The notes: a model not told the origin generated them from the letters alone. 64,000 nucleotides of DNA from Chthoniobacterales bacterium (GCA_051003355.1 JBPCLK010000050.1:2468-66467), one strand, 5' to 3'. Positions 1 to 64,000 are shown, counted from the first letter of the stretch. Made by a program: numbers and translations.

Positions 1-369
1 TTCGCGGCGACCGCGGCGCACCCGGCGGAGCGCATGTCGGTCACGGCCTTTAATCACCTGTCGCAGTTCCGGGAGCGGGCGCGGAAATTGATCGCCACAA
101 ATCGTCGGTTACTCGATGCATTTCTCGATTCGCGCTCCGATCTCGAGTGTTTCCGCCCGCCTGGAGGAACGGTCGTCTTCCCTCGCCTGGCGAAGGGCGA
201 TCCCGCGAAATTTTTTTTGCTGCTGCGCGAAAAATACGAAACCTCCGTGGTGCCGGGCGAGCTTTTCGAGAGACCACGCCATTTTCGTCTCGGTATCGGA
301 GGGCCCACCAAAGAACTGCGAGCCGGCCTTGAGCGATTGAGCGCAGCCCTGGAGGAATTTGCAGCCTAA
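1..369 (+). CDS. PLP-dependent aminotransferase (class I/II-like), C-terminal fragment; 5' end lies outside the window
   Basis: Frame is open from the window edge to TAA 367-369. The tail ...VVPGELFERPRHFRLGIGGPTKELRAGLERLSAALEEF resembles aminotransferase C-termini. Confidence 0.55.
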   Translation, partial: FAATAAHPAERMSVTAFNHLSQFRERARKLIATNRRLLDAFLDSRSDLECFRPPGGTVVFPRLAKGDPAKFFLLLREKYETSVVPGELFERPRHFRLGIGGPTKELRAGLERLSAALEEFAA

Positions 370-441
370 CGACCTCCAAAAACCGCAGCACGAGACGTAG
401 AGCTGCAGTTTGGGTGCGGAGTACAACCGGTCGGGATTTCA

Positions 442-891
442 GTGAGCATCGAGCCTTGCTTTATATCGTATTACGATATATCTCGGGACGTGAAGAAACT
501 GGAATACGAGACGCTGGCGGCCTTTCGCTATGAGATGCGGAAGTTCCTGCGCTTCAGTGAGGACGCTGCGCGGGCGCATGCGCTCACTCCCCAGCAATAC
601 CAAGCCTTGCTCGCGATCGAGGGTTCTCCAGGACGCAACCAACTCAACGTAGGCGAACTGGCGGAGCAACTTCAGGTGACCGCGCATAGTGCGGTCGGTT
701 TGGCGGATCGTTTGGAAAAGGCAAAGCTCATCGAGCGCCATTCTTCGGAGGAGGATCGACGGCAGGTTTTCGTAAAGTTGACCCCTCTAGGACGGAGCCG
801 GCTCGAGCAGGTGGCCGCTCGTCATCGAAAGGAATTGCGGACGGCGGGGCCGCTCCTCGTCGGTCTGCTGGAGAGGGTAAAACGCCTGTAA
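442..891 (+). CDS. MarR-family transcriptional regulator
   Basis: 149 aa. Winged-helix pattern LTPQQYQALLAIEG...LNVGELAEQLQVTAHSAVGLADRLEKAKLIER...DRRQVFVKLTPLG is typical of MarR. Confidence 0.8.
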   Translation: MSIEPCFISYYDISRDVKKLEYETLAAFRYEMRKFLRFSEDAARAHALTPQQYQALLAIEGSPGRNQLNVGELAEQLQVTAHSAVGLADRLEKAKLIERHSSEEDRRQVFVKLTPLGRSRLEQVAARHRKELRTAGPLLVGLLERVKRL

Positions 892-892
892 C

Positions 893-2671
893 ATGTCGCG
901 CCTCACTGATACCCGCCGGCTTGTCTGGCTTTCGTTCCTCGCGCTAGGTCTGGGTGCAGTTATGGCTCCGGTTTCCCAGTTTTTGCTCTGGTTGATTGGA
1001 GTCATTACCTCGGTCGCATTCTTTGGGAAATTCGATCACGCGACGCTCACGCCGATCGGCAATCATCTTGGCCTCGGAGTGATTCTCGTGCCCGTAATCG
1101 GCGGCCTCATCGTCGGTCTGATGGCGCGCTTTGGATCACCTGCGATCCGTGGCCACGGCATCCCCGAGGCGATGGAACAGGTGCTCGAAAATGCGAGCCG
1201 TATTCCAGCGCGGATCACCTGGCTGAAGCCTTTGTCAGCCGCCATTTCCATCGGAACTGGCGGCCCGTTCGGAGCGGAAGGCCCGATCATCGCTACCGGC
1301 GGCGCAGGCGGTTCGCTGGTCGGTCAGGTTCTCCCGACATCGGCGAGCGATAGAAAGACGCTCCTTGCCGCGGGCGCCGCCGCCGGGATGGCAGCGACGT
1401 TCGGCAGCCCTCTTTCGGCTGTTTTGCTTGCGATTGAGTTATTACTTTTCGAGTTCAAAGCGCGGTCCCTGGTTCCCGTAATCCTGGCGGTCACGGTCGC
1501 CACGGCGATTCGTGCCGCCTGGATCGGCAGCAAGCCGGTCTTCGCCATGCCGCAGGTTTTGCACGCGCCGACGGTGCCGGCGTTCTTTGCCCTGCTGGCC
1601 ATCGGAGCAGTGATGGGATTACTCGCCTTCGTCATTAGCAAGGCGGTCTACTTCGTGGAGGAAAACTTCGAGAAACTACCCGTTCACTGGATGTGGTGGC
1701 CGGCGCTGGGCGCCATCGCCGTCGGAATGATCGGCTTTTTCGAGCCGCGAACTCTTGGGGTCGGTTACAGCAACATCACTCTCAACCTGGCCGGCGCTCT
1801 GCCCGCCACCGCTATCCTGGCGTTGTGCTCACTCAAGTTCCTTTCCTGGAGTATCGCACTGGGCAGCGGGACTTCCGGCGGAACCCTCGCGCCCCTCATG
1901 ACCATCGGCAGCGGTCTCGGTCTTGTCGCGGGCGTCGTGGTGCATCCCTTCGTGCCAAGCTTGGACGTGCATCTCGCAGCCCTCGTGGGCATGGCCTGCG
2001 TCTTTGGAGGAGCTTCGCAGGCCATATTGGCCTCGGCCGTTTTTGCCTACGAAACAACCGGGCAAACCCAAGCGATCTTTCCCATCCTGGCTTCCTGCGC
2101 AGTCGCGCTCCTGGTGGTGCGGGCGCTGGGAAAAACTTCGATCATGACGGAGAAAATCGAGCGCCGCGGAGTCAGCGTGCCGGCGGAATTCGGCGCGGAT
2201 GTTTTCGAGCATACCACCGTAGGAAAGGTGATGGAAAAAGAGGTGACGACCATCGCTTCCAATATGCCACTGCTGGAACTGGCCCGGCGCGTTTCTGCCC
2301 ATGACCCGGTTTATTCAAGGAGGCACGCACACCCCGTGGTTGATGACGCTGGCCGTTTGATCGGCATTATCACGCGCGGCGATCTGATGCGCGCTGTGGG
2401 GACCGCGACCGATTCGACGACCGTTCTTGAGGCCGCGTCGCAAAGTCTCGTGGTCACACATCCAGCTGAAACTCTGCACATCGCGATCCACAAACTTCTC
2501 CTGCATGACATCGGCCGGCTGCCCGTGGTAGATCCGCAGGACAGCATGCAGTTGGTGGGATACTTGAGCCGCGCAGCCATCCTCTCCGCGCGCTGGAAAC
2601 AGCTTCACGAAGAAACGTCGACGCATCGCACTTGGGTGCCCTGGAGAAGAGAGAAGATTTCCTCGCGATAG
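893..2671 (+). CDS. ClC-family chloride channel / H+-Cl- antiporter with a C-terminal CBS pair
   Basis: 592 aa and multi-TM. ClC selectivity motifs are present (GSPAIRGHGIPE, GGPFGAEGPII, GTSGGTLAPLM). The C-terminal soluble region has two CBS-like repeats. Confidence 0.9.
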   Translation: MSRLTDTRRLVWLSFLALGLGAVMAPVSQFLLWLIGVITSVAFFGKFDHATLTPIGNHLGLGVILVPVIGGLIVGLMARFGSPAIRGHGIPEAMEQVLENASRIPARITWLKPLSAAISIGTGGPFGAEGPIIATGGAGGSLVGQVLPTSASDRKTLLAAGAAAGMAATFGSPLSAVLLAIELLLFEFKARSLVPVILAVTVATAIRAAWIGSKPVFAMPQVLHAPTVPAFFALLAIGAVMGLLAFVISKAVYFVEENFEKLPVHWMWWPALGAIAVGMIGFFEPRTLGVGYSNITLNLAGALPATAILALCSLKFLSWSIALGSGTSGGTLAPLMTIGSGLGLVAGVVVHPFVPSLDVHLAALVGMACVFGGASQAILASAVFAYETTGQTQAIFPILASCAVALLVVRALGKTSIMTEKIERRGVSVPAEFGADVFEHTTVGKVMEKEVTTIASNMPLLELARRVSAHDPVYSRRHAHPVVDDAGRLIGIITRGDLMRAVGTATDSTTVLEAASQSLVVTHPAETLHIAIHKLLLHDIGRLPVVDPQDSMQLVGYLSRAAILSARWKQLHEETSTHRTWVPWRREKISSR

Positions 2672-2933
2672 ATACTGCGAGTGCCGGGTGTCTTTTTTGT
2701 CGGAACCTGGCGAAATATATCAGCGCCCAGAGAGGGCTGCAGATCACGAAAGAATACTGGCAGCCAGCCGGGCGAGTCGCATGAAAACGAAGCTCGGTCA
2801 GGTCCCGCAATCGAGAACACCGAACAGAAGACTCGGCAGTGCGCCTGCCGTAACGCTGAGGATCAAGCAGATCACTCCTCTCTCGCGAATTACGCTAGCC
2901 AGGCGCCAACAGGTCGGGCCGGACGCGGTGAGC

Positions 2934-3254
2934 TCAGTAGCCGAGCTCTGTCTTGCGCGCTTCCGCGGTCGGCAGCGGATCTTTCTTGGTCTCGATCGCG
3001 CCCTGTCCCGACTCCTGCACCTCGCGGGCCTTAATCGCGTTCAGTTCGATATCAGCAGAGTAATCCGCCGGAACATCGTCCTCGGCGTAAATCGCGTGCA
3101 CCGGACATTCATCGACGCAGGCCATGCAATCGATGCACTCATCCGGGTGAATAAGAAGCTGGCTGTCGACTTCGTAAAAGCAGGCGACGGGGCAGACGAG
3201 GACGCAATCGGTAAATTTGCACCCCACACACTTAGTCGTAACGATATGCGGCAT
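2934..3254 (-). CDS. fdxA: 7Fe (3Fe-4S/4Fe-4S) ferredoxin, Azotobacter FdxA type
   Basis: 106 aa. [62 protein letters not shown] is collinear with FdxA cysteine motifs. Divergent from the hydrogenase operon. Confidence 0.9.
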
Positions 3255-3538
3255 ATTTTAAATTCGGTTGTTATCTGGCAGAAAACAGGATGATCGTCGT
3301 TTTGCCAAGAATTCCTCATCCCCAGCGCGATCTGTGCCAATCGTGACGCCCTTAAACCAATCGGACCAGCGCGAATCTGAAGTGGCGGCATCCAGCGAAA
3401 GTTATGCTGCGCATACCGACGTGACCGAACGGCTTTTCTGACCGAGCGTTGCCAGTCAGTCAGAAACGCCGTAGATAACTCTTCGCGCTTGTCAGTGCGC
3501 GCGATAGTTCGGCCAAGCGATGCGATCGTAACAACACG

Positions 3539-4132
3539 ATGGATAAATCCAGTAGCCAGGAATTCCAGAAACGGCTCGGCCGGGTGGAGGAATTAATCGC
3601 GGCGCTGGAGAGCAGTCCCGATTCCGCCATGCGCGAGCAGGCGCGCGAGTTGATCCAATCGTTGCTGGATCTGCACGGGACTGGGATCGAGCGCATTCTT
3701 AGTGTGGTTTACGATTCGGGCGCCGGCGGTTCGGAGGTGATCGATGAACTGAGCCGCGATGATCTGGTTTCCGGCTTGTTGTTGTTGCACGGGCTGCATC
3801 CGCTCGATCTCGAAACTCGCGTGCGCAACGCGATCGAAGAAGTGAAACCGCGCCTCGGTCTGCACGGAGGTAGCGTCGATCTGCTCGGCGTGACGGAAGA
3901 CGGTCGCGTGCAGTTGAAGCTCCAGGGAAATTGCCACGAGTGCCCTTCATCACGGTTGACGCTTCGTTTCTCGATCGAGGAAGCGCTCTACGCGGCCGCG
4001 CCCGATCTCACCGGGCTCGATGTGGAAGGTCTTCCGGAAGAACATCCGATCGCGGAAAAAGAACTTCCGAAATTTACCGATTGTCCGCTCCCTACCTCTG
4101 GGAACGGCGTAACCGCAGGAGAAAACATATGA
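3539..4132 (+). CDS. NifU C-terminal-domain protein, hydrogenase-cluster associated
   Basis: 197 aa. HGGSVDLLGVTEDGRVQLKLQGNCHECPSS matches the NifU-C fold with its CxxC. First gene of the same-strand hydrogenase block. Confidence 0.75.
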   Translation: MDKSSSQEFQKRLGRVEELIAALESSPDSAMREQARELIQSLLDLHGTGIERILSVVYDSGAGGSEVIDELSRDDLVSGLLLLHGLHPLDLETRVRNAIEEVKPRLGLHGGSVDLLGVTEDGRVQLKLQGNCHECPSSRLTLRFSIEEALYAAAPDLTGLDVEGLPEEHPIAEKELPKFTDCPLPTSGNGVTAGENI

Positions 4133-4317
4133 ACCAACCACCACAACCAGTCCACATCCCAGGCACCGTGAAAGGCGAGGAACTCGCCCTCGACAGCAAG
4201 GAACCGGGCCGCGGCGAAGGCGGGAAGAGCTACACGACCGCGCGCGACGCGACCGGGATCAATCCCGAAGCGCGCGGGCCGATTCATCCCGACATGCCGA
4301 ATCTGCAGCCTGCGTAA
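4129..4317 (+). CDS. Small hypothetical protein (62 aa, predicted disordered, Pro/Gly/charged-rich)
   Basis: ATG 4129 overlaps the upstream stop (ATATGA). Third-position GC is high. Lies inside longer track ORF 3931..4317. No homology recognised. Confidence 0.45.
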   Translation: MNQPPQPVHIPGTVKGEELALDSKEPGRGEGGKSYTTARDATGINPEARGPIHPDMPNLQPA

Positions 4318-4398
4318 CAAGCTGCTCAAAACGCCGCGGCGCCTGCGCCGTGCTCTAGCCGGGGTCGGTGACCCCGGTGAGGCAATTACTTTCTCAAG

Positions 4399-5022
4399 AT
4401 GAGGCCTTCATCCTTTGCCACCCTGCGCCGATTCGCCGGCGCGCCGTCGACCAAAAGCAACGGAGCCGCTCCGCCGGTGCAACTGGAGCATTGCGAGCTC
4501 TGCAGCGTCCGGCTTGCGCCCACACATCGGCACCTGCTCGAGATGGCCACGCGGCGCATCGTCTGTTCCTGCGATCCGTGCGCGCTGCGCTTCGAGAGCG
4601 TGGTCGGCGGGAAATTCAAACTCATTCCGCGCGACGCGCACCCGCTGCCGGATTTCCAAATGACGGATATGGAATGGGAAGGTCTCTCACTGCCGATCAG
4701 CCTCGCTTTCTTCTTCTACGATACGCCTAACGAAAAAATGGCAGCGTATTATCCGAGCCCGGCCGGCGCGACGGAATCGCTCCTGCCGCTGACCGCCTGG
4801 GAAGCGCTGGTCGAGGCAAATTCAGTCCTGCGCGACATGCAGCCCGATGTGGAGACGCTGCTGGTCAATCGCACGCACGACGCGCGCGAATATTTCATCG
4901 CGCCGATCGATGTTTGTTTCGAGCTCGTCGGCCTGATCCGAGTTCACTGGCGCGGGTTTTCCGGCGGTGAAGAGGTCTGGCGCGAGATCAACGGCTATTT
5001 CGACCGCCTGAAGGAACGCTGA
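4399..5022 (+). CDS. Cys-rich conserved hypothetical protein (recalls the DUF5947 family seen next to group 1h hydrogenases)
   Basis: 207 aa. Cys cluster HCELCSV...IVCSCDPCALRF. The family assignment is from memory and needs an HMM check. Confidence 0.65.
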   Translation: MRPSSFATLRRFAGAPSTKSNGAAPPVQLEHCELCSVRLAPTHRHLLEMATRRIVCSCDPCALRFESVVGGKFKLIPRDAHPLPDFQMTDMEWEGLSLPISLAFFFYDTPNEKMAAYYPSPAGATESLLPLTAWEALVEANSVLRDMQPDVETLLVNRTHDAREYFIAPIDVCFELVGLIRVHWRGFSGGEEVWREINGYFDRLKER

Positions 5023-5657
5023 TGCCCGATCTCGACTTCAAGGTCACTGGTGTTGAGGCGGCCGTTTACGGCATCGCGCCACTCCTTCATTTCAAACTCG
5101 AGGTCACCAACACGCCTGCCGAGGAGATAATCCAGAGCGTGCAATTGCAGGCGCAGATCCAGATTCAATCGACGCAGCGCGCCTATGGGCCGGCGGAGAA
5201 GGAAAAGCTGGGCGAACTCTTCGGCACGCCCGATCGTTGGGGACAGACCTTGCGCGCGCGGCTCTGGACGCACGCCAGTGCCACGGTGCGGCAATTTTCC
5301 GGTGCCACGGAAACGGTTTTGTCGGTTCCGTGCACTTTCGATCTCAACGTCTCGGCCACGAAATATTTCTACGCCCTGGAAGGCGGCGAGGTCCCGCTGC
5401 TTTTCCTTTTTAGCGGGACGATTTTTTATCAAAACGCGAGCGACCAACTGCAGATCCAGCAAGTCTCCTGGAACAAGGAGTGCGCCTACCGAATGCCGAT
5501 CGCGCTCTGGAAGGAAATGATGGATGAGCATTATCCAAACACGGGGTGGCTCTCGCTCGAGCGCGGACTTTTCGAGCGGCTCTATGCTTTTCGCCGGCAG
5601 GAAGGCTTGGCCGATTGGGATAAAACGATCGCCCGCTTGCTAGGACCAGAAGCATGA
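5022..5657 (+). CDS. Conserved hypothetical protein (recalls the DUF6084 family seen next to group 1h hydrogenases)
   Basis: 211 aa. The start overlaps the upstream stop by 1 nt (TGATG). The family assignment is from memory. Confidence 0.65.
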   Translation: MPDLDFKVTGVEAAVYGIAPLLHFKLEVTNTPAEEIIQSVQLQAQIQIQSTQRAYGPAEKEKLGELFGTPDRWGQTLRARLWTHASATVRQFSGATETVLSVPCTFDLNVSATKYFYALEGGEVPLLFLFSGTIFYQNASDQLQIQQVSWNKECAYRMPIALWKEMMDEHYPNTGWLSLERGLFERLYAFRRQEGLADWDKTIARLLGPEA

Positions 5658-5671
5658 GAATGAAATTGTCG

Positions 5672-5799
5672 CGGGTAGGGTGGGCATCCTGCCGCCACAA
5701 ACTTTTCGCTGGCGGCGCGCGAGAACCTTGGAGGCTGATTTTAAAAGTCCAAAAAGGCAGGAGTCCTTTCCCGGCGGCCGGGACGCCCACCCTACCCGG
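5672..5799. repeat. About 128-bp intergenic palindromic element with long terminal inverted repeats
   Basis: CGGGTAGGGTGGGCATCCTGCCGCC (5672-5696) is nearly the reverse complement of GGCGGCCGGGACGCCCACCCTACCCGG (5773-5799). An internal hairpin GCCGCCA/TGGCGGC is also present. Confidence 0.6.
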
Positions 5800-5832
5800 G
5801 CTTATACCGCATCGGCCTGGGAGGACGCTCCT

Positions 5833-7182
5833 ATGAACACCGAACTCGTCGAGAAGGTCGTCAACGCAGTCCTCTACGAGGGCTACATTCTTTATCCCTA
5901 CCGCGCCACCTCGGCGAAGAACCGCGAGCGTTTTACTTTCGGGCGCGTTTATCCCGAGGATTACAGCGTCGCGCAACACGGCGCCGAGCCGTGCTCGATG
6001 CAGACCGAATGCCTGGTGCGCAACGAGTCCAAAGACGCGGTCGTCGCGATCAGTGTCCGGTTTCTGCATCCGATGGCGCGCGAAGTGGGACTGTTGCGCG
6101 AGCCGACTGCAGAAATTTCGCCGGAGCAACCGCCGGCCTTCGACATCGTGCCGGATTTTCGAGTCGGGGAGCAACTCTATCAAACGTGGCAGGAAGTGGT
6201 GGAGCAGAAGGTGGAGGTGCCGTCCTTCCCCCTCCGCGAGGCGTGGCAAACCACGCACGACTTCGCATTCCCTTCATCTCGCTCGGTCGAAGCGATTAGA
6301 GGCGCGGAAGAGATAATCAGCGCGGTCCTGGTGCGGCGACAGGACTCGGTGTGCGGCGCGATCGAGATCGTGGCCGAGCCAATCGACGACACGGTTTTCA
6401 AAATCAGCGTCCGCATTTTCAACCGCACGCCGGTTCCGCCTCACGAGATCGAAAATCAAAGCGCGATCATCATGCGCACCTTCACCTCGACCCACACCAT
6501 CCTGCACACCCAAGGCGGCGAATGGCTCTCCTTAACCGATCCGCCGCCGGCTTATGCGGAGGGCACCAAGGCCTGCAAAAATATCGGCACTTGGCCAGTG
6601 CTCGTCGGCGAAGAAAGCAAGAACGATCGCGATACGATGCTCTCGTCGCCGATCATTCTTTACGATTACCCGCAGATCGCGCCGGAGAGCCCGGGCGATC
6701 TTTTCGACGGGCTCGAGATTGACGAGATCCTCACTCTGCGCGTGATGGCGATGAGTGATGCGGAAAAAGTCGAGATGCGCCAGGTGGACGAGCAGGCGCG
6801 AAAAATTCTGGAACGCACGGAAAACATGTCGAGCGAGAAAATACTCCAGCTGCATGGCGTGATGCGGAGCCTCTCTTCTTCGAATGAAGATTTCTTCAAT
6901 CCATCGACCCAGAAGAAGACAGCGACGGTGGGCGGCGTGGAATTGAAAGCAGGTGACAAGGTGCGCATCCGCCCCAAGAAGCGCGCCGATGTCATGGACA
7001 TCGCGCTCGATGGAAAGATTGCTGTGATCGAGGCGGTGGAACAGGACGTGGAAGGCGGCGTGCAATTCGCGCTCGTGCTCGACGACGACCCCGGCCGCGA
7101 CCTCGGCATGATGCGCCAGCCGGGCCATCGGTTTTTCTATTCCACCGACGAAGTCGAGCCAGTGAAGGAAAGTGACAAGTGA
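5833..7182 (+). CDS. Hypothetical protein, 449 aa, hydrogenase-cluster associated
   Basis: ATG 5833 is preceded by GGGAGGA. The track ORF starts at 5680, but that extension runs through the palindromic element. No recognisable domain. Confidence 0.7.
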   Translation: MNTELVEKVVNAVLYEGYILYPYRATSAKNRERFTFGRVYPEDYSVAQHGAEPCSMQTECLVRNESKDAVVAISVRFLHPMAREVGLLREPTAEISPEQPPAFDIVPDFRVGEQLYQTWQEVVEQKVEVPSFPLREAWQTTHDFAFPSSRSVEAIRGAEEIISAVLVRRQDSVCGAIEIVAEPIDDTVFKISVRIFNRTPVPPHEIENQSAIIMRTFTSTHTILHTQGGEWLSLTDPPPAYAEGTKACKNIGTWPVLVGEESKNDRDTMLSSPIILYDYPQIAPESPGDLFDGLEIDEILTLRVMAMSDAEKVEMRQVDEQARKILERTENMSSEKILQLHGVMRSLSSSNEDFFNPSTQKKTATVGGVELKAGDKVRIRPKKRADVMDIALDGKIAVIEAVEQDVEGGVQFALVLDDDPGRDLGMMRQPGHRFFYSTDEVEPVKESDK

Positions 7183-7185
7183 CCG

Positions 7186-7776
7186 GTGATGAGTAACGAG
7201 ATGAGATCACCGGAGAGCGAATCGCCCGCTCCTTCTCGCTCTGCGCTCGTCGCTCCTGCAAAGCGAATTCTGGTCGCTGGGATTGGAAATATATTTTTTG
7301 GCGACGACGCGTTTGGTTGCGAGGTGGCGCGACAATTGTCCCGCCGCCGGCTGCCCGAAGGCGTGCGCGTAACTGATTTTGGCATTCGCAGTTACGACCT
7401 CGCCTACGCGATCATGGACGACTATGACGCGACGATTTTGGTCGACGCTTCGCCGCAAGGAAACGTTCCCGGGACGGTTTATCTCATCGAGCCGGATTTA
7501 AAAAAGCTGGACGAACTACCCGTGGAGGCCGTAAGTGCTCATAGCATGAATCCGGTTCGCGTTCTGCAACTGGTCCGCTCTCTCGGCGGCACGCCAGGAT
7601 TCTTAAGGGTGGTCGGGTGCGAGCCAGCCATCCTCGAAAATGAGGAAGGCGCGATGGGTTTAAGCGAACACGTTCAAGCCGCTGTTGCCCCGGCGATCGA
7701 AATGATCGAGTCGCTCATCCACGAAGTCCTACAACGTGCTCCGCTCCCCGCCACGGTCACCCAAACACCACATTGA
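7186..7776 (+). CDS. [NiFe]-hydrogenase maturation endopeptidase (HyaD/HupD/HoxM family)
   Basis: ILVAGIGNIFFGDDAFGCEVARQL...ILVDA is typical of the family. The start is GTG 7186 or ATG 7189. Confidence 0.85.
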   Translation: MMSNEMRSPESESPAPSRSALVAPAKRILVAGIGNIFFGDDAFGCEVARQLSRRRLPEGVRVTDFGIRSYDLAYAIMDDYDATILVDASPQGNVPGTVYLIEPDLKKLDELPVEAVSAHSMNPVRVLQLVRSLGGTPGFLRVVGCEPAILENEEGAMGLSEHVQAAVAPAIEMIESLIHEVLQRAPLPATVTQTPH

Positions 7777-7799
7777 ATTCGATGCTTTTGTCTACGCGT

Positions 7800-7937
7800 A
7801 TGAAACAAGAAGAAAATATGAACACAGCGGAACTCTGTTGGTTGGCCTTATTGGGCGGGATCGTCCTCGTGGCGGTCGTTGCCGTTCTTTCCATGATTCC
7901 AGAGATGCGTCGGTATTTGCGTCTCCGGAGCATGTAA
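7800..7937 (+). CDS. Small single-pass membrane protein (45 aa), below the ORF-track cut-off
   Basis: My translation is MKQEENMNTAELCWLALLGGIVLVAVVAVLSMIPEMRRYLRLRSM. It has one hydrophobic helix and a basic tail. Lies directly upstream of hhyS. An alternative start is at 7818. Confidence 0.4.
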   Translation: MKQEENMNTAELCWLALLGGIVLVAVVAVLSMIPEMRRYLRLRSM

Positions 7938-8050
7938 GCGTTTCCCTCTCCCAATTTTTTATATTTATTGAGCGATATGTGAGTTAGCAGATAACGAGAA
8001 GAGGCGTGCGCCTAACGAGACCGGCAACGCCAGACCAGGAGAAAAAAACT

Positions 8051-9115
8051 ATGGTAGCAGCGAACGAGACCTTCAAACATCGGGAGTCGCCCGTAAAAGA
8101 GATCCACGTGATCTGGATGACGACGGGCCTAGGTTGTGACGGAGATTCGGTTTCGATCACCGCGGCGACTCAGCCCAGTATCGAGGACCTGGTCATGGGA
8201 AATATCCCGGGCTTACCCAAAGTGCATGTGCACAACCCGGTCATCGCCTACGAAAACGGCGATGAGTTCATGAAATACTGGTACGACGCGGCCGAAGGCA
8301 AACTCGACCCATTCGTGCTCGTGATGGAAGGCTCCGTTCCGAACGAGAAAATCAAGAAAGAAGGCTACTGGGCCGCCCTCGGAACCGATGCGGTTACAGG
8401 CCAGCCGATCACGACGAACGAGTGGATCGATCGCCTCGCTCCGAAAGCACTCGGCATTGTCGCCTGCGGCACTTGCGCAACCTACGGCGGCATTCACGCC
8501 ATGGAAGGCAATCCGACTGGCGCTATGGGACTGGCGGACTATCTCGGTTGGGACTGGCGGTCCAAGGCCGGTCTGCCGATTGTCAATGTTCCCGGTTGCC
8601 CAGTGCAACCGGATAACATGATGGAGACGCTGCTTTATCTTCTCTACCAGGTCGCTGGCCTCGCACCACTCATCCCGCTCGATGATCAACTCCGTCCCAC
8701 GTGGCTCTTCGGCAAGACGGTCCACGAAGGCTGCGACCGTGCGGGTTACTATGAGCAGGGCGACTTCGCCCACGAGTACGGTTCGCCCAAGTGTCTCGTG
8801 AAGATCGGTTGCTGGGGTCCAGTCGTGAACTGCAACGTGACCAAGCGCGGCTGGATGGCCGGCATCGGCGGTTGCCCTAACGTCGGTGGCATCTGCATCG
8901 GCTGCACCATGCCGGGCTTCCCGGATAAGTTTATGCCCTTCATGGACGCGCCTCCGGGATCGGCTCTCTCCACCAAGGTCGTGGGCGCCTGGGGCGGGAT
9001 CCTGCGCAAGCTGCGTGCGATCACGAATACGACCGTGAACAAGGAACCGAAATGGCGTCATCCGCGCGCGGAACTCACGACGGGTTATGAGCCAAAAAAC
9101 TACGCGCGCAACTAA
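8051..9115 (+). CDS. hhyS: [NiFe]-hydrogenase small subunit, group 1h/5 type, no Tat signal
   Basis: The GLGCDGDS proximal-cluster motif and multiple Fe-S cysteines are present. ATG 8051 is preceded by AGGAG; the track ORF starts at GTG 8006. No RRxFxK twin-arginine motif. Confidence 0.9.
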   Translation: MVAANETFKHRESPVKEIHVIWMTTGLGCDGDSVSITAATQPSIEDLVMGNIPGLPKVHVHNPVIAYENGDEFMKYWYDAAEGKLDPFVLVMEGSVPNEKIKKEGYWAALGTDAVTGQPITTNEWIDRLAPKALGIVACGTCATYGGIHAMEGNPTGAMGLADYLGWDWRSKAGLPIVNVPGCPVQPDNMMETLLYLLYQVAGLAPLIPLDDQLRPTWLFGKTVHEGCDRAGYYEQGDFAHEYGSPKCLVKIGCWGPVVNCNVTKRGWMAGIGGCPNVGGICIGCTMPGFPDKFMPFMDAPPGSALSTKVVGAWGGILRKLRAITNTTVNKEPKWRHPRAELTTGYEPKNYARN

Positions 9116-9143
9116 CTATAGGTAACTCAACCGGAACACTATT

Positions 9144-10949
9144 ATGCCTGACATTTTAACAGCACCAGCCACCAAAACCTCCGCGCCATCCGGTAACATC
9201 GTCGAGATGTCGTGGGACCCGATCACACGCATCGTCGGCAGCCTCGGTATTTACACGAAGATCGATTTCGACTCCAAGAAGGTCATCGAGTGTTACAGCA
9301 CTTCCTCGATCTTCCGCGGTTACAGCATCTTCATGCAGAACAAGGATCCGCGGGATTCGCATTTTATCACCAGCCGCATCTGCGGCATTTGTGGTGATAA
9401 CCACGCCACCTGCTCGGTCTACGCGCAGAACATGGCCTATGGGGTCAAGCCGCCGCCGCTCGCGGAATGGATCGTGAACCTCGGCGAAGCGGCCGAGTAC
9501 ATGTTCGATCACAATATCTTCCAGGACAACCTGGTCGGGGTCGACTTTTGCGAGATGATGGTGAAGGAGACGAACCCAAGCGTTTGGGAAAAAGCGCAAC
9601 GCACGCCGGCGCCGCATTCCGACGATCACGGTTACAAGACGATCGCCGACATCATGACGGCGCTGAACCCATTCACGGGCGAGTTCTACCGCGAGACCCT
9701 GCACGTCAGCCGTTACACGCGAGAGATGTTCTGTTTGATGGAAGGACGCCACGTTCATCCGTCGACCCTGTATCCCGGCGGTGTCGGCACCGTGCCGTCG
9801 ATCCAGATCTTCACCGACTACACCGTGCGCCTCATGCGTTACATCGAGTTCATGAAGAAATGCGTGCCGCTGCACGACGATCTCTTCGACTTCTTCTACG
9901 AGGCGCTGCCGGGTTACGAAGAAGTCGGCCGCCGCCGCATTCTGCTTGCCTGCTGGGGTTCATTTCAGGATCCAGACGTCTGCGACTACGACTACAAGAC
10001 GATGGAGAAATGGGGCAACGCCATGTTCGTTACGCCTGGCATCGTAATCGATGGCGAGCTGGTCACGACCAACCTCGTCGATATCAACCTCGGCATCCGT
10101 ATCCTGCTCGGCTCGTCCTACTACGACGATTGGGATAACTCCGAGACCTTCGTCAAGAACGATCCGTTAGGCAATCCGGTCGACAAGAAGCATCCGTGGA
10201 ACCAGACCACCATACCGAAGCCGCAAAAGCGCGACTTCGGCGGCAACTACACCTGGGTGATGTCGCCCCGCTGGCTCGATAAGCGGACCGGCGATCATCT
10301 CGCGATGGACACCGGCGGTGGACCGATTGCCCGCCTCTGGGCCACCTCGCTCGCGAAATTGGTTAACATTGGTTACGTCGAATCGACCGGCCAGAGCGTC
10401 AAGATTCGCCTGCCGAAAACTGCGCTCAAAGGCGAGGTCGAGTTCGAGTGGAAAATTCCGAAATGGAGCAACGCGATCGAACGCGATCGGGCTCGCACCT
10501 ACTTCCAGGCTTATGCGGCCGCTTGCGCGCTGCATTTCCTGGAGAAGGCGATGAAAGAAGTGCATGCCGGACGGACCGCGACTTTCACTCCTTTCAAGGT
10601 GCCGGACGAAGCGATCGGCTGCGGATTCCACGAAGCCGTCCGTGGCGTTCTCTCGCACCACCTGGTCATTCGCAAGGGCAAGATCGCGAACTACCATCCC
10701 TATCCGCCGACGCCGTGGAACGCGAACCCGCGTGACATTTACGGCACGCCCGGGCCATACGAAGATGCCGTGCAGAACACGCCGATTTTCGAGGAGAACG
10801 GCCCGGATAAATTCAAGGGCATCGATATTATGCGCGCGGTGCGCAGCTTCGATCCTTGTCTCCCCTGCGGAGTGCACATGTATCTCGGTGGCGGCAAGGT
10901 GCTGAAACAGATGCACACTCCAACGGCCCTCGCGGGATTAGCCAAGTAG
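9144..10949 (+). CDS. hhyL: [NiFe]-hydrogenase large subunit, group 1h/5 (high-affinity type)
   Basis: L1 motif HFITSRICGICGDNHATC and L2 motif SFDPCLPCGVH match the group 5/1h signatures as I recall them. A C-terminal extension follows the L2 His and would be the protease substrate. Confidence 0.95.
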   Translation: MPDILTAPATKTSAPSGNIVEMSWDPITRIVGSLGIYTKIDFDSKKVIECYSTSSIFRGYSIFMQNKDPRDSHFITSRICGICGDNHATCSVYAQNMAYGVKPPPLAEWIVNLGEAAEYMFDHNIFQDNLVGVDFCEMMVKETNPSVWEKAQRTPAPHSDDHGYKTIADIMTALNPFTGEFYRETLHVSRYTREMFCLMEGRHVHPSTLYPGGVGTVPSIQIFTDYTVRLMRYIEFMKKCVPLHDDLFDFFYEALPGYEEVGRRRILLACWGSFQDPDVCDYDYKTMEKWGNAMFVTPGIVIDGELVTTNLVDINLGIRILLGSSYYDDWDNSETFVKNDPLGNPVDKKHPWNQTTIPKPQKRDFGGNYTWVMSPRWLDKRTGDHLAMDTGGGPIARLWATSLAKLVNIGYVESTGQSVKIRLPKTALKGEVEFEWKIPKWSNAIERDRARTYFQAYAAACALHFLEKAMKEVHAGRTATFTPFKVPDEAIGCGFHEAVRGVLSHHLVIRKGKIANYHPYPPTPWNANPRDIYGTPGPYEDAVQNTPIFEENGPDKFKGIDIMRAVRSFDPCLPCGVHMYLGGGKVLKQMHTPTALAGLAK

Positions 10950-10950
10950 C

Positions 10951-11643
10951 ATGGCCGATCAAGTTGCGGAGCAGGTGATGCTCGAGGCATCACCAGATGA
11001 GATCTACGACATCGAACTGGAGCACAGCCTGCTCGAGGCGAACGCCAAGCTGGCCGTGGAAAATCGCGCGGTACTCGATAAAAACGGCATCACTGCGATC
11101 GATTTCATGGGTGCGATCGGGTCCGGGAAAACGACGTTGATCACGAAGCTCGTCGGGATGTTAAAAGACAAGTTCGGGGTGGCCGTTTTCAATGGCGACG
11201 CCACGACGAGTAACGACGCCGACGGCATTTCGAGTCAGAACGTGCCCGTGGTGCAGATCGCGACGATCAACGGCTGTCACCTCGACGCCAACCTGGTCGG
11301 CAAAGGCCTGAAGAAGATTGATCTCGAAAATCTCAAGATGATCTTCATCGAGAACATCGGGAACCTGATTTGCCCGGCGGAATTTCCGCTGGGCTCGAAG
11401 GCCCGCGTCGTGGTTGTGAGCGTGACCGAGGGCCCGTGGATGGTGCGGAAACATCCTCACATGTTCCTCGGCTCGCAGGTCGTCGTGATCAACAAGATCG
11501 ATCTCGCCGAAGCGATGGAGGTGAGCGTCGATCAACTGATCGCCGACGTCCACGCGCTCAAGCCCGACATCAAGGTCATCCCGACGAGCTGCAAAAAAGG
11601 CACCGGTCTCGACGAAGTCGCCGCCACCCTGCTCGCGATTTAG
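10951..11643 (+). CDS. hypB: Hydrogenase nickel-incorporation GTPase HypB
   Basis: P-loop GAIGSGKTT, ENIGNLICPAEF and NKIDL motifs are present. Confidence 0.9.
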   Translation: MADQVAEQVMLEASPDEIYDIELEHSLLEANAKLAVENRAVLDKNGITAIDFMGAIGSGKTTLITKLVGMLKDKFGVAVFNGDATTSNDADGISSQNVPVVQIATINGCHLDANLVGKGLKKIDLENLKMIFIENIGNLICPAEFPLGSKARVVVVSVTEGPWMVRKHPHMFLGSQVVVINKIDLAEAMEVSVDQLIADVHALKPDIKVIPTSCKKGTGLDEVAATLLAI

Positions 11644-11654
11644 GCAGCGCGCTC

Positions 11655-12050
11655 ATGCACGAGTTTTCGATCGCGTCCGGGCTGGTCGAAAAGCTCCTCG
11701 ATTTCGCGGAAAAGAATCCCGACAAGAAACTCGTCGAAGTGCGAGTGGCGATTGGCGAGTTCACCCAGATCGAGGAGGAGCAGCTTCGCTTTTGCTATGA
11801 ATCAATCATCACCGAGATGCCGATCGCGGGTTCCAGCCTGAGGATCGAGTCGGTTCTCGGCAAGGTCGCCTGCTCTCATTGCGGCTACAGCGGCCCGCCG
11901 AAATATTGGGACGGAGCGTTGCACGGAACGCCCGTCGCGACGTTGGAATGTCCTCAATGCGCCCAGACCGCCTCCATCATCGAGGGCGAGGAATGCGCGA
12001 TTCGTTCAATCCGTTACCAGCCTAACGAAGTTGCCGGCATTATGGCATGA
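11655..12050 (+). CDS. hypA: Hydrogenase nickel-insertion protein HypA
   Basis: N-terminal MHEFSIA plus two CxxC pairs (CSHC...CPQC). The spacer between the pairs is longer than usual. Confidence 0.85.
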   Translation: MHEFSIASGLVEKLLDFAEKNPDKKLVEVRVAIGEFTQIEEEQLRFCYESIITEMPIAGSSLRIESVLGKVACSHCGYSGPPKYWDGALHGTPVATLECPQCAQTASIIEGEECAIRSIRYQPNEVAGIMA

Positions 12051-12823
12051 CCACGCTTTTTCCCATTCTGCTCTTCGGCTTCTTCCTCGGGATGCGACAC
12101 GCGACGGATTCGGATCACGTCGTCGCCGTGACGACGATCGTGAGCCGACAGCGCAGCATCGGAGGCGCGGCCTGGACCGGAATCTTTTGGGGCATCGGCC
12201 ATAGCATCACGCTCCTGGCGATCGGCGGAGCAATCATCCTCTTTGGCATCGTCGTCCCGGAACGTCTCGGGATGAGCCTGGAGTTCGGTGTCGCGCTCAT
12301 GCTGATCCTGCTCGGCGCGCTCAATCTGCGCGCGACTTTTCGCGCGGTTGAGCAAGTGACGGCTGACAGCAAACACGACTCGCATCATCAGCACACCCAT
12401 CGGCATGGGGACTACATCCACGACCATCCTCACGGCCATGAGCGCACCACCCACGGCCACGCCGAAGAAGCGGTCCCGCCCGCCAAACTGGATCGCTGGT
12501 TGGGCAGCTCGCGCTTTTTTCGGGCGCTGCGGCCGATCGCGATTGGCACCGTCCACGGGTTAGCCGGCTCCGCGGCGGTGGCGTTATTGGTCCTGCCCAT
12601 TATTCACGATCCGCTCTGGGCAATGGCATATCTCCTCATCTTCGGCATCGGCACCATCGCCGGCATGATGCTGATCACGGCGGCCATCGCGGTTCCGGTT
12701 TCCTACTCAACGCGGTTCCAATTCCTGCACCGGCACCTTGGCACCGCGTCCGGCGTGCTCAGCCTCGGCTTCGGCCTGTTCCTCGTTTACCAGATCGGTT
12801 ACGTCCAAGGGCTTTTCCGTTAG
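12047..12823 (+). CDS. Nickel/cobalt transporter, NiCoT/UreH-like, 6-TM type with a His-rich loop
   Basis: NiCoT-like signature GMRHATDSDH in TM1. The central loop is DSKHDSHHQHTHRHGDYIHDHPHGHERTTHGH. ATGA overlap with hypA. Confidence 0.7.
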   Translation: MTTLFPILLFGFFLGMRHATDSDHVVAVTTIVSRQRSIGGAAWTGIFWGIGHSITLLAIGGAIILFGIVVPERLGMSLEFGVALMLILLGALNLRATFRAVEQVTADSKHDSHHQHTHRHGDYIHDHPHGHERTTHGHAEEAVPPAKLDRWLGSSRFFRALRPIAIGTVHGLAGSAAVALLVLPIIHDPLWAMAYLLIFGIGTIAGMMLITAAIAVPVSYSTRFQFLHRHLGTASGVLSLGFGLFLVYQIGYVQGLFR

Positions 12824-12848
12824 GCAGAGTCGGATTAATCCAAGCAGA

Positions 12849-13967
12849 GTGAGCAACCGCCACGTCTATACCCTCGGGATCGAGGAAGAATTTCAGATCA
12901 TCGATCCCACCACGCGTGAACTGCGTTCGCGGAGCAAAGAGATCATTCGAGACGGCGAAGATACCTTGTGCGACCAAATCATCTCCGAGCTCCATCAATC
13001 GATGATCGAGTTGGGAACAAAAATCTGCCCCGACATCCGTTCGGCGCGACGGCAGCTGGTCGCATTACGGTCAGAACTGGCCCGGCTGGCGGCGGGCGAG
13101 GGGTTGAAGATCGCCTCCGCGGGGACGCATCCTTTTTCCAAATGGGAAGATCAGCCGATCACCGACAAGAAACGTTACCGGACGATTCTGCGGGACATGC
13201 AGCAAATCGCGCGGAGCAACATTATCTTTGGTCTGCACGTGCATGTCGGCATTCCGGACCGCGCGACCGGCCTGGAAATCATGAACGAGGCGCGTTCTTT
13301 TCTGCCGCACCTTTTCGCGCTCTCCTCGAACTCGCCTTTCTGGGAAGGCGAAGACACCGGCCTAAAGACTTATCGGCAGGTTATCTTCGAACGCTTCCCG
13401 CACACGGGTCTGCCGGAAGCTTTCGCCAGCCTCGCGGAATACGACAATTACATTGATCTTCTCGTTCGCACCGACTCCATCGAGGATGCAACCAAACTTT
13501 GGTGGGACATTCGGCTGCATCCGAAGTTCAACACGATCGAATTCCGAATCTGTGATGCGCAATCGCGCGTTGACGACACGATCGCGCTGGCGGCCCTGAT
13601 GCAGGCAATCATAGCGCGCCTGCAGCATCTGCGCGCCGAAGGAAAATCCTTTCCGATTTACGCGCGCCGTTTACTACAGGAAAACCGGTGGCGCGCCGCG
13701 CGTTTCGGCCTGGATGGGAAACTCATTGATTTCGAAAAGCGAGCGGCGCGGCCGGAACGAGAACTGATTCGCGAGCTGCTCGATTTCGTCGCGCCGGCCG
13801 CGGACGAGCTCGGATCCTCGGCTGAGCTAAAGCACGTTGAACAAATCTTGCGCGAGGGAACGGGCGCGGATCGGCAGTTGGCAGTCTGGAAAAAATCACA
13901 GGACCTGAAGGTGGTCGTCGATCATCTCATTGCAGAAACGAACGAGGGATTGAAGGCTGCCGAATAG
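12849..13967 (+). CDS. Carboxylate-amine ligase, YbdK / GCS2 (glutamate-cysteine ligase family 2) type
   Basis: N-terminus HVYTLGIEEEFQIIDP and the overall layout are typical of YbdK. I chose GTG 12849 as the start because track ORF start 12738 overlaps the transporter. Confidence 0.8.
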   Translation: MSNRHVYTLGIEEEFQIIDPTTRELRSRSKEIIRDGEDTLCDQIISELHQSMIELGTKICPDIRSARRQLVALRSELARLAAGEGLKIASAGTHPFSKWEDQPITDKKRYRTILRDMQQIARSNIIFGLHVHVGIPDRATGLEIMNEARSFLPHLFALSSNSPFWEGEDTGLKTYRQVIFERFPHTGLPEAFASLAEYDNYIDLLVRTDSIEDATKLWWDIRLHPKFNTIEFRICDAQSRVDDTIALAALMQAIIARLQHLRAEGKSFPIYARRLLQENRWRAARFGLDGKLIDFEKRAARPERELIRELLDFVAPAADELGSSAELKHVEQILREGTGADRQLAVWKKSQDLKVVVDHLIAETNEGLKAAE

Positions 13968-14007
13968 TCGCGTTTCGCAGGCGAACGGCGAAATTTAGAG
14001 CCTCCCG

Positions 14008-16281
14008 ATGAAACGCACCGGAATAGAACGAGCCCGCGTCCAGGTCCGCGGAGCCGTGCAGGGCGTTGGTTTTCGGCCCTTCGTTTACCGGCTGGCCCAC
14101 GAGCTTTCACTCCGTGGCTGGGTTAATAATTCGTCGCAGGGCGTTTTCCTCGAAGTGGAAGGCGAGGTATCCCAGCTACAGGATTTTCTTTCTCGCCTAA
14201 CGAACGAAAAACCGCCTCGCGCGATCATCCAGAGTTGCGAGAGCGTCCAGCTCGATCCGGTCGGTTACAAAATTTTCGAGATTCGGGAAAGCGAAGACAG
14301 GGGCAGCAAGACTGCGCTCATCCTGCCCGATCTGGCGACCTGCGAGGATTGTCTGAGGGAGATTTTTGATCCGCACGACCGGCGGTTTCGCTACCCCTTC
14401 ACGAATTGCACGAATTGCGGGCCGCGCTTCTCCATCATCGAAGCGCTTCCCTACGATCGGGCCAACACTTCGATGAAGAAATTCGCAATGTGCGCGAATT
14501 GCGAACGCGAGTATCGCGATCCTGGCGATCGCCGCTTCCACGCCGAACCCACTGCGTGCCCGCGCTGCGGTCCGCGCTTGCAATTTTGGGATTCGTTAGG
14601 CAGCGCCCTTGCTCAAGACGACTCGGCCCTGCTGCGGACGGCCACGGCGATTCGCGCTGGTCAGGTGATTGCCCTCAAGGGAATCGGCGGTTTTCAACTG
14701 CTGGTCGACGCGCGGAACGACGAAGCCGTGCAAGCCCTGCGCCAGCGCAAGCATCGTGAAGAAAAACCGCTCGCGGTCATGTTCCCCTCCTTCGGATCCG
14801 TCGCTGCTTGCTGCGAGATTTCGCCGCTGGAAGAGCGGCTCCTCAAGTCTCCGGAAGCACCGATCGTGCTGTTGCGGACGTCACACGATTCGGAATTGTC
14901 GGCCCAGGTCGCTCCAGGCAATCCCAATCTCGGCGTGATGCTGCCCTACTCGCCGCTTCACCATTTGCTGCTGCACGAACTTGGTTTTCCAGTCGTCGCA
15001 ACCAGCGGGAATCTGAGCGACGAGCCGATCTGCATCGACGAACGGGAAGCGCTCGCGCGCCTCAGCGGCCTGGCCGACTGCCTCCTCGTGCACGATCGAC
15101 CGATCGTTAGGCATGTCGACGACTCGATCGTCCGCGCGCTGGGCGGACGCGAAATGATGCTGCGGCGAGCCCGCGGTTATGCGCCGCTGCCGATCACGAT
15201 CAAGGCCGCAGAGGCGACGATCCTGGCCGTTGGCGCGCACTTAAAGAGCGCCGTCGCGCTCAGCGCCCGAACAAACGTCTTCGTTAGTCAGCATATCGGA
15301 GATCTTTCGACCAAGGAAGCGCACGACGCTTTCACGCGCTCGGTGGCTGACCTCCCACGCCTCTACGACGCGCAACCTGCGCTAGTCGCGCACGATCTCC
15401 ATCCGGAATATCTCTCGACCAAGCACGCCCTCCAACAGCCGGGCGAGCACGTCGGTGTGCAGCATCATTGGGCGCATATCGCGTCGTGCATGGCCGAGAA
15501 TGAAATCGAGCCGCCTCTGCTCGGCGTTGCCTGGGACGGAACCGGGTACGGCCCCGACGGGACGATCTGGGGCGGCGAGTTTTTCCTCGTACGGGAACGT
15601 TCCTGGAAACGCGTCGCGCATCTGCGCACCTTCCGGCTCCCGGGTGGAGACGCGGCCATCAGGGAACCGCGCCGCAGCGCCTTGGGAGTTCTCCACGAAA
15701 TTTTCGGAGACGAACTGTGGGAGCGGCCCGATTTGCTCGAGAATTTTACCGCGACCGAACTGAGGGCACTGCGCACGATGCTGACGCGCGCAGTGAATTC
15801 GCCCGTGACCTCCAGCGCCGGCCGACTCTTTGACGCCGTCGCCTCGCTCGCCGGGTTACGCAATCGTTCCACCTTCGAAGGTCAAGCCGCGATGGATCTC
15901 GAGTTCGTCACCGAAGCTGGAAACGCTGGAAGCAATCCCGTCGCGCTGCGCGACGGAGATCCCCTCGTCCTCGATTGGGAACCAGCCATTCGAGAGCTCT
16001 TGGGCGATCGACAACAGGGAGTCGGTGCGCCAAAGAACGCCGCGCGTTTTCACAACATGCTGTCGGAATCCATCGTCTCGATTGCCCAAAAAGTGGGAGA
16101 ACAACAAGTCGCCTTAAGCGGTGGATGTTTTCAAAATCGCTATCTCACTGAGCGCGCTATCAATCAGCTGCGAGCGGCCGGCTTTCAGCCTTATTGGCAG
16201 GAACGCGTTCCACCTAACGACGGTGGCATTGCCCTCGGTCAGATTTGGTCGGCAGCGCATGGCATGACCGAGGTTCAATGA
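14008..16281 (+). CDS. hypF: Carbamoyltransferase HypF
   Basis: 757 aa. Contains an acylphosphatase domain, two CxxC-x18-CxxC zinc fingers, and YrdC-like and Kae1-like domains. Confidence 0.95.
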   Translation: MKRTGIERARVQVRGAVQGVGFRPFVYRLAHELSLRGWVNNSSQGVFLEVEGEVSQLQDFLSRLTNEKPPRAIIQSCESVQLDPVGYKIFEIRESEDRGSKTALILPDLATCEDCLREIFDPHDRRFRYPFTNCTNCGPRFSIIEALPYDRANTSMKKFAMCANCEREYRDPGDRRFHAEPTACPRCGPRLQFWDSLGSALAQDDSALLRTATAIRAGQVIALKGIGGFQLLVDARNDEAVQALRQRKHREEKPLAVMFPSFGSVAACCEISPLEERLLKSPEAPIVLLRTSHDSELSAQVAPGNPNLGVMLPYSPLHHLLLHELGFPVVATSGNLSDEPICIDEREALARLSGLADCLLVHDRPIVRHVDDSIVRALGGREMMLRRARGYAPLPITIKAAEATILAVGAHLKSAVALSARTNVFVSQHIGDLSTKEAHDAFTRSVADLPRLYDAQPALVAHDLHPEYLSTKHALQQPGEHVGVQHHWAHIASCMAENEIEPPLLGVAWDGTGYGPDGTIWGGEFFLVRERSWKRVAHLRTFRLPGGDAAIREPRRSALGVLHEIFGDELWERPDLLENFTATELRALRTMLTRAVNSPVTSSAGRLFDAVASLAGLRNRSTFEGQAAMDLEFVTEAGNAGSNPVALRDGDPLVLDWEPAIRELLGDRQQGVGAPKNAARFHNMLSESIVSIAQKVGEQQVALSGGCFQNRYLTERAINQLRAAGFQPYWQERVPPNDGGIALGQIWSAAHGMTEVQ

Positions 16282-16472
16282 ACCTGCTTTACGGAGAGAT
16301 CGGCGAGGTTTTCGCAGAAAAAGGTCTCGTTTTCGGCAAGGTTCGCGTCCAAAGAGTAATCAAGAAAATACCGCTCGGGCTCCTGACGGATGCGGTCCAA
16401 GGTGATAGAGTAGTGTTCTGTGACGGTGTGGCGATCAGTAAGGTCGCCGGCCCAAGCGAAGAGGAGAGATAA
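16278..16472 (+). CDS. HypC/HupF-like small protein lacking the N-terminal cysteine
   Basis: 64 aa, MNLLYGEIGEVFAEKGLVFGKVRVQRVIKKIPLGLLTDAVQGDRVVFCDGVAISKV. Aligns by eye to the HypC beta-barrel, but MCxxxPG is replaced by MNLLYGE. ATGA overlap with hypF. Confidence 0.55.
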   Translation: MNLLYGEIGEVFAEKGLVFGKVRVQRVIKKIPLGLLTDAVQGDRVVFCDGVAISKVAGPSEEER

Positions 16473-16473
16473 A

Positions 16474-16815
16474 ATGTGCCTGGCGATTCCCGGAAAACTC
16501 ATTGAGATCAGCACCGACGCCAATGGCGTGCGCATGGGCAAAGCGAACTTTGGCGGCATCGTCAAACAGGTCTGCCTCGAATATACGCCGGAGGTTGAGA
16601 ACGGTGACTATGTGCTGGTGCACGTTGGGTTTGCTCTGAGCAAGGTGGACGAAGCAGAAGCGGCTCGCACCTACCAGGCGCTGGAGCGGATGGAACAATT
16701 GGGCGAACTAGACATCCCCGACACACCGGAAGCGGAGGAACAGTTAGCCGACGCAGCGGCCCGCCAGCGCAGCGAAGGCCCAGACACGCCGGACACGGTA
16801 TCTCAAGCCGCATGA
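16474..16815 (+). CDS. hypC: Hydrogenase assembly chaperone HypC, with an acidic C-terminal extension
   Basis: [12 protein letters not shown]...[21 protein letters not shown] lies upstream of ATG 16474. Confidence 0.9.
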
Positions 16816-17945
16816 AGTATCTCGACGAATACCGCGACGAAGCGCTCGCCAAAAAAATCGTCGAAGAGATCTATCGCATAGTCACGAAGCCATGGGTGCT
16901 GATGGAAGTTTGCGGCGGGCAAACCCACTCGATCGTCAAATACGGGATCGACCGACTCTTGCCTAACGATATCGAACTGGTCCACGGCCCCGGTTGCCCA
17001 GTCTGCGTGACTTCGCTCGAAATGATCGACAAGGCGCTCGCCATCGCGCAGGAGCCGGACGTGATCTTCTGTTCCTTCGGCGACATGCTGCGCGTCCCGG
17101 GCTCGAAGGACGACCTGCTCATTCTGAAATCGCGCGGATCCGATGTGCGCGTGGTCTATTCGCCGATCGATTGCCTCAAGATCGCGCGCGCCAATCCCAG
17201 CAAAAAAGTCGTCTTCTTCGCCATTGGATTTGAGACAACCGCGCCGGGCAACGCGATGGCTGTGTGGCAGGCGCACCAGCAAGGGATTAAGAATTTCTCC
17301 GTGCTCGTCTCCCACGTTCTCGTCCCGCCCGCGATGGCGTCGATCCTACAATCACCTCTCAATCGCGTGCAGGGCTTTCTCGGGCCTGGCCACGTCTGCA
17401 CGGTCATGGGCTACCGCGAATATGAGCCCATCGCTGCTCGCTACCAGGTACCGATCGTCATCACCGGTTTTGAGCCGATCGACATTTTAGAAGGAACGCT
17501 CATGACCATTCGGCAACTCGAGGCCGGCAAAGCGGAAGTGGAAAACCAATATCCGCGCGTCGTGAATCGCGACGGGAATCGGGGGGCGCAGGACTTGGTC
17601 AACAAGGTGTTCGAAGTCGGAGATCGCAAGTGGCGCGGCGTCGGCTCTATTCCCAAGAGCGGCTATAAGCTGCGTTACGAATTCCACGCGCACGACGCGG
17701 AACGAATCTTTGAGGTGCGCGAGATCGACACCAAAGAGCCGGAAATCTGCATCAGCGGCCTGGTTCTCCGGGGCGTAAAGAAGCCGCATGATTGCCCGGC
17801 CTTCGGCACACTCTGCACGCCGGAGCGTCCGTTAGGCGCGACGATGGTCTCGGCGGAAGGAGCCTGCGCCGCTTACTACGCTTACGGACGCCATCTGCAG
17901 AAGCCGGCTGCGAAAGCTGAGCCGGCACTGACTCGGGCGAATTAG
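16812..17945 (+). CDS. hypD: Hydrogenase maturation protein HypD
   Basis: 377 aa. Contains [15 protein letters not shown] and FETT motifs. ATGA overlap with hypC. Confidence 0.95.
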
Positions 17946-17947
17946 CC

Positions 17948-18574
17948 ATGAGCGCGACAGCCCAGACGATCGCCGATCGCCTGACGGAACCCTTCCGCCT
18001 AAAGGTCCTGCGGAAATGCGGCGAAAGTATGGAGACAAAGGAGAAATTTTTCTCTGCCTACGCGGACTCGCTCGACGAAATGTCACGTGCTTTGGCGGGG
18101 CGCTTTGAGCGCGGTGGCCGCCTCTTTGTCATGGGTAACGGCGGCAGCCTTTGCGATGCACTGCACATCGCCGTGGAATTCAACCATCCGATTATAGAGA
18201 AGCGGGTCGCCTTTCCTGCCATCCCGCTCATGACCGATATCGCGACCATGACCGCGATTAGCAACGACTTGGACTTCACCCGGGTCTACGTAAACCAGCT
18301 CCGCCTGCAGGCCACGCCTAACGACATCGCGATGGTCTTCAGCTCAAGCGGCAAGTCGCCCAATCTGATTTACGCGTTGGAAGAAGCGCGGGCCAAGAAG
18401 ATGCTGACCGTGGCCTTTTCAGGGAAGGACGGCGGCCGCTTTCCTCAGGTGTCGGATTACTGCTTTATCGTGCCTTCCTACAGTATTCATCGCATCCAGG
18501 AAGCACACGCCACCGCGGTGCATATCATTTGGGATTTGGTCCACATCGCGTTAGGGGCAGAGGATGTCACCTGA
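17948..18574 (+). CDS. SIS-domain protein (GmhA/DiaA-like)
   Basis: [20 protein letters not shown] and SSSGKSPN motifs. Sits between hypD and hypE. Confidence 0.8.
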
Positions 18575-19664
18575 CGAGCCGTCACCCACAGGCGAGACGG
18601 AGCAAGCCTCCACGGCGTCAGACCTCCTCGGCGGCAGTTGCCCGCTGCCGATTACCGATTACCGAGAGATCGTCCTCGCACACGGAAGCGGCGGGAAGCT
18701 GAGTCACCAGCTCATCTCGAAGATCATCGTCCCGCAATTTGCCAACGATCTCCTCGCGCCCATGCATGACGGCGCTGTCTTTTCGTTAGGCGACAAGCGC
18801 CTGGCCTTTAGCACCGATTCCTACGTCGTTAGTCCGATCTTTTTTCCGGGTGGCGACATCGGCAAAATGGCAGTGCACGGGACGGTGAACGACTTGTCCA
18901 TGTGCGGCGCCAAACCGCTCTATCTCTCGGTTGGTTTTATCCTCGAGGAGGGTTTGCCCATGGAGGAGTTCTGGCGCGTGGTGCAATCGATGCGAGCAGC
19001 GGCAGACGAGGCCGGCGTGCAACTCGTCACCGGAGACACCAAGGTGGTCGATCGCGGCAAAGCAGACAAAATTTTTATCAACACCGCCGGGCTGGGCGTG
19101 GTACCGGAGGGTGTCCAAATTCATCCATCGCGCGCGCAGGTGGGTGACAAGGTCATCCTGAGCGGGCCGATTGCCGTGCATGGTATTGCCATCATGTCGG
19201 TGCGAGAAGGGCTCGAATTTGAGACCGAAATCGCGAGTGACACCGCGTCGCTCAACGGACTGGTGCACGATCTCCTGGCCGCTTGCCCGGATGTGCATGT
19301 CTTGCGCGACCCGACCCGGGGTGGGGTCACCAGTGCGGTGACGGAAATCGCGCAGTCCGCCGGGGTCGGCATCATGCTGAACGAGTCCTCCATTCCCATC
19401 AGCGAAGAAGTAAAGGGAGCCTGCGAGATTCTGGGCCTCGACCCGCTCTACGTCGCCAATGAAGGAAAGCTCATCGCCATCGTTCCACCGAATGAAGCGG
19501 CGGCTGCGCTGGCAGCGTTGCACAAGCATTCGTTAGGCAAGGATGCTGCGGTGATAGGCGAGGTGGTAGCCGATCACCCGGGATTCGTCACGATGAGGAC
19601 GCGAGTTGGTGGCACCCGCGTGGTCGATATGCTTTCCGGCGAGCAGCTCCCGCGCATCTGCTAG
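18564..19664 (+). CDS. hypE: Hydrogenase maturation protein HypE
   Basis: AIR-synthase-like fold motifs ([11 protein letters not shown]) and the C-terminal PRIC motif. Overlaps the SIS gene by 11 nt. Confidence 0.9.
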
Positions 19665-19717
19665 CCCGCCCGGCGTTTCTCGTTGCCGTGAAGAGGAAGC
19701 CTTTTCCGTGAAGGTGT

Positions 19718-21247
19718 ATGTTTGCGTTGATGAAACGCGTCTTTGGTTTGGAAACGGAGTACGGCATCACGATCGACGGCGCGGAATCGGTCGACGTCGT
19801 CACGGAATCGATCGAGCTCGTGCGCGGCTACACCGAACACGGTGCCCACATGAAATGGGATTACGACCTGGAAGACCCGCACCGCGACGCGCGCGGCTTT
19901 CGCGCGGCGGAGTTGCTTCAAGACACCGATGAATCGGCCTATTTCGAGATCGATCGCAAGCGCCCGCTGAGTTTTGAAGAGATAAAGAGCGACTTGGTTC
20001 TGAGTAACGGGGCGCGCTTCTACAACGACCACGCGCATCCCGAGTATTCGACCCCGGAATGCGCGACGCTGCGCGACCTGGTGGCGCAAGACAAGGCGGG
20101 CGAGCGTATCCTGGCGGAATGCGCACGGCGCCGAAACCTGAAGTTACCTAACGAACAGGCCGTTCGCCTTTACAAGAACAACACTGACTTTTCGGGTCAC
20201 AGCTACGGTTGCCACGATAACTACCTCATGCGGCGCGACGTCCCTTGGGATCAGCTCGTAGCGGGGGTCATGCCCTTTCTCATTACCCGTCAGATCTTCG
20301 CTGGCGCCGGCAAAATGGGCATTGAAGCCGAAGGGGCGGCCGGACAGCCGGGGATTTATCAAATCTCCCAGCGCGCCGACTTCTTTTCCGTGCTGGTAAG
20401 CATCGACACCATGAATCGCCGGCCACTGGTCAACACGCGGGATGAACCACACGCCGACCCAAGTCTTTATCGGCGTTTTCACGTTATTCTGGGTGACGCC
20501 AATATGAGTGAGTGGGCCACGGCCCTGAAAATAGGAACGCTGGCGCTGGTGCTCGATCTGATCGAGCGCGGCCTGGCGCCACAAATCGAAATCGCGCAGC
20601 CGATTAACGCCACCAAATCGATCAGCCGGGATCAGACTTACGACTGGATTATCGAGCTCAGCGACGGTCGCAAAATTTCCGCCATTGATGTCCAAAGGAT
20701 CTATCTGGAAGCGGCGAAAAAAGCGGCCTTGGAACCGGATACCGAATTCGATTTGATCGTTGGGGAATGGGAGACGGTTTTAAACGACTTGGAACGGGAT
20801 TTTCATCTCTGTCGCGACCGGGTCGACTGGGTAGCGAAAAAGGATTTGCTCGAATCTCTCAGAGACGAAGAGCAGTTATCCTGGAGCGATCCGTGGCTGC
20901 AAGCGATCGATCTCGAATATCACAATATCGCGCCGGAAACCGGACTTTACTACGAACTGCTCAGCCAGGGGGCGATGCGACGCTTTGTTACCGAAGCAGA
21001 GATTAAGCACGCCATTTTCGCGCCTCCTGAAGACACCAGAGCTTACTTTAGAGGCCGGTCGGTGGCTCGCTTCGATTCGCAGATTAAATCCATCCAGTGG
21101 GACGAGATGGTTTTTTCACACAAAACTACAACTCAGCGGATTCAACTACTGCATCCAAATGAAAATCCGCGGCTCGCAGCGCTGAACAAAGCAGCGCGCG
21201 AAGCCGCGGATTATCAAGAGTTCATCCGGGCCGTGGCAGCAGTCTAA
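19718..21247 (+). CDS. Pup-ligase/deamidase family protein (PafA/Dop homolog)
   Basis: Contains VFGLETEYGIT and GARFYNDHAHPEYSTPEC family motifs. 509 aa, which is Dop-like in length. An alternative start is ATG 19730. Lies 54 nt after hypE on the same strand. Confidence 0.8.
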   Translation: MFALMKRVFGLETEYGITIDGAESVDVVTESIELVRGYTEHGAHMKWDYDLEDPHRDARGFRAAELLQDTDESAYFEIDRKRPLSFEEIKSDLVLSNGARFYNDHAHPEYSTPECATLRDLVAQDKAGERILAECARRRNLKLPNEQAVRLYKNNTDFSGHSYGCHDNYLMRRDVPWDQLVAGVMPFLITRQIFAGAGKMGIEAEGAAGQPGIYQISQRADFFSVLVSIDTMNRRPLVNTRDEPHADPSLYRRFHVILGDANMSEWATALKIGTLALVLDLIERGLAPQIEIAQPINATKSISRDQTYDWIIELSDGRKISAIDVQRIYLEAAKKAALEPDTEFDLIVGEWETVLNDLERDFHLCRDRVDWVAKKDLLESLRDEEQLSWSDPWLQAIDLEYHNIAPETGLYYELLSQGAMRRFVTEAEIKHAIFAPPEDTRAYFRGRSVARFDSQIKSIQWDEMVFSHKTTTQRIQLLHPNENPRLAALNKAAREAADYQEFIRAVAAV

Positions 21248-21274
21248 GCGACGCCGTCCGACGAACCCAAGAAG

Positions 21275-21694
21275 TTAGCCTTTACGGCGAGCCGCCCAAC
21301 GAGCCTTCATCATTTGAGAAAGCTTCTTACGACCAGCAGCTGAAATTCCGCCACCCTTGCGCCCGGACTTCTTCGTCTTGGCAGCCTTAGGAGCCGATGT
21401 CTTGGCGCTGGCTGTGCTTCCACCGCCGGCGGCTTTGGCCCGAGCCCAACGAGCCCGCGCGGCCGCAGCGATACGTTCACGTCCTGCCGCGGAAAGTCCG
21501 CCGCGGCGCTTCCGGGAGCCTTTTTTGCTACTCGACGAAGAAGGTGCGCTGGCAGTGCTCGGGGCGGCACTGGGAGCAGTTGATCCACGCAGGATACCAT
21601 CGAGTCGGTTTTGCAGTTCGTTGATCTGTCTTTTGAGATCTACTGCATCTTCCAGTTGTTTAAGAGATACGTCCATGGCGGAGTTATAAGCCAT
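21275..21694 (-). CDS. Basic Ala/Lys/Arg-rich protein with an N-terminal coiled coil and two tandem ...SAAGR..(8-9 aa)..ARWA... repeats
   Basis: 139 aa. The repeats are GGLSAAGRERIAAAARARWARAK and GGISAAGRKKLSQMMKARWAARRK. Possibly nucleic-acid binding. Confidence 0.6.
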   Translation of the reverse strand: MAYNSAMDVSLKQLEDAVDLKRQINELQNRLDGILRGSTAPSAAPSTASAPSSSSSKKGSRKRRGGLSAAGRERIAAAARARWARAKAAGGGSTASAKTSAPKAAKTKKSGRKGGGISAAGRKKLSQMMKARWAARRKG

Positions 21695-21805
21695 GCTGAA
21701 GATTCAGCAAGTGATGTTTTAGCCTGACTAACCAGACTCCATAAGTCGGCAACGCTCGCCCAAAGACTAACGCGGCCTACGAGATGACCCAGTTACGGAG
21801 ATCCG

Positions 21806-24361
21806 TTAGGCCCAGGTGATAAGCCTCAACTCGTGAGCCTGTAGCAAATGTGGATAGGTGGGGACGACCCGCACATTAAAGCCATAGGTGCCGCTTTCTG
21901 AAGCCTGGACGGAACCTTCGTACAAGTACTCTCCCTCCGCATCAAGGCGGCGGGCTTGCGCCATGACCGTCACGCTGGGATTGCGTAAGACATCATTTTC
22001 AGCCTCGCCGTGATAAGCTTCCACCCGGACGTGTTGTGGGTCGACTGCGCCTAGGTGAACGCGCGCCGCAACCCTAAGCGAATCACCCACGTGGATGTTT
22101 TGCCGATCCTGGTTACCGATTTGCACATCCAGGATCCCAACTTGTGGCCAATCCCTCCGCATCTGCGCTTTCCATTGGCTTAGGTCCGTCGCCGCGCGCC
22201 AGCCATCGCGGGAGAACTCCTGGTGTGCCTTGGCAGAGGGAACATAGAGGCGTTCCGTATATTCCTTGACCATGCGGTGCGTGTTAAAGACTGGGGTCAC
22301 GCTGCGGATCGACTCGCGCATTAACTGCAGCCAGGCGAGCGGAAGTTTCCCGTCTGGCTTCGCGTAATAGAGCGGAATGACCTGATTCTCCAAGAGTTGG
22401 TAGAGACTCGTAGCGTCCACCTCGTTTTGGAATTCACCGTCACCATCTTCAATCTCCGCTCCGATGGCCCAACCATTCTTGGCATTATAACCTTCGCACC
22501 ACCAGCCATCGAGCACGCTTAGATTCAGGCCGCCGTTAGGCGGGAGTTTCATTCCGCTGGTGCCGCTGGCTTCCAGAGGACGGAGCGGGTTATTCAGCCA
22601 AAGATCGACTCCCTGCACGAGCCGGCGCGCGATGTAGGTGTCGTAGTCTTCGACAAAGACGATGCGATTATGAAAACCGGTCTCCCTGGTCAGCTTGTAA
22701 ACTTCCTGAATGAGAGCCTTGCCGCCTTCATCACGAGGATGCGATTTTCCGGCAAAAATAAATTGCACCGGTCGCACCAGGTCGTTGAGCATGCGCAAGA
22801 GACGATCCGGGTCACTGAAGAGAAGCGCGCCACGCTTATAGGTGGCAAAGCGCCTGGCGAAACCAATCGTGAGGATTTCCGGATCGAGAATCGAATTAAC
22901 CGAACGCAAAGACTCAGGCGACTCGCCGATGCGAGTGCGCCGGGCCCGGACACGGTCGCGCACAAAATGAACCAGGCGGAGCTTCAGCTTCTGGTGAGTC
23001 TCCCAGAGTTCCGCATCAGGAATCTCGAGCACTCCACGCCAGAAGTCCGCCTCGGTAAGATGTTCTTCCCAGGAACCGAGATACTTGGTGTAAAGAGCCG
23101 AAAACTCGGGTGCCATCCAGGTCTTGGTATGAATCCCGTTGGTGATGCTGGTGATGGGGACTTCGTGAGTCGGCACTCCTGCCCACACATCCTGCCAGAG
23201 TGATTGGCTGACCTGACCATGCAAGACGCTCACGCCGTTGGCATGCCGGCTCATGCGCAAGGCCAGAATGGTCATGCTAAAACTGGCGATCGGATCAGTG
23301 GTTGTCTGGCCGAAGCGAAATAGGTCGTCGAAGGGAATGCGCAGCTGGGTGGCAAAGTCGCTGAAGTAGCGCACCATCATGTCACGCGGAAAAGCGTCAT
23401 TGCCGGCGGGCACCGGCGTATGAGTGGTAAAGACATTCGCCGCCGCGACCACCTGTAGGGCTGAGTAAAAATCCAGATTATGCTGCGTGACGTGCAGGCG
23501 GATGCGCTCGAGCGAGAGGAAGGCCGAGTGACCTTCGTTCATGTGAAAGACTTCCGCCTCATGGCCGAGCGCGCTGAGTGCCTTCACCCCGCCGATGCCG
23601 AGAACGATCTCCTGTCGCATCCGCATCTCGAGGTCACCACCATATAACTCGGCGGTGATGAGCCGATCTTCGGCCGAATTCTCGGCGATGTCGGTATCGA
23701 GGAGATAAAGGCGAATGCGCCCCACCTGCAGCTCCCAAATCTTGGCATAGACCTCGCGGCCCAGTAACGAAACGCCAATCAGGAGGATTTGATCGTTACG
23801 CATCACCTCGCGGATCGGGAGGTGGTGATAGTTCTGGTTCAGGTTAATCGCTTCCTGCCATCCATCCTTATTGATCTGCTGCTTGAAGTAGCCGTGCCGG
23901 TAGAGCAATCCGACCGCGATAAAGTTCAGATCCAGATCACTGGCTGACTTGCAATGGTCGCCCGAGAGAATGCCGAGGCCACCTGAGTAATTCGGAATCG
24001 ATTCATGAAAGCCAAACTCGGCGGAGAAATAGGCAATCGGTTTCCTTATCTCTTTACCCGCACCCTGCTTCCCGTAGGTATCTTTGCGCTCCAGATATTT
24101 CTTATAGGCGGCGTGCACATCCGCCAGATCGCGCAGAAAGACTTCGTCTTTGGCGACTTCGAGCAGCCTGGCTTGGCGCGACAGTTGCAACATCCGCACA
24201 GGATTATGATTGGTGCGATCCCAGAGTTCCGGATCGAGATGCCGGAAAAGTCGGCGGGCCGACGGTTCCCAAGTCCACCAGAGGTTAAAGACGATCTCAC
24301 GCAGCGGTTCTAGCTGCGCCGGAAGATTAGGAATTACGTTATAGGTCTGGAAAGTCGGCAT
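21806..24361 (-). CDS. glgP: Alpha-glucan (glycogen/maltodextrin) phosphorylase, GT35
   Basis: 851 aa. The motif YFSAEFGFHESIPNYSGGLGILSGDHCKSASDL is typical of the alpha-glucan phosphorylase family. Confidence 0.9.
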   Translation of the reverse strand: MPTFQTYNVIPNLPAQLEPLREIVFNLWWTWEPSARRLFRHLDPELWDRTNHNPVRMLQLSRQARLLEVAKDEVFLRDLADVHAAYKKYLERKDTYGKQGAGKEIRKPIAYFSAEFGFHESIPNYSGGLGILSGDHCKSASDLDLNFIAVGLLYRHGYFKQQINKDGWQEAINLNQNYHHLPIREVMRNDQILLIGVSLLGREVYAKIWELQVGRIRLYLLDTDIAENSAEDRLITAELYGGDLEMRMRQEIVLGIGGVKALSALGHEAEVFHMNEGHSAFLSLERIRLHVTQHNLDFYSALQVVAAANVFTTHTPVPAGNDAFPRDMMVRYFSDFATQLRIPFDDLFRFGQTTTDPIASFSMTILALRMSRHANGVSVLHGQVSQSLWQDVWAGVPTHEVPITSITNGIHTKTWMAPEFSALYTKYLGSWEEHLTEADFWRGVLEIPDAELWETHQKLKLRLVHFVRDRVRARRTRIGESPESLRSVNSILDPEILTIGFARRFATYKRGALLFSDPDRLLRMLNDLVRPVQFIFAGKSHPRDEGGKALIQEVYKLTRETGFHNRIVFVEDYDTYIARRLVQGVDLWLNNPLRPLEASGTSGMKLPPNGGLNLSVLDGWWCEGYNAKNGWAIGAEIEDGDGEFQNEVDATSLYQLLENQVIPLYYAKPDGKLPLAWLQLMRESIRSVTPVFNTHRMVKEYTERLYVPSAKAHQEFSRDGWRAATDLSQWKAQMRRDWPQVGILDVQIGNQDRQNIHVGDSLRVAARVHLGAVDPQHVRVEAYHGEAENDVLRNPSVTVMAQARRLDAEGEYLYEGSVQASESGTYGFNVRVVPTYPHLLQAHELRLITWA

Positions 24362-24449
24362 GGCGAAAAAAGCGCGCCCTTTAAGAGAGGCGGAATAGTG
24401 GCAGCAAAAACATTAGCAGCAAGCGTTCCGTTTCGCAGGGCGCGGTAAA

Positions 24450-26030
24450 TTATCCGGCCTGAGCTGGGGGCATGTGTTCCGGAATTCGTTGGTTTGAGGC
24501 AACCAGCACTCCAAGGAGAAGACCGCTGGCAAAGCCACTCAGGTGAGCGGAAAGACTGACTTCAGGACGCCAAAGATCGAAGGCGGTCTGGATCGCCACG
24601 ATCGCAATGAAGTTCTTTAGCTGACGCCCCGCCAGCGGCGATTGGCGATGACGAATGAGGAGACCGGCTGAGATCCCGATGACTCCCATAATGCAACCCG
24701 AGGCGCCGACCAGTAGATCAGATTTCGTCAGTCCGAGCGACCACAGGATCACAACTCCTGCGCTGGAACCAAGACCGCTTAAGAGATAGCCGAGGATAAA
24801 CTTGGTCGCGCCAATCAACCGTTCCAAAGATGGACCCAGTATGTAGAGACCGAGAAGATTGACCCCGAGATGCAGGATCCCGTAGTGGAGGAAAAGAGCT
24901 GTGAGCAGGCGCCAGTATTCGTGATCCGCGATGACTGCCGCAGGCTCCAGCGCTCCAAGATTCTGCAAAGTCAGGGTGTTGCTGGAACCTCCCATCATGA
25001 TTTCCACGCCGAACATCGCGACGTTGAGAAGGATAAGGGCCCAGACCGCCGGAGCACCGGTGGCCGGCTGTCTGGCGTGAGGCCCACGTTTCGGAGAGAT
25101 CTCGCTGAGCAGGCGCGCAGAGAGCCGCTCAGAGCTGGGAGAAAGTTGGGATGGTGCGGGAGGATGAGCCAGGCGCCGGTCGATCGAACGTCGCAGGACC
25201 GCGTCGGAGGTCGTGGCCTGCACCCGCTGCAACCGTTCGCTCGCCGCGGCGAGCTGACCACTAGTCAACTCCGCGGTCGCCAGCCAAAATTGCTGTTGAT
25301 CAGCCGGCATCCGCCGCAGATCACCCTGCCAAAGCCTGACCAGATCCTCCGAGCGACCGGTGAAAGCGGCTCCCAGCGCCAGATTGAAGGCCCAAGGCAA
25401 ATCACTCGTTAGGCGCGGCTCCCTTGCTTCCGCCTGCGTCGCGAGCAAGGCGATTTGCGCAGGCTGCGCGCCGATTTCGCCCAGCGCACGACCATAGAGC
25501 GGAAGCACCGCAGGATTTCTGAGCAGAGAGAGATCGCGCTGGCACCACTGCACCAAGCCCGCCCAATTCTCGGTCAGCGCGAACGTCAGCGCGGTGGCCC
25601 ACGCGCCCGCGGGCGTGGCAGCAGTCCGTTCCCTGGCCAGCTGATCGAGCGCCAGATCGAGCCGGCCGCTCCTGGCTTGTTCGAGACAGCCAACCAGAGA
25701 AGGTCGGTAAGGAGAGTCTTCCCAGGGATGCACTGCTCGCCTAACGACCGCCAGGCGGCGAGCTTCTGGCAGACGCCCGGAGAGCAGCAGTTCCTCGATC
25801 TTTCTCTCCGCGAGCGAGGGTAAGAGAAGCAGCAGGAACCAAAGCGCGCCTCCGATGAAGCCTGCGAGCGCAGGAACCACCAGCCACGCCAGTCCGCAGC
25901 CCACCAATACCACCAGGGCGGCCACTCTCCAGCCGTGATTGCGTGAGTCGCGCAACCGCGCGATGCGCACCAGCAAGATCAGTGGGGACACCACCGCGAG
26001 GAAGAGCAGAATGTGATTGAGATCGATCAA
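24450..26030 (-). CDS. Rhomboid-family intramembrane serine protease with an N-terminal TM plus helical-repeat domain
   Basis: The C-terminal half carries HLGVNLLGLYILG, the catalytic GASGCIMG and AHLSGFASGLL. Confidence 0.8.
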   Translation of the reverse strand: MIDLNHILLFLAVVSPLILLVRIARLRDSRNHGWRVAALVVLVGCGLAWLVVPALAGFIGGALWFLLLLLPSLAERKIEELLLSGRLPEARRLAVVRRAVHPWEDSPYRPSLVGCLEQARSGRLDLALDQLARERTAATPAGAWATALTFALTENWAGLVQWCQRDLSLLRNPAVLPLYGRALGEIGAQPAQIALLATQAEAREPRLTSDLPWAFNLALGAAFTGRSEDLVRLWQGDLRRMPADQQQFWLATAELTSGQLAAASERLQRVQATTSDAVLRRSIDRRLAHPPAPSQLSPSSERLSARLLSEISPKRGPHARQPATGAPAVWALILLNVAMFGVEIMMGGSSNTLTLQNLGALEPAAVIADHEYWRLLTALFLHYGILHLGVNLLGLYILGPSLERLIGATKFILGYLLSGLGSSAGVVILWSLGLTKSDLLVGASGCIMGVIGISAGLLIRHRQSPLAGRQLKNFIAIVAIQTAFDLWRPEVSLSAHLSGFASGLLLGVLVASNQRIPEHMPPAQAG

Positions 26031-26146
26031 AGTCGCGCCGCTGGCTCTCCGATATTGCAGGTCCGTTGTTTCCCGGGTTTGTCAAACCATCCCGTGCTTC
26101 TTGTTCCAGCCTTTTGCGGGTCGCCGCCTTCGGTCATAGTAGCGCC

Positions 26147-26803
26147 ATGCGACTGACCGTGACCAACTACCTCGACGTCATCTCTTCCTGGTGCTTCTGG
26201 GCGATTCCCGCATGGCAGAATCTCCAGGAGCGCTTTACCGAGCAAGTCGACTTCCGCTGGAAGATTGCCTTGATGGACAAAGCGGCCCTCCCGCCGAGCA
26301 AGGAACACACCGAATGGTATTACCGCCGGAGCGGCATGCTCATGCGCTCGCCGGTGATGCTGAATGCCGACTGGGTCCAGCCTGGTGCGACGGAATACCT
26401 CGCCCCAAATTGCATCGCCGAAGCCGCCCGCGACTTGGGCATTGAGGATGATCGCGTTTGGCTGGCCTTGATTAAAGCAGAGTTGCTCGAGGGTAAAAAG
26501 ATCGCGCAATGGAAAGTCTCCGCAGAACTTGCCGCGCAGGCGGGCGGGCTGGATGCGGTGGCCCTTATGGAACGAGCGCAAACGCCCGAGATCGAAACTC
26601 GCGTGCGCGCCAGCACGGCCGATTTCCACGCCCTCCAAGTGACCCAGCGCCCGACTTTCGTGATCGATTCGCCAATTGGAGATCGAGCGGTTTTCTCTGG
26701 ATTCGCCAGGGCGGCCCCGATGGTCGCAACCATCGAGGCGATGCTGGATGACCTGGTGGGCTATCGCGCCCACGCGGCGCATTTCGGAGAGCCGCCAGCC
26801 TGA
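26147..26803 (+). CDS. DsbA-like thioredoxin-fold protein (single-Cys SxWC variant)
   Basis: MRLTVTNYLDVISSWCFWA resembles the N-terminus of the DsbA/FrnE/HCCA-isomerase family. Start chosen at ATG 26147. Confidence 0.55.
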   Translation: MRLTVTNYLDVISSWCFWAIPAWQNLQERFTEQVDFRWKIALMDKAALPPSKEHTEWYYRRSGMLMRSPVMLNADWVQPGATEYLAPNCIAEAARDLGIEDDRVWLALIKAELLEGKKIAQWKVSAELAAQAGGLDAVALMERAQTPEIETRVRASTADFHALQVTQRPTFVIDSPIGDRAVFSGFARAAPMVATIEAMLDDLVGYRAHAAHFGEPPA

Positions 26804-27070
26804 CGCTTCCGAAAAATCCGAATCGTAGTTAGCTCCCGAGAAAATCGGCCGGGCTTCGCTCGTCGGTTTTCCGCGGAAACGTCTTGCCAGTTTCAGAATG
26901 TCGGATACTACTTCCCCTCGGTTTGGGCGCTGGCCGCGAACCGATCGGCGCGCTCTTCGCAGGCGCGAAGATTCTTGAGTGCGGCGTGCCTCGGAAAAGG
27001 CGCGACGGGAGATTGCGACAATAAGAAAAGACGGCGTCAATCTCACTCCTTGTCGCCGGCCCGGAGATAA

Positions 27071-27664
27071 ATAACCCTGCAACAACAAATTCGTGTAAAC
27101 GGCCGGATTCGCGCTCGCGAGGTCCGTGTCATCATGGGCTCGACCAGCGAGCAACTGGGAGTCATGAAACTCTCCGAGGCCATCAAGAGGGCCCAGGGCA
27201 TGGGACTAGATCTGGTGGAAGTCGCCCCGACAGCTAACCCTCCAGTTTGCAAAATTGTCGATTTCGGAAAGTTCCGTTACGACATCTCGAAAAAGGAGAA
27301 GGAGAAGAAAGCGTCGGGAACGAAGCTGAAAGAGATTAAGTTTCGGGTCAATATCGACGGTCACGATTACCTGACAAAGATCCGGCACGGCGAACAGTTC
27401 CTCGACAAGGGCAACAAGGTGAGAGTGCAGTTACAATTCCGCGGTCGCGAAATGGCGCACCAGGGATTTGGAATGCAGCTCCTGTATCAAGTGCGCGACG
27501 ACCTTGCCACCATGGCGCAGGTCGAGATGGACCCGAAAGCCGCGGGCCGCAACATCACCATGACGCTCTCCCCGCTCCCGGCCAACAAGCGCAAGCGTCG
27601 TTTCTCTCTTGAGAACGAGGAGATCGAAGAGGACAAGGACCCCGGGGACGACGCCGAGGATTAG
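27071..27664 (+). CDS. infC: Translation initiation factor IF-3 with a non-canonical start codon
   Basis: The conserved N-terminal segment IRVNGRIRAREVRVI...EQLGVM lies upstream of the first ATG (27134). No ATG, GTG or TTG occurs after the in-frame TAA at 27068. Candidate starts are ATA 27071, CTG 27077 and ATT 27089. Confidence 0.85.
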   Translation: MTLQQQIRVNGRIRAREVRVIMGSTSEQLGVMKLSEAIKRAQGMGLDLVEVAPTANPPVCKIVDFGKFRYDISKKEKEKKASGTKLKEIKFRVNIDGHDYLTKIRHGEQFLDKGNKVRVQLQFRGREMAHQGFGMQLLYQVRDDLATMAQVEMDPKAAGRNITMTLSPLPANKRKRRFSLENEEIEEDKDPGDDAED

Positions 27665-27672
27665 AAGGTGGG

Positions 27673-28275
27673 CTAGATCTTGCGCCGCAGCGGACGCACG
27701 CTGTTGGTCAATTTTCGCAACCCCAGCTCGAGTCGAGTCTTGACCGTGCCTAACGGCGTCTTCGTGAGAGAAGAAATCTCGCGATGGCTGCGGTTCTCAA
27801 AAAAAGAAAGCTCGATCACCCGACGCTGGAAAGGAGGCAGACTGTCCATCTGCGTCCTGAGAAAACGGCGCAGGTCTGAAAGAATCAGCTCATCGGTGAT
27901 TTCATTTTTGACCCGCGTTCCGCGCTGCTGTTCGAGCTGCAGCTCAAAGCGATCCTTGGCCCGGCCGTAGGCCTGGCGGCGACGAAGGCGATCAATCGCC
28001 CTCCGTCGCGCCAGGGTCACAACCCAGCCCAAAGGTCTGCCTGCTTTCGAAGAGTAATTCCGGGCTTCTTTCCAGATCTGAAGAAAAATTTCCTGCAAGA
28101 CGTCATCCGCCTCCGCCTCTTCGTGCACGACCCGGGTCACGACGGATTTGAGCGTCTGTCCGTAGCGCTTATATAACTCCCGCAAAGCGGCCTGATGCCG
28201 GTCGGTGATCGCCTGCATGAGCGTCTCATCAGATGCTTCGGCCATACCGGGAAGGTCAATTAGAGGCTGAACCAT
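27673..28275 (-). CDS. ECF (sigma-70 family group 4) RNA polymerase sigma factor
   Basis: Region 2 (DDVLQEIFLQIW) and region 4 (SHREISSLTKTPLGTVKTRL) are present. Start chosen at MVQPL; the track ORF extends to 28347. Confidence 0.85.
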   Translation of the reverse strand: MVQPLIDLPGMAEASDETLMQAITDRHQAALRELYKRYGQTLKSVVTRVVHEEAEADDVLQEIFLQIWKEARNYSSKAGRPLGWVVTLARRRAIDRLRRRQAYGRAKDRFELQLEQQRGTRVKNEITDELILSDLRRFLRTQMDSLPPFQRRVIELSFFENRSHREISSLTKTPLGTVKTRLELGLRKLTNSVRPLRRKI

Positions 28276-28475
28276 GGGAGTTTCCAATTTAGGACAACGC
28301 CTTGCGCGTCGGCTGATGGAAACTTTGGCGGACTGCGCCAACCTCACAATTGGAAGAGAAGTGTATTAAGACCTAGGTTCAAGACCTACCTACAAAACGT
28401 GAGGATTGGGCGACCAGTTCGATTCCTGCCGGAAGAGAATGCCACCAGTCAGCGATCCGGCCAAGCGACACTGGC

Positions 28476-31316
28476 CTAACGAGTTATGATCCCATCGGCG
28501 ATTTGCACTTGGAAGGTCTGTTTCATTTTTTCCTTCCCGTAGCTCAGCTCCGCGGTGTAGGTGCCACTCGGCACGAACTTCTTCGGATCGTCGCCACCAT
28601 ACTTGATCCGCACATCCTCAGTCGGCCGGAGATCCCAGTTGACCCGGCCGAGGCCCGGAGCGCCCGGCGCTTTCAAGTTCGCTACCGGCTGTCCGGCGGA
28701 ATTTGTGATGGCGATCTTCGCTTCATCACCAGTGAAGTCTTTCACCCAGAAACTCAGGAGCGCTCCCTCCGGCGGATTCTCGCCGCGAAAGACGCCTTTC
28801 CCGTTCCAATCGGCGAAACCTTCCAGGCGATAAAATCCGCGCGCCGGCGCGATGGTAAACAAATACGCCGACTTGGCCATCACGTCCGGTGTCAGTTCCC
28901 GAAAAGGCCGTGTGTCGTCCAAAATCGAAAGACTGCGACCGTGGGTGGCGATGATCAGATCGGCCGTGCGCGGATGAATCTTGAGGTCGTCCACGCGAAC
29001 GTTAGGCAAACCGCCTGCCTTGACCCAATGCGCCCCGGCGTCCAGCGACGCGTACAACCCGAAGTGCGTGCCGGCGTAGAGCAGATTCGAATTCACCGGA
29101 TCTTCTCTGACGACTTCCACGGGGTCGTTAGGCGGAATGCCCTGACCAGTCACGCTCTGCCAGGTTTGCCCCAGATCGGCCGTGCGCAGAATGAACGGTC
29201 GATCATCGCCCTTGCGGTAAGCGTTGGTCACGACATAAGCCACTTTTTCATCTTTCGCGCCGGGCTCGATGCGCACGACCCATTGACCCCGGACCGGCTC
29301 GGGCAGTTTCTCCGTCAGCTCGCTCCAGTTGCCGCCATCGTTTTGCGTCACCCAGAGCCGCCCGTCGTCCGTGCCAGCCCAGAGCAAGCCAGCTTTCACC
29401 GGCGATTCAGCCAGCGAATAAACGACGCCGTAGTTTTCCGCGCCGCTCCCCGCCGTCTCGGTTTTACCCTGCTCGTTACGCGTGAGATCCGGGCTGATAA
29501 CCTGGTAATGTTCGGCCTTGTCAGTCAGGCGAAAAATGCGATTTCCCGCGAGATAAAGCACACCGGGCTGGTGCACACTCCCGATGAGCGGGGCATTCCA
29601 ATGGAACCGATACCGCTCCTGCCCTTCAGCCGCTTCCGGACGGAGATCGCGCTTTTGGCCGGTGCGCAAGTTGATGCGGTGGATAAAGCCTTCCTGACTT
29701 TCGGCATAGAGAACATCCGGGTTGACCGGGTCGAAGACGACATAGAAGCCGTCGCCGCCTTCCAGCGAAGTCCAGTCCGAATTACGGATACCCTCCTTGC
29801 TCGCGACCTGGCTTGGCCCCACAAAACTCAGGTTATCCTGCAACCCACCCGCCACGCGATAGAAGGGCTGCATGTCGTCAAACGTGACGCGGTAGAATTG
29901 TCCGCCCGCGAAACGGTTGAGATGTTCCCAAGCTTTGCCGGCCGCGTAGCTTTGGTAAAGGCCGCCGTCGGTTCCCAGCAAGAGACGCTGGCAAACGGGC
30001 GGCTTGGGCGTTTTACTTTTATCTTCCGGCTTGCCGTTAGGCGCCGGTGTCGTGCCGGGTTGAATGGCCAGCGCGTGACAATCGGGATGCACCTTGTCTG
30101 ACAAATCCTCGCGGAAATTTTTGCCGCCTTCATCCGAAGCGAGCACCGCCATGCCGAGGACATAAACGCGTTGGTCGTTGGCCGGGTCGATTCGGATTTG
30201 GCTGAAATAGAATGGGCGTGGATCGATGTCGCTCATCCGGGTCCACTTCTCGCCCGCATCCTCGGAGCGAAAGACGCCGCCCGCCTTGCTGTGAATCTCG
30301 CGAAGATCGCTGGCCCCGCCGGCATCACTTTGCACGATGGCCATAACGAGTTTCGGCTTGCTCGGAGACACGGCGAGGCCTATCCGGCCCGTCTGTCCAG
30401 GCAATCCACCAGCGCACTTTTTCCAAGTGGCACCGCCATCGCTGCTCTTAAAAATACCGCCGACATCCTGCCCGTTGGTCGCCGTCCCACCGTAAGCAAA
30501 CGACCACGGTGTCCGCTGGCGCGCGTAGAGCGCGGCGTAAACAATCTCGGGATTGGCCGGGTCGAGAACCACGTCGCCGCAACCGGTTCGGGCATCGTTA
30601 GGCGCAGGAGCGCGCAGAACGAGTTTCCAAGTCTTGCCGGCATCGGTCGTCTTGAAAAGGCCGCGCTCGCCACCATCAGTCCAGAGATTCCCCATGGCGG
30701 CCACATACGCGACCTCCGGTTTCGTCGGATGCACCACCACCCGTGCGATCGAGCGGCTGGTCTTCAGGCCGACATTGGTCCAAGTGCTCCCGCCATCGGT
30801 GGATCGATAAACACCGTCACCCCATTCCGAGGAGTTGCGATCATTTGCTTCACCCGTGCCCACCCAGATCACCTCGGAATCCGAAGGCGCGACCGCGACC
30901 GAGCCGATGGACATCACCGCCTGCTGGTCAAAGATCGGGTCGAAAGTCGCGCCGTTATTCGACGTCTTGAAGAGACCGCCTGTGCCGAGCCCGACATAAA
31001 AGACGGCCGGATTACGCGGATCGATCGCGATATCTGAGACGCGTCCTCCCATGACCGCGGGTCCGATCGCGCGGGCCTTCAGGCTTTTGAAAAGCACATC
31101 CGTTACCTGGACAGGCGTGGCTGAAGGGCTCGGCGCCGCGGAAGATTCCGGCGTCGGTGAAGCCGGCGCGGTCGACGCGGAGACGGACGGCGTGGCCAGG
31201 GCCGGCGGAGGGGAAACCGGCTGAGCGACCTCCGACTCTTGGGCGAGGGCCGGGGCGAGCAGGGCGAACGAACACAAGATAATTAACCCCCGACCTAAAA
31301 CAGAAAACTGTGACAT
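28476..31316 (-). CDS. Secreted BNR/Asp-box repeat protein (sortilin/Vps10-like or glycosidase-like beta-propellers)
   Basis: Signal peptide, a Pro/Ser/Ala linker, and repeated SxDxGxTW boxes (STDGGSTW, TTDAGKTW, SSDGGATW, SEDAGEKW, TADLGQTW). Confidence 0.8.
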   Translation of the reverse strand: MSQFSVLGRGLIILCSFALLAPALAQESEVAQPVSPPPALATPSVSASTAPASPTPESSAAPSPSATPVQVTDVLFKSLKARAIGPAVMGGRVSDIAIDPRNPAVFYVGLGTGGLFKTSNNGATFDPIFDQQAVMSIGSVAVAPSDSEVIWVGTGEANDRNSSEWGDGVYRSTDGGSTWTNVGLKTSRSIARVVVHPTKPEVAYVAAMGNLWTDGGERGLFKTTDAGKTWKLVLRAPAPNDARTGCGDVVLDPANPEIVYAALYARQRTPWSFAYGGTATNGQDVGGIFKSSDGGATWKKCAGGLPGQTGRIGLAVSPSKPKLVMAIVQSDAGGASDLREIHSKAGGVFRSEDAGEKWTRMSDIDPRPFYFSQIRIDPANDQRVYVLGMAVLASDEGGKNFREDLSDKVHPDCHALAIQPGTTPAPNGKPEDKSKTPKPPVCQRLLLGTDGGLYQSYAAGKAWEHLNRFAGGQFYRVTFDDMQPFYRVAGGLQDNLSFVGPSQVASKEGIRNSDWTSLEGGDGFYVVFDPVNPDVLYAESQEGFIHRINLRTGQKRDLRPEAAEGQERYRFHWNAPLIGSVHQPGVLYLAGNRIFRLTDKAEHYQVISPDLTRNEQGKTETAGSGAENYGVVYSLAESPVKAGLLWAGTDDGRLWVTQNDGGNWSELTEKLPEPVRGQWVVRIEPGAKDEKVAYVVTNAYRKGDDRPFILRTADLGQTWQSVTGQGIPPNDPVEVVREDPVNSNLLYAGTHFGLYASLDAGAHWVKAGGLPNVRVDDLKIHPRTADLIIATHGRSLSILDDTRPFRELTPDVMAKSAYLFTIAPARGFYRLEGFADWNGKGVFRGENPPEGALLSFWVKDFTGDEAKIAITNSAGQPVANLKAPGAPGLGRVNWDLRPTEDVRIKYGGDDPKKFVPSGTYTAELSYGKEKMKQTFQVQIADGIITR

Positions 31317-31405
31317 GACGATTCCTACCGCGCTTTCCAGCGCCGCGCGACCGCCAGGTGCTCGCGAAAAGCACGGCGCGCGTGTTAAGCTCCCGCTTCA
31401 ATCCC

Positions 31406-31870
31406 ATGGCTGACTCCAAAAAAATCGCTGGTCCCGACCTCACGAAACGTCCTCCACGCAGTCCGCGTTGTCGCCTCGGAGGCTACGCGATTCTACCCCG
31501 CATGCTCGACAAGGGTCGCGCGACTCTCAACCAACAGAATGGCGAATTTAAATACGACGCGCCTTTCGATCAGCACGTCATCAAATTTCTCGATTTCGAT
31601 CCCGCTGCTTTGCTCGAACAGCTCGCTGCGGGCAAAGGGGACGCCGAGATACTCGAATGGCTCGCTTCCCAGGCGAAAACTAAACCGACCGCCTGGGAGA
31701 TCGAGCAATGGAGTGACTATATGCTGCGACGCACGCCGGATAGTGATGAAGAAACCCTGCTCTTTTTCTTCCGACGAGTTGGCTCTTACACAAAGACGCG
31801 CGAGGACATTAAGACGTGGATGGACCTGATCGACCTCGATGACTTCGTCACTTTCGGAGGTAAACCATGA
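31406..31870 (+). CDS. Conserved hypothetical protein (DUF5069-like)
   Basis: GGYAILPRMLDKGRA motif, recalled from the DUF5069 family. Start chosen at MADSKK. Confidence 0.55.
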   Translation: MADSKKIAGPDLTKRPPRSPRCRLGGYAILPRMLDKGRATLNQQNGEFKYDAPFDQHVIKFLDFDPAALLEQLAAGKGDAEILEWLASQAKTKPTAWEIEQWSDYMLRRTPDSDEETLLFFFRRVGSYTKTREDIKTWMDLIDLDDFVTFGGKP

Positions 31871-32574
31871 GCGAGCCGCGCGTCGCTCTGATCACCGGAG
31901 TCGGCTCCGGGCTAGGCGCAGCCCTGGCGCGGCGTTTTGCCCGTGAGGGGTTTGCCGTGGGTCTGATAGCCCGGCGAAGCGAGTATATCGATGACTTGGC
32001 GCGCGAGCTCTCCACCCACGGCGGAAGAGCGATCGCGGTAACGGCGGATGTGGGCAAACCCCCGGGAGTAAGATCGGCCGTCGAGCGCGTTCGCGCGGAG
32101 CTGGGCCCGATCAACCTTCTGCTGCACAACGCGAGTTCGTCGGGCGGTGATGGGCTCCTGGGCACTACCGTGGATGATTTCGAAGGTTCCTGGCGCACGG
32201 TGTCGTTAGGCGGTTTCCTCTGCGCGCAGGAAACTGTCCGCGACATGCTCACGGCCGGCGGAGGGGCGATGATTTTCACCGGGGCGACTTCGAGCGTGCG
32301 CGGAGGCGGCTGGCTGGCCTTCAGCAGTGCGAAATTTGCTCTCCGCGGCCTGGTCCAATCGCTCGCGCGGGAACTTTGGCCCCAGGGCATTCATGTCGCG
32401 CACGTTCTGATAGACGGCATCATCGGACCCGCTGGACAAGCGGCCAGCGCAGACGATCCGAAGCTGGATCCCAACCAAATCGCGGAAGCTTACTGGCATC
32501 TCGCCACGCAACAGCGACCTGCGTGGACGCTGGAACTGGATCTTCGCCCGCACCGCGAAAAATTCTTCGAGTAG
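31867..32574 (+). CDS. SDR-family oxidoreductase
   Basis: TGxxxGxG motif (ALITGVGSGLGAALA), NAS and a catalytic-region pattern. ATGA overlap with the upstream gene. Confidence 0.85.
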   Translation: MSEPRVALITGVGSGLGAALARRFAREGFAVGLIARRSEYIDDLARELSTHGGRAIAVTADVGKPPGVRSAVERVRAELGPINLLLHNASSSGGDGLLGTTVDDFEGSWRTVSLGGFLCAQETVRDMLTAGGGAMIFTGATSSVRGGGWLAFSSAKFALRGLVQSLARELWPQGIHVAHVLIDGIIGPAGQAASADDPKLDPNQIAEAYWHLATQQRPAWTLELDLRPHREKFFE

Positions 32575-32667
32575 CACCCGGCGCCGGATTTTTTTGAGAG
32601 CCGAGTGCGAATGCGACGCGCCGGTGCTTGCTGGCGGTCGATCGACCATTTATAAACTTCCCCTGAA

Positions 32668-33339
32668 ATGCGTATCTTGCTCATCGAGGACGAAAAGAAA
32701 ACCGCGGCATTTATTGCCAAGGGTCTCGAAGAGGAAGGCTACACGATTGAAGTAGCTCGCGACGGAGAAGAGGGATTGCGCATCGCCATGGCCCACCATT
32801 TCGATCTCCTCCTCGTGGATGTCATGTTGCCCGAGAAGGATGGCTGGACGGTCGTGCAGGAATTGCGAGGCCAAGGCACTCTGACGCCGATCCTGTTCCT
32901 CACGGCGCGCGACAGCGTCCCAGACCGCGTCAAAGGTCTCGAGCTGGGCGCAGACGATTATTTGGTCAAGCCCTTCGCTTTCTCCGAGCTTCTGGCCCGG
33001 GTGCGCTCGCTTCTGCGGCGGGGTTCGCCGCAGCAAGGCGATCAGTTGCGCGTTGACGACCTGGAACTCGACACCCATCGCAATCGCGCGCTTCGAGGCG
33101 GCCATCCACTGCACCTGACGGCCAAGGAATTTCTCCTCCTCGCGCATCTGGTGCGCTCAGCCGGCGAGATCGTCTCGCGCAAAGAAATCGAGAGTCACGT
33201 CTGGGGCATCGATTTCCAGACCGGGACGAACGTGCTCGACGTGATGGTGCGACGCCTGCGCGCAAAAGTGGACGATCCTTTCCCAAAAAAGCTCATCCAC
33301 ACCGTGCGCGGTGCCGGCTATGTCCTCAAAACCGACTGA
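32668..33339 (+). CDS. OmpR-family response regulator, heavy-metal (CusR/CopR-like) subtype
   Basis: MRILLIEDEKKTAAFIAKGLEEEGY...DLLLVDVMLPEKDGW...LTARD...GADDYLVKPFAFSELLARV plus a winged-helix C-terminus. Confidence 0.9.
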   Translation: MRILLIEDEKKTAAFIAKGLEEEGYTIEVARDGEEGLRIAMAHHFDLLLVDVMLPEKDGWTVVQELRGQGTLTPILFLTARDSVPDRVKGLELGADDYLVKPFAFSELLARVRSLLRRGSPQQGDQLRVDDLELDTHRNRALRGGHPLHLTAKEFLLLAHLVRSAGEIVSRKEIESHVWGIDFQTGTNVLDVMVRRLRAKVDDPFPKKLIHTVRGAGYVLKTD

Positions 33340-34717
33340 GCCGCGGTCGATCACCTCGCAGCTGGTTTTTCTCTTCACGCCAGCCGCGACCGTCCTCCTC
33401 TGCTGCGGCTTGGGCGTGCTTTATTGGATCGTCGTTAGGCACGCCTTTGCGGAAGACCGCGCCGTCCTGGCCGATAAGGTGCTCGAGGTAAAGACCGATC
33501 TGCGTTCTCCGGGTGGAATTTCGCTTCTCCGCCAGGAACTCAAGGCGATCCAGGCAGGCCAACGGTCTGCCTACTGGGTCCGTGTAACCGACTCGATGGG
33601 CCAGATCGTCGCGGAGACGCCGGGCATGGCCGAGCTGATTCCTTTAACCCTCTTTTCCTCCCAAGGCAGCTCAGACCTGCAGGACCTACAAACGAAAACT
33701 TATCAAACCCAGGGCCGCCTCTTCTCGTTAGTCTCAAGCCGCGCAAACGAAAACGGGCAGAGCTACCAAATCCATGTCGCGCAGGATCGCTCCGTGGATG
33801 AGCAGTTTGAAAAGGAGTTCGGACTTCTCGTCGCAGTCGTTCTCGTGGGCGGAATTGTTGCTGCGGCCGTGATCGCGATCACGGTCGCGAAGAAAGGTCT
33901 GCGACCTCTCAATGCCATGACGCGATCGCTGCGACGGGTGGGACCGAATCGGTTACACGAACACGTGCCGCCAGCGGAATGGCCACGGGAACTCCAGCCC
34001 GTCGCCGTCGCTTTCGACGATATGCTCGACCGACTGGAGGATTCTTTTACCCGGCTCTCACAGTTTTCGGCCGACCTCGCCCACGAGTTGCGCACCCCAC
34101 TGGCCAACATCCGAGGAGAAGCTGAGGTCGCGCTCATCCGCCCGCGTTCGCCGCAGGAGTATCAGGCGGTCATCGAATCCAGCGTCATCGAATGCGAGCG
34201 GCTTTCCGGCATTATCGATAACCTTCTCTTTCTCGCTCGCGCCGAGGCGGCAGAAAGCAAGATTCATCCGTCCACCTTCGACGGTCGGGCGGCGCTCGAA
34301 AAAATCGTCTCCTATAATGACGCGATCGCCGAAGAACGAGACCTCACTATTCGATGTGACGGTAAAGGCGAGGTCTTCGCCGATCCGATCCTTTTCGGGC
34401 GTGCGTCGAGCAACCTAGTCGATAACGCCGTTCACTTCACTCCGGATGGCGGTCGCATCACGATCTCCCTCAAGACCAATCGCGAGGGGGCGGAAATAGA
34501 AGTCACAGACACGGGCTGCGGCATCCCGGAGGAACATCTCTCCCGCATCTTCGATCGCTTTTACCGGGTCGATCCGTCACGCAGCAGCGAGGGAACTGGT
34601 CTCGGCCTCGCGCTGGTCAAGTCGATCACAGACCTGCACGGCGGCTCGATTTCCGCAAACAGCACAGTCGGGGAAGGAACCACCATCACCCTCCACTTTC
34701 CCAGGCTAGCCTCGTAA
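33320..34717 (+). CDS. Heavy-metal-type sensor histidine kinase (CusS-like)
   Basis: Two TM segments, HAMP, the H-box FSADLAHELRTPL, and N/G boxes. Overlaps the regulator gene. The track start at 33311 is GTG. Confidence 0.85.
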   Translation: MSSKPTEPRSITSQLVFLFTPAATVLLCCGLGVLYWIVVRHAFAEDRAVLADKVLEVKTDLRSPGGISLLRQELKAIQAGQRSAYWVRVTDSMGQIVAETPGMAELIPLTLFSSQGSSDLQDLQTKTYQTQGRLFSLVSSRANENGQSYQIHVAQDRSVDEQFEKEFGLLVAVVLVGGIVAAAVIAITVAKKGLRPLNAMTRSLRRVGPNRLHEHVPPAEWPRELQPVAVAFDDMLDRLEDSFTRLSQFSADLAHELRTPLANIRGEAEVALIRPRSPQEYQAVIESSVIECERLSGIIDNLLFLARAEAAESKIHPSTFDGRAALEKIVSYNDAIAEERDLTIRCDGKGEVFADPILFGRASSNLVDNAVHFTPDGGRITISLKTNREGAEIEVTDTGCGIPEEHLSRIFDRFYRVDPSRSSEGTGLGLALVKSITDLHGGSISANSTVGEGTTITLHFPRLAS

Positions 34718-34809
34718 ACGGAGCCGGTTAGTCGGAAGTGATAAAATAACATGACAAAATTATCATTATATTCTGGTCATCTTGATTCGGCTCATCTAAT
34801 ACACCGGCC

Positions 34810-35901
34810 ATGTCAAAAGCTAACCAGCCGCGTTTCGCACCGTTACGCGGCCTTGCAAAGGCCCGCAACACCTCTTGCGTTTCCTTCATTACCGCTCTCG
34901 TCGGCGCGTCCACCCTGCTCGCACAAGATGCTGTCACTAATAATCAGACGACCGCCTCCCCACGGCAAACCGCCGCAACGGCTGGGCATCCTTACAACGC
35001 CGAAGGCACCGGTTCTGTCCGCTCGAGCAACACGACTGAGCCGGCCACCCTGGTAGAGCCAACTCTTGTCATCCAAGGCGACGAATTGCCTGGCGCTTAC
35101 GGCGCACCCGGCGCTTTTTCGCGCAGCCGATTCTCGCCCATTACCAATGGCTATGTGCTGCCCGCGGGCGAAGTCTTTGCGGCGTTGATTTATCAGGGTG
35201 ATTTTGGTGAAGGTAAACCTGACCACGTTTTCACCCAAGAAATCGAAGTCGGCTTACCCTACCGTTTCGGGGTGGCGGTTGAAAATTCAATCGAGAGGTT
35301 CACCGGTGAGACTGAAAATTCAAGCTTCAGCATCGAAGGTCGCTGGGCGCTGGCAGACTGGGATAAGATTCCATTGAACCCCACGCTCTTCGCAGAATAC
35401 AAATTTGGCACAGGCAAGATTCTGCATGAGGAAGGCCCGCCGCCACCACCAGAAGAAGCCGCCGCGGGGGGTGGCCCTCCGGATAAACCCGATGCCTACG
35501 AGTTCAGGCTCCTGCTTTCAGAGGAGATTGCTAAGAACGTCCAGTGGGCTTTCAACGCGTTTTTTGAAAGGGAGAATACCGGTGACCGTGGACGCGAATG
35601 GGGCTTTGCCCAAAGCATTCAGGTGCCTCTTTTCCTGCCTCGCGAACGCTTCAAAGCCGGCTTGGAAATGCAGTACACCAACTTCACGGTCAAAGATACT
35701 CGCGGCTCACCCATTCACCGCTTTGTCATCGGGCCCAGCTTCGCCTTTAAGCCGACTTCCCGGATGCGTTTCGATGTCGCCCCGCTCTTTGGTGTGACCA
35801 AAGAATCGCCGGATGTGCAGGTTTTTGCCGTCTTTTCCTACGCCTTTGGTGGCGGTAACGAAAGCGAAGGCGAAGTCCCCACCTCTACTCGCAATCGTTA
35901 G
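34810..35901 (+). CDS. Hypothetical secreted or outer-membrane protein
   Basis: Signal-peptide-like N-terminus, a beta-rich pattern and a poly-Pro insert (GPPPPPEE). No family recognised. Confidence 0.45.
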   Translation: MSKANQPRFAPLRGLAKARNTSCVSFITALVGASTLLAQDAVTNNQTTASPRQTAATAGHPYNAEGTGSVRSSNTTEPATLVEPTLVIQGDELPGAYGAPGAFSRSRFSPITNGYVLPAGEVFAALIYQGDFGEGKPDHVFTQEIEVGLPYRFGVAVENSIERFTGETENSSFSIEGRWALADWDKIPLNPTLFAEYKFGTGKILHEEGPPPPPEEAAAGGGPPDKPDAYEFRLLLSEEIAKNVQWAFNAFFERENTGDRGREWGFAQSIQVPLFLPRERFKAGLEMQYTNFTVKDTRGSPIHRFVIGPSFAFKPTSRMRFDVAPLFGVTKESPDVQVFAVFSYAFGGGNESEGEVPTSTRNR

Positions 35902-35937
35902 GCTCGACTCTTTGCTGAACGGCTCGCGTCTCACGAA

Positions 35938-36618
35938 TTAAGGCGCGAGCCGTTCCAGCGTCCAGGAACGATCCTGGGCGCGCATGTAGCGAAAGCGATC
36001 GTGCAACCGGTTGGTCCGGCCCTGCCAAAACTCGATCGCCTCGGGAACAATCCGATAACCGCCCCAGTGCGGAGGGAGTTCGATTTCCTCTCTTTCCTCG
36101 AAGCGTTCGGTCATTTCGGCCAGGCGTGCGTCCAGAATACGGCGAGCCTCGATAACCTCGCTCTGGCGCGAGACCCAGGCGCCAAGCTGGCTGCCGCGGG
36201 GACGGGACTGAAAATACTCTCGTGACTCCTTGCGCGACGTTTTCTCGACTCGACCGGTCACCCGGATCTGTCGCTCGAGCTGCACCCAGTAGACGACAAA
36301 GGCAGCTTGCGGGTTCGCGGCCAGATCGCGGCCTTTCTCGCTGTCGTAATTGGTAAAGAAAACAAAACCCCGTTCATCGAAACCTTTAAGTAAAACGACG
36401 CGCACCGAGGGTCGACCATCGCTGGTAGCGGTAGCCAGGCTAATTGCGTTCGCGTCCGGCAAAGCGGAGTTCACCGCCGTAGAGAACCAAGTCGCGAACT
36501 GCTCGAATGGATCGTGATGCATCTCTGCGCGACGCAGACCGCGCGTTTCATATTCGCGTCTCAGGCCGGCCAGATCGATCGCATCCATCTCGGCGGCACC
36601 GTAGGCGAGCCGATGCAC
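35938..36618 (-). CDS. pdxH: Pyridoxamine 5'-phosphate oxidase
   Basis: The C-terminus IEFWQGRTNRLHDRFRY...WTLERLAP is diagnostic. The start may be the internal Met at 36588. Confidence 0.85.
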   Translation of the reverse strand: MHRLAYGAAEMDAIDLAGLRREYETRGLRRAEMHHDPFEQFATWFSTAVNSALPDANAISLATATSDGRPSVRVVLLKGFDERGFVFFTNYDSEKGRDLAANPQAAFVVYWVQLERQIRVTGRVEKTSRKESREYFQSRPRGSQLGAWVSRQSEVIEARRILDARLAEMTERFEEREEIELPPHWGGYRIVPEAIEFWQGRTNRLHDRFRYMRAQDRSWTLERLAP

Positions 36619-36673
36619 ACTGTCGAAACCGTTTCCGTTTGTGTTGGCGCCCCGGGCTCGCTAATTATCGAGC

Positions 36674-37516
36674 ATGTTCAGTCTGACCATGCTCGGCAGC
36701 GGGAGCGCTGGAAATAGCGCGCTCATCGCCACCGACCATTGCCGATTGCTGGTCGATGGCGGCCTCAGCGCCCGCCAGCTCGTGCTGCGGCTGGCGCTCT
36801 GCGGGGTGACGCCTAACGAAATTGATGGCGTGCTCCTGACTCATGAGCACGGCGACCATGTTTGCGGGCTGGAAGTGCTTTGTCGCAAGTTTCGGGTGCC
36901 CATTTACTGCAATGCCCTCACGGCCGAGGCGATCCGTTATGGCTCGTTAGGCGAGCATCGTAACTTTCGCATCTTTCGCACCGGCGCTTCCTTTTCCATC
37001 TGCGATATCACAGTGGAGAGCTTCCCTGTGCCGCACGATGCAGTGGAGCCGGTCGGTTATACTTTTCACGCCGGCCAAAGCGCGCTGGGCTATATCACTG
37101 ACCTCGGCCATGCCACTCGCCTGACTATCGAGCGTTTGCGCCAGGTGCAGACGCTGGTCATCGAGACCAATCATGACGAGAAGCTTTTGCAGAATGATCC
37201 GCATCGACCCTGGCCAGTAAAGCAGCGCATCCAATCGCGGCACGGCCACCTTTCCAATGCCGCCGCGGCCACGGTCGTGACGCAACTCGTCTCCGGGAAA
37301 ATCGCGCGCGTGGTGCTCGGACATCTGAGTCGCGATTGTAATTCGCCCGAGCTGGCTGCCGGTGCCATGCGAGCCGAACTGGAAAGGTGCGGGCGGCGCG
37401 ACGTGGAAATTTTTTGCGCCGCGCAAACTGAGATCAGCCCGCGTTTTGCGATCGGAGCGACGCGCGACGGCGTCTTTCAGCCGACTTTCGACAACCTTCT
37501 TTTCGAGCTTGCCTAA
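36674..37516 (+). CDS. MBL-fold metallo-hydrolase
   Basis: HxHxDH motif (LLTHEHGDHVCG) and downstream His/Asp ligands. Confidence 0.8.
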   Translation: MFSLTMLGSGSAGNSALIATDHCRLLVDGGLSARQLVLRLALCGVTPNEIDGVLLTHEHGDHVCGLEVLCRKFRVPIYCNALTAEAIRYGSLGEHRNFRIFRTGASFSICDITVESFPVPHDAVEPVGYTFHAGQSALGYITDLGHATRLTIERLRQVQTLVIETNHDEKLLQNDPHRPWPVKQRIQSRHGHLSNAAAATVVTQLVSGKIARVVLGHLSRDCNSPELAAGAMRAELERCGRRDVEIFCAAQTEISPRFAIGATRDGVFQPTFDNLLFELA

Positions 37517-37519
37517 CGA

Positions 37520-37894
37520 TTAGTCTTCGTCGCCCACGACGAGATGCACAATCCCGGCGGGATCGGAAATCCAAAAGCCATCGAAATCGTCGCGCAATTG
37601 CTCGACCTCGTCGCGCCGGGCCACCCCGTGATTTTTAAGGTATGCGGCGGCGCTCTCGGTGTCGTTAGTCTCGAGCTCCAGCCAGATATCAGGATGACTT
37701 AGGTTAGGCACGCGATCAATCCAAAGGCGGATGGGTCCAAACTGGAAAATACAGCCTTCTTTTTCTTCCTCGATGAGCGGCAGGCCGAGGGTATCGCGAT
37801 AAAAGGCGATGGTCTGCTCGTAGGTGTGATACGGACATTTGATGGCGATATTCGCGCCGCCCGAAAAGTTCGGGCTATTAACGTTCGCGACCAT
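37520..37894 (-). CDS. VOC/glyoxalase-family protein
   Basis: 124 aa counted from MVANVNS. Glyoxalase-like beta-alpha-beta pattern (YEQTIAFYRDTLGLPL...). The upstream part of the track ORF overlaps the fumC 3' end in another frame. Confidence 0.65.
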   Translation of the reverse strand: MVANVNSPNFSGGANIAIKCPYHTYEQTIAFYRDTLGLPLIEEEKEGCIFQFGPIRLWIDRVPNLSHPDIWLELETNDTESAAAYLKNHGVARRDEVEQLRDDFDGFWISDPAGIVHLVVGDED

Positions 37895-37950
37895 AAGAAA
37901 TGGGATCTTTCGCCTGGCGCAGCCTATCGTTAGGCGCAGGGGCAGATTCC

Positions 37951-39369
37951 CTAGCCGCCACCGGAACCCTCGCCACCCGGCTCCGTCATCGACTTTGGAT
38001 CGAGGGCGGCCTTCAATTCCGCCTCCGGCAGTACTTTTTTCTCCAAACAGAGTTCCCGCACCGTGCGCCCCGTTTTGGCGCTCTCCTTGGCGATTTCCGC
38101 CGCGCGATCGTAACCGATCTTGGGCGCGAGACTGGTCACCATGGCCATGGACAGTTCGACCAGCTCCTGGCACCTTTCGCGATTGGCCTCGATCCCGCTG
38201 ACGCATTTTTCGGCGAAGATATCGGCTGCGTTTCCCAGGAGGCGGATCGCTTCCAAAATGTTATGGGCCATGACGGGCATCATGACGTTCAGATCCAGGT
38301 TCCCGTTCGCGCCCGCCCAAGTCACGGTGGTGTCGGCGCCCATCACTTGCGAGCAAACCATCATGACCGATTCGCAGATGACCGGGTTGACCTTGCCCGG
38401 CATGATCGAACTGCCGGGTTGGGTGGCGGGGAGCTGAATCTCGCCAATGCCACAGCGGGGACCGCTACTTAGCCAACGAAGGTCGTTGGCAATTTTAAAG
38501 AGACTGACCGCTATGGTTTTGAGATGACCGCTCGCTTCCACGACGGCGTCTTTTCCGCCCTGCGCCTCGAAGTGGTCTTCCGCTTCGCGAAATGCGATGC
38601 CGGTTCGCTGCTCGAGATGACGCATCACTTTGCTTGGGAAATCCCGATGGCGGTTCAAACCTGTTCCCACCGCGGTGCCGCCCAGCGCGAGCTCTCGTAA
38701 AGCGCTCATGGCCTGCTCGGCGCGACGTTTTCCAAAACGCACCTGCTGCGCGTAGCCGCCAAACTCCTGCCCCAGCCGGACCGGGGTGGCATCCATCAGA
38801 TGGGTGCGGCCGATCTTGATCACATCGTCAAACTCTGAAGCTTTGGACGCGAGCGCCTCGCTCAGTTTATCGAGGGCCGGGAGAAGAGCGTGCTTGATCT
38901 GCTCGGCTGCGCTGATGTGAATCGCGGACGGGATGACATCGTTGCTCGACTGGCTCATGTTGACGTGATCGTTAGGGTGAACCGGCTCGCGCGCGCCGAT
39001 TGGTTTGCCGGCAAGCTGGCAGCACCGGTTGGAGATCACTTCGTTGGCGTTCGTGTTGGTGCTGGTGCCGGAGCCAGTCTGGAAAATATCGAGCGGGAAA
39101 TGTTCATCGAGCTTCCCTTCCACCACCTCTTCAGCTGCCTGGACGATGAGGGCGCTGCGTTCGGCGTCGAGCAGACTTAGATCGTGATTGGCCTGGGCCG
39201 CCGCCCATTTCAACAAACCGAGAGCGCGGATAAAGGGTCGGGAGAAGCGCCAGCCGCTAACGGGGAAGTTGAGCACGGCGCGCTGCGTGGAAGCGCCGTA
39301 AAGGGCCGATGCCGGGACCGACATCTCGCCCATCGAATCTTTCTCGACGCGGGTCTCGCAGGCGCTCAT
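37951..39369 (-). CDS. fumC: Class II fumarate hydratase
   Basis: GSSIMPGKVNP signature and full-length similarity. ATG 39369 forms an ATGA overlap with the upstream gene's stop. Confidence 0.9.
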   Translation of the reverse strand: MSACETRVEKDSMGEMSVPASALYGASTQRAVLNFPVSGWRFSRPFIRALGLLKWAAAQANHDLSLLDAERSALIVQAAEEVVEGKLDEHFPLDIFQTGSGTSTNTNANEVISNRCCQLAGKPIGAREPVHPNDHVNMSQSSNDVIPSAIHISAAEQIKHALLPALDKLSEALASKASEFDDVIKIGRTHLMDATPVRLGQEFGGYAQQVRFGKRRAEQAMSALRELALGGTAVGTGLNRHRDFPSKVMRHLEQRTGIAFREAEDHFEAQGGKDAVVEASGHLKTIAVSLFKIANDLRWLSSGPRCGIGEIQLPATQPGSSIMPGKVNPVICESVMMVCSQVMGADTTVTWAGANGNLDLNVMMPVMAHNILEAIRLLGNAADIFAEKCVSGIEANRERCQELVELSMAMVTSLAPKIGYDRAAEIAKESAKTGRTVRELCLEKKVLPEAELKAALDPKSMTEPGGEGSGGG

Positions 39370-39980
39370 GCCGTGCGCTGAGCGGAAATCCCGGCAGTGG
39401 CGGGACGAGCATGACCGTTCCGGGTCTGCGCTTTCTGGAAAACGGTAATGAACATGGGTGGGATGTTTTGCAGGCAATATTCCGACTCGGCCCGGTCGAA
39501 AAAGGTCGCGTGCTGCCGCAGTTCGTTGGTCACTTGATAAATGATAAAGGCGCCGCCCGCCTGCAGGGCGTCGTAGGTATCCTGCAGCAAGGCCCGCTTT
39601 TTCTTGATCTCGAGAATGCTGAACGGAATGCCGGAAAGAATGTAATCACAATGCGCAATCCCTCGGCGGGCCAATTCTTCCGCCAGGCTGGCCGCGTCGC
39701 GGTTAATGACATGCACGCGTGGATCGTCAGCGAATTGCCGTTCGAGATCACGCGAGAAAGCGGGATCCAACTCAAATAGAAAAAGCTGCGAATTAGCATC
39801 CATGCGGGACGCGAGTTCCCGGGAATGCACTCCTTCACCGGGACCGTACTCCGCAATGGTCCGGGGCTGACTAAAATCCATTTTTCCCGCGACCTTATCC
39901 ACGAGCGCCTTGGAGCTGGGAATGATGGAAGCGATCTGAAACGGCTTTTGCAGAAACCGCTTAAAAAACAATGCGCTCAT
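39366..39980 (-). CDS. Class I SAM-dependent methyltransferase (COG3963/phospholipid N-methyltransferase-like)
   Basis: IIPSSKALV...IAEYGPGEGVHSRELA...ILSGIPFS. Start chosen at MSALFFKRF. Confidence 0.7.
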   Translation of the reverse strand: MSALFFKRFLQKPFQIASIIPSSKALVDKVAGKMDFSQPRTIAEYGPGEGVHSRELASRMDANSQLFLFELDPAFSRDLERQFADDPRVHVINRDAASLAEELARRGIAHCDYILSGIPFSILEIKKKRALLQDTYDALQAGGAFIIYQVTNELRQHATFFDRAESEYCLQNIPPMFITVFQKAQTRNGHARPATAGISAQRTA

Positions 39981-40240
39981 GAAGTTGCGAACAGTGAACC
40001 CCGGGCTCCCCATTGTCCAGCAACGATCTTGCAGGGAAAATGGCACCGCACTTCCCCTGATTTCGTTTGTCAAAGAATCCGGGGATGCCCGTCGGGACGA
40101 CGCTGGATTGAACCAGCCAAAAGGAAATATTGTGGCAGACGCAGATAAACTCTGTTGTTGACACCTTTTCTAAAATTTATAATGCTGATCTCGGCAATAA
40201 GTATTGCCAGAGGACCACAAAATTGCTGACGCTGCCTTCC

Positions 40241-40792
40241 ATGCACAATTTATTGACGGTCAAGGAGACTGCGAAATACCTCCGAATTCCGCTGCCGACT
40301 GTCTATTACCTGGTCCAGCGTGGCCAGCTGCCCGCCATCCAGATCGGCGGTCGCTGGAGGATTAAGAAGGATTCGCTCGATAAAGATATCCTAAAAGAGG
40401 GCCGTTCTGGTCAACCAACGGTCCTAGTTGTGGATGACGACACGAGCTTGCAGAACCTCTTTAAGGTTTTCCTGAAAAAGATTGGTTTTAGTCGAGTCGT
40501 GGTGGGCACGGTGAAGGAAGCCATCGCGGCCTTGGGAAAGCAGCATTTTGATCTGCTTTTTCTCGACTTGAAATTGCCTGACGGCCCGGCCGACGATGTC
40601 TATGACGCAGCGAAGGAGATCGATCCCTATCTGCCGATCGTGGTCATCACGGGCTATCCTAACAGCGACATGCTAAACCGGATCCTCCTCAAGGGTCCGA
40701 TTACGGTTTTGAAAAAGCCCCTCAAGATCGACCAGCTCAAGCAGACTGTGCGGATCCTGGGACACAAAGAGGCCTCGAAGCTCGCTGCCTGA
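40241..40792 (+). CDS. Response regulator with an N-terminal excisionase/MerR-type HTH and a C-terminal receiver domain
   Basis: The HTH is LLTVKETAKYLRIPLPTVYYLVQRGQLPAIQIGGRWRI. The REC domain follows (VLVVDDD, DLLFLDLKLPDG, LKKPL). Confidence 0.75.
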   Translation: MHNLLTVKETAKYLRIPLPTVYYLVQRGQLPAIQIGGRWRIKKDSLDKDILKEGRSGQPTVLVVDDDTSLQNLFKVFLKKIGFSRVVVGTVKEAIAALGKQHFDLLFLDLKLPDGPADDVYDAAKEIDPYLPIVVITGYPNSDMLNRILLKGPITVLKKPLKIDQLKQTVRILGHKEASKLAA

Positions 40793-40908
40793 TCGACGGT
40801 CGGCGAGTTCAGAAGTGGTCAGATTCTGGCCACGCCGCGATGCTTCATTTCTGCGGTGATCCTCCTTGACGGATCACCTTTCGCTATTCACTTATCACTT
40901 CGCCTTCC

Positions 40909-40983
<75 letters not shown>

Positions 40984-41255
40984 TCGATTGGGCTGGATCA
41001 TCTCCGCGGTAAGTCGAATTCCTGCCTAAGGAAAAAACCTTAAATCACGCGATCTTTGGGAGTCATTTCCGTGAAATCACTTTACAAATCCTGAATAAAA
41101 TTACAGGATTACGAGTCACTTACACCAAGTGCAACCATCCTCTACCATCGCACCGTTAGCTCCCCGGCCCCTTCTTTAGGCCCGGGCTGGTGCATTATCT
41201 GCTTCCGAGAACGAAGGAACGTTCTCTCACTTTTTCCACAGCTAAACTTTTATAG

Positions 41256-42677
41256 ATGAAAACCAAGGTACTCATTATTGGCGGCGGTCCCGGAGGATGC
41301 TCCGCGGCGATGTTTTTAATTAAGGAAGGGATCAATCCCATCATTCTCGAACAGGAGGAGTTTCCGCGATTTCACATCGGCGAATCAATGACTGGCGAGG
41401 CGGCGGCGGTGCTGCGTCGGCTCGGTTTAGAAAAGATGATGGTCGAGCAAAAATTCCCGATCAAACACGGCGTCCGAGTCTTTGGTGGTCGTGGGCACTG
41501 GTTCATCCCGGTCGCGCGCCGGGACGAAAACTGGGATTTGCAGCCGGCTTCCACTTGGCAGGTTCGTCGAAGCGATTTCGATAAGATGATGCTGCAAGAG
41601 TGCCAGAAGCGCGGGGCGACGATGATCCGCGGAAAGGCAGTTCAGGCAATCCAGGAGAAGGACGGAAAGGTCAGTGGAGTGATGATGCGGCATCCGGATG
41701 GCCGCGAGGAGAAAATTGAGGCGGAAGTGGTCCTTGATTGCTCGGGCATGGCCACGTTCCTGGCCAATCAAAAAGTAACGGGACCGAAATACCTCGGCAG
41801 CTACGACAAGCAAATCGCTTTCTTCACTCATGTGAAGGGCGCGGTGCGCGACCCGGATTCCGACGGCGAGATGGCACGAGATAACACACTGATCTTTTAT
41901 AAGAAGAAATTTCATTGGTCCTGGCAGATCCCCATCGACAGCGAAGTGGACAGCGTGGGCGTGGTCGTGCCGACGGCAGAATTCCAGGCACACAAACAGA
42001 CACCGGAAGAGTTTTTCCGGGCGTATTTGCCGACTATCCATCCCGAGGCCGCTAGCCGCTTGGCCGACGCCGAGTTCATCGAGAAGGTGCATGTCATTCC
42101 CAACTACTCATTTCAGGTGCGCCAGTACTGTGGCAAAGGGTTCATCTGCATCGGCGACGCCCACCGTTTTATTGACCCCATTTTTTCCTTTGGCATCTCG
42201 GCCACGATTCGGGAAGCGGAATTCGCCATCCCACATGTCGTCTCTTACCTCAACGGCGAGCGGCGCGACCAGGCGAATCCATTCGAAAGCCATCAGCGTT
42301 TCTGCGAACAAGGCAGCGACGTTCTGGAAGACATGGTGGACCTTTTTTGGGAGCAACCGTTTGCTTTTGCCACTTTCGTCCACCAGCGCTACCGGCCCGA
42401 GCTGACCGACGCCTTCGCTGGCCGGGTCTACGAAACGGAGCACCAGCCTTCCAAGGCTATCCTGCAATTTCGCAAATTGCTGAAAAGAGAGCGCGACTAC
42501 TCTCATGAGGATGATTATTCCATCCCCATCGGGTCACGCTACCATCCGGAGCGCGCTGCCCTGTGGGCGCCGGATTCGCCGGTGGAGACCACCGAAGAAT
42601 GGATGGAGAGAGGCGCGGACGGGGATCAAGCGAAAGCGAGTGATTCCGTCGCCCCCGAATTAGTGACCGCAGATTAA
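41256..42677 (+). CDS. Flavin-dependent halogenase
   Basis: GxGxxG (IIGGGPGG), PRFHIGESM, the WxWxIP motif (FHWSWQIPID) and the Fx.Px.Sx.G motif (FIDPIFSFG) are all present. Confidence 0.8.
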   Translation: MKTKVLIIGGGPGGCSAAMFLIKEGINPIILEQEEFPRFHIGESMTGEAAAVLRRLGLEKMMVEQKFPIKHGVRVFGGRGHWFIPVARRDENWDLQPASTWQVRRSDFDKMMLQECQKRGATMIRGKAVQAIQEKDGKVSGVMMRHPDGREEKIEAEVVLDCSGMATFLANQKVTGPKYLGSYDKQIAFFTHVKGAVRDPDSDGEMARDNTLIFYKKKFHWSWQIPIDSEVDSVGVVVPTAEFQAHKQTPEEFFRAYLPTIHPEAASRLADAEFIEKVHVIPNYSFQVRQYCGKGFICIGDAHRFIDPIFSFGISATIREAEFAIPHVVSYLNGERRDQANPFESHQRFCEQGSDVLEDMVDLFWEQPFAFATFVHQRYRPELTDAFAGRVYETEHQPSKAILQFRKLLKRERDYSHEDDYSIPIGSRYHPERAALWAPDSPVETTEEWMERGADGDQAKASDSVAPELVTAD

Positions 42678-42700
42678 ATTTACAACAAGCAAACGCCAAC

Positions 42701-42946
42701 ATGGAAATACCACAAAAACTAAAGGACTATATCAACGAAAATCGGGCTCCTCTTCCCCCAGTCTCAGACCCAGATGAATCGCTCCAGATTGACTCACTGG
42801 GACTAATCCGCCTGGTGGCCTTCATGGAAAGCGATTGTGGGATCCGCGTGGAAGACGAGGAGCTGGTGGCGGAAAACTTTGCCACCCTCCGCAGTCTTGG
42901 CGAATTGATCGAAAAGAAATCTCAAAGCGCGGAGACCACTTCCTAA
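42701..42946 (+). CDS. Acyl/peptidyl carrier protein (phosphopantetheine-binding)
   Basis: 81 aa with a DSL-type site, LQIDSLGLIRLVAFMESDCGIRV. Starts 24 nt after the halogenase stop. Confidence 0.75.
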   Translation: MEIPQKLKDYINENRAPLPPVSDPDESLQIDSLGLIRLVAFMESDCGIRVEDEELVAENFATLRSLGELIEKKSQSAETTS

Positions 42947-42979
42947 GGAGCACCCTCGTCCGAGGCAATCCGGGCGAAC

Positions 42980-43912
42980 CTACGCCCGGCTTTCCCTGAT
43001 CATTTTCGGCACCATCGCCGTGGCCAGCTTGCCAAACGCTGCCACGGCGCTGTTTGTTTGTGAATCGATCAAACGGAGGATTCCGATCTCCAGTTCAAGG
43101 CCGCGGTCTTCCAGCCGGATAGCTTTCAACTTCAGATAGGTCCTGTCTGGCAATGATATCCTGGGCATCAGGGCAATCGCCTCCAACGGCTCGAGGACAC
43201 GCTGCAAGACCTCGATGGAATTGACCTCCGCCACGGTTCGTGGACGGATCCGGTGATTTCGGCAGATTTCATCGATCGTCCTGCGCATCACGTAGGAATC
43301 GGGTAGTTGAACGATGCGCTGACGGTGAAGCTCCGAAAGCTCCATGGTCCGCCGTTTGGCCCAAGGGTGTTTCTCGAAGACCACTACATGCAACTGGTCG
43401 TCACCCAGATGTTCATAGCGCAAATTCGGCGAGTGACGTGTCACCCAACCTAAGCCTGCGTCGAGTCGTCCTTCCTCCAGCTGCATCTCGATGTCGGAGG
43501 AGGAGATCTCGAAGACGCTCACGTCAATGCCAGGATGGAGCTGTCCGAACTTGCCAAGCAGACGTGGAATCAGGGCAATATTGAGATAGGGGATTACGCC
43601 GAGCCGCAATGTCCCATGCAACTCGCCCGGTTCATTGCCGATTTCCTGCAACGACTTTTCGACCTGCCGCAGAATAGTCCGGCAATGTTCCTGGAAAATC
43701 AGGCCGGCTGAAGTGAGGGAGATTCGCTTGCCGTGACGCTGAAAAAGCATGGCACGCAAGGCCGTCTCCAAGTCACGCATCTGTTGAGAGACAGCAGGTT
43801 GCGAAATTCCGAGGCGCTTCGCGGCACGGCTAAAGCTTCCAGCATCTGCAACTTCAAGAAAATAGCGTAACTGGCGAATCTCATATGGTTCTTGCATCAC
43901 AAGCGAGGCCAC
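42980..43912 (-). CDS. LysR-family transcriptional regulator
   Basis: N-terminal HTH IRQLRYFLEVADAGSFSRAAKRLGISQPAVSQQMRDLE plus a substrate-binding domain. Confidence 0.9.
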   Translation of the reverse strand: MASLVMQEPYEIRQLRYFLEVADAGSFSRAAKRLGISQPAVSQQMRDLETALRAMLFQRHGKRISLTSAGLIFQEHCRTILRQVEKSLQEIGNEPGELHGTLRLGVIPYLNIALIPRLLGKFGQLHPGIDVSVFEISSSDIEMQLEEGRLDAGLGWVTRHSPNLRYEHLGDDQLHVVVFEKHPWAKRRTMELSELHRQRIVQLPDSYVMRRTIDEICRNHRIRPRTVAEVNSIEVLQRVLEPLEAIALMPRISLPDRTYLKLKAIRLEDRGLELEIGILRLIDSQTNSAVAAFGKLATAMVPKMIRESRA

Positions 43913-43968
43913 CCATACGCGGACCTATCTCTCAAACGCATGACAAAATAATTACAAAAACTGCTTCC

Positions 43969-43983
43969 ATAAGTTTCTCTTAT
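43969..43983. promoter_or_regulatory. Candidate LysR-type T-N11-A box
   Basis: ATAAG-TTTCT-CTTAT dyad in the divergent intergenic region between the LysR and porin genes. Confidence 0.35.
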
Positions 43984-44019
43984 TGATGTATTACTAGAAA
44001 TCACCTTGCCAACTATCCT

Positions 44020-45486
44020 ATGAAACCTTCGAAAATCTCTGCTCGCCTCATCTTGATGACGGCGTTTTTCCTCGCACCGGCCTTCTCCCTTTTCGCCGGT
44101 GAAACTGTCGTTAAGAAGCAGGAAACGGTTCAAACCGAGACCAAAAAATCCGACTTCAAGCGTCCCATCTACAATACGGTGTCGCGGTGGAAAGAAGATT
44201 GGTCTGGCTTGCGCGGTCGCGATCGCAATCTGACCGGCGATCCATTCGATCCGATCAAATTCATCCCGCTCAACAACGACGGCTCCATCTGGCTGAGCAT
44301 TGGGGGCGGCCTCCGCGGACGATTCGAACATTTCTCGAATTTCTCTTTCGCAGGAGGACTCGATGCATCCTACTTCCTCTACCACTTCCTGCTGCACGGC
44401 GATCTGCACATTACGCAGTTTGTGCGTGTTTTCGTGGAAGGAATTGATGCGGAAAGCACCAACCGTTACCTGCCTGGTGGCCTGCGCAACTCGGATGTAA
44501 ACGCATTCGACCTCAATCAGGGTTTTCTCGATATTAATATTCCGTTTGATAGCGGGTCTCTTACTTTCCGCGGCGGCCGACAGGGCCTGACCTTTGGTAA
44601 ACAACGCCTGGTCAGCCCGCTGCCCTGGGGCAACGCCTATCGGCACTGGGACGGTTTCTCGGCGATCCTCGATACCCATGGCTGGAATGCCCAGGCCTTC
44701 GGGACCCAGTTCGTTCCGGTCGATAAATACAATTTCGACGAGCCGGACGCGCAAACCAAGTTTTACGGCCTCTACGTCACTCACGGCAAGCCGGTCGACC
44801 CGATCGGTGTGGACATTTACTTTCTCGGACTGGATCGAAATGATCCTATCTCCTTCAACGGCACGACTGGTGAGGAGGAACGCTATACCATCGGCGGAAG
44901 GGTTTTCGGCAAACTGCACGACTTCGATTACGACGTGGAAAGCGCCTACCAATTTGGACAGGTGGGCGCGGGCGACGTGAGCGCCTGGATGCTTGCTTCC
45001 GAAGGTGGCTACACCTTCAAGCCGGTGCCCTTGGTGCCACGCCTGTGGCTCGGCTTCGATTACGCAAGTGGCGATGATTCGCCCGGGGGCGATGTGGGAA
45101 CCTTCAACCAACTCTTCCCGCTCGGTCACGCCTACTTTGGTTACATCGATCTCATCGGCCGCCAGAACATCGTCGATCTGCATCCTGGGGCCTCGATCAA
45201 AGCCGCCGGCGACAAGCTCACGTTGAAAGCGGAGGGCCATTTCTTCTGGCGCGCAGAAGCAGCCGATGCACTCTATAACGCAGGAGGCGCCGTGGTGCGA
45301 AAAGGTGCTCCCGGCACTTCCAAGCAGGTTGGTTCGGAAGCGGATTTTGTGGCCAACTATAAGTTTAACCAGCACCTCGATATGGAAGTCGGTTACAGTC
45401 ATTTCTTCCCCGGCGACTTCATCAGACAGACCGGGCCGGACCAGGATATCGACTTCTTCTATTTCCAGACGCAGTTCTACTTCTAG
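44020..45486 (+). CDS. Alginate-export-family (AlgE-like) outer-membrane beta-barrel
   Basis: Signal peptide, GGRQGLTFGKQRLVSPLPWGNAYRHWDGF motif and a terminal ...FQTQFYF. Confidence 0.75.
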   Translation: MKPSKISARLILMTAFFLAPAFSLFAGETVVKKQETVQTETKKSDFKRPIYNTVSRWKEDWSGLRGRDRNLTGDPFDPIKFIPLNNDGSIWLSIGGGLRGRFEHFSNFSFAGGLDASYFLYHFLLHGDLHITQFVRVFVEGIDAESTNRYLPGGLRNSDVNAFDLNQGFLDINIPFDSGSLTFRGGRQGLTFGKQRLVSPLPWGNAYRHWDGFSAILDTHGWNAQAFGTQFVPVDKYNFDEPDAQTKFYGLYVTHGKPVDPIGVDIYFLGLDRNDPISFNGTTGEEERYTIGGRVFGKLHDFDYDVESAYQFGQVGAGDVSAWMLASEGGYTFKPVPLVPRLWLGFDYASGDDSPGGDVGTFNQLFPLGHAYFGYIDLIGRQNIVDLHPGASIKAAGDKLTLKAEGHFFWRAEAADALYNAGGAVVRKGAPGTSKQVGSEADFVANYKFNQHLDMEVGYSHFFPGDFIRQTGPDQDIDFFYFQTQFYF

Positions 45487-45675
45487 GAAGGCTTAGAAAA
45501 CGACCTAATGAAAAACGCTCGTCGCCGGTCACTACCTTTGGCGAACGTTTGCACCTCCGAATCCACCGGGGCCCATAAAACGTTGGGCGCTCTTCATACG
45601 ACCGGCGATCACGTATCCGCTCGCCGACTCATTTGCAGATGTTCCAAAACAAAAAAACGATAGGAAAACCAAATC

Positions 45676-46794
45676 ATGAATGCGAATAAACTGATCACCG
45701 CCGGAGCGGTCGCGCTCCTTCTATGCGCCGGCTGTAGCAAAAAGGACACCACCGTCGCCAAGAAGGAATCCACCAAAGTCCGGGTCGGTTACATCGGCCT
45801 TACCTGTGAAGCCTCCATCTTCGCCGCGGTCGAGAACGGCTACTTCAAAGAGGAAGGCCTCGATGTCGAGCTGGTCAAGTGCGACTGGAAAATCTACAAT
45901 GATACTCTCGCTCTCGGTGGCTACGACATCACTCAGCATCTCGTGATGTATTTCCTCAAGCCGATCGAACAGGGCCTCGACGTGAAATTCACGGGCGGCA
46001 TCCACACGGGCTGCCTGCGTGTGCAGGCCGCGGCCAAGAGCAACATCACCAGCGTCGAGCAACTCCGCGGCAAACGCATCGGCGTGCCGGGCATGGGGAC
46101 GCCGCCGTTTGTCTATACCAACCGCGTGCTCAAGCGCCATGGCATCGACGGGAGCAAGGAGATTGAGTGGAAAGTATTTCCGGTCGGCGAGCTCGGCCTC
46201 GCCATCGATAAAGGAGAAGTCGACGCCGTAGCTGATTCCGAGCCGATCGGCACCATGCTGCTGACCAGCGGTAAAGTGCGGAATGTGGCCGACCAAGCCG
46301 TGGATGAAGGTTACAAAGATGAGTACTGCTGCGAGGTCATCGCCAACGGAAAATGGCTGGCCGCCAATCCCAAGGCCGCCGCAGGTGCCACTCGCGCTCT
46401 GCTCAAAGGAGCCAAGTATGTCCACGCCAATCCGATGGCTGCAGCGCAAATGTCGATCGATAAAAAGTACCTCGCCTCGAACCCACAAATGAACGCGGCT
46501 GCTCTCTCCAAGCTCGGCTACATTCCAAGCGTTTCGCGCGCGGAAACCTCGGTGGCGACTGCCGCCAAGGAAATGATCGCTGCGGGCATGCTCGCCCCGA
46601 ACACGAACGTCGATCAACTCACCAAACGCGCTTTCGCCCATCTCGATGGCGTGAGCGACGAATGGATCGACAAGACCGAAGTTAAGAAGGTCGCCGGCGG
46701 CCAGGTCGTGCCCGGAAAGGACGACGCCAAGATAGCCCAGGCCAGCCTGGACGCAGGTCCGAAATCCTGCTGCGCCATGCCGATCTCGAACTGA
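45676..46794 (+). CDS. ABC-transporter substrate-binding lipoprotein (NMT1/NitT/TauT-like)
   Basis: Lipobox LLLCAGC. Type 2 periplasmic-binding pattern (VRVGYIGLTCEA..., GKRIGVPGMGT). No permease or ATPase gene is adjacent. Confidence 0.75.
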   Translation: MNANKLITAGAVALLLCAGCSKKDTTVAKKESTKVRVGYIGLTCEASIFAAVENGYFKEEGLDVELVKCDWKIYNDTLALGGYDITQHLVMYFLKPIEQGLDVKFTGGIHTGCLRVQAAAKSNITSVEQLRGKRIGVPGMGTPPFVYTNRVLKRHGIDGSKEIEWKVFPVGELGLAIDKGEVDAVADSEPIGTMLLTSGKVRNVADQAVDEGYKDEYCCEVIANGKWLAANPKAAAGATRALLKGAKYVHANPMAAAQMSIDKKYLASNPQMNAAALSKLGYIPSVSRAETSVATAAKEMIAAGMLAPNTNVDQLTKRAFAHLDGVSDEWIDKTEVKKVAGGQVVPGKDDAKIAQASLDAGPKSCCAMPISN

Positions 46795-46812
46795 TCGGAA
46801 GGCTGCCAATCC

Positions 46813-46850
46813 CGGGCTCGTTAGGCAAGACGGTTTGCTTAACGAGCCCG
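46813..46850 (+). terminator. Rho-independent-type terminator hairpin
   Basis: CGGGCTCGTTA (46813-46823) pairs perfectly with TAACGAGCCCG (46840-46850). The stem extends inward (GGCAA/TTGCT with a G-U pair) around a 6-nt loop. A T-containing tail follows. Confidence 0.7.
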
Positions 46851-47036
46851 TTGGCGTTTCGGCGTTCTACGGAGCGGCCTATTTGCCGGGACGGGCGACG
46901 CGCCCGAATTCTAGAGGTTCGCTGAACCGGTCAGCGCTCAAGGCTCGCGACTCGGAGATTGCGGGAAGCAGTGGGCGCGATAGACTGCGCCCGTAACCGG
47001 AAAGCGGCGCCGCCGCGCTCTCCGGAACGCGCACCT

Positions 47037-47118
47037 GCCAGGGTGGCGAAATTGGCAGACGCGCCAGACTTAGGATCTGGTGGAGCAATCCGTAGGGGTT
47101 CAAGTCCCCTCCCTGGTA
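47037..47118 (+). tRNA. tRNA-Leu (anticodon TAG), long variable arm
   Basis: Acceptor GCCAGGG/CCCTGGT (G1-U72), anticodon stem-loop CCAGA-CTTAGGA-TCTGG, variable arm, T arm GGGGTTCAAGTCCCC. Folded by eye. Confidence 0.8.
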
Positions 47119-47127
47119 CCTCGTTTC

Positions 47128-47592
47128 ATGAAAAAAGAGCACCTCGAGATCGAGCGGAAATTTCTGATCGAGAAATTGCCTCGGACCCTCGAGCGTTATC
47201 CGCACAAGAAAATCGCGCAAGGTTACCTGGTGGTCGAGCGCGAAAAGGGTCACGTGCGACTGCGCCGGGCGGGTCGCACCTGTACGCTCACCTTCAAAAG
47301 GGGCCCCGCGAGCGCGCGGGAAGAACGCGAAATCCGTCTCACGGCGGCGCAATTTGCCGTGCTCTGGCCCGCCACGGCCGGCTCTCGCCTAACGAAAACT
47401 CGCTACTACGTTCCGTGGAAGAAACTCACCGTCGAGATCGACATCTACAGCGGTTCCAATGACGGCCTGATTGTGGCGGAAGTGGAGTTTCCCGACGTCG
47501 AGACCTGCCATTCATTTCGACCGCCAGACTGGCTGGGCGACGAAGTAACCGGGGCCAATCGTTACAGCAATGTAAAATTAGCGTGCGATTAG
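47128..47592 (+). CDS. CYTH-domain protein (triphosphate tunnel metalloenzyme)
   Basis: The N-terminal EIERKFL signature is present. Start chosen at ATG 47128, because track ORF start 47080 overlaps the tRNA. Confidence 0.8.
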   Translation: MKKEHLEIERKFLIEKLPRTLERYPHKKIAQGYLVVEREKGHVRLRRAGRTCTLTFKRGPASAREEREIRLTAAQFAVLWPATAGSRLTKTRYYVPWKKLTVEIDIYSGSNDGLIVAEVEFPDVETCHSFRPPDWLGDEVTGANRYSNVKLACD

Positions 47593-47612
47593 CTTTTGCA
47601 GCGATTCGCAAA

Positions 47613-47630
47613 TTGTCACACGCCTTTCTT
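47613..47630 (+). promoter_or_regulatory. Weak candidate Pho box upstream of phoB
   Basis: TTGTCAC-ACGC-CTTTCTT is two heptamers 11 bp apart, ending about 27 bp before the phoB start. Confidence 0.3.
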
Positions 47631-47656
47631 TAGGCATAAGCTGCTATTTCCCGCGC

Positions 47657-48349
47657 ATGACCCATTCGCCCAACAAAAAGATTTTGATCGTCGAGGATGA
47701 ACCGGACGTGGTCGATCTGATTGCCCTGCAATTGCGCAAAGCGGGCGGTTTTACGGTCCTGATCGCGGGCGATGGGGCGGAAGGATTGAAGAAAGCGCGT
47801 TCCGATGCGCCTGCTCTGATCGTGCTGGATCTCATGCTGCCACGGATGCCCGGACTCGAAGTTTGCAAGGTACTCAAGACCGATTCGCTCACTTCCCACA
47901 TCCCGATCATCATGCTTACGGCCAAGGCCGAAGAGGTCGACCGGATCGTCGGATTGGAAATCGGCGCCGACGACTACGTGACCAAGCCTTTCAGCCCGCG
48001 CGAAATGCTCCTGCGGATTCGAGCTATTCTGCGTCGCGGGCCCGGCGGACCGTCCGAAGAAAAATTAACGCGCGGCCTGATCACTATCGACTCGGCGCGG
48101 CATCTCGTCTTGGTGGGTGGCAAGCCGATCGTTCTCACCGCGGTCGAATTCAAGCTCCTCAGCATGCTGATGCAACGCCCCGGCCGGGTGCAGGCGCGCG
48201 ATCGGCTGCTGAACGAAGTCTGGGGCTACGAAAGCGCAATCGATACCCGCACGGTGGACACGCACGTCCGCAGACTGCGCGAGAAACTTGGCAAAGCCGC
48301 CACCGCGATCGAAACCGTGCGCGGGTTTGGTTATCGCCTGCGCGAATAG
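47657..48349 (+). CDS. phoB: Phosphate-regulon response regulator (OmpR family)
   Basis: REC plus winged helix. Lies directly upstream of a PhoR-like kinase and pstCAB-phoU. Confidence 0.85.
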   Translation: MTHSPNKKILIVEDEPDVVDLIALQLRKAGGFTVLIAGDGAEGLKKARSDAPALIVLDLMLPRMPGLEVCKVLKTDSLTSHIPIIMLTAKAEEVDRIVGLEIGADDYVTKPFSPREMLLRIRAILRRGPGGPSEEKLTRGLITIDSARHLVLVGGKPIVLTAVEFKLLSMLMQRPGRVQARDRLLNEVWGYESAIDTRTVDTHVRRLREKLGKAATAIETVRGFGYRLRE

Positions 48350-48357
48350 TGCGACTG

Positions 48358-49629
48358 ATGGCCTGGATCGCTTTCGGGCTCGCGATCGCCGCCCTGGCCT
48401 ACAGCTGGTGGTGGTTTTGGCGCAACTGGATTGCCCCTTGCCGTGAACTGGAATTTCTCGTCAACGAGCTTAACGAAGCCCGCGTCCCACGCACTTTTCT
48501 GATCGGCGGCGGCGTCCGCGGAATCGCGCTCGCGCTCGAACAACTCGCTACGCGCGAAGGAGCGCTGCGGGCCCGCGTGCAGGAAGGAGAATTCGGGGTC
48601 CAGGCGATCGTCGGCGCGTTGGCCGATGGACTGGTGGTGGCCGACAGCGAACGACGTATTCGGCTGATGAATAATGCTTTCCGGGAAATGTTCGAGCTGG
48701 GGGCGCGGGAAGTCGATGGGACTCTACTTGAGAGCGTGCGCGATGCTGCGGTGGAACGCTTGCTGGGCCGGGCGCTCCAGAGTGGCGAGATGCAGCGCAC
48801 GATGATTAATCTGCAGCGCCCGGCCGACACCGAACGCCATCTCGAAGTCGTGGCCGAGCCGATCAAGGATGCGCCGGGCAAGGTGAGTGGAGCGGTCGTT
48901 TTATTTCGGGACATCACGGAGCTGCGGCGGACGGAAATCATGCGGCGCGACTTTGTGGCAAACGTCTCGCACGAGCTACGCACGCCGCTTTCCATCCTGC
49001 GCGGCTATCTCGAGACGTTGCTCGAGAATCCAAAACAACCGCCGGCCGAGCTCCTCCGCATTTTCGAGGTTATGGAACGACATTCCAATCGCCTCAATCT
49101 CCTAGTCGATGATGTCCTGAGTCTGGCCCGCCTGGAAGGTCCGGGAGTCGCCCTCGATATCACGACCATTAAGCCCGCTGTTTTCCTGCGCGGCATCATG
49201 CGCGACTGGGACAGGAAATTTTCGGCCAAGGAACTGCAAACCAGCCTCGATGTGCCTGATGACCTTCCATTATTCTGGGCTGATGAAGCGCGCTTGCAGG
49301 AGGTGATCTACAACCTGCTCGACAATGCGGTGAAATATTCGCGGATAGGCGGCGAGGTCAGGGTGAGCGCGACGAAGAATGCGGACCGACTTACCTTCAG
49401 CGTGTCAGATAATGGACCCGGCATTCCAGCACGGGACGTATCGCGAGTCTTTGAGCGTTTTTATCGCGCGGATAAAGCGCGTCATCGCGAGCTTGGCGGC
49501 ACCGGTCTCGGCCTTTCCATCGTCAAGCATATCGCGCAATTGCACGGAGGCACGGTCGAGGCAGAAAGCGAGCCCGACCGGAGGACCATTGTGTGGGTTC
49601 ATCTGCCCATAGCAGCCACGCAAACGTAA
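48358..49629 (+). CDS. phoR: Phosphate-regulon sensor histidine kinase
   Basis: N-terminal TM segment MAWIAFGLAIAALAYSWWWF, a PAS-like region, the H-box FVANVSHELRTPL and HATPase motifs. The part of the track ORF upstream of 48358 is read-through across phoB. Confidence 0.8.
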   Translation: MAWIAFGLAIAALAYSWWWFWRNWIAPCRELEFLVNELNEARVPRTFLIGGGVRGIALALEQLATREGALRARVQEGEFGVQAIVGALADGLVVADSERRIRLMNNAFREMFELGAREVDGTLLESVRDAAVERLLGRALQSGEMQRTMINLQRPADTERHLEVVAEPIKDAPGKVSGAVVLFRDITELRRTEIMRRDFVANVSHELRTPLSILRGYLETLLENPKQPPAELLRIFEVMERHSNRLNLLVDDVLSLARLEGPGVALDITTIKPAVFLRGIMRDWDRKFSAKELQTSLDVPDDLPLFWADEARLQEVIYNLLDNAVKYSRIGGEVRVSATKNADRLTFSVSDNGPGIPARDVSRVFERFYRADKARHRELGGTGLGLSIVKHIAQLHGGTVEAESEPDRRTIVWVHLPIAATQT

Positions 49630-49675
49630 CATAAAATGTTTTGATCCTCGCGGCCCAGATCAGGATTATCCAAAT

Positions 49676-51271
49676 GTGGAAATCGCTGCGACGCCCATTT
49701 CGAATCTCAAGAAATCCGAGGAACAACGCCACCGCAGCCGACGCCTGACCGAGCAGGTCATTCGGTATTTCTTTGGCGGGAACGCTATCGTCGCAGTCGT
49801 TGTCCTCGCCCTCATCACCATTTTTCTCTTCCGGGAAGGCATCGGATTTGTCGGCGAAAATTTGCGCAACCTCCGCCTCTACCGCAGCGCGGGCTTGGAA
49901 TATGTCGATATCATTCGTTCCCAAGCCGGGCAGCACTCGACGCTCACCCGGTCTCTCAATCAAATTCGGTTGAAGGAATTCAGCGGGCAGTTGGCGCGGG
50001 GACGTTCTAACAACCAAGCCCAGGCGGCGCTCGCGCCCTTCGACCGCTTCGCGTCTGCCTTCAGCGATGCGGGCGAGGAGCTCAACGGCCTCGTGTCGGA
50101 TTTGAATGACGATGCGATGGGTTTAAAAGAAGCGCTTGCCCGGCGCGAAGAAGCGATCGCCGAGCGGGACCGGCTCACCCGCGCCGGTGACGCGGCCGCG
50201 GCGGCGAAGATCGTCATTCCGGTCGTTGATCCGAGCGCGACAGTGACGCGACTGCGAGCGAGCGCACCGACTTTCCGGCAGACGAGTTCGACCCTGGCGA
50301 TAAACCTTTCCGGTTTACTCAATTCTCCTCCTGCTCCGACCAACTCGGCGGCGAAGAGACTTTTCAACCAATGGAAAGAGCAGGTGCGCGACTTCGTTGC
50401 TACTTTGCCCAACGCCTCCCAGGAACTGGCGAATTGGGATCCCGCTCGCCCGGTTCCGTGGTATCGCGGCATCGCCGCCTTCCTCTTCGGGCACGACTGG
50501 ATAACCGCCAGCTTCTGGCAGGATTGGTACGGCATCCGGCCCTTGCTGGTCGGGTCGATCATGGTCTCGGCCGTCGCTCTTTTTTTCGCGGTGCCGTTCG
50601 GCGTCGCCGCCGCAATCTATGTAAGCGAAATCGCTTCGCGCAGCGAGAAGCGCCTGATCAAGCCCTACATCGAATTTATCTCGGCCATTCCTTCAGTCGT
50701 GCTTGGATTTTTCGGCATCGCGGTGGTGGGCGAGGCGATTCGTGCGGCTTCGCACTGGCATTGGCTGAGCTGGGTCTCTTTTTTCCCGATCAGTGAACGA
50801 CTCAACGTTTTTACTGCTGGGCTCTTGCTCGCGCTCATGGCGATCCCTACCATTTTTACGCTCTCTGAAGACGCGCTGCGGAACGTGCCGCGCGGCTTCA
50901 AAGAAGCCTCCTACGCACTAGGTGCAAATCGACTCCAGACTATCGGGCGCGTCCTCGTGCCGGCTTCACTTTCTGGAATCATCTCCGCCATTCTGCTCGG
51001 TTTCGGGCGAGTGATCGGCGAGACGATGGTCGTCCTGCTTTGCGCGGGTAACCGGATCGAGATTCCAGATTTCAGCCAGGGTCTTGGCGCGTTCTTCCAA
51101 CCCGTCCACACCATGACCGGCATCATCGCGCAGGAAATGGGCGAGGTGGTGCGCGGGAGCATTCATTACCGCGCACTTTTCATGGTGGGCCTCGTGCTTT
51201 TCACCATCACGCTCGTGATCAACTATGCCGCGCAAAAAATCGTGCAGCGCTACCGGATGAGCATCGGCTAA
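49676..51271 (+). CDS. pstC: Phosphate ABC transporter permease PstC (long form)
   Basis: Multi-TM with an EAA-like loop ([21 protein letters not shown]). GTG start. Operon context supports the call. Confidence 0.85.
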
Positions 51272-52377
51272 TGAACAATTCCGATTCGACGAGCATGGAC
51301 GAAGCCACCCTGGCTGCTTCCGGCTTTAGTCTGGCTGCGAAGCTAGACAACCGCGGCGGGCCGTCCGCTCGTCGTATGCACTCGCGTTGGACGGAAAAGA
51401 TCGCCTTCTGGCTTTTCCGCATCGCGACCTACTGCATCATCGCGGCGACGAGTTACATCTTTCTCGATATCGGCATCAAAGGAGCGCGGACCGTCTTCAC
51501 TACGACTCCGCCATTTGTGAACGTGCCTTTCCTGACGGAGAAGCCGGAGACGCTTTACTTCTTCGATTTCGAGGGGAAGAAAATGACGCTGGGCGATCAC
51601 AATTTTCGCGCTTGGAAAGCGAAGCATCCCGGCGCTGACGTGCAGCCCTCGACCGTGGCGTATTCGGCAGGCGGCATCTGGCCCTGCATCGTGGGCACGG
51701 CGTTGCTCGTCATTGGCTCGATGGTGGTCGCGCTGGTCATCGGGATCAGCAGCGCGATTTACCTGAGCGAATACAGCCGCAACAGTCGTCTCATCGGGAT
51801 CATCCGCATCGCCATCCTCAATCTGGCGGGAGTGCCATCGATTGTGTTCGGGCTTTTCGGGTTTGGGCTCTTCGTGATTTTTTTCCATTGGAATGTGTCG
51901 CTCCTGGCCGGCTGGTTTACCCTCGGGCTGATGGTTTTGCCGGCGATCATCACGGCGAGCGAAGAGGCCTTGCGTGCGGTCCCGCAGGGTTTGCGGGAAG
52001 GCTCGCTCGCCCTCGGAGCCACGAAGTGGCAAACCATTCGTAAAAACGTGCTGCCTTACGCGCTGCCGGGCATCCTGACCGCTTCCATCCTCGGCATCGC
52101 GCGGGTCGCCGGTGAGACAGCGCCGATCATGTTCACAGCTGCGTATGCACTGCGCGATGAAATGCCGTGGCAGGTGCAACACTGGACCGATTTCTTTTTC
52201 CAAGGCGTGATGGCGTTGCCTTATCACATCTACGTCGTCAGCTCGAAAATTCCGCAGAACGAATACACCGAGCGTGTGCAGTATGGCGCGGCCTTTGTTT
52301 TTCTCGTCCTCGTCATGCTCATTGCTTTAACCTCAGTCATCCTGCGCGAGCGCAGCCGGAACCGCCTCTCATGGTAG
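51271..52377 (+). CDS. pstA: Phosphate ABC transporter permease PstA
   Basis: Multi-TM with the loop [25 protein letters not shown]. 1-nt overlap with pstC. Confidence 0.85.
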
Positions 52378-53213
52378 ACACGATTGATATGCCCGAAGCC
52401 ACCTCTACTTCCGCCGCCAGTCGCAGCGAACCGGCCGCACCTTCGCCTACCGAAGAGAAACCGATGATCGACGTGCGCGACGTCACTTTTGCCTACGGCA
52501 ATCATGAGGTGCTGCACGACGTCAGCCTGCAAATCCCAGCCCGCGCGGTTACGGCCTTTATTGGTCCGTCCGGCTGCGGCAAGACAACACTGCTGCGTTG
52601 TTTTAACCGGATGAACGACCTGGTCGATGGTTCGCGTATCATGAGGGGCTCAATCGTGATCGCAGGCCGCGACATCAATGCGCCATTTGTCGATGTAGTC
52701 GATCTGCGCCGGCGCATCGGGATGGTCTTCCAGAAATCGAATCCGTTTCCAAAATCGATTTACGAAAATATCGCCTATGGACTGCGCATCGCGGGCGTGA
52801 AGCAGAAATCCGAGATCAACGAAGCGGTCGAGAAGAGTCTGCGCGCCTCCGCGCTCTGGGACGAAGTGAAAGATCGGCTCGATAAAAACGCCCTCGGTCT
52901 TTCCGGCGGCCAGCAGCAGCGCCTCTGCATTGCGCGCGCTCTCGCCGTGGAACCGGAAATCATCCTCATGGATGAGCCCTGCTCGGCGCTCGACCCGATC
53001 GCCACGGCGAAAGTCGAAGAGCTAATCCGCCTGCTGAAAACCAAATACACGATCGTGATCGTGAACCACAACATGCAGCAGGCCGGCCGGTGCTCCGATT
53101 TCACCGCCTTCTTTTACCTCGGAAAACTGATTGAGTTTGGCGCCACCCCGAAAATATTTTCACAGCCAACCCAACGGCAGACGGAAGATTACATCACAGG
53201 CCGGTTCGGTTGA
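52371..53213 (+). CDS. pstB: Phosphate ABC transporter ATP-binding protein PstB
   Basis: Walker [10 protein letters not shown], signature LSGGQQQR and Walker B ILMDEP. The start is ATG 52371, overlapping the pstA end, or ATG 52389. Confidence 0.9.
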
Positions 53214-53225
53214 GAATGATTAATA

Positions 53226-53912
53226 ATGATCTCAAAACATATTCTCGGCACCTTCGATGAAGCGCTCAGCACGTTGCGCAATAACGTTCTGATGATGGCC
53301 AGCCTGACCGAGCGCAGCCTCGACAGCGCGCTCAATGGTCTCATGCAACGCGACGACGATCTCTGCGCGACTTCCATCGCGGATGATGAGGAGATCGATC
53401 AATTAGAGAAGCAGGTCGACAAGGACGGCATCGATTTGCTGCTCCGCTTTCAGCCGGTCGCGTCCGATCTGCGTCGCGTTGTTTCGGCGATGAAACTTTG
53501 TTCTAACCTCGAGCGTATGGCCGACCAGGCCGTCAACATCGCGCGGAAAGCGCGCAAGCTCAACCGCCACCCGGCTTTACCCGAACTCGATTTGATCGGC
53601 CCCATGCGCGAGCATGCGATGAAAATGTTCAGGGACAGCGTGGATGCCTTCGTGCACGAAAATGTCGAGCTGGCACGAGGACTGAAGGCACGCGATAAGG
53701 CGCTTGATGAGATGAATTCCAACGCTAGCCGGCGTTTCATCGAACGGATGGCGCAGGATCCCGAGCAGTTGCGTGGTTATCTCAATCTCATGTTCATCGC
53801 GCGACATCTCGAGCGGGTGGGGGATCATGCGACCAATATCGCGGAGGACGCCGTCTATGCGGCGGCGGCCGAGGACATCCGACACCAGCATTTTGCCGTG
53901 ACCGATCGTTAG
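53226..53912 (+). CDS. phoU: Phosphate signalling complex protein PhoU
   Basis: Two PhoU repeats carrying the E/D(x)3D-type motifs LERMADQAVNIA and LERVGDHATNIAE. Confidence 0.9.
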   Translation: MISKHILGTFDEALSTLRNNVLMMASLTERSLDSALNGLMQRDDDLCATSIADDEEIDQLEKQVDKDGIDLLLRFQPVASDLRRVVSAMKLCSNLERMADQAVNIARKARKLNRHPALPELDLIGPMREHAMKMFRDSVDAFVHENVELARGLKARDKALDEMNSNASRRFIERMAQDPEQLRGYLNLMFIARHLERVGDHATNIAEDAVYAAAAEDIRHQHFAVTDR

Positions 53913-53999
53913 GTAAAAGCGCATCCGGATTCTTTGGGCTTGGCGAGGGGTGGGAATTGCGGTACGGCAATCGCATCACCTTTTGCCGGATTGCTGCCC

Positions 54000-54638
54000 A
54001 TGTTTTCGATCAAAAAACTGCTTGGCCACGACGAGAAATTTTTCAACCTGCTGGAATCCAGCGCAGAACAGGCCGACCAGAGCGTGCACCATCTCGTCGC
54101 GCTCCTGGCCAAGCTCGAGCGAAAGGAATCTCCCGAAAGCCTCGAGGAATTTGTCTCCAGTCGGCGCAAGGATAAAGAAATCACCCAGGAGCTGACCGAG
54201 CAGCTCTGCACGACCTTCATCACTCCGTTCGAGCGCGAAGACATCCAGTCGCTCGCTACAGCGCTCTATAAGATTCCAAAGACGGTGGCAAAGATTGGCG
54301 AACGCATTCTGATCTGCCCGGACGATCTGCACGGCCACAATTTCGCAATTCATCTCGAATTGCTCGACCAAGCCGCCGAAGCCGTTGTCGCAATGGTGAA
54401 AGAGCTGCGCCACGGCACCGACTCCGCCACCGCGCGTGAGAAAAACGACCGCCTGCAATCGATCGAAGGCAAAGCGGACAAGCTGGAGCTCGACCTCCTG
54501 CGCGATCTCTACCACGGCAGCTACGAGGCCCGGCAGATTATCTTCCTGCGCGACCTCTACGAGCTTTTGGAAAAGGTCATCGATCGCTGTCGCGACGCGG
54601 GCAACATCATTCTCCAGATCGTCCTCAAGTATTCCTGA
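54000..54638 (+). CDS. DUF47-family (PhoU-like) protein paired with PiT
   Basis: The N-terminus MFSIKKLLGHDEKFFNLLE and helical repeats are typical of the PiT-associated DUF47 partner. Confidence 0.8.
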   Translation: MFSIKKLLGHDEKFFNLLESSAEQADQSVHHLVALLAKLERKESPESLEEFVSSRRKDKEITQELTEQLCTTFITPFEREDIQSLATALYKIPKTVAKIGERILICPDDLHGHNFAIHLELLDQAAEAVVAMVKELRHGTDSATAREKNDRLQSIEGKADKLELDLLRDLYHGSYEARQIIFLRDLYELLEKVIDRCRDAGNIILQIVLKYS

Positions 54639-54660
54639 AAGGCGCCTGGCGCCGGCTCGC

Positions 54661-55695
54661 ATGATTCTGTTTATCCTCGTCGTCATCGCGGCGATCGCCT
54701 TTGAGTACATCAACGGTTTTCACGACGCGGCCAACGCTATCGCCACCGTTGTCTCAACCAAGGTGATGACGCCGCGCCAAGCGATCGCGATGGCCGCTTT
54801 CTTTAACCTCACTGGCGCTCTCACCGGCACGGCGGTCGCTTCCACGATCGGGAAAGGGATCGTCGATCTCCATGTCGTCACCATGCCTACGATCCTGTGC
54901 GCATTGATCGGCGCGATCGTCTGGAACCTGATTACCTGGATGCTCGGCCTGCCTTCAAGCTCGAGTCACGCCTTGATTGGCGGCCTCTGTGGTGCGGCCA
55001 TCGCCTCGGCCAAGGGAGATTGGTCCGTTCTGAAATGGCAGACCGGCCTCATGCCAAAAGTCGTCGTGCCGATGCTCACTTCGCCCGTGATCGGCTTCCT
55101 GCTCGGCGGCCTGCTCATGGTCCTCCTGCTCATCACCCTGCGCTCCTACACGCCACATCTGGTTCAATCCATCTTTGGCAAATTGCAGCTCGGGAGCGCC
55201 GCGTGGATGGCCCACAGCCATGGCACGAACGACGCCCAGAAGACCATGGGCATCATCGCGCTGGCACTCTACACCGGCACGACCAACGGCAAATTCGCGA
55301 ATCTGCCACCCTTCCTGAGTTTCCTTCATACCCCGGAATTCAAAGTCAGCACCTGGGTGGTCGTCCTCTGCGCGACCACCATGGCGGCCGGGACCGCTGC
55401 CGGGGGCTGGCGCATTATTCGCACGTTAGGCCACAAGATGGTGAAACTTCAGCCGGTCCACGGTTTTGCGGCCGAGACCAGCGCCGCCATTATCATCCAG
55501 GTCGCCAGCTCCTGGGGCATTCCGCTTTCCACCACCCACGTCATCTCCACCTCGATCATGGGCGTGGGCGCGGTCAAACGCTTCAGCGGCGTCAAGTGGA
55601 CCGTTGTGAAGCGGATCGTCTGGGCGTGGGTCTTCACCCTGCCCGCGACCGGTCTCATCGGCTACATCCTGGCTCGCGCCGCGCTCGCCTTTTAA
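54661..55695 (+). CDS. PiT-family inorganic phosphate transporter
   Basis: Contains YINGFHDAANAIATVV and GTNDAQKTMGII signature repeats. Confidence 0.9.
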   Translation: MILFILVVIAAIAFEYINGFHDAANAIATVVSTKVMTPRQAIAMAAFFNLTGALTGTAVASTIGKGIVDLHVVTMPTILCALIGAIVWNLITWMLGLPSSSSHALIGGLCGAAIASAKGDWSVLKWQTGLMPKVVVPMLTSPVIGFLLGGLLMVLLLITLRSYTPHLVQSIFGKLQLGSAAWMAHSHGTNDAQKTMGIIALALYTGTTNGKFANLPPFLSFLHTPEFKVSTWVVVLCATTMAAGTAAGGWRIIRTLGHKMVKLQPVHGFAAETSAAIIIQVASSWGIPLSTTHVISTSIMGVGAVKRFSGVKWTVVKRIVWAWVFTLPATGLIGYILARAALAF

Positions 55696-55718
55696 GCACA
55701 GAGCGCCGATCGTGGCGC

Positions 55719-56174
55719 ATGCGCCTTTATTTCTTGCGACATGGTGAGGCCGATTGGCCGGAATGGGAGGGTGACGACGACGATCGTCCTCTCACGAAGT
55801 CCGGTCGCAAAGAGATGCGCCAAGTGGGCGAATTACTCGCCCGACTCAAAACCAAAATCGATGTCGTCCTGACCAGCCCGCTCCCGCGCGCCTGCCAGAC
55901 CGCCGACATCGCAGCCGAGCATCTTAAGGTGCGAGTGCACGAGGAAAGCTTGCTTGCGCCCGGCTTCAGCTTCGCGAATTTGGCCACCATCCGGCGCAAA
56001 TATCCTCAGCAAGTCCTTATGCTAGTAGGCCATGAGCCTGATTTCTCGGCGGTGGCCGCGGCCCTCACGGGTGGCGAGCTGAAGTTTGCCAAGGCTGGCG
56101 TCGCCCTATTCGAACTGGCCGGCCGCAAGGGAAAACTGCTCTGGCTTTTCCCGCCGAAAATAGTGAAAAATTAG
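55719..56174 (+). CDS. sixA: Phosphohistidine phosphatase SixA
   Basis: The RHG motif (MRLYFLRHGEA) and 151-aa size fit the SixA branch of the histidine phosphatase superfamily. Confidence 0.75.
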   Translation: MRLYFLRHGEADWPEWEGDDDDRPLTKSGRKEMRQVGELLARLKTKIDVVLTSPLPRACQTADIAAEHLKVRVHEESLLAPGFSFANLATIRRKYPQQVLMLVGHEPDFSAVAAALTGGELKFAKAGVALFELAGRKGKLLWLFPPKIVKN

Positions 56175-56201
56175 ATTTCCCGTCGCGATCCTTTAATAGA
56201 G

Positions 56202-57686
56202 TTGACGGTCAAGGGCAGCTTCCCTATGACCCGGGCCATGTCGCGATTCCAAACTGTTCGTTGGGCACTCTGCGGTCTCTTCATTTTTTCCCTCAGCGCC
56301 TCGTTCTTGAGCGCAGATTCAACCGAATCTGCAGCCGCAAGATTGGAGAAACTGGAGAGAGCGGTGCGTCAGCTCGAGGAGCGCAATCAAGAACTGGAAG
56401 GCGAAGTGCGGCAGCTCAAGCAGCGCGATCCTTTCGCCCAAACCCTTCCCTCAAAACAAAAAAACGTTACGCCCGGCAATGATAACAAAGCGGTATTTTC
56501 CGCGCCGACTCCGCCGCCGATCAACGTCCACCCCGGAGGCTCCGAGTACAAGTTGACTCTTGGAGGGTACATCCAGGCTAACTTTGAGGGCGGCGATGTC
56601 TCCGCTTTCGAAGGACGTTTCGGCGCCACCGCGTTGAAGGACCGCTTCCGCCTTCGCCGCGCTCGGATCAGCCTGACGGGAGACTTTGCGGAGCAATTTG
56701 ATTTTAAGGTCGAGGGCGACTTCGAGCAGAGCGACGGCGCGATCACTGCGTTGAAGTCAATCAACCCCACGACGGGAGCCACTACGACCGTGAGTAACTC
56801 CAGCCGAGTCGAGTTCTCGGGAACAGACATCTTCATTAACTGGCACGGAATCCCAGAAGCCAATATCAAGGTCGGTCAATACAAAGCGCCCTTCAGTCTT
56901 GAGACACTGACACCGGACAGTCTCATCTATACGATCGAGCGTAGTCTGCCGACCGGGGCGATCTCACCCGAGCGGCAGGTCGGCGTCATGATCTGGGGCA
57001 AGCCGCTCACCAACGTCGCTCCGGAAGCGAAGGAGTTTGTGACTTATTACGGCGGCGTCTTTAACGGCAACGGCCGAAACGTCAATAACAATAACAATAA
57101 CGAGTTTATGTATGTCGGTCGCCTTGAGTTGCTCCCCTTTAAGGGCCATCTCATGGGCGTCGAATCACAGTTGAGACTTGGGGCCGACTATTTCCACGCG
57201 CGCGATGAGGCTGGGACCAACATTTCACCGGCCTTGAACCTGAAGGTCAATTCCGACGGGTCCCTCAGTTCTTTCACTCTCACCAGTGCCGACGAGCGCG
57301 ATGCCTTTAGCTTCGACGCCGCGCTGAAGGTCGGACCTTTTGAGCTCATCGGCGAATACTTTGAGGAGCACGTTAACGGCCGCGCCGTGGGCGACATCGC
57401 AGCCATACCTGACTTCATTGCTACCGGCTGGTATCTCCAAGGAAGCTACTTCGTCATCCCCAAGAAACTGCAGGCAGTCATCAAGTTTGAGCACCTTAGC
57501 CCCGGGCAGATTGCCAATGACGGCATTCAGTCCATCATTGGCGGCCTTAACTACTACATCCACGGCGATAACGTCAAAGTCATGGCCGACTATATCCACA
57601 CCTGGTCCGATTTTCGGGAAGCCCACCCCGAATTTGGTGATGATCAATTCGACGAGATTATTCTCCGCCTCCAGGTCGTCTTCTAG
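56202..57686 (+). CDS. Phosphate-selective porin O/P family outer-membrane protein
   Basis: Signal peptide, N-terminal coiled coil, a beta-barrel pattern and a terminal ...LRLQVVF. The Pho context supports the call. Confidence 0.7.
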   Translation: MTVKGSFPMTRAMSRFQTVRWALCGLFIFSLSASFLSADSTESAAARLEKLERAVRQLEERNQELEGEVRQLKQRDPFAQTLPSKQKNVTPGNDNKAVFSAPTPPPINVHPGGSEYKLTLGGYIQANFEGGDVSAFEGRFGATALKDRFRLRRARISLTGDFAEQFDFKVEGDFEQSDGAITALKSINPTTGATTTVSNSSRVEFSGTDIFINWHGIPEANIKVGQYKAPFSLETLTPDSLIYTIERSLPTGAISPERQVGVMIWGKPLTNVAPEAKEFVTYYGGVFNGNGRNVNNNNNNEFMYVGRLELLPFKGHLMGVESQLRLGADYFHARDEAGTNISPALNLKVNSDGSLSSFTLTSADERDAFSFDAALKVGPFELIGEYFEEHVNGRAVGDIAAIPDFIATGWYLQGSYFVIPKKLQAVIKFEHLSPGQIANDGIQSIIGGLNYYIHGDNVKVMADYIHTWSDFREAHPEFGDDQFDEIILRLQVVF

Positions 57687-57895
57687 GTTGGATGACCGGG
57701 CATGATTCCTGCCCTGCTTTTCCCCGTCGCGGCACTTGCGTGGTCCAGACCGTCATCTGGACGACGCACACCTTAGCCGGTGCGATGAGATTATGCCTCG
57801 CGGATCTGACACGAGCTACCCGCCGCCACGTGTCTGTATATCCAGACGGTCGAGGGCGAATCCCTTCCGCTACCTAGTCTCCGTCGGAAAAGCGA

Positions 57896-57925
57896 ACGCC
57901 CCAGTTCTCGCCAGACCTGGGGCGT
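57896..57925. terminator. Hairpin between convergent genes (candidate bidirectional terminator)
   Basis: ACGCCCCAG (57896-57904) pairs with CTGGGGCGT (57917-57925). The minus-strand reading is followed by a T-rich stretch. Confidence 0.5.
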
Positions 57926-57956
57926 CGCTGCACCATCACCAATGTGACCGCTGAAA

Positions 57957-59507
57957 CTATTGCGCGTTGTTTTTTTTGCCGGACCGCTGGGTCATAACCT
58001 CGTAGAGGTTATTTTCACCATGCTGCTCGGTGAAAAACAGATGGCCGGTCCGCGGATTCGGCAGGCGCGTGCCGACCAGGCCGGCCTCGCTGCTGTCACC
58101 GTCCGAGAAATGTAGCCCGGTCGGCTCGTTATCCTCATCGGTCGCCATCCGATCCTGCCCCAGAGCCACGAAGCGCTCGGGATGACTCGCGTTGTTCACG
58201 TCATACGCCCAAATGGAATCGAGCTTGTCGAGCTGGTCATGCAAGGTATCGCCGCGGTCTTCGGCAGCAAGCAGCGTCGTGCCGCTGGCAAAGGTCAGGT
58301 TATCGAAACTCGAATGATCCGCGTCGCAAAGAACGATGATACCAATGCGGCCGCTTTCTCCACTGCCGTTAAAGCTCACTCGGAAGATACCGCCCCAAGC
58401 GCCGCGCGCGGCGAGCTCAGGGTCATTTCCAGCGTTAGCATCGGTGTCGCCAGTGATATCGAAGTAGAACGTGCGGAAACCGGAGCCAGGTTGGAATTGC
58501 GCATTCTCAGGCCGCTTGAACGGAGTCGCGCCGGCGGCTTTGGCCGCGGCATTGGCGTCAAATGCCTCAGTGCCATCGACGGCGGTGTCATGCACAGTCA
58601 CCCAGCTCACTGGGTAGGTGGTTCCGACCGTGTGTAGCCTCAACTGGTTAGTGGAAAGCGTATCACCTTCCGGGTGGAAGATGACCGGCTCTCCGCCGAT
58701 CCTGACTTGTAACGCCTGCAGCTTGCCTTGGGTCAGGTCCGCCTGGTTGGCCGGCACAAAGCGATACACAAACGAGTTAGGATTCTTAGCAAAGCCAAAC
58801 AACGCGCCGCCCGCATCTTCTACAATGAGGAGATTACCTTGATTGTCGGGGTGAATCCCTTCGTAGCCACCTTGACCCATGCTCCCGTAAAGGAGGCGCA
58901 GCCCGCTGTTGGTCGCTTCATCATAATCGCCCGAAAGCTCGATCACGCCACCGGTAGTACCTCGCTCTTGGGTGAAAAGCAGCGTTTTCGAAAAAGGATC
59001 CCAGCACGATCCATCGATGCTGTTGAAATGGGTCAAACCGTCCTCACCAGGAGGAGTGAGCAGAGTCACGCGATGATCGGGATTTGAGACATCCAGATTG
59101 ATGCGAGTGACATAGGCCAGGTCACTGCTGTTCTCATGGCCTTGGAAGAGGAAGTGGCGCCCATAATCATAACCTTCGGTCGGGCCGCCAGGATTGTGAT
59201 CGAGCACCAGATAGGTGTTCTCGTCTGGCTCCGTGCGGGTCACCCCGTCAGCGAGGTAACCGAAACGGAGGATTGGATCGGCCGGATTCTCCAGCAGATC
59301 GAGACCCTGCTCTTGCAGGTCGAGAGAGAAGCCGGGTGAAATGATGGTATCCGTCACAACAACCGGATTTGCATCCGGCACGCCTGTCACTGGGTGTCCA
59401 AGGACCGTGATAGGACCGGCCCACACCGGCGTGGCCAGCGCGGCGCCAGCCACTACAGCCGCAAGTGCTGCTTTTCTGGGAAAACTGAAGAAGGCTACAT
59501 TAATCAT
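57957..59507 (-). CDS. Secreted beta-propeller protein, PhoX/DUF839-like putative phosphatase
   Basis: Signal peptide. Motifs recalling PhoX-family proteins (FKRPENAQF, FDNLTF, EPTGLHFSDGD...LFFTEQHGEN). A Pho-box-like array lies upstream. Confidence 0.5.
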   Translation of the reverse strand: MINVAFFSFPRKAALAAVVAGAALATPVWAGPITVLGHPVTGVPDANPVVVTDTIISPGFSLDLQEQGLDLLENPADPILRFGYLADGVTRTEPDENTYLVLDHNPGGPTEGYDYGRHFLFQGHENSSDLAYVTRINLDVSNPDHRVTLLTPPGEDGLTHFNSIDGSCWDPFSKTLLFTQERGTTGGVIELSGDYDEATNSGLRLLYGSMGQGGYEGIHPDNQGNLLIVEDAGGALFGFAKNPNSFVYRFVPANQADLTQGKLQALQVRIGGEPVIFHPEGDTLSTNQLRLHTVGTTYPVSWVTVHDTAVDGTEAFDANAAAKAAGATPFKRPENAQFQPGSGFRTFYFDITGDTDANAGNDPELAARGAWGGIFRVSFNGSGESGRIGIIVLCDADHSSFDNLTFASGTTLLAAEDRGDTLHDQLDKLDSIWAYDVNNASHPERFVALGQDRMATDEDNEPTGLHFSDGDSSEAGLVGTRLPNPRTGHLFFTEQHGENNLYEVMTQRSGKKNNAQ

Positions 59508-59594
59508 ACGTTGAGGATTTTCTTTTTGATTGTCTGGTTCTTTTGGTTTAATCGCGGCGGGAATGCCGCTTTGCAGGAATCATGGAGCCCGTTT

Positions 59595-59634
59595 GTGACG
59601 CAGGGGTGGAGAGCCGGTGACAATTCTGTGAAAT
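59595..59634 (-). promoter_or_regulatory. Pho-box-like array of four heptamers phased at 11 bp
   Basis: On the plus strand: GTGACGC (59595), GTGGAGA (59606), GTGACAA (59617), GTGAAAT (59628). These are reverse complements of CTGTCAT-type half sites. The array lies 88-127 bp upstream of the PhoX-like start. Confidence 0.5.
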
Positions 59635-59696
59635 CAAATCCCGGACGGAAACAGGCGTCCGAAGCGAGGGCTGAGAGCCACGGCAATAAACAAACG

Positions 59697-59722
59697 GCCC
59701 GTCAGGATTTCTCCTGACGGGC
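59697..59722 (-). terminator. Rho-independent terminator downstream of pstS
   Basis: A perfect 11-bp stem, GCCCGTCAGGA / TCCTGACGGGC, with a 4-nt loop. The minus-strand reading is followed by GTTTGTTTATT. Confidence 0.7.
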
Positions 59723-59745
59723 TGCTCAAACCTAACTACTTGAAG

Positions 59746-60558
59746 TTACTTTACGGGCACAAAGCCCACTTGGAGGACAATCTTTTGTCCAGCAGGGCTG
59801 AGTGTGAAGTCGACAAATTGCTTCGCTACGCCGGTTGCCTCACCATTTGTGTAATAAAATGTCGGCCGAGCATACGGATAGCTCTTGGCCTGCACGCTTT
59901 TCACCGAGGGAAGCGCACCGTCGATCGACGCGATCTTGATTCCGCCCGCTTTGGTGTAGGCGAGACCGACATAACCGACTCCATTTGGATTCTTACCGAC
60001 TTCCGAGGCGATCTGCTCGTTACCCGCCATCTTCTGACCGCTCGGCGCATAGTCACGCTTCTTCATGGCCAATTCCTTGAACTCGGAATAGGTGCCTGAA
60101 GAGGTGTTACGCGTATAGAGCGAGATAGGGCCAGGATTTCCGCCCACTGCGCTCCAGTCAGTCACATCGCCGGTGAAGATCTGCTCCACCTGCTTCTTGG
60201 TCAGTCCTTTGATCGGGTTAGCGGAATTGACAATGACCGCGATGCCGTCATGGGCGACAATGGTCGGGCTCATGTTCACTCCTTCACCGGAAGCCGCGCC
60301 GATTTCGGATGGCTTGGCGCGCCGGCTGGCCATACCAATCTGCGCCGTGCCGTCGATAATGGCAGCGATGCCGGTGGTGGAGCCTTCCGCCGCGATGTCA
60401 AAGGTGGTGCCTGGATTCTTAGCTTTGAATGATTCGGCCAACTGAGGCACTAATTTGGCTCCAAGGGTATCGGAGCCTTTGATAACTAACCGATCGGCGT
60501 GTGCCGCCGAAGTGATGACCGCGAGGCCTAGAGTGATAAGTAGGATTCTGGTTTTCAT
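59746..60558 (-). CDS. pstS: Phosphate ABC transporter substrate-binding protein (PstS family)
   Basis: Signal peptide. GSDTLGAKLVPQLAESF...EGSTTGIAAIIDGTAQIGMASR is typical of PBP-like-2 phosphate binders. Confidence 0.85.
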   Translation of the reverse strand: MKTRILLITLGLAVITSAAHADRLVIKGSDTLGAKLVPQLAESFKAKNPGTTFDIAAEGSTTGIAAIIDGTAQIGMASRRAKPSEIGAASGEGVNMSPTIVAHDGIAVIVNSANPIKGLTKKQVEQIFTGDVTDWSAVGGNPGPISLYTRNTSSGTYSEFKELAMKKRDYAPSGQKMAGNEQIASEVGKNPNGVGYVGLAYTKAGGIKIASIDGALPSVKSVQAKSYPYARPTFYYTNGEATGVAKQFVDFTLSPAGQKIVLQVGFVPVK

Positions 60559-60584
60559 AGAATGGTTGTTAGGTTAATTGCACC

Positions 60585-62078
60585 TTAAAACTTCACACTT
60601 AAGTCCGTTTGGAAGATGCTGTATTTGCGTAATGGATTAAGGCTGAATGCGTCGCCCACGCCGCCGGTCCCGAGGCTGCGATCAGCCTGTCGTCCATAAC
60701 CGTAGGTTAGGTTAAAGAAGACGGCATCGTTCAAGGCATAGCCGGCCTGGGCCACGAAGCCCTCCATGTTGACCCGGCTATCGAAAATATCGGAGTCGAC
60801 CAGGTTGGGATCCAGCGCAAACTGATCAACGTGCTGGTAGAAGGCGGAGAGCTGCCAATCACGCTTGGCCTTGAGTTTGCCGGCACCAATTCCGATTTGA
60901 TAAGCATAACGCTGATTTCCTTTATCTGGGTGCCCAGCCGCGGCGGCGCGTTCGTCGCCGTCAAAGTTAACCGCAAAGTCACCAAAGACCCGCATCGGGA
61001 GTTCACCAAACTTCCAGCCGAATTCGACCGGCATATCAAAGACAAGCAAGCTGTTCACGCCAGTTTGGTTAGTCGTGACGGTCGTGACAGCGCCGGTGAC
61101 TGGATCAATTACCTGGAATGTGGGATCACCCACGAAGTGAGTGGCGAATGTGTCGCCAGTACCAGTATAATTATAGAGAGTCGGAGCGAGTTGGAGATAA
61201 ATGCTCTTGGTGAAGTTAATCTTTGCGCCGATCTGCCAGCCGAGGAGGAAGGCGTCCCGATTCGGTACGTTGCTGGGGGCAGGACCGACTGGGTTTTCCG
61301 GGTTGCTGTCGTCGTAAACGAATTGACCGAAGTTCGCGAAGATATCGACCGTCATCGGGTCGGAGGGAGTGCTCTGCGAGGTGGACACCACCGGCTTCCC
61401 ATCCTTGCCGTAGGACTCCACTCCGGCCGAAGAATGACCGCCGCCGAAGGAGAAGGTGTGTTTCCATTGTTCCGCCAAACCCTCTGGGTTGATGTCGCCA
61501 TCCCAGGTCATCGACGTAGTGATGAAGGGATTTTGCATTTTGCCAACGGTCAAAGTGAGGTCACGCACGCCTTTGTAACCAAAATAGGCCTGCCCTACGC
61601 TGATCCGGTCGCTGTCCTTCGAGAAGGGACCGTTGACCCCGCTGTCATCACCGAAGGTGATGTTGGTAGAGCGAGGATTGGTGCTCGTCTCAAGCCGCAG
61701 ACCAAAAAACCAATCGTCGACCAACGTGCCGCGGAGACCGAGGCGCAGCCGATAGCGAAAACGGTTGCGCTGGGTGTTATCTCCCGGAGTTGAAATCGTA
61801 TCGGGGGCGCCAGCTTCAGCGGTCCGAATCTCGTAACGCATCCGTGCGTCGCCGTAAATCTCGATCTCCGTCAGCGGAGTGGATAGTTTTATCTTTCCGG
61901 CTGAGGTCGAGGCGCTTTCCCGAGTGAGGTCGGCTCGTACTTCTTCGGCTTCCTGATCGTTAATAAGGCCTTTCTTGACCAGTAAATCGAGCAGGGCGCC
62001 ATTGTCCTGGGCTCGCGCCGCGGCACTGCCAAGCAAGAGGCTGCCGGCCGCCACGACTAACATCGTTTTCTTGAACAT
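60585..62078 (-). CDS. Putative outer-membrane porin
   Basis: Start chosen at MFKKTMLVVAAGSLLLGSAAARAQ (signal peptide). N-terminal LLDLLVKKGLINDQEAEEV helix, a beta-barrel pattern and a terminal ...DLSVKF. Sits 26 nt upstream of pstS. Confidence 0.65.
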   Translation of the reverse strand: MFKKTMLVVAAGSLLLGSAAARAQDNGALLDLLVKKGLINDQEAEEVRADLTRESASTSAGKIKLSTPLTEIEIYGDARMRYEIRTAEAGAPDTISTPGDNTQRNRFRYRLRLGLRGTLVDDWFFGLRLETSTNPRSTNITFGDDSGVNGPFSKDSDRISVGQAYFGYKGVRDLTLTVGKMQNPFITTSMTWDGDINPEGLAEQWKHTFSFGGGHSSAGVESYGKDGKPVVSTSQSTPSDPMTVDIFANFGQFVYDDSNPENPVGPAPSNVPNRDAFLLGWQIGAKINFTKSIYLQLAPTLYNYTGTGDTFATHFVGDPTFQVIDPVTGAVTTVTTNQTGVNSLLVFDMPVEFGWKFGELPMRVFGDFAVNFDGDERAAAAGHPDKGNQRYAYQIGIGAGKLKAKRDWQLSAFYQHVDQFALDPNLVDSDIFDSRVNMEGFVAQAGYALNDAVFFNLTYGYGRQADRSLGTGGVGDAFSLNPLRKYSIFQTDLSVKF

Positions 62079-62195
62079 GAATTGTCTCTCCGTTTTTTTG
62101 CGGCCAAAGCCGCGGGTGGTTGGTTTAGGCGCAGACGATTTCTCACCGTCTGCGGTCCGGATTTCTCCGGATGCGGGCAAGGCTAGAGAGCAATT

Positions 62196-62235
62196 GTTAC
62201 AAACGTATGACGGTAAAGTAACAGTTGCGTGAAAT
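62196..62235 (-). promoter_or_regulatory. Tandem Pho boxes: four heptamers phased at 11 bp
   Basis: The minus-strand reading is ATTTCAC-GCAA-CTGTTAC-TTTA-CCGTCAT-ACGT-TTGTAAC. The array lies 118-157 bp upstream of the porin-pstS start. Confidence 0.55.
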
Positions 62236-62243
62236 TGGACGCC

Positions 62244-63056
62244 CTACGCAACCGCACTTCGATATCCCTGGGGATCGATGAATACCTCATCGTAGCCGAC
62301 TCCCCGCAGAGCCTCCTGCAGCGCGTGCACACGCAGCGGGGCGACTGGCATTTCGTTAGGCGCAATCTCGACCCGTGCCCGCGTCCGAATTCCCTCTGCC
62401 ACGTGCCGCACACGAAAGACGCGGAAGCCCAACTGCCGCACCGCTGCTTCTGCGCGCTCGATCATGTTCAGAACCGCCGCCGTCACCGGAGTGCCGTGCG
62501 GAATACGCGAACTCAGACATGGCTGAGCGGGAGCATCTGCCGTGGGCAACCGCATGGCGCGGGAAAGAGAGCGAATCTCGCTTTTCGTTAGGCCGACTTC
62601 TTTCAAAGGGGCGAGCACCGCGAACTCCACGGCCGCTTGCCGGCCGGGCCGAACCTGGAGCGCGTCGTCGGCGTTCTCCCCATAGGCGATGGCGCGATAC
62701 CCGCGCTCCCGCGCGAGTGTCTCGAGCTTGGTAAAAAGCTCGGCCTTGCAATAATAGCAGCGGTTTACCGGATTACTGGTGTAGTGCGGATCCTGCATTT
62801 CGGTCGTCTCGACAATCTCGATCTGGGCGCCCAGCTCTTCGGCCAGCCCCGAGGCATCGGCCAGAGCCTGTCGCGGCAAACTCGGGCTGTCCGCGATGAC
62901 CCCTAGGCAATTCCGGCCAAGTGTCTCGACCGCCACAGCCAGCAGGAAAGCGCTGTCTACTCCTCCGGAATAAGCGATGACCAGCGGCGCGCTTTTCCGC
63001 AGAAGCTCACGCAAGGCATCGCGTTTCATTCCTGCCGCGACGAGCTGTTCGGTCAT
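62244..63056 (-). CDS. larE: PP-loop ATP-dependent sulfur transferase, LarE-like
   Basis: PP-loop VIAYSGGVDSAFL and the QPCLSSRIP motif containing the LarE-type Cys. Start chosen at MTEQL. Confidence 0.7.
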   Translation of the reverse strand: MTEQLVAAGMKRDALRELLRKSAPLVIAYSGGVDSAFLLAVAVETLGRNCLGVIADSPSLPRQALADASGLAEELGAQIEIVETTEMQDPHYTSNPVNRCYYCKAELFTKLETLARERGYRAIAYGENADDALQVRPGRQAAVEFAVLAPLKEVGLTKSEIRSLSRAMRLPTADAPAQPCLSSRIPHGTPVTAAVLNMIERAEAAVRQLGFRVFRVRHVAEGIRTRARVEIAPNEMPVAPLRVHALQEALRGVGYDEVFIDPQGYRSAVA

Positions 63057-63091
63057 GGCGAAGAATAACTCCGCCGGAAAGGCGCACAAGT

Positions 63092-63559
63092 TCAGCTCTG
63101 CGTCGGAGCCTCGGTGGTCGCCGAAGGACCGGCCATCTCGTCTTGCAGCTGCTTGTTGCGCTCGTTAAGGGTCTGCAGCCGCAGCTGCCAGCGGTGCAAT
63201 TGGATCCCCAGCTGGTTTATATATCCGCTGATCTCCGTCCGCTGGGATTCGTTCTCCTTGAGGTGTCGCTGTAATTCCGCGCGCTTCTCGCCTGCCAGCG
63301 CTCCATTTCCTAGATCATTCGTCGAAGACGGTGAAGGAACTCGGATGGGCGTTCCGCAGCGCTCACATTTTAGCGTCATTCCCGCAGCAGCAGCATCTAC
63401 GACCAACGGAATCCGGCAACTCTCACAATCGAATACGATGTCGTCCGCGCTCTCCTGGGAATGTGAGTTACCGATGGGAGATTGCATGCCTAGCATCCAT
63501 TCTAGCAACCGCCATACCACCTTTTGAGACATGGTGTCGCCAATACGACCGTCGGACAC
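63092..63559 (-). CDS. Hypothetical zinc-ribbon plus coiled-coil protein
   Basis: CESCRIPLVV...LKCERCGTPIRVP followed by a heptad-rich C-terminus. Confidence 0.5.
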   Translation of the reverse strand: MSDGRIGDTMSQKVVWRLLEWMLGMQSPIGNSHSQESADDIVFDCESCRIPLVVDAAAAGMTLKCERCGTPIRVPSPSSTNDLGNGALAGEKRAELQRHLKENESQRTEISGYINQLGIQLHRWQLRLQTLNERNKQLQDEMAGPSATTEAPTQS

Positions 63560-63706
63560 TCAAGATAGCGACACATTGACGCGATAGAAGATAGCCTCTC
63601 CCGGAGGGTAATATATGTTAACTATTAAGCGAAAGGTATTTATGTTTCAAGACGTGTCATGGAACAGCGCCTGCTAAAGAGTTGGCGAAAGGATTTCTAT
63701 ATATAA

Positions 63707-64000
<294 letters not shown>

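Follow-up and report, generated by a model that had tools for sequence, protein, structure and literature searches.

Why a single asymmetric octamer should be scattered so densely through the genes of a soil bacterium is the question raised by the DNA analysed here, a stretch of 64,000 nucleotides from a Chthoniobacterales bacterium that we refer to as the window. The 8-base word CGTTAGGC occurs about once per 1–2 kb, on both strands and throughout genes, in the genome of this soil member of the Verrucomicrobiota as well as in those of its relatives. The preliminary description had listed 36 exact copies in the window, and we confirmed every coordinate, with 23 copies read on the plus strand as CGTTAGGC and 13 as GCCTAACG, along with six additional 7-mer cores CGTTAGG (8876, 16213, 18549, 20147, 38970 and 53907). 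At a density of 5.6 per 10 kb the word ranks first by frequency among the 8-mers of the window.

The G+C content of 60 % assumed in that description was not matched by the measured 58.2 %. The reported excess holds under Markov and codon-aware nulls alike. Markov models of orders 1–3 expect 1.3–1.7 copies, dinucleotide-preserving shuffles average 1.56 and never exceed 5, and shuffling synonymous codons, while preserving every protein and the codon usage of each gene, yields 4.67 ± 1.42 copies with a maximum of 10. As the 24 one-mismatch variants occur only 0–5 times each, which is background level, a single-base bias could not have produced the abundance of the whole word.

Flanks, frames and individual copies

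The preceding base is T in 27 of the 36 copies and the following base is mostly G or A (18 and 11 copies), as first noted, and no conservation of the flanks was seen around the copies beyond T at −1 and R at +1. In either orientation, each of the four stop-free frames is represented. Our counts of Pro-Asn (10–11), Leu(TTA)-Gly (8), Leu(CTA)-Thr (5–6) and Val-Arg(AGG) (4–5) deviate by one or two from the earlier ones because gene-start calls differ, while the six gene stops said to be supplied by the word were all recovered (364, 12818, 21804, 28474, 35896 and 37511). The use of four frames, stops and intergenic sites, together with the codon-aware null, bears out the view that the constraint acts on the DNA rather than on a peptide or through a repeat family. 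The copies are given below, with the fraction of relatives carrying the exact word at that position.

364..371, minus: plus strand GCC-TAA-CG, TAA stop of aminotransferase-like ORF 1-369
4725..4732, minus: within DUF5947 gene (4399-5022, plus), Thr-Pro-Asn-Glu
8010..8017, minus: NiFe hydrogenase small-subunit ORF 8006-9115, codons 2-4, Arg-Leu-Thr-Arg, or just upstream of the true start
10165..10172, plus: NiFe large-subunit gene, Pro-Leu(TTA)-Gly-Asn; 4/11
12020..12027, minus: Pro-Asn in ORF 11370-12050, or TAA stop of small ORF 11879-12025; 9/13
12818..12825, plus: CGT-TAG, stop of NicO-like gene 12047-12823
14195..14202, minus: hypF, Arg-Leu-Thr-Asn; only 1/17, hence a lineage-specific gain
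14594..14601, plus: hypF, Ser-Leu(TTA)-Gly-Ser; 7/18, one-mismatch 8/18
15105..15112, plus: hypF, Ile-Val-Arg(AGG)-His; 9/18
16961..16968, minus: hypD, Leu-Pro-Asn-Asp; 6/21
17830..17837, plus: hypD, Pro-Leu(TTA)-Gly-Ala; 15/23, with CGCTGGGC in 5/23 (CTG Leu codon, peptide unchanged)
18316..18323, minus: SIS-domain gene 17948-18574, Thr-Pro-Asn-Asp; 7/21
18784..18791, plus: hypE, Ser-Leu(TTA)-Gly-Asp; 23/23
19531..19538, plus: hypE, Ser-Leu(TTA)-Gly-Lys; 20/23
21804..21811, plus: complement GCC-TAA, stop of glucan phosphorylase gene 21806-24361 (minus); 2/24
22534..22541, plus: phosphorylase gene (minus), Pro-Pro-Asn-Gly; 6/24, one-mismatch 14/24
25407..25414, plus: rhomboid gene 24450-26030 (minus), Arg-Leu-Thr-Ser; 4/9
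25739..25746, minus: rhomboid gene, Val-Val-Arg-Arg; 8/14
27748..27755, minus: ECF sigma factor gene 27673-28347 (minus), Pro-Leu(TTA)-Gly-Thr; 9/15
28474..28481, minus: CGT-TAG, stop of BNR/sortilin-like gene 28476-31316 (minus); 9/11
29000..29007, plus: BNR gene (minus), Leu-Pro-Asn-Val; 12/13
29126..29133, plus: BNR gene (minus), Pro-Pro-Asn-Asp; 11/13
30035..30042, plus: BNR gene (minus), Ala-Pro-Asn-Gly; 1/12, most with CGTTCGGC
30596..30603, plus: BNR gene (minus), Ala-Pro-Asn-Asp; 9/11
32204..32211, plus: short-chain dehydrogenase gene 31867-32574, Ser-Leu(TTA)-Gly-Gly
33433..33440, plus: histidine kinase gene 33311-34717, Val-Val-Arg-His
35896..35903, plus: CGT-TAG, stop of ORF 34810-35901
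36811..36818, minus: metallo-beta-lactamase-fold gene 36674-37516, Thr-Pro-Asn-Glu
36945..36952, plus: same gene, Ser-Leu(TTA)-Gly-Glu
37511..37518, minus: GCC-TAA, stop of the same gene
37928..37935, plus: ORF 37520-38206 (minus), Leu-Thr frame, shortly 3' of the fumarase stop codon
46819..46826, plus: intergenic, 5' arm of a terminator-like hairpin after NMT1-like gene 45676-46794
47387..47394, minus: ORF 47080-47592 (plus), Arg-Leu-Thr-Lys
55424..55431, plus: histidine-phosphatase gene 54897-56174, His-Val-Arg-Pro
62354..62361, plus: ORF 62244-63089 (minus), Ala-Pro-Asn-Glu
62586..62593, plus: ORF 62244-63089 (minus), Gly-Leu-Thr-Lys

Spacing of the word is random and Poisson-like rather than regular, and gaps of 6–11 kb occur. 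Its density climbs with local G+C (rho = 0.40, p = 5e-6) despite the word being AT-richer than the genome, and the longest stretches free of it contain low-GC orphan ORFs, SusC/D pairs and the plasmid rep/par module, so that DNA of atypical or plasmid-backbone type is poor in the word. In 2.9 million viral contigs, paired words were matched no more often than by chance; this result is weak, as none of the contigs was recognised as a phage of these hosts.

Conservation, dialects and a second phylum

Conservation was assessed in 25 syntenic relatives, which are about 76 % identical in nucleotide sequence. Of 335 orthologous positions, 173 (52 %) retain the word exactly, compared with 14 % for other 8-mers, which is 3.7 times better, and the positions without it mostly hold one-mismatch forms, pointing to turnover by point changes. 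Enrichment in related genomes was found, the relatives sharing the word at 4–13 copies per 10 kb, while more distant Chthoniobacterales have no word, a CT-CGTTAGG variant or the different word AAGATCGACA, which contains GATC.

A subclade of the Gemmatimonadaceae (Gemmatimonadota), to which the cultured Gemmatirosa kalamazoonensis KBS708 belongs, carries the identical 8-mer at equal density. This hyperabundance in a second, unrelated phylum was unexpected and alters the picture left by the preliminary description. Sister lineages of the word-bearing subclades are without CGTTAGGC in both phyla, and we found no DNA segment common to the two phyla beyond about 76 % identity over at most 250 bp.

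In KBS708, where 622 kb contain 407 copies (about 6.5 per 10 kb), CGTTAGGC is the top-enriched 8-mer; of the 231 TTA codons 174 fall within it, as do 34 of the 139 TAG/TAA stops. Non-coding sequence makes up 10.7 % and holds 13.5 % of the copies, so that intergenic enrichment is not clear; no position within genes is preferred, and the number of copies per gene follows a Poisson-like distribution. The megaplasmids of this strain match one sampled 22-kb chromosomal stretch in word richness.

A possible uptake-sequence-like word and rival readings

The earlier suggestion that the word most closely resembles DNA uptake sequences is supported as a likeness, DUS and USS serving as a working model and not as a demonstrated membership. 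Under this model T-CGTTAGGC-R, the form in the Chthoniobacterales lineage, may be a 'self' word spread over the genome, of the kind represented by DNA uptake sequences. Our tentative preference is that CGTTAGGC resembles such a sequence, was built up by molecular drive and has a specificity factor that moved between phyla. In its favour we count the excess of the whole word, placement governed by the DNA, a density like that of DUS and USS, missing polarity, conservation with turnover by point mutation, the dialects, the inverted pair kept in three genomes, the scarcity of copies in atypical DNA and the reported link of HIP1 to transformation. We infer biased uptake and a receptor for CGTTAGGC: a DNA-binding component of a DNA-import or recombination route would prefer fragments carrying the word, and alleles in which point mutation had created it would be imported, and would spread through the population by recombination, more often than word-less ones. 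Molecular drive would then fill the native genome until an equilibrium near one copy per 1–2 kb, with copies settling where the protein cost is least, at synonymous positions of common dipeptides and at stop codons; a benefit to the cell from each site would be unnecessary. Horizontal transfer of the specificity factor is probable because the identical 8-mer occurs in subclades of two unrelated phyla and is absent from their sisters. To our knowledge, uptake sequences offer no precedent for one 8-mer being shared by two phyla, and the uptake model needs receptor transfer as an extra assumption.

Among known systems, Neisseriaceae DUS (GCCGTCTGAA, with dialects and the ComP receptor) share with CGTTAGGC an exact, short, asymmetric word on both strands, found inside genes and at gene ends, with lineage-specific dialects, occasional inverted pairs as terminator hairpins, origin by point mutation and scarcity in foreign DNA. 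DUS and USS densities, at about 1 per kb, are similar to that of CGTTAGGC. Unlike DUS, the word has an unrelated sequence, is the same in two phyla and is not clearly enriched between genes. Pasteurellaceae USS (AAGTGCGGT / ACAAGCGGT) likewise combine a 9-base core with flanks that are less strictly preferred, lie mostly inside genes at low protein cost, fall into two types in different subclades and can be explained by molecular drive; they are more evenly spaced than random and have AT-rich flanking segments, in contrast to the Poisson-like spacing of CGTTAGGC, around which no such segments were seen. The cyanobacterial HIP1 (GCGATCGC) is also an octamer that is hyperabundant and kept at orthologous sites, with variants by lineage; it went decades without explanation and is now linked to transformation, which it is reported to enhance (10.64898/2026.06.24.733823). 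HIP1 is a palindrome that DmtA and DmtC methylate, and it recurs quasi-periodically and throughout its phylum, whereas CGTTAGGC is asymmetric, not among the reported KBS708 m6A motifs, randomly spaced and patchy within families.

Several observations are counted against the uptake model, namely the rarity of inverted-pair terminators, the lack of clear intergenic enrichment, the random rather than even spacing and the equal word richness of KBS708 megaplasmids and the sampled chromosomal stretch. PilT is uninformative either way, being found in Gemmatimonadaceae with and without the word alike. We know of no report of natural transformation for Chthoniobacterales or Gemmatimonadaceae.

The foremost competitor of the uptake model is that an abundant chromosomal protein without polarity binds or recognises the word, for example a factor that structures the nucleoid, or a nuclease or defence system to which it serves as a 'self-mark'; direct selection would then keep each copy, and the protein gene would have been acquired horizontally in both phyla. 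Superior conservation of the exact 8-mer at orthologous sites, its patchy occurrence in two phyla, as expected for a transferable protein, the equal density on KBS708 megaplasmids and the sampled chromosomal stretch, and the word-free plasmid rep/par module would all fit. We nevertheless consider it unlikely, since selection alone hardly maintains thousands of sites of tiny effect on population-genetic grounds, since Poisson-like placement with large gaps and uniformity within genes do not match a spacing-dependent structural or protective system, and since no association of the word with promoters or gene starts was found. We know of no nucleoid or defence protein with a site at such density.

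Less probable still is the alternative raised in the preliminary description, in which a DNA-modifying enzyme would act on the word together with a repair or conversion function (HIP1/methylase or very-short-patch) that would preserve and regenerate it. The word's patchy distribution across phyla fits mobile restriction-modification-like genes, AAGATCGACA includes GATC, and two methylases recognise HIP1 (10.64898/2026.06.24.733823). The published SMRT methylome of KBS708 (2014) reports m6A at RGATCY, ATGCAC and CCAGN7TCA only, each more than 99 % modified, and CGTTAGGC is absent from these motifs, although m5C would have been missed by that analysis. Furthermore, a repair bias at one position converts one neighbour class and gains about two-fold, not the 20-fold seen, and the C-to-T neighbour TGTTAGGC is raised in KBS708 instead of depleted (49 copies compared with 7.5 expected). 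The methylome and the size of the excess thus disfavour the alternative, and no 8-bp asymmetric m5C sites are known to us.

As a short, asymmetric, lineage-specific and over-represented 8-mer, the word resembles Chi for RecBCD/AddAB and the FtsK-orienting KOPS/SRS, which are less dense and strongly co-oriented with replication (about 75 % for Chi, more than 85 % for KOPS). A strand bias of 23:13 in the window and 13:5 at one Gemmatimonadaceae locus could hint at such a polar recombination or segregation signal, yet the split is 7:7 in the co-directional gene block at 1-21 kb and 56:44 in the pooled relatives (sum of per-locus counts, L001–L023). On the KBS708 megaplasmid, whose origin was placed by GC skew and the rep/par module, counts of 215:189 over 550 kb do not switch across the origin and about 52 % of copies lie on the leading strand (tally from counts and GC skew). 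The earlier statement that the word is not strongly polar holds accordingly, given also balanced per-locus counts in relatives, and in the absence of replication polarity Chi and KOPS are rejected, the polar reading being essentially refuted. A dispersed repeat or mobile element, one peptide motif that recurs or an artefact of composition, suggested by raw abundance alone, is refuted by the unconserved flanks, in-frame copies in conserved genes where relatives have one-base variants, the use of four frames, stops and intergenic sites, a codon-aware null of 4.7 and the scant DNA shared across phyla; REP/BIME, MITEs and NTS/dRS3 repeats (Ssn nucleases) also reach hundreds to thousands of copies per genome, but are structured, at least 20–40 bp long and mostly intergenic with conserved flanks or palindromes, unlike a bare 8–9-mer in coding sequence.

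A terminator-like inverted pair

Inverted-pair terminators, prominent for DUS and USS, are rare for CGTTAGGC: the window has a single such locus, and 513 kb from relatives yielded two or three. At the window locus the hairpin stands as described, while its two arms are not both exact copies: the 5' arm is exact (46819) and the 3' arm differs by one base.

46837..46844, minus: one-mismatch copy, GCTTAACG on the plus strand, 3' arm of the terminator-like hairpin
46813..46850, plus: hairpin GGGCTCGTTAGGC...GCTTAACGAGCCC, core stem

The hairpin lies 20 nt past a stop codon and reaches −35.8 kcal/mol (z = −6) as computed on 46805-46870, the core stem folding inside that structure. The terminator-type inverted pair at this locus is kept in three genomes, and the relatives L255 and L256 have an exact inverted motif pair there with differing spacers.

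Excess and placement of the word in the window

The asymmetric octamer CGTTAGGC occurs 36 times in the window, with 23 copies on the plus and 13 on the minus strand, and every coordinate listed for it in the preliminary description was matched exactly, as were the six additional CGTTAGG cores noted there. Dinucleotide-preserving shuffles yielded 1.56 ± 1.20 copies (maximum 5) and Markov models of order 1–3 predicted 1.3–1.7. When synonymous codons were permuted while protein sequences and per-gene codon usage were kept fixed, 4.67 ± 1.42 copies (maximum 10) were obtained, part of this residue stemming from intergenic and stop-codon copies that are left unshuffled. The earlier claim of an excess therefore stands against Markov and codon-aware expectation alike (36 versus 1.6 and 4.7), Markov orders 5–6 being uninformative because almost all CGTTAG in the window lie within the word. 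CGTTAGGC is the commonest 8-mer of the window, ranking above GC-rich words such as CGATCGCG, and each of its 24 one-mismatch variants occurs only 0–5 times, which assigns the excess to the entire word and not to a portion of it. The process generating this 20-fold excess must thus recognise the complete word. The flank preference is limited to T at position −1 (27 of 36 copies) and G or A at position +1 (29 of 36), all remaining columns of the logo being flat.

In either orientation one frame is closed by a stop (CGT-TAG-GC and GCC-TAA-CG), which leaves four coding readings, each of them found in the window:

Pro-Asn: 10–11 copies
Leu(TTA)-Gly: 8 copies
Leu(CTA)-Thr: 5–6 copies
Val-Arg(AGG): 4–5 copies

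Leu-Gly and Pro-Asn are the dominant coding frames and stop codons are overlapped as well, the word providing the stop codon of six genes (364, 12818, 21804, 28474, 35896 and 37511). A single copy is purely intergenic (46819), and no sense-strand preference was seen in the window, with 13 copies oriented along their gene and 16 opposite to it. The constraint on the word operates at the level of the DNA.

The copies are spread unevenly over the following gene content:

4399–19664: NiFe hydrogenase cluster of the high-affinity type (DUF5947, DUF6084, HycI, small and large subunits, hypB, hypF, hypC, hypD and hypE)
19718–21247: Pup ligase PafA, directly adjoining the hydrogenase cluster
38000–64000: pst/pho region with porins (PstC, PstA, PhoU, PhoX-like, phosphate porins)
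Also encoded in the window: a CLC channel
Also encoded in the window: glucan phosphorylase, rhomboid protease, ECF sigma factor and fumarase
Also encoded in the window: two-component systems

The density amounts to about one copy per kb across 8–38 kb, and five copies in total lie across 38–64 kb. The latter part is native DNA, since its PstC has Chthoniobacterales relatives at 80–89 % identity, and the pst/pho regions of three relatives (L255, L256 and L257) are also word-poorer at 3.2–5.1 copies per 10 kb; within the single genome compared, the pst region (L255) has 3.2 copies per 10 kb versus 8.8 in the PafA region (L080). In the window and its relatives alike, copies are several-fold sparser in the pst/pho region than in the hydrogenase/PafA region.

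Retention, turnover and dialects in Chthoniobacterales

The hydrogenase cluster and its adjacency to pafA are kept in about 25 Chthoniobacterales MAGs, and all relatives of PafA in the genome collection (74–87 % amino-acid identity) belong to soil Verrucomicrobiota of this order. We aligned 25 syntenic loci (L001–L023, L025 and L080; approximately 76 % nucleotide identity) to window positions 8–31 kb. All 25 are enriched in the word at 4–13 copies per 10 kb, and it is usually their top-enriched 8-mer, so that the signal extends to related genomes. The exact word is present at 173 of the 335 positions orthologous to window copies (52 %), whereas in these alignments the remaining 8-mers of the window are retained in 14 % of cases. 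Individual copies range from nearly invariant to almost private:

18784: exact in 23 of 23 relatives
19531: exact in 20 of 23 relatives
14195: exact in 1 of 17 relatives, described as window-unique
30035: exact in 1 of 12 relatives, described as window-unique

Where the exact word is missing, the relatives mostly carry one-base variants such as CGTCAGGC or CGTTGGGC, and at position 17830 the synonymous alternative CGCTGGGC with a CTG leucine codon is found. These alternatives at orthologous sites indicate that copies come and go through point substitutions within resident genes rather than through insertion. Codon preference is overridden by the word.

The word is not universal in the order. 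It is absent from the syntenic 21 kb of some distant Chthoniobacterales, for example of a 4.18-Mb chromosome-level MAG (L024), and three further loci (L029, L030 and L071) carry the variant CT-CGTTAGG. A different hyperabundant word, AAGATCGACA(W), which includes GATC, reaches up to 33 copies per 21 kb in Udaeobacter-like members; its GATCGAC core was counted 287 times in 14 loci (L034, L038, L040, L041, L043, L048, L050, L054, L056, L059, L060, L068, L069 and L077) at a strand ratio of 151:136. One of these loci, L069 (JAJPGZ010000003.1), bears both words, with 33 copies of AGATCGAC and 13 of TCGTTAGG, and may represent a lineage in the middle of a dialect switch or one with two systems. In another Verrucomicrobiota lineage (L055, JBEEHV010000014.1) we observed a repeated GGTCAGACCGGGCC-like word in both orientations, which may be a REP-like element.

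The same word in Gemmatimonadaceae

A scan of metagenome contigs for two 9-mers spaced 4–34 nt apart returned at least 120 loci, and about 39 of the 120 loci listed have additional dispersed copies. Many of these have 67–75 % G+C and contain the word about once per kb, in either orientation and with a weaker T at −1. The two high-G+C loci that were classified were assigned to the Gemmatimonadaceae through protein matches. Within this family, too, the word is patchily distributed. One locus, L235, contains 18 copies in 22 kb and encodes an FtsK 92 % identical to that of L179, and three syntenic loci (FtsK identity 67–72 %) contain zero copies. Of the DNA-import machinery expected alongside uptake sequences (type IV pilus, ComEA, ComEC and DprA), only a PilT-family ATPase is seen in these loci, in the word-bearing L179 and L235 and equally in the word-lacking L237–L239. 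Short tandem arrays with a unit containing CGTTAGGC also surfaced in L117 (5857–5949), L228 (621–880) and L144 (1865–1908), with periods of 7, 12 and 14, respectively; they are minisatellites in unrelated metagenome contigs and not the dispersed word.

A cultured carrier is the type strain of Gemmatirosa kalamazoonensis, KBS708 (ATCC BAA-2150), whose genome comprises a chromosome (CP007128), two megaplasmids (one of them NZ_CP007129) and a small 21-kb phage-like element (CP007127). The chromosome contains 17 copies in 22 kb against 0.8 expected, and both megaplasmids carry 4–7.6 per 10 kb. In total, we counted 407 copies in 622 kb, making the word the top-enriched 8-mer with the consensus CGTTAGGC-R. 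The syntenic locus of Roseisolibacter agri has no copies. DNA common to both phyla was not found beyond approximately 76 % identity over at most 250 bp; the word shared by the two phyla is therefore not shared DNA, and shared segments were rejected as an explanation. One megaplasmid segment, L252 (NZ_CP007129 800001–850000), was left out of the statistics; it has 65 copies in 50 kb, a lowered G+C content (0.70) and few high-GC3 ORFs, and could correspond to the 53-kb tandem-repeat region to which the genome paper refers.

Codon and stop tallies were drawn from L240, L242–L251, L253 and L254, which together make up 622 kb of this 73 % G+C genome. Within the word lie 174 of the 231 TTA codons (75 %) and 34 of the 139 TAG/TAA stops (24 %), and 6.9 % of the genes terminate in it. 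Positions within genes are uniform and per-gene counts Poisson-like, by which a positional bias inside genes was rejected. Regular or quasi-periodic spacing was likewise rejected, with a coefficient of variation of the normalised gaps of 1.02 versus 0.93 ± 0.04 under random placement and a variance of per-5-kb-bin counts in KBS708 close to the mean.

Origin and meaning of the word

The word combines occurrence in all frames and both orientations with a lack of polarity, random placement, turnover by point mutation and conservation above its surroundings. The only established process with such features that we know of is molecular drive through sequence-biased DNA uptake and recombination. The uptake sequences of Neisseriaceae (DUS) and Pasteurellaceae (USS) have a density equal to that of the word and also form dialects. 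Uptake sequences number hundreds to thousands per genome, about one per kb. Like these, CGTTAGGC is a short exact word in large excess, with 5.6 copies per 10 kb in the window, 4–13 per 10 kb in its 25 relatives and 407 in 622 kb of KBS708. It is found in both orientations with no replication polarity, arises by point mutation at low-cost genic positions and is retained above background (52 % versus 14 %). Across Chthoniobacterales it exists in the dialects T-CGTTAGGC-R, CT-CGTTAGG and AAGATCGACA, or not at all. We therefore consider an uptake-sequence-like word, which sequence-biased uptake followed by recombination would multiply by molecular drive, the best explanation at hand, though one we hold tentatively and short of even confidence.

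The frequent terminator pairs and intergenic enrichment of DUS and USS, in contrast, are not shared by the word. The preliminary description had pointed to an inverted pair in a terminator. This hairpin exists 3′ of an NMT1-like gene (−35.8 kcal/mol, z = −6) and is conserved, L255 and L256 retaining an exact inverted pair at the site with unrelated spacers, but its stem in the window joins an exact copy to a one-mismatch copy and such pairs are rare, 513 kb yielding just two or three that resemble hairpins and KBS708 essentially none. Nor is there a clear intergenic enrichment in KBS708, where non-coding DNA makes up 10.7 % of the sequence and holds 13.5 % of the copies. The rarity of terminator pairs, the unclear intergenic enrichment, the random spacing and the unprecedented sharing across phyla are weaknesses of the uptake model. 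A further weakness is that, to our knowledge, no competence is known in either group. Since one word occurs in two phyla, the model also needs a specificity factor that would have been transferred horizontally between them. In its fullest form, which we regard as rather unlikely, a transferable DNA-recognition module such as a minor pilin or another import receptor would have moved between soil Chthoniobacterales and Gemmatirosa-like Gemmatimonadaceae, in each rewriting thousands of positions into the same 8-base "password"; in Neisseria, the uptake receptor is ComP.

HIP1, the hyperabundant octamer of cyanobacteria, differs from the word in being palindromic (CGTTAGGC is unlike its reverse complement GCCTAACG) and quasi-periodic, whereas the word is spaced at random. 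HIP1 is now proposed to act likewise through biased uptake (10.64898/2026.06.24.733823). The word is best classed, as a putative member, with the hyperabundant genomic words that uptake sequences and HIP1 represent. A link to Ssn/NTS was rejected, as Ssn/NTS sites are approximately 30-bp palindromic repeats.

Conservation above the surroundings might instead reflect a directly selected site of an abundant DNA-binding or protective protein, which we judge to be unlikely. Still less probable is a mechanism linked to modification or repair. HIP1 is the target of cognate methyltransferases. For the present word, the published SMRT methylome of KBS708 speaks against modification as far as m6A is concerned, giving three m6A motifs (RGATCY, ATGCAC and CCAGN7TCA) in a listing that is silent on m5C and does not contain the word (PMC3974934). 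Furthermore, the excess is too large for such a mechanism, and the C-to-T neighbour TGTTAGGC is raised rather than depleted in KBS708.

Polar signals are very improbable. Some 75 % or more of Chi and KOPS sites point along replication, whereas the word is not co-oriented. Its copies split 7:7 over the initial, entirely co-directional 21 kb of the window. In the relatives L001–L023 each locus is near balance, and our own pooled sum is 178:142 (56:44). Eleven 50-kb segments (550 kb) of the 1.1-Mb megaplasmid of KBS708 gave 215:189; with the origin placed near 1.025 Mb by GC skew and a ParB/RPA-like module, our tally from counts and skew puts about 52 % of the copies on the leading strand. This bears out the earlier reading as not strongly polar and rules out signals of the Chi and KOPS kind. 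An origin from repeat elements or from a peptide motif can practically be dismissed, as REP and MITE elements have extended conserved sequence or structure and an insertion origin, whereas the flank logos of the word are flat past −1 and +1 and orthologous positions differ through substitutions.

In the literature, the 8-mer turned up only in primers and in papers on nematode telomeres (TTAGGC), nothing relevant was found on uptake sequences in Verrucomicrobia, Chthoniobacter, Udaeobacter or Gemmatimonadetes, and we found no description of the word or of anything akin to an uptake sequence for the two phyla. Should the word be an uptake signal, natural transformation with sequence selectivity would take place in two soil phyla that rank among the most abundant and the least tractable, and self-preferring transformation would be active in dominant, barely cultivated soil bacteria. 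Uptake sequences would then be extended for the first time beyond Proteobacteria (and possibly Cyanobacteria), and a single uptake word would for the first time be common to several phyla. Its identity in both phyla would mean that horizontal transfer can extend to uptake specificity itself, which bears on the old question of whether uptake sequences exist through drive or benefit. The uptake hypothesis is directly testable, as one strain that carries the word is in culture and completely sequenced.

Whatever the mechanism, a word that takes up about three quarters of the TTA codons and a quarter of the TAG/TAA stops of a 73 % G+C genome is a strong genome signature, by which lineages could be told apart when metagenome-assembled genomes are binned and foreign DNA in them be detected. 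Classical uptake sequences are sparse in phages, plasmid backbones and newly acquired DNA. Among 2.9 million viral contigs, a paired-word scan gave 34 chance-level matches, in each of which the copies were confined to the seeding pair or to a short tandem array; this negative is weak, as no phage of these hosts was identified. Despite being AT-richer than the genome, the word becomes denser in KBS708 as local G+C rises (Spearman rho = 0.40, p = 5e-6). Orphan ORFs, the rep/par module and bins of low G+C are poor in it, and the megaplasmids are word-rich overall. One further word-free, low-GC stretch showed no Pfam family in its two scanned ORFs. The longest word-free stretch of the megaplasmid spans 10.9 kb (L254 21207–32069; NZ_CP007129 approximately 1,021,207–1,032,069), contains ParB and a weak RPA-like replication-initiator gene and coincides with the switch in GC skew, and other long word-free gaps hold two SusC/SusD pairs.
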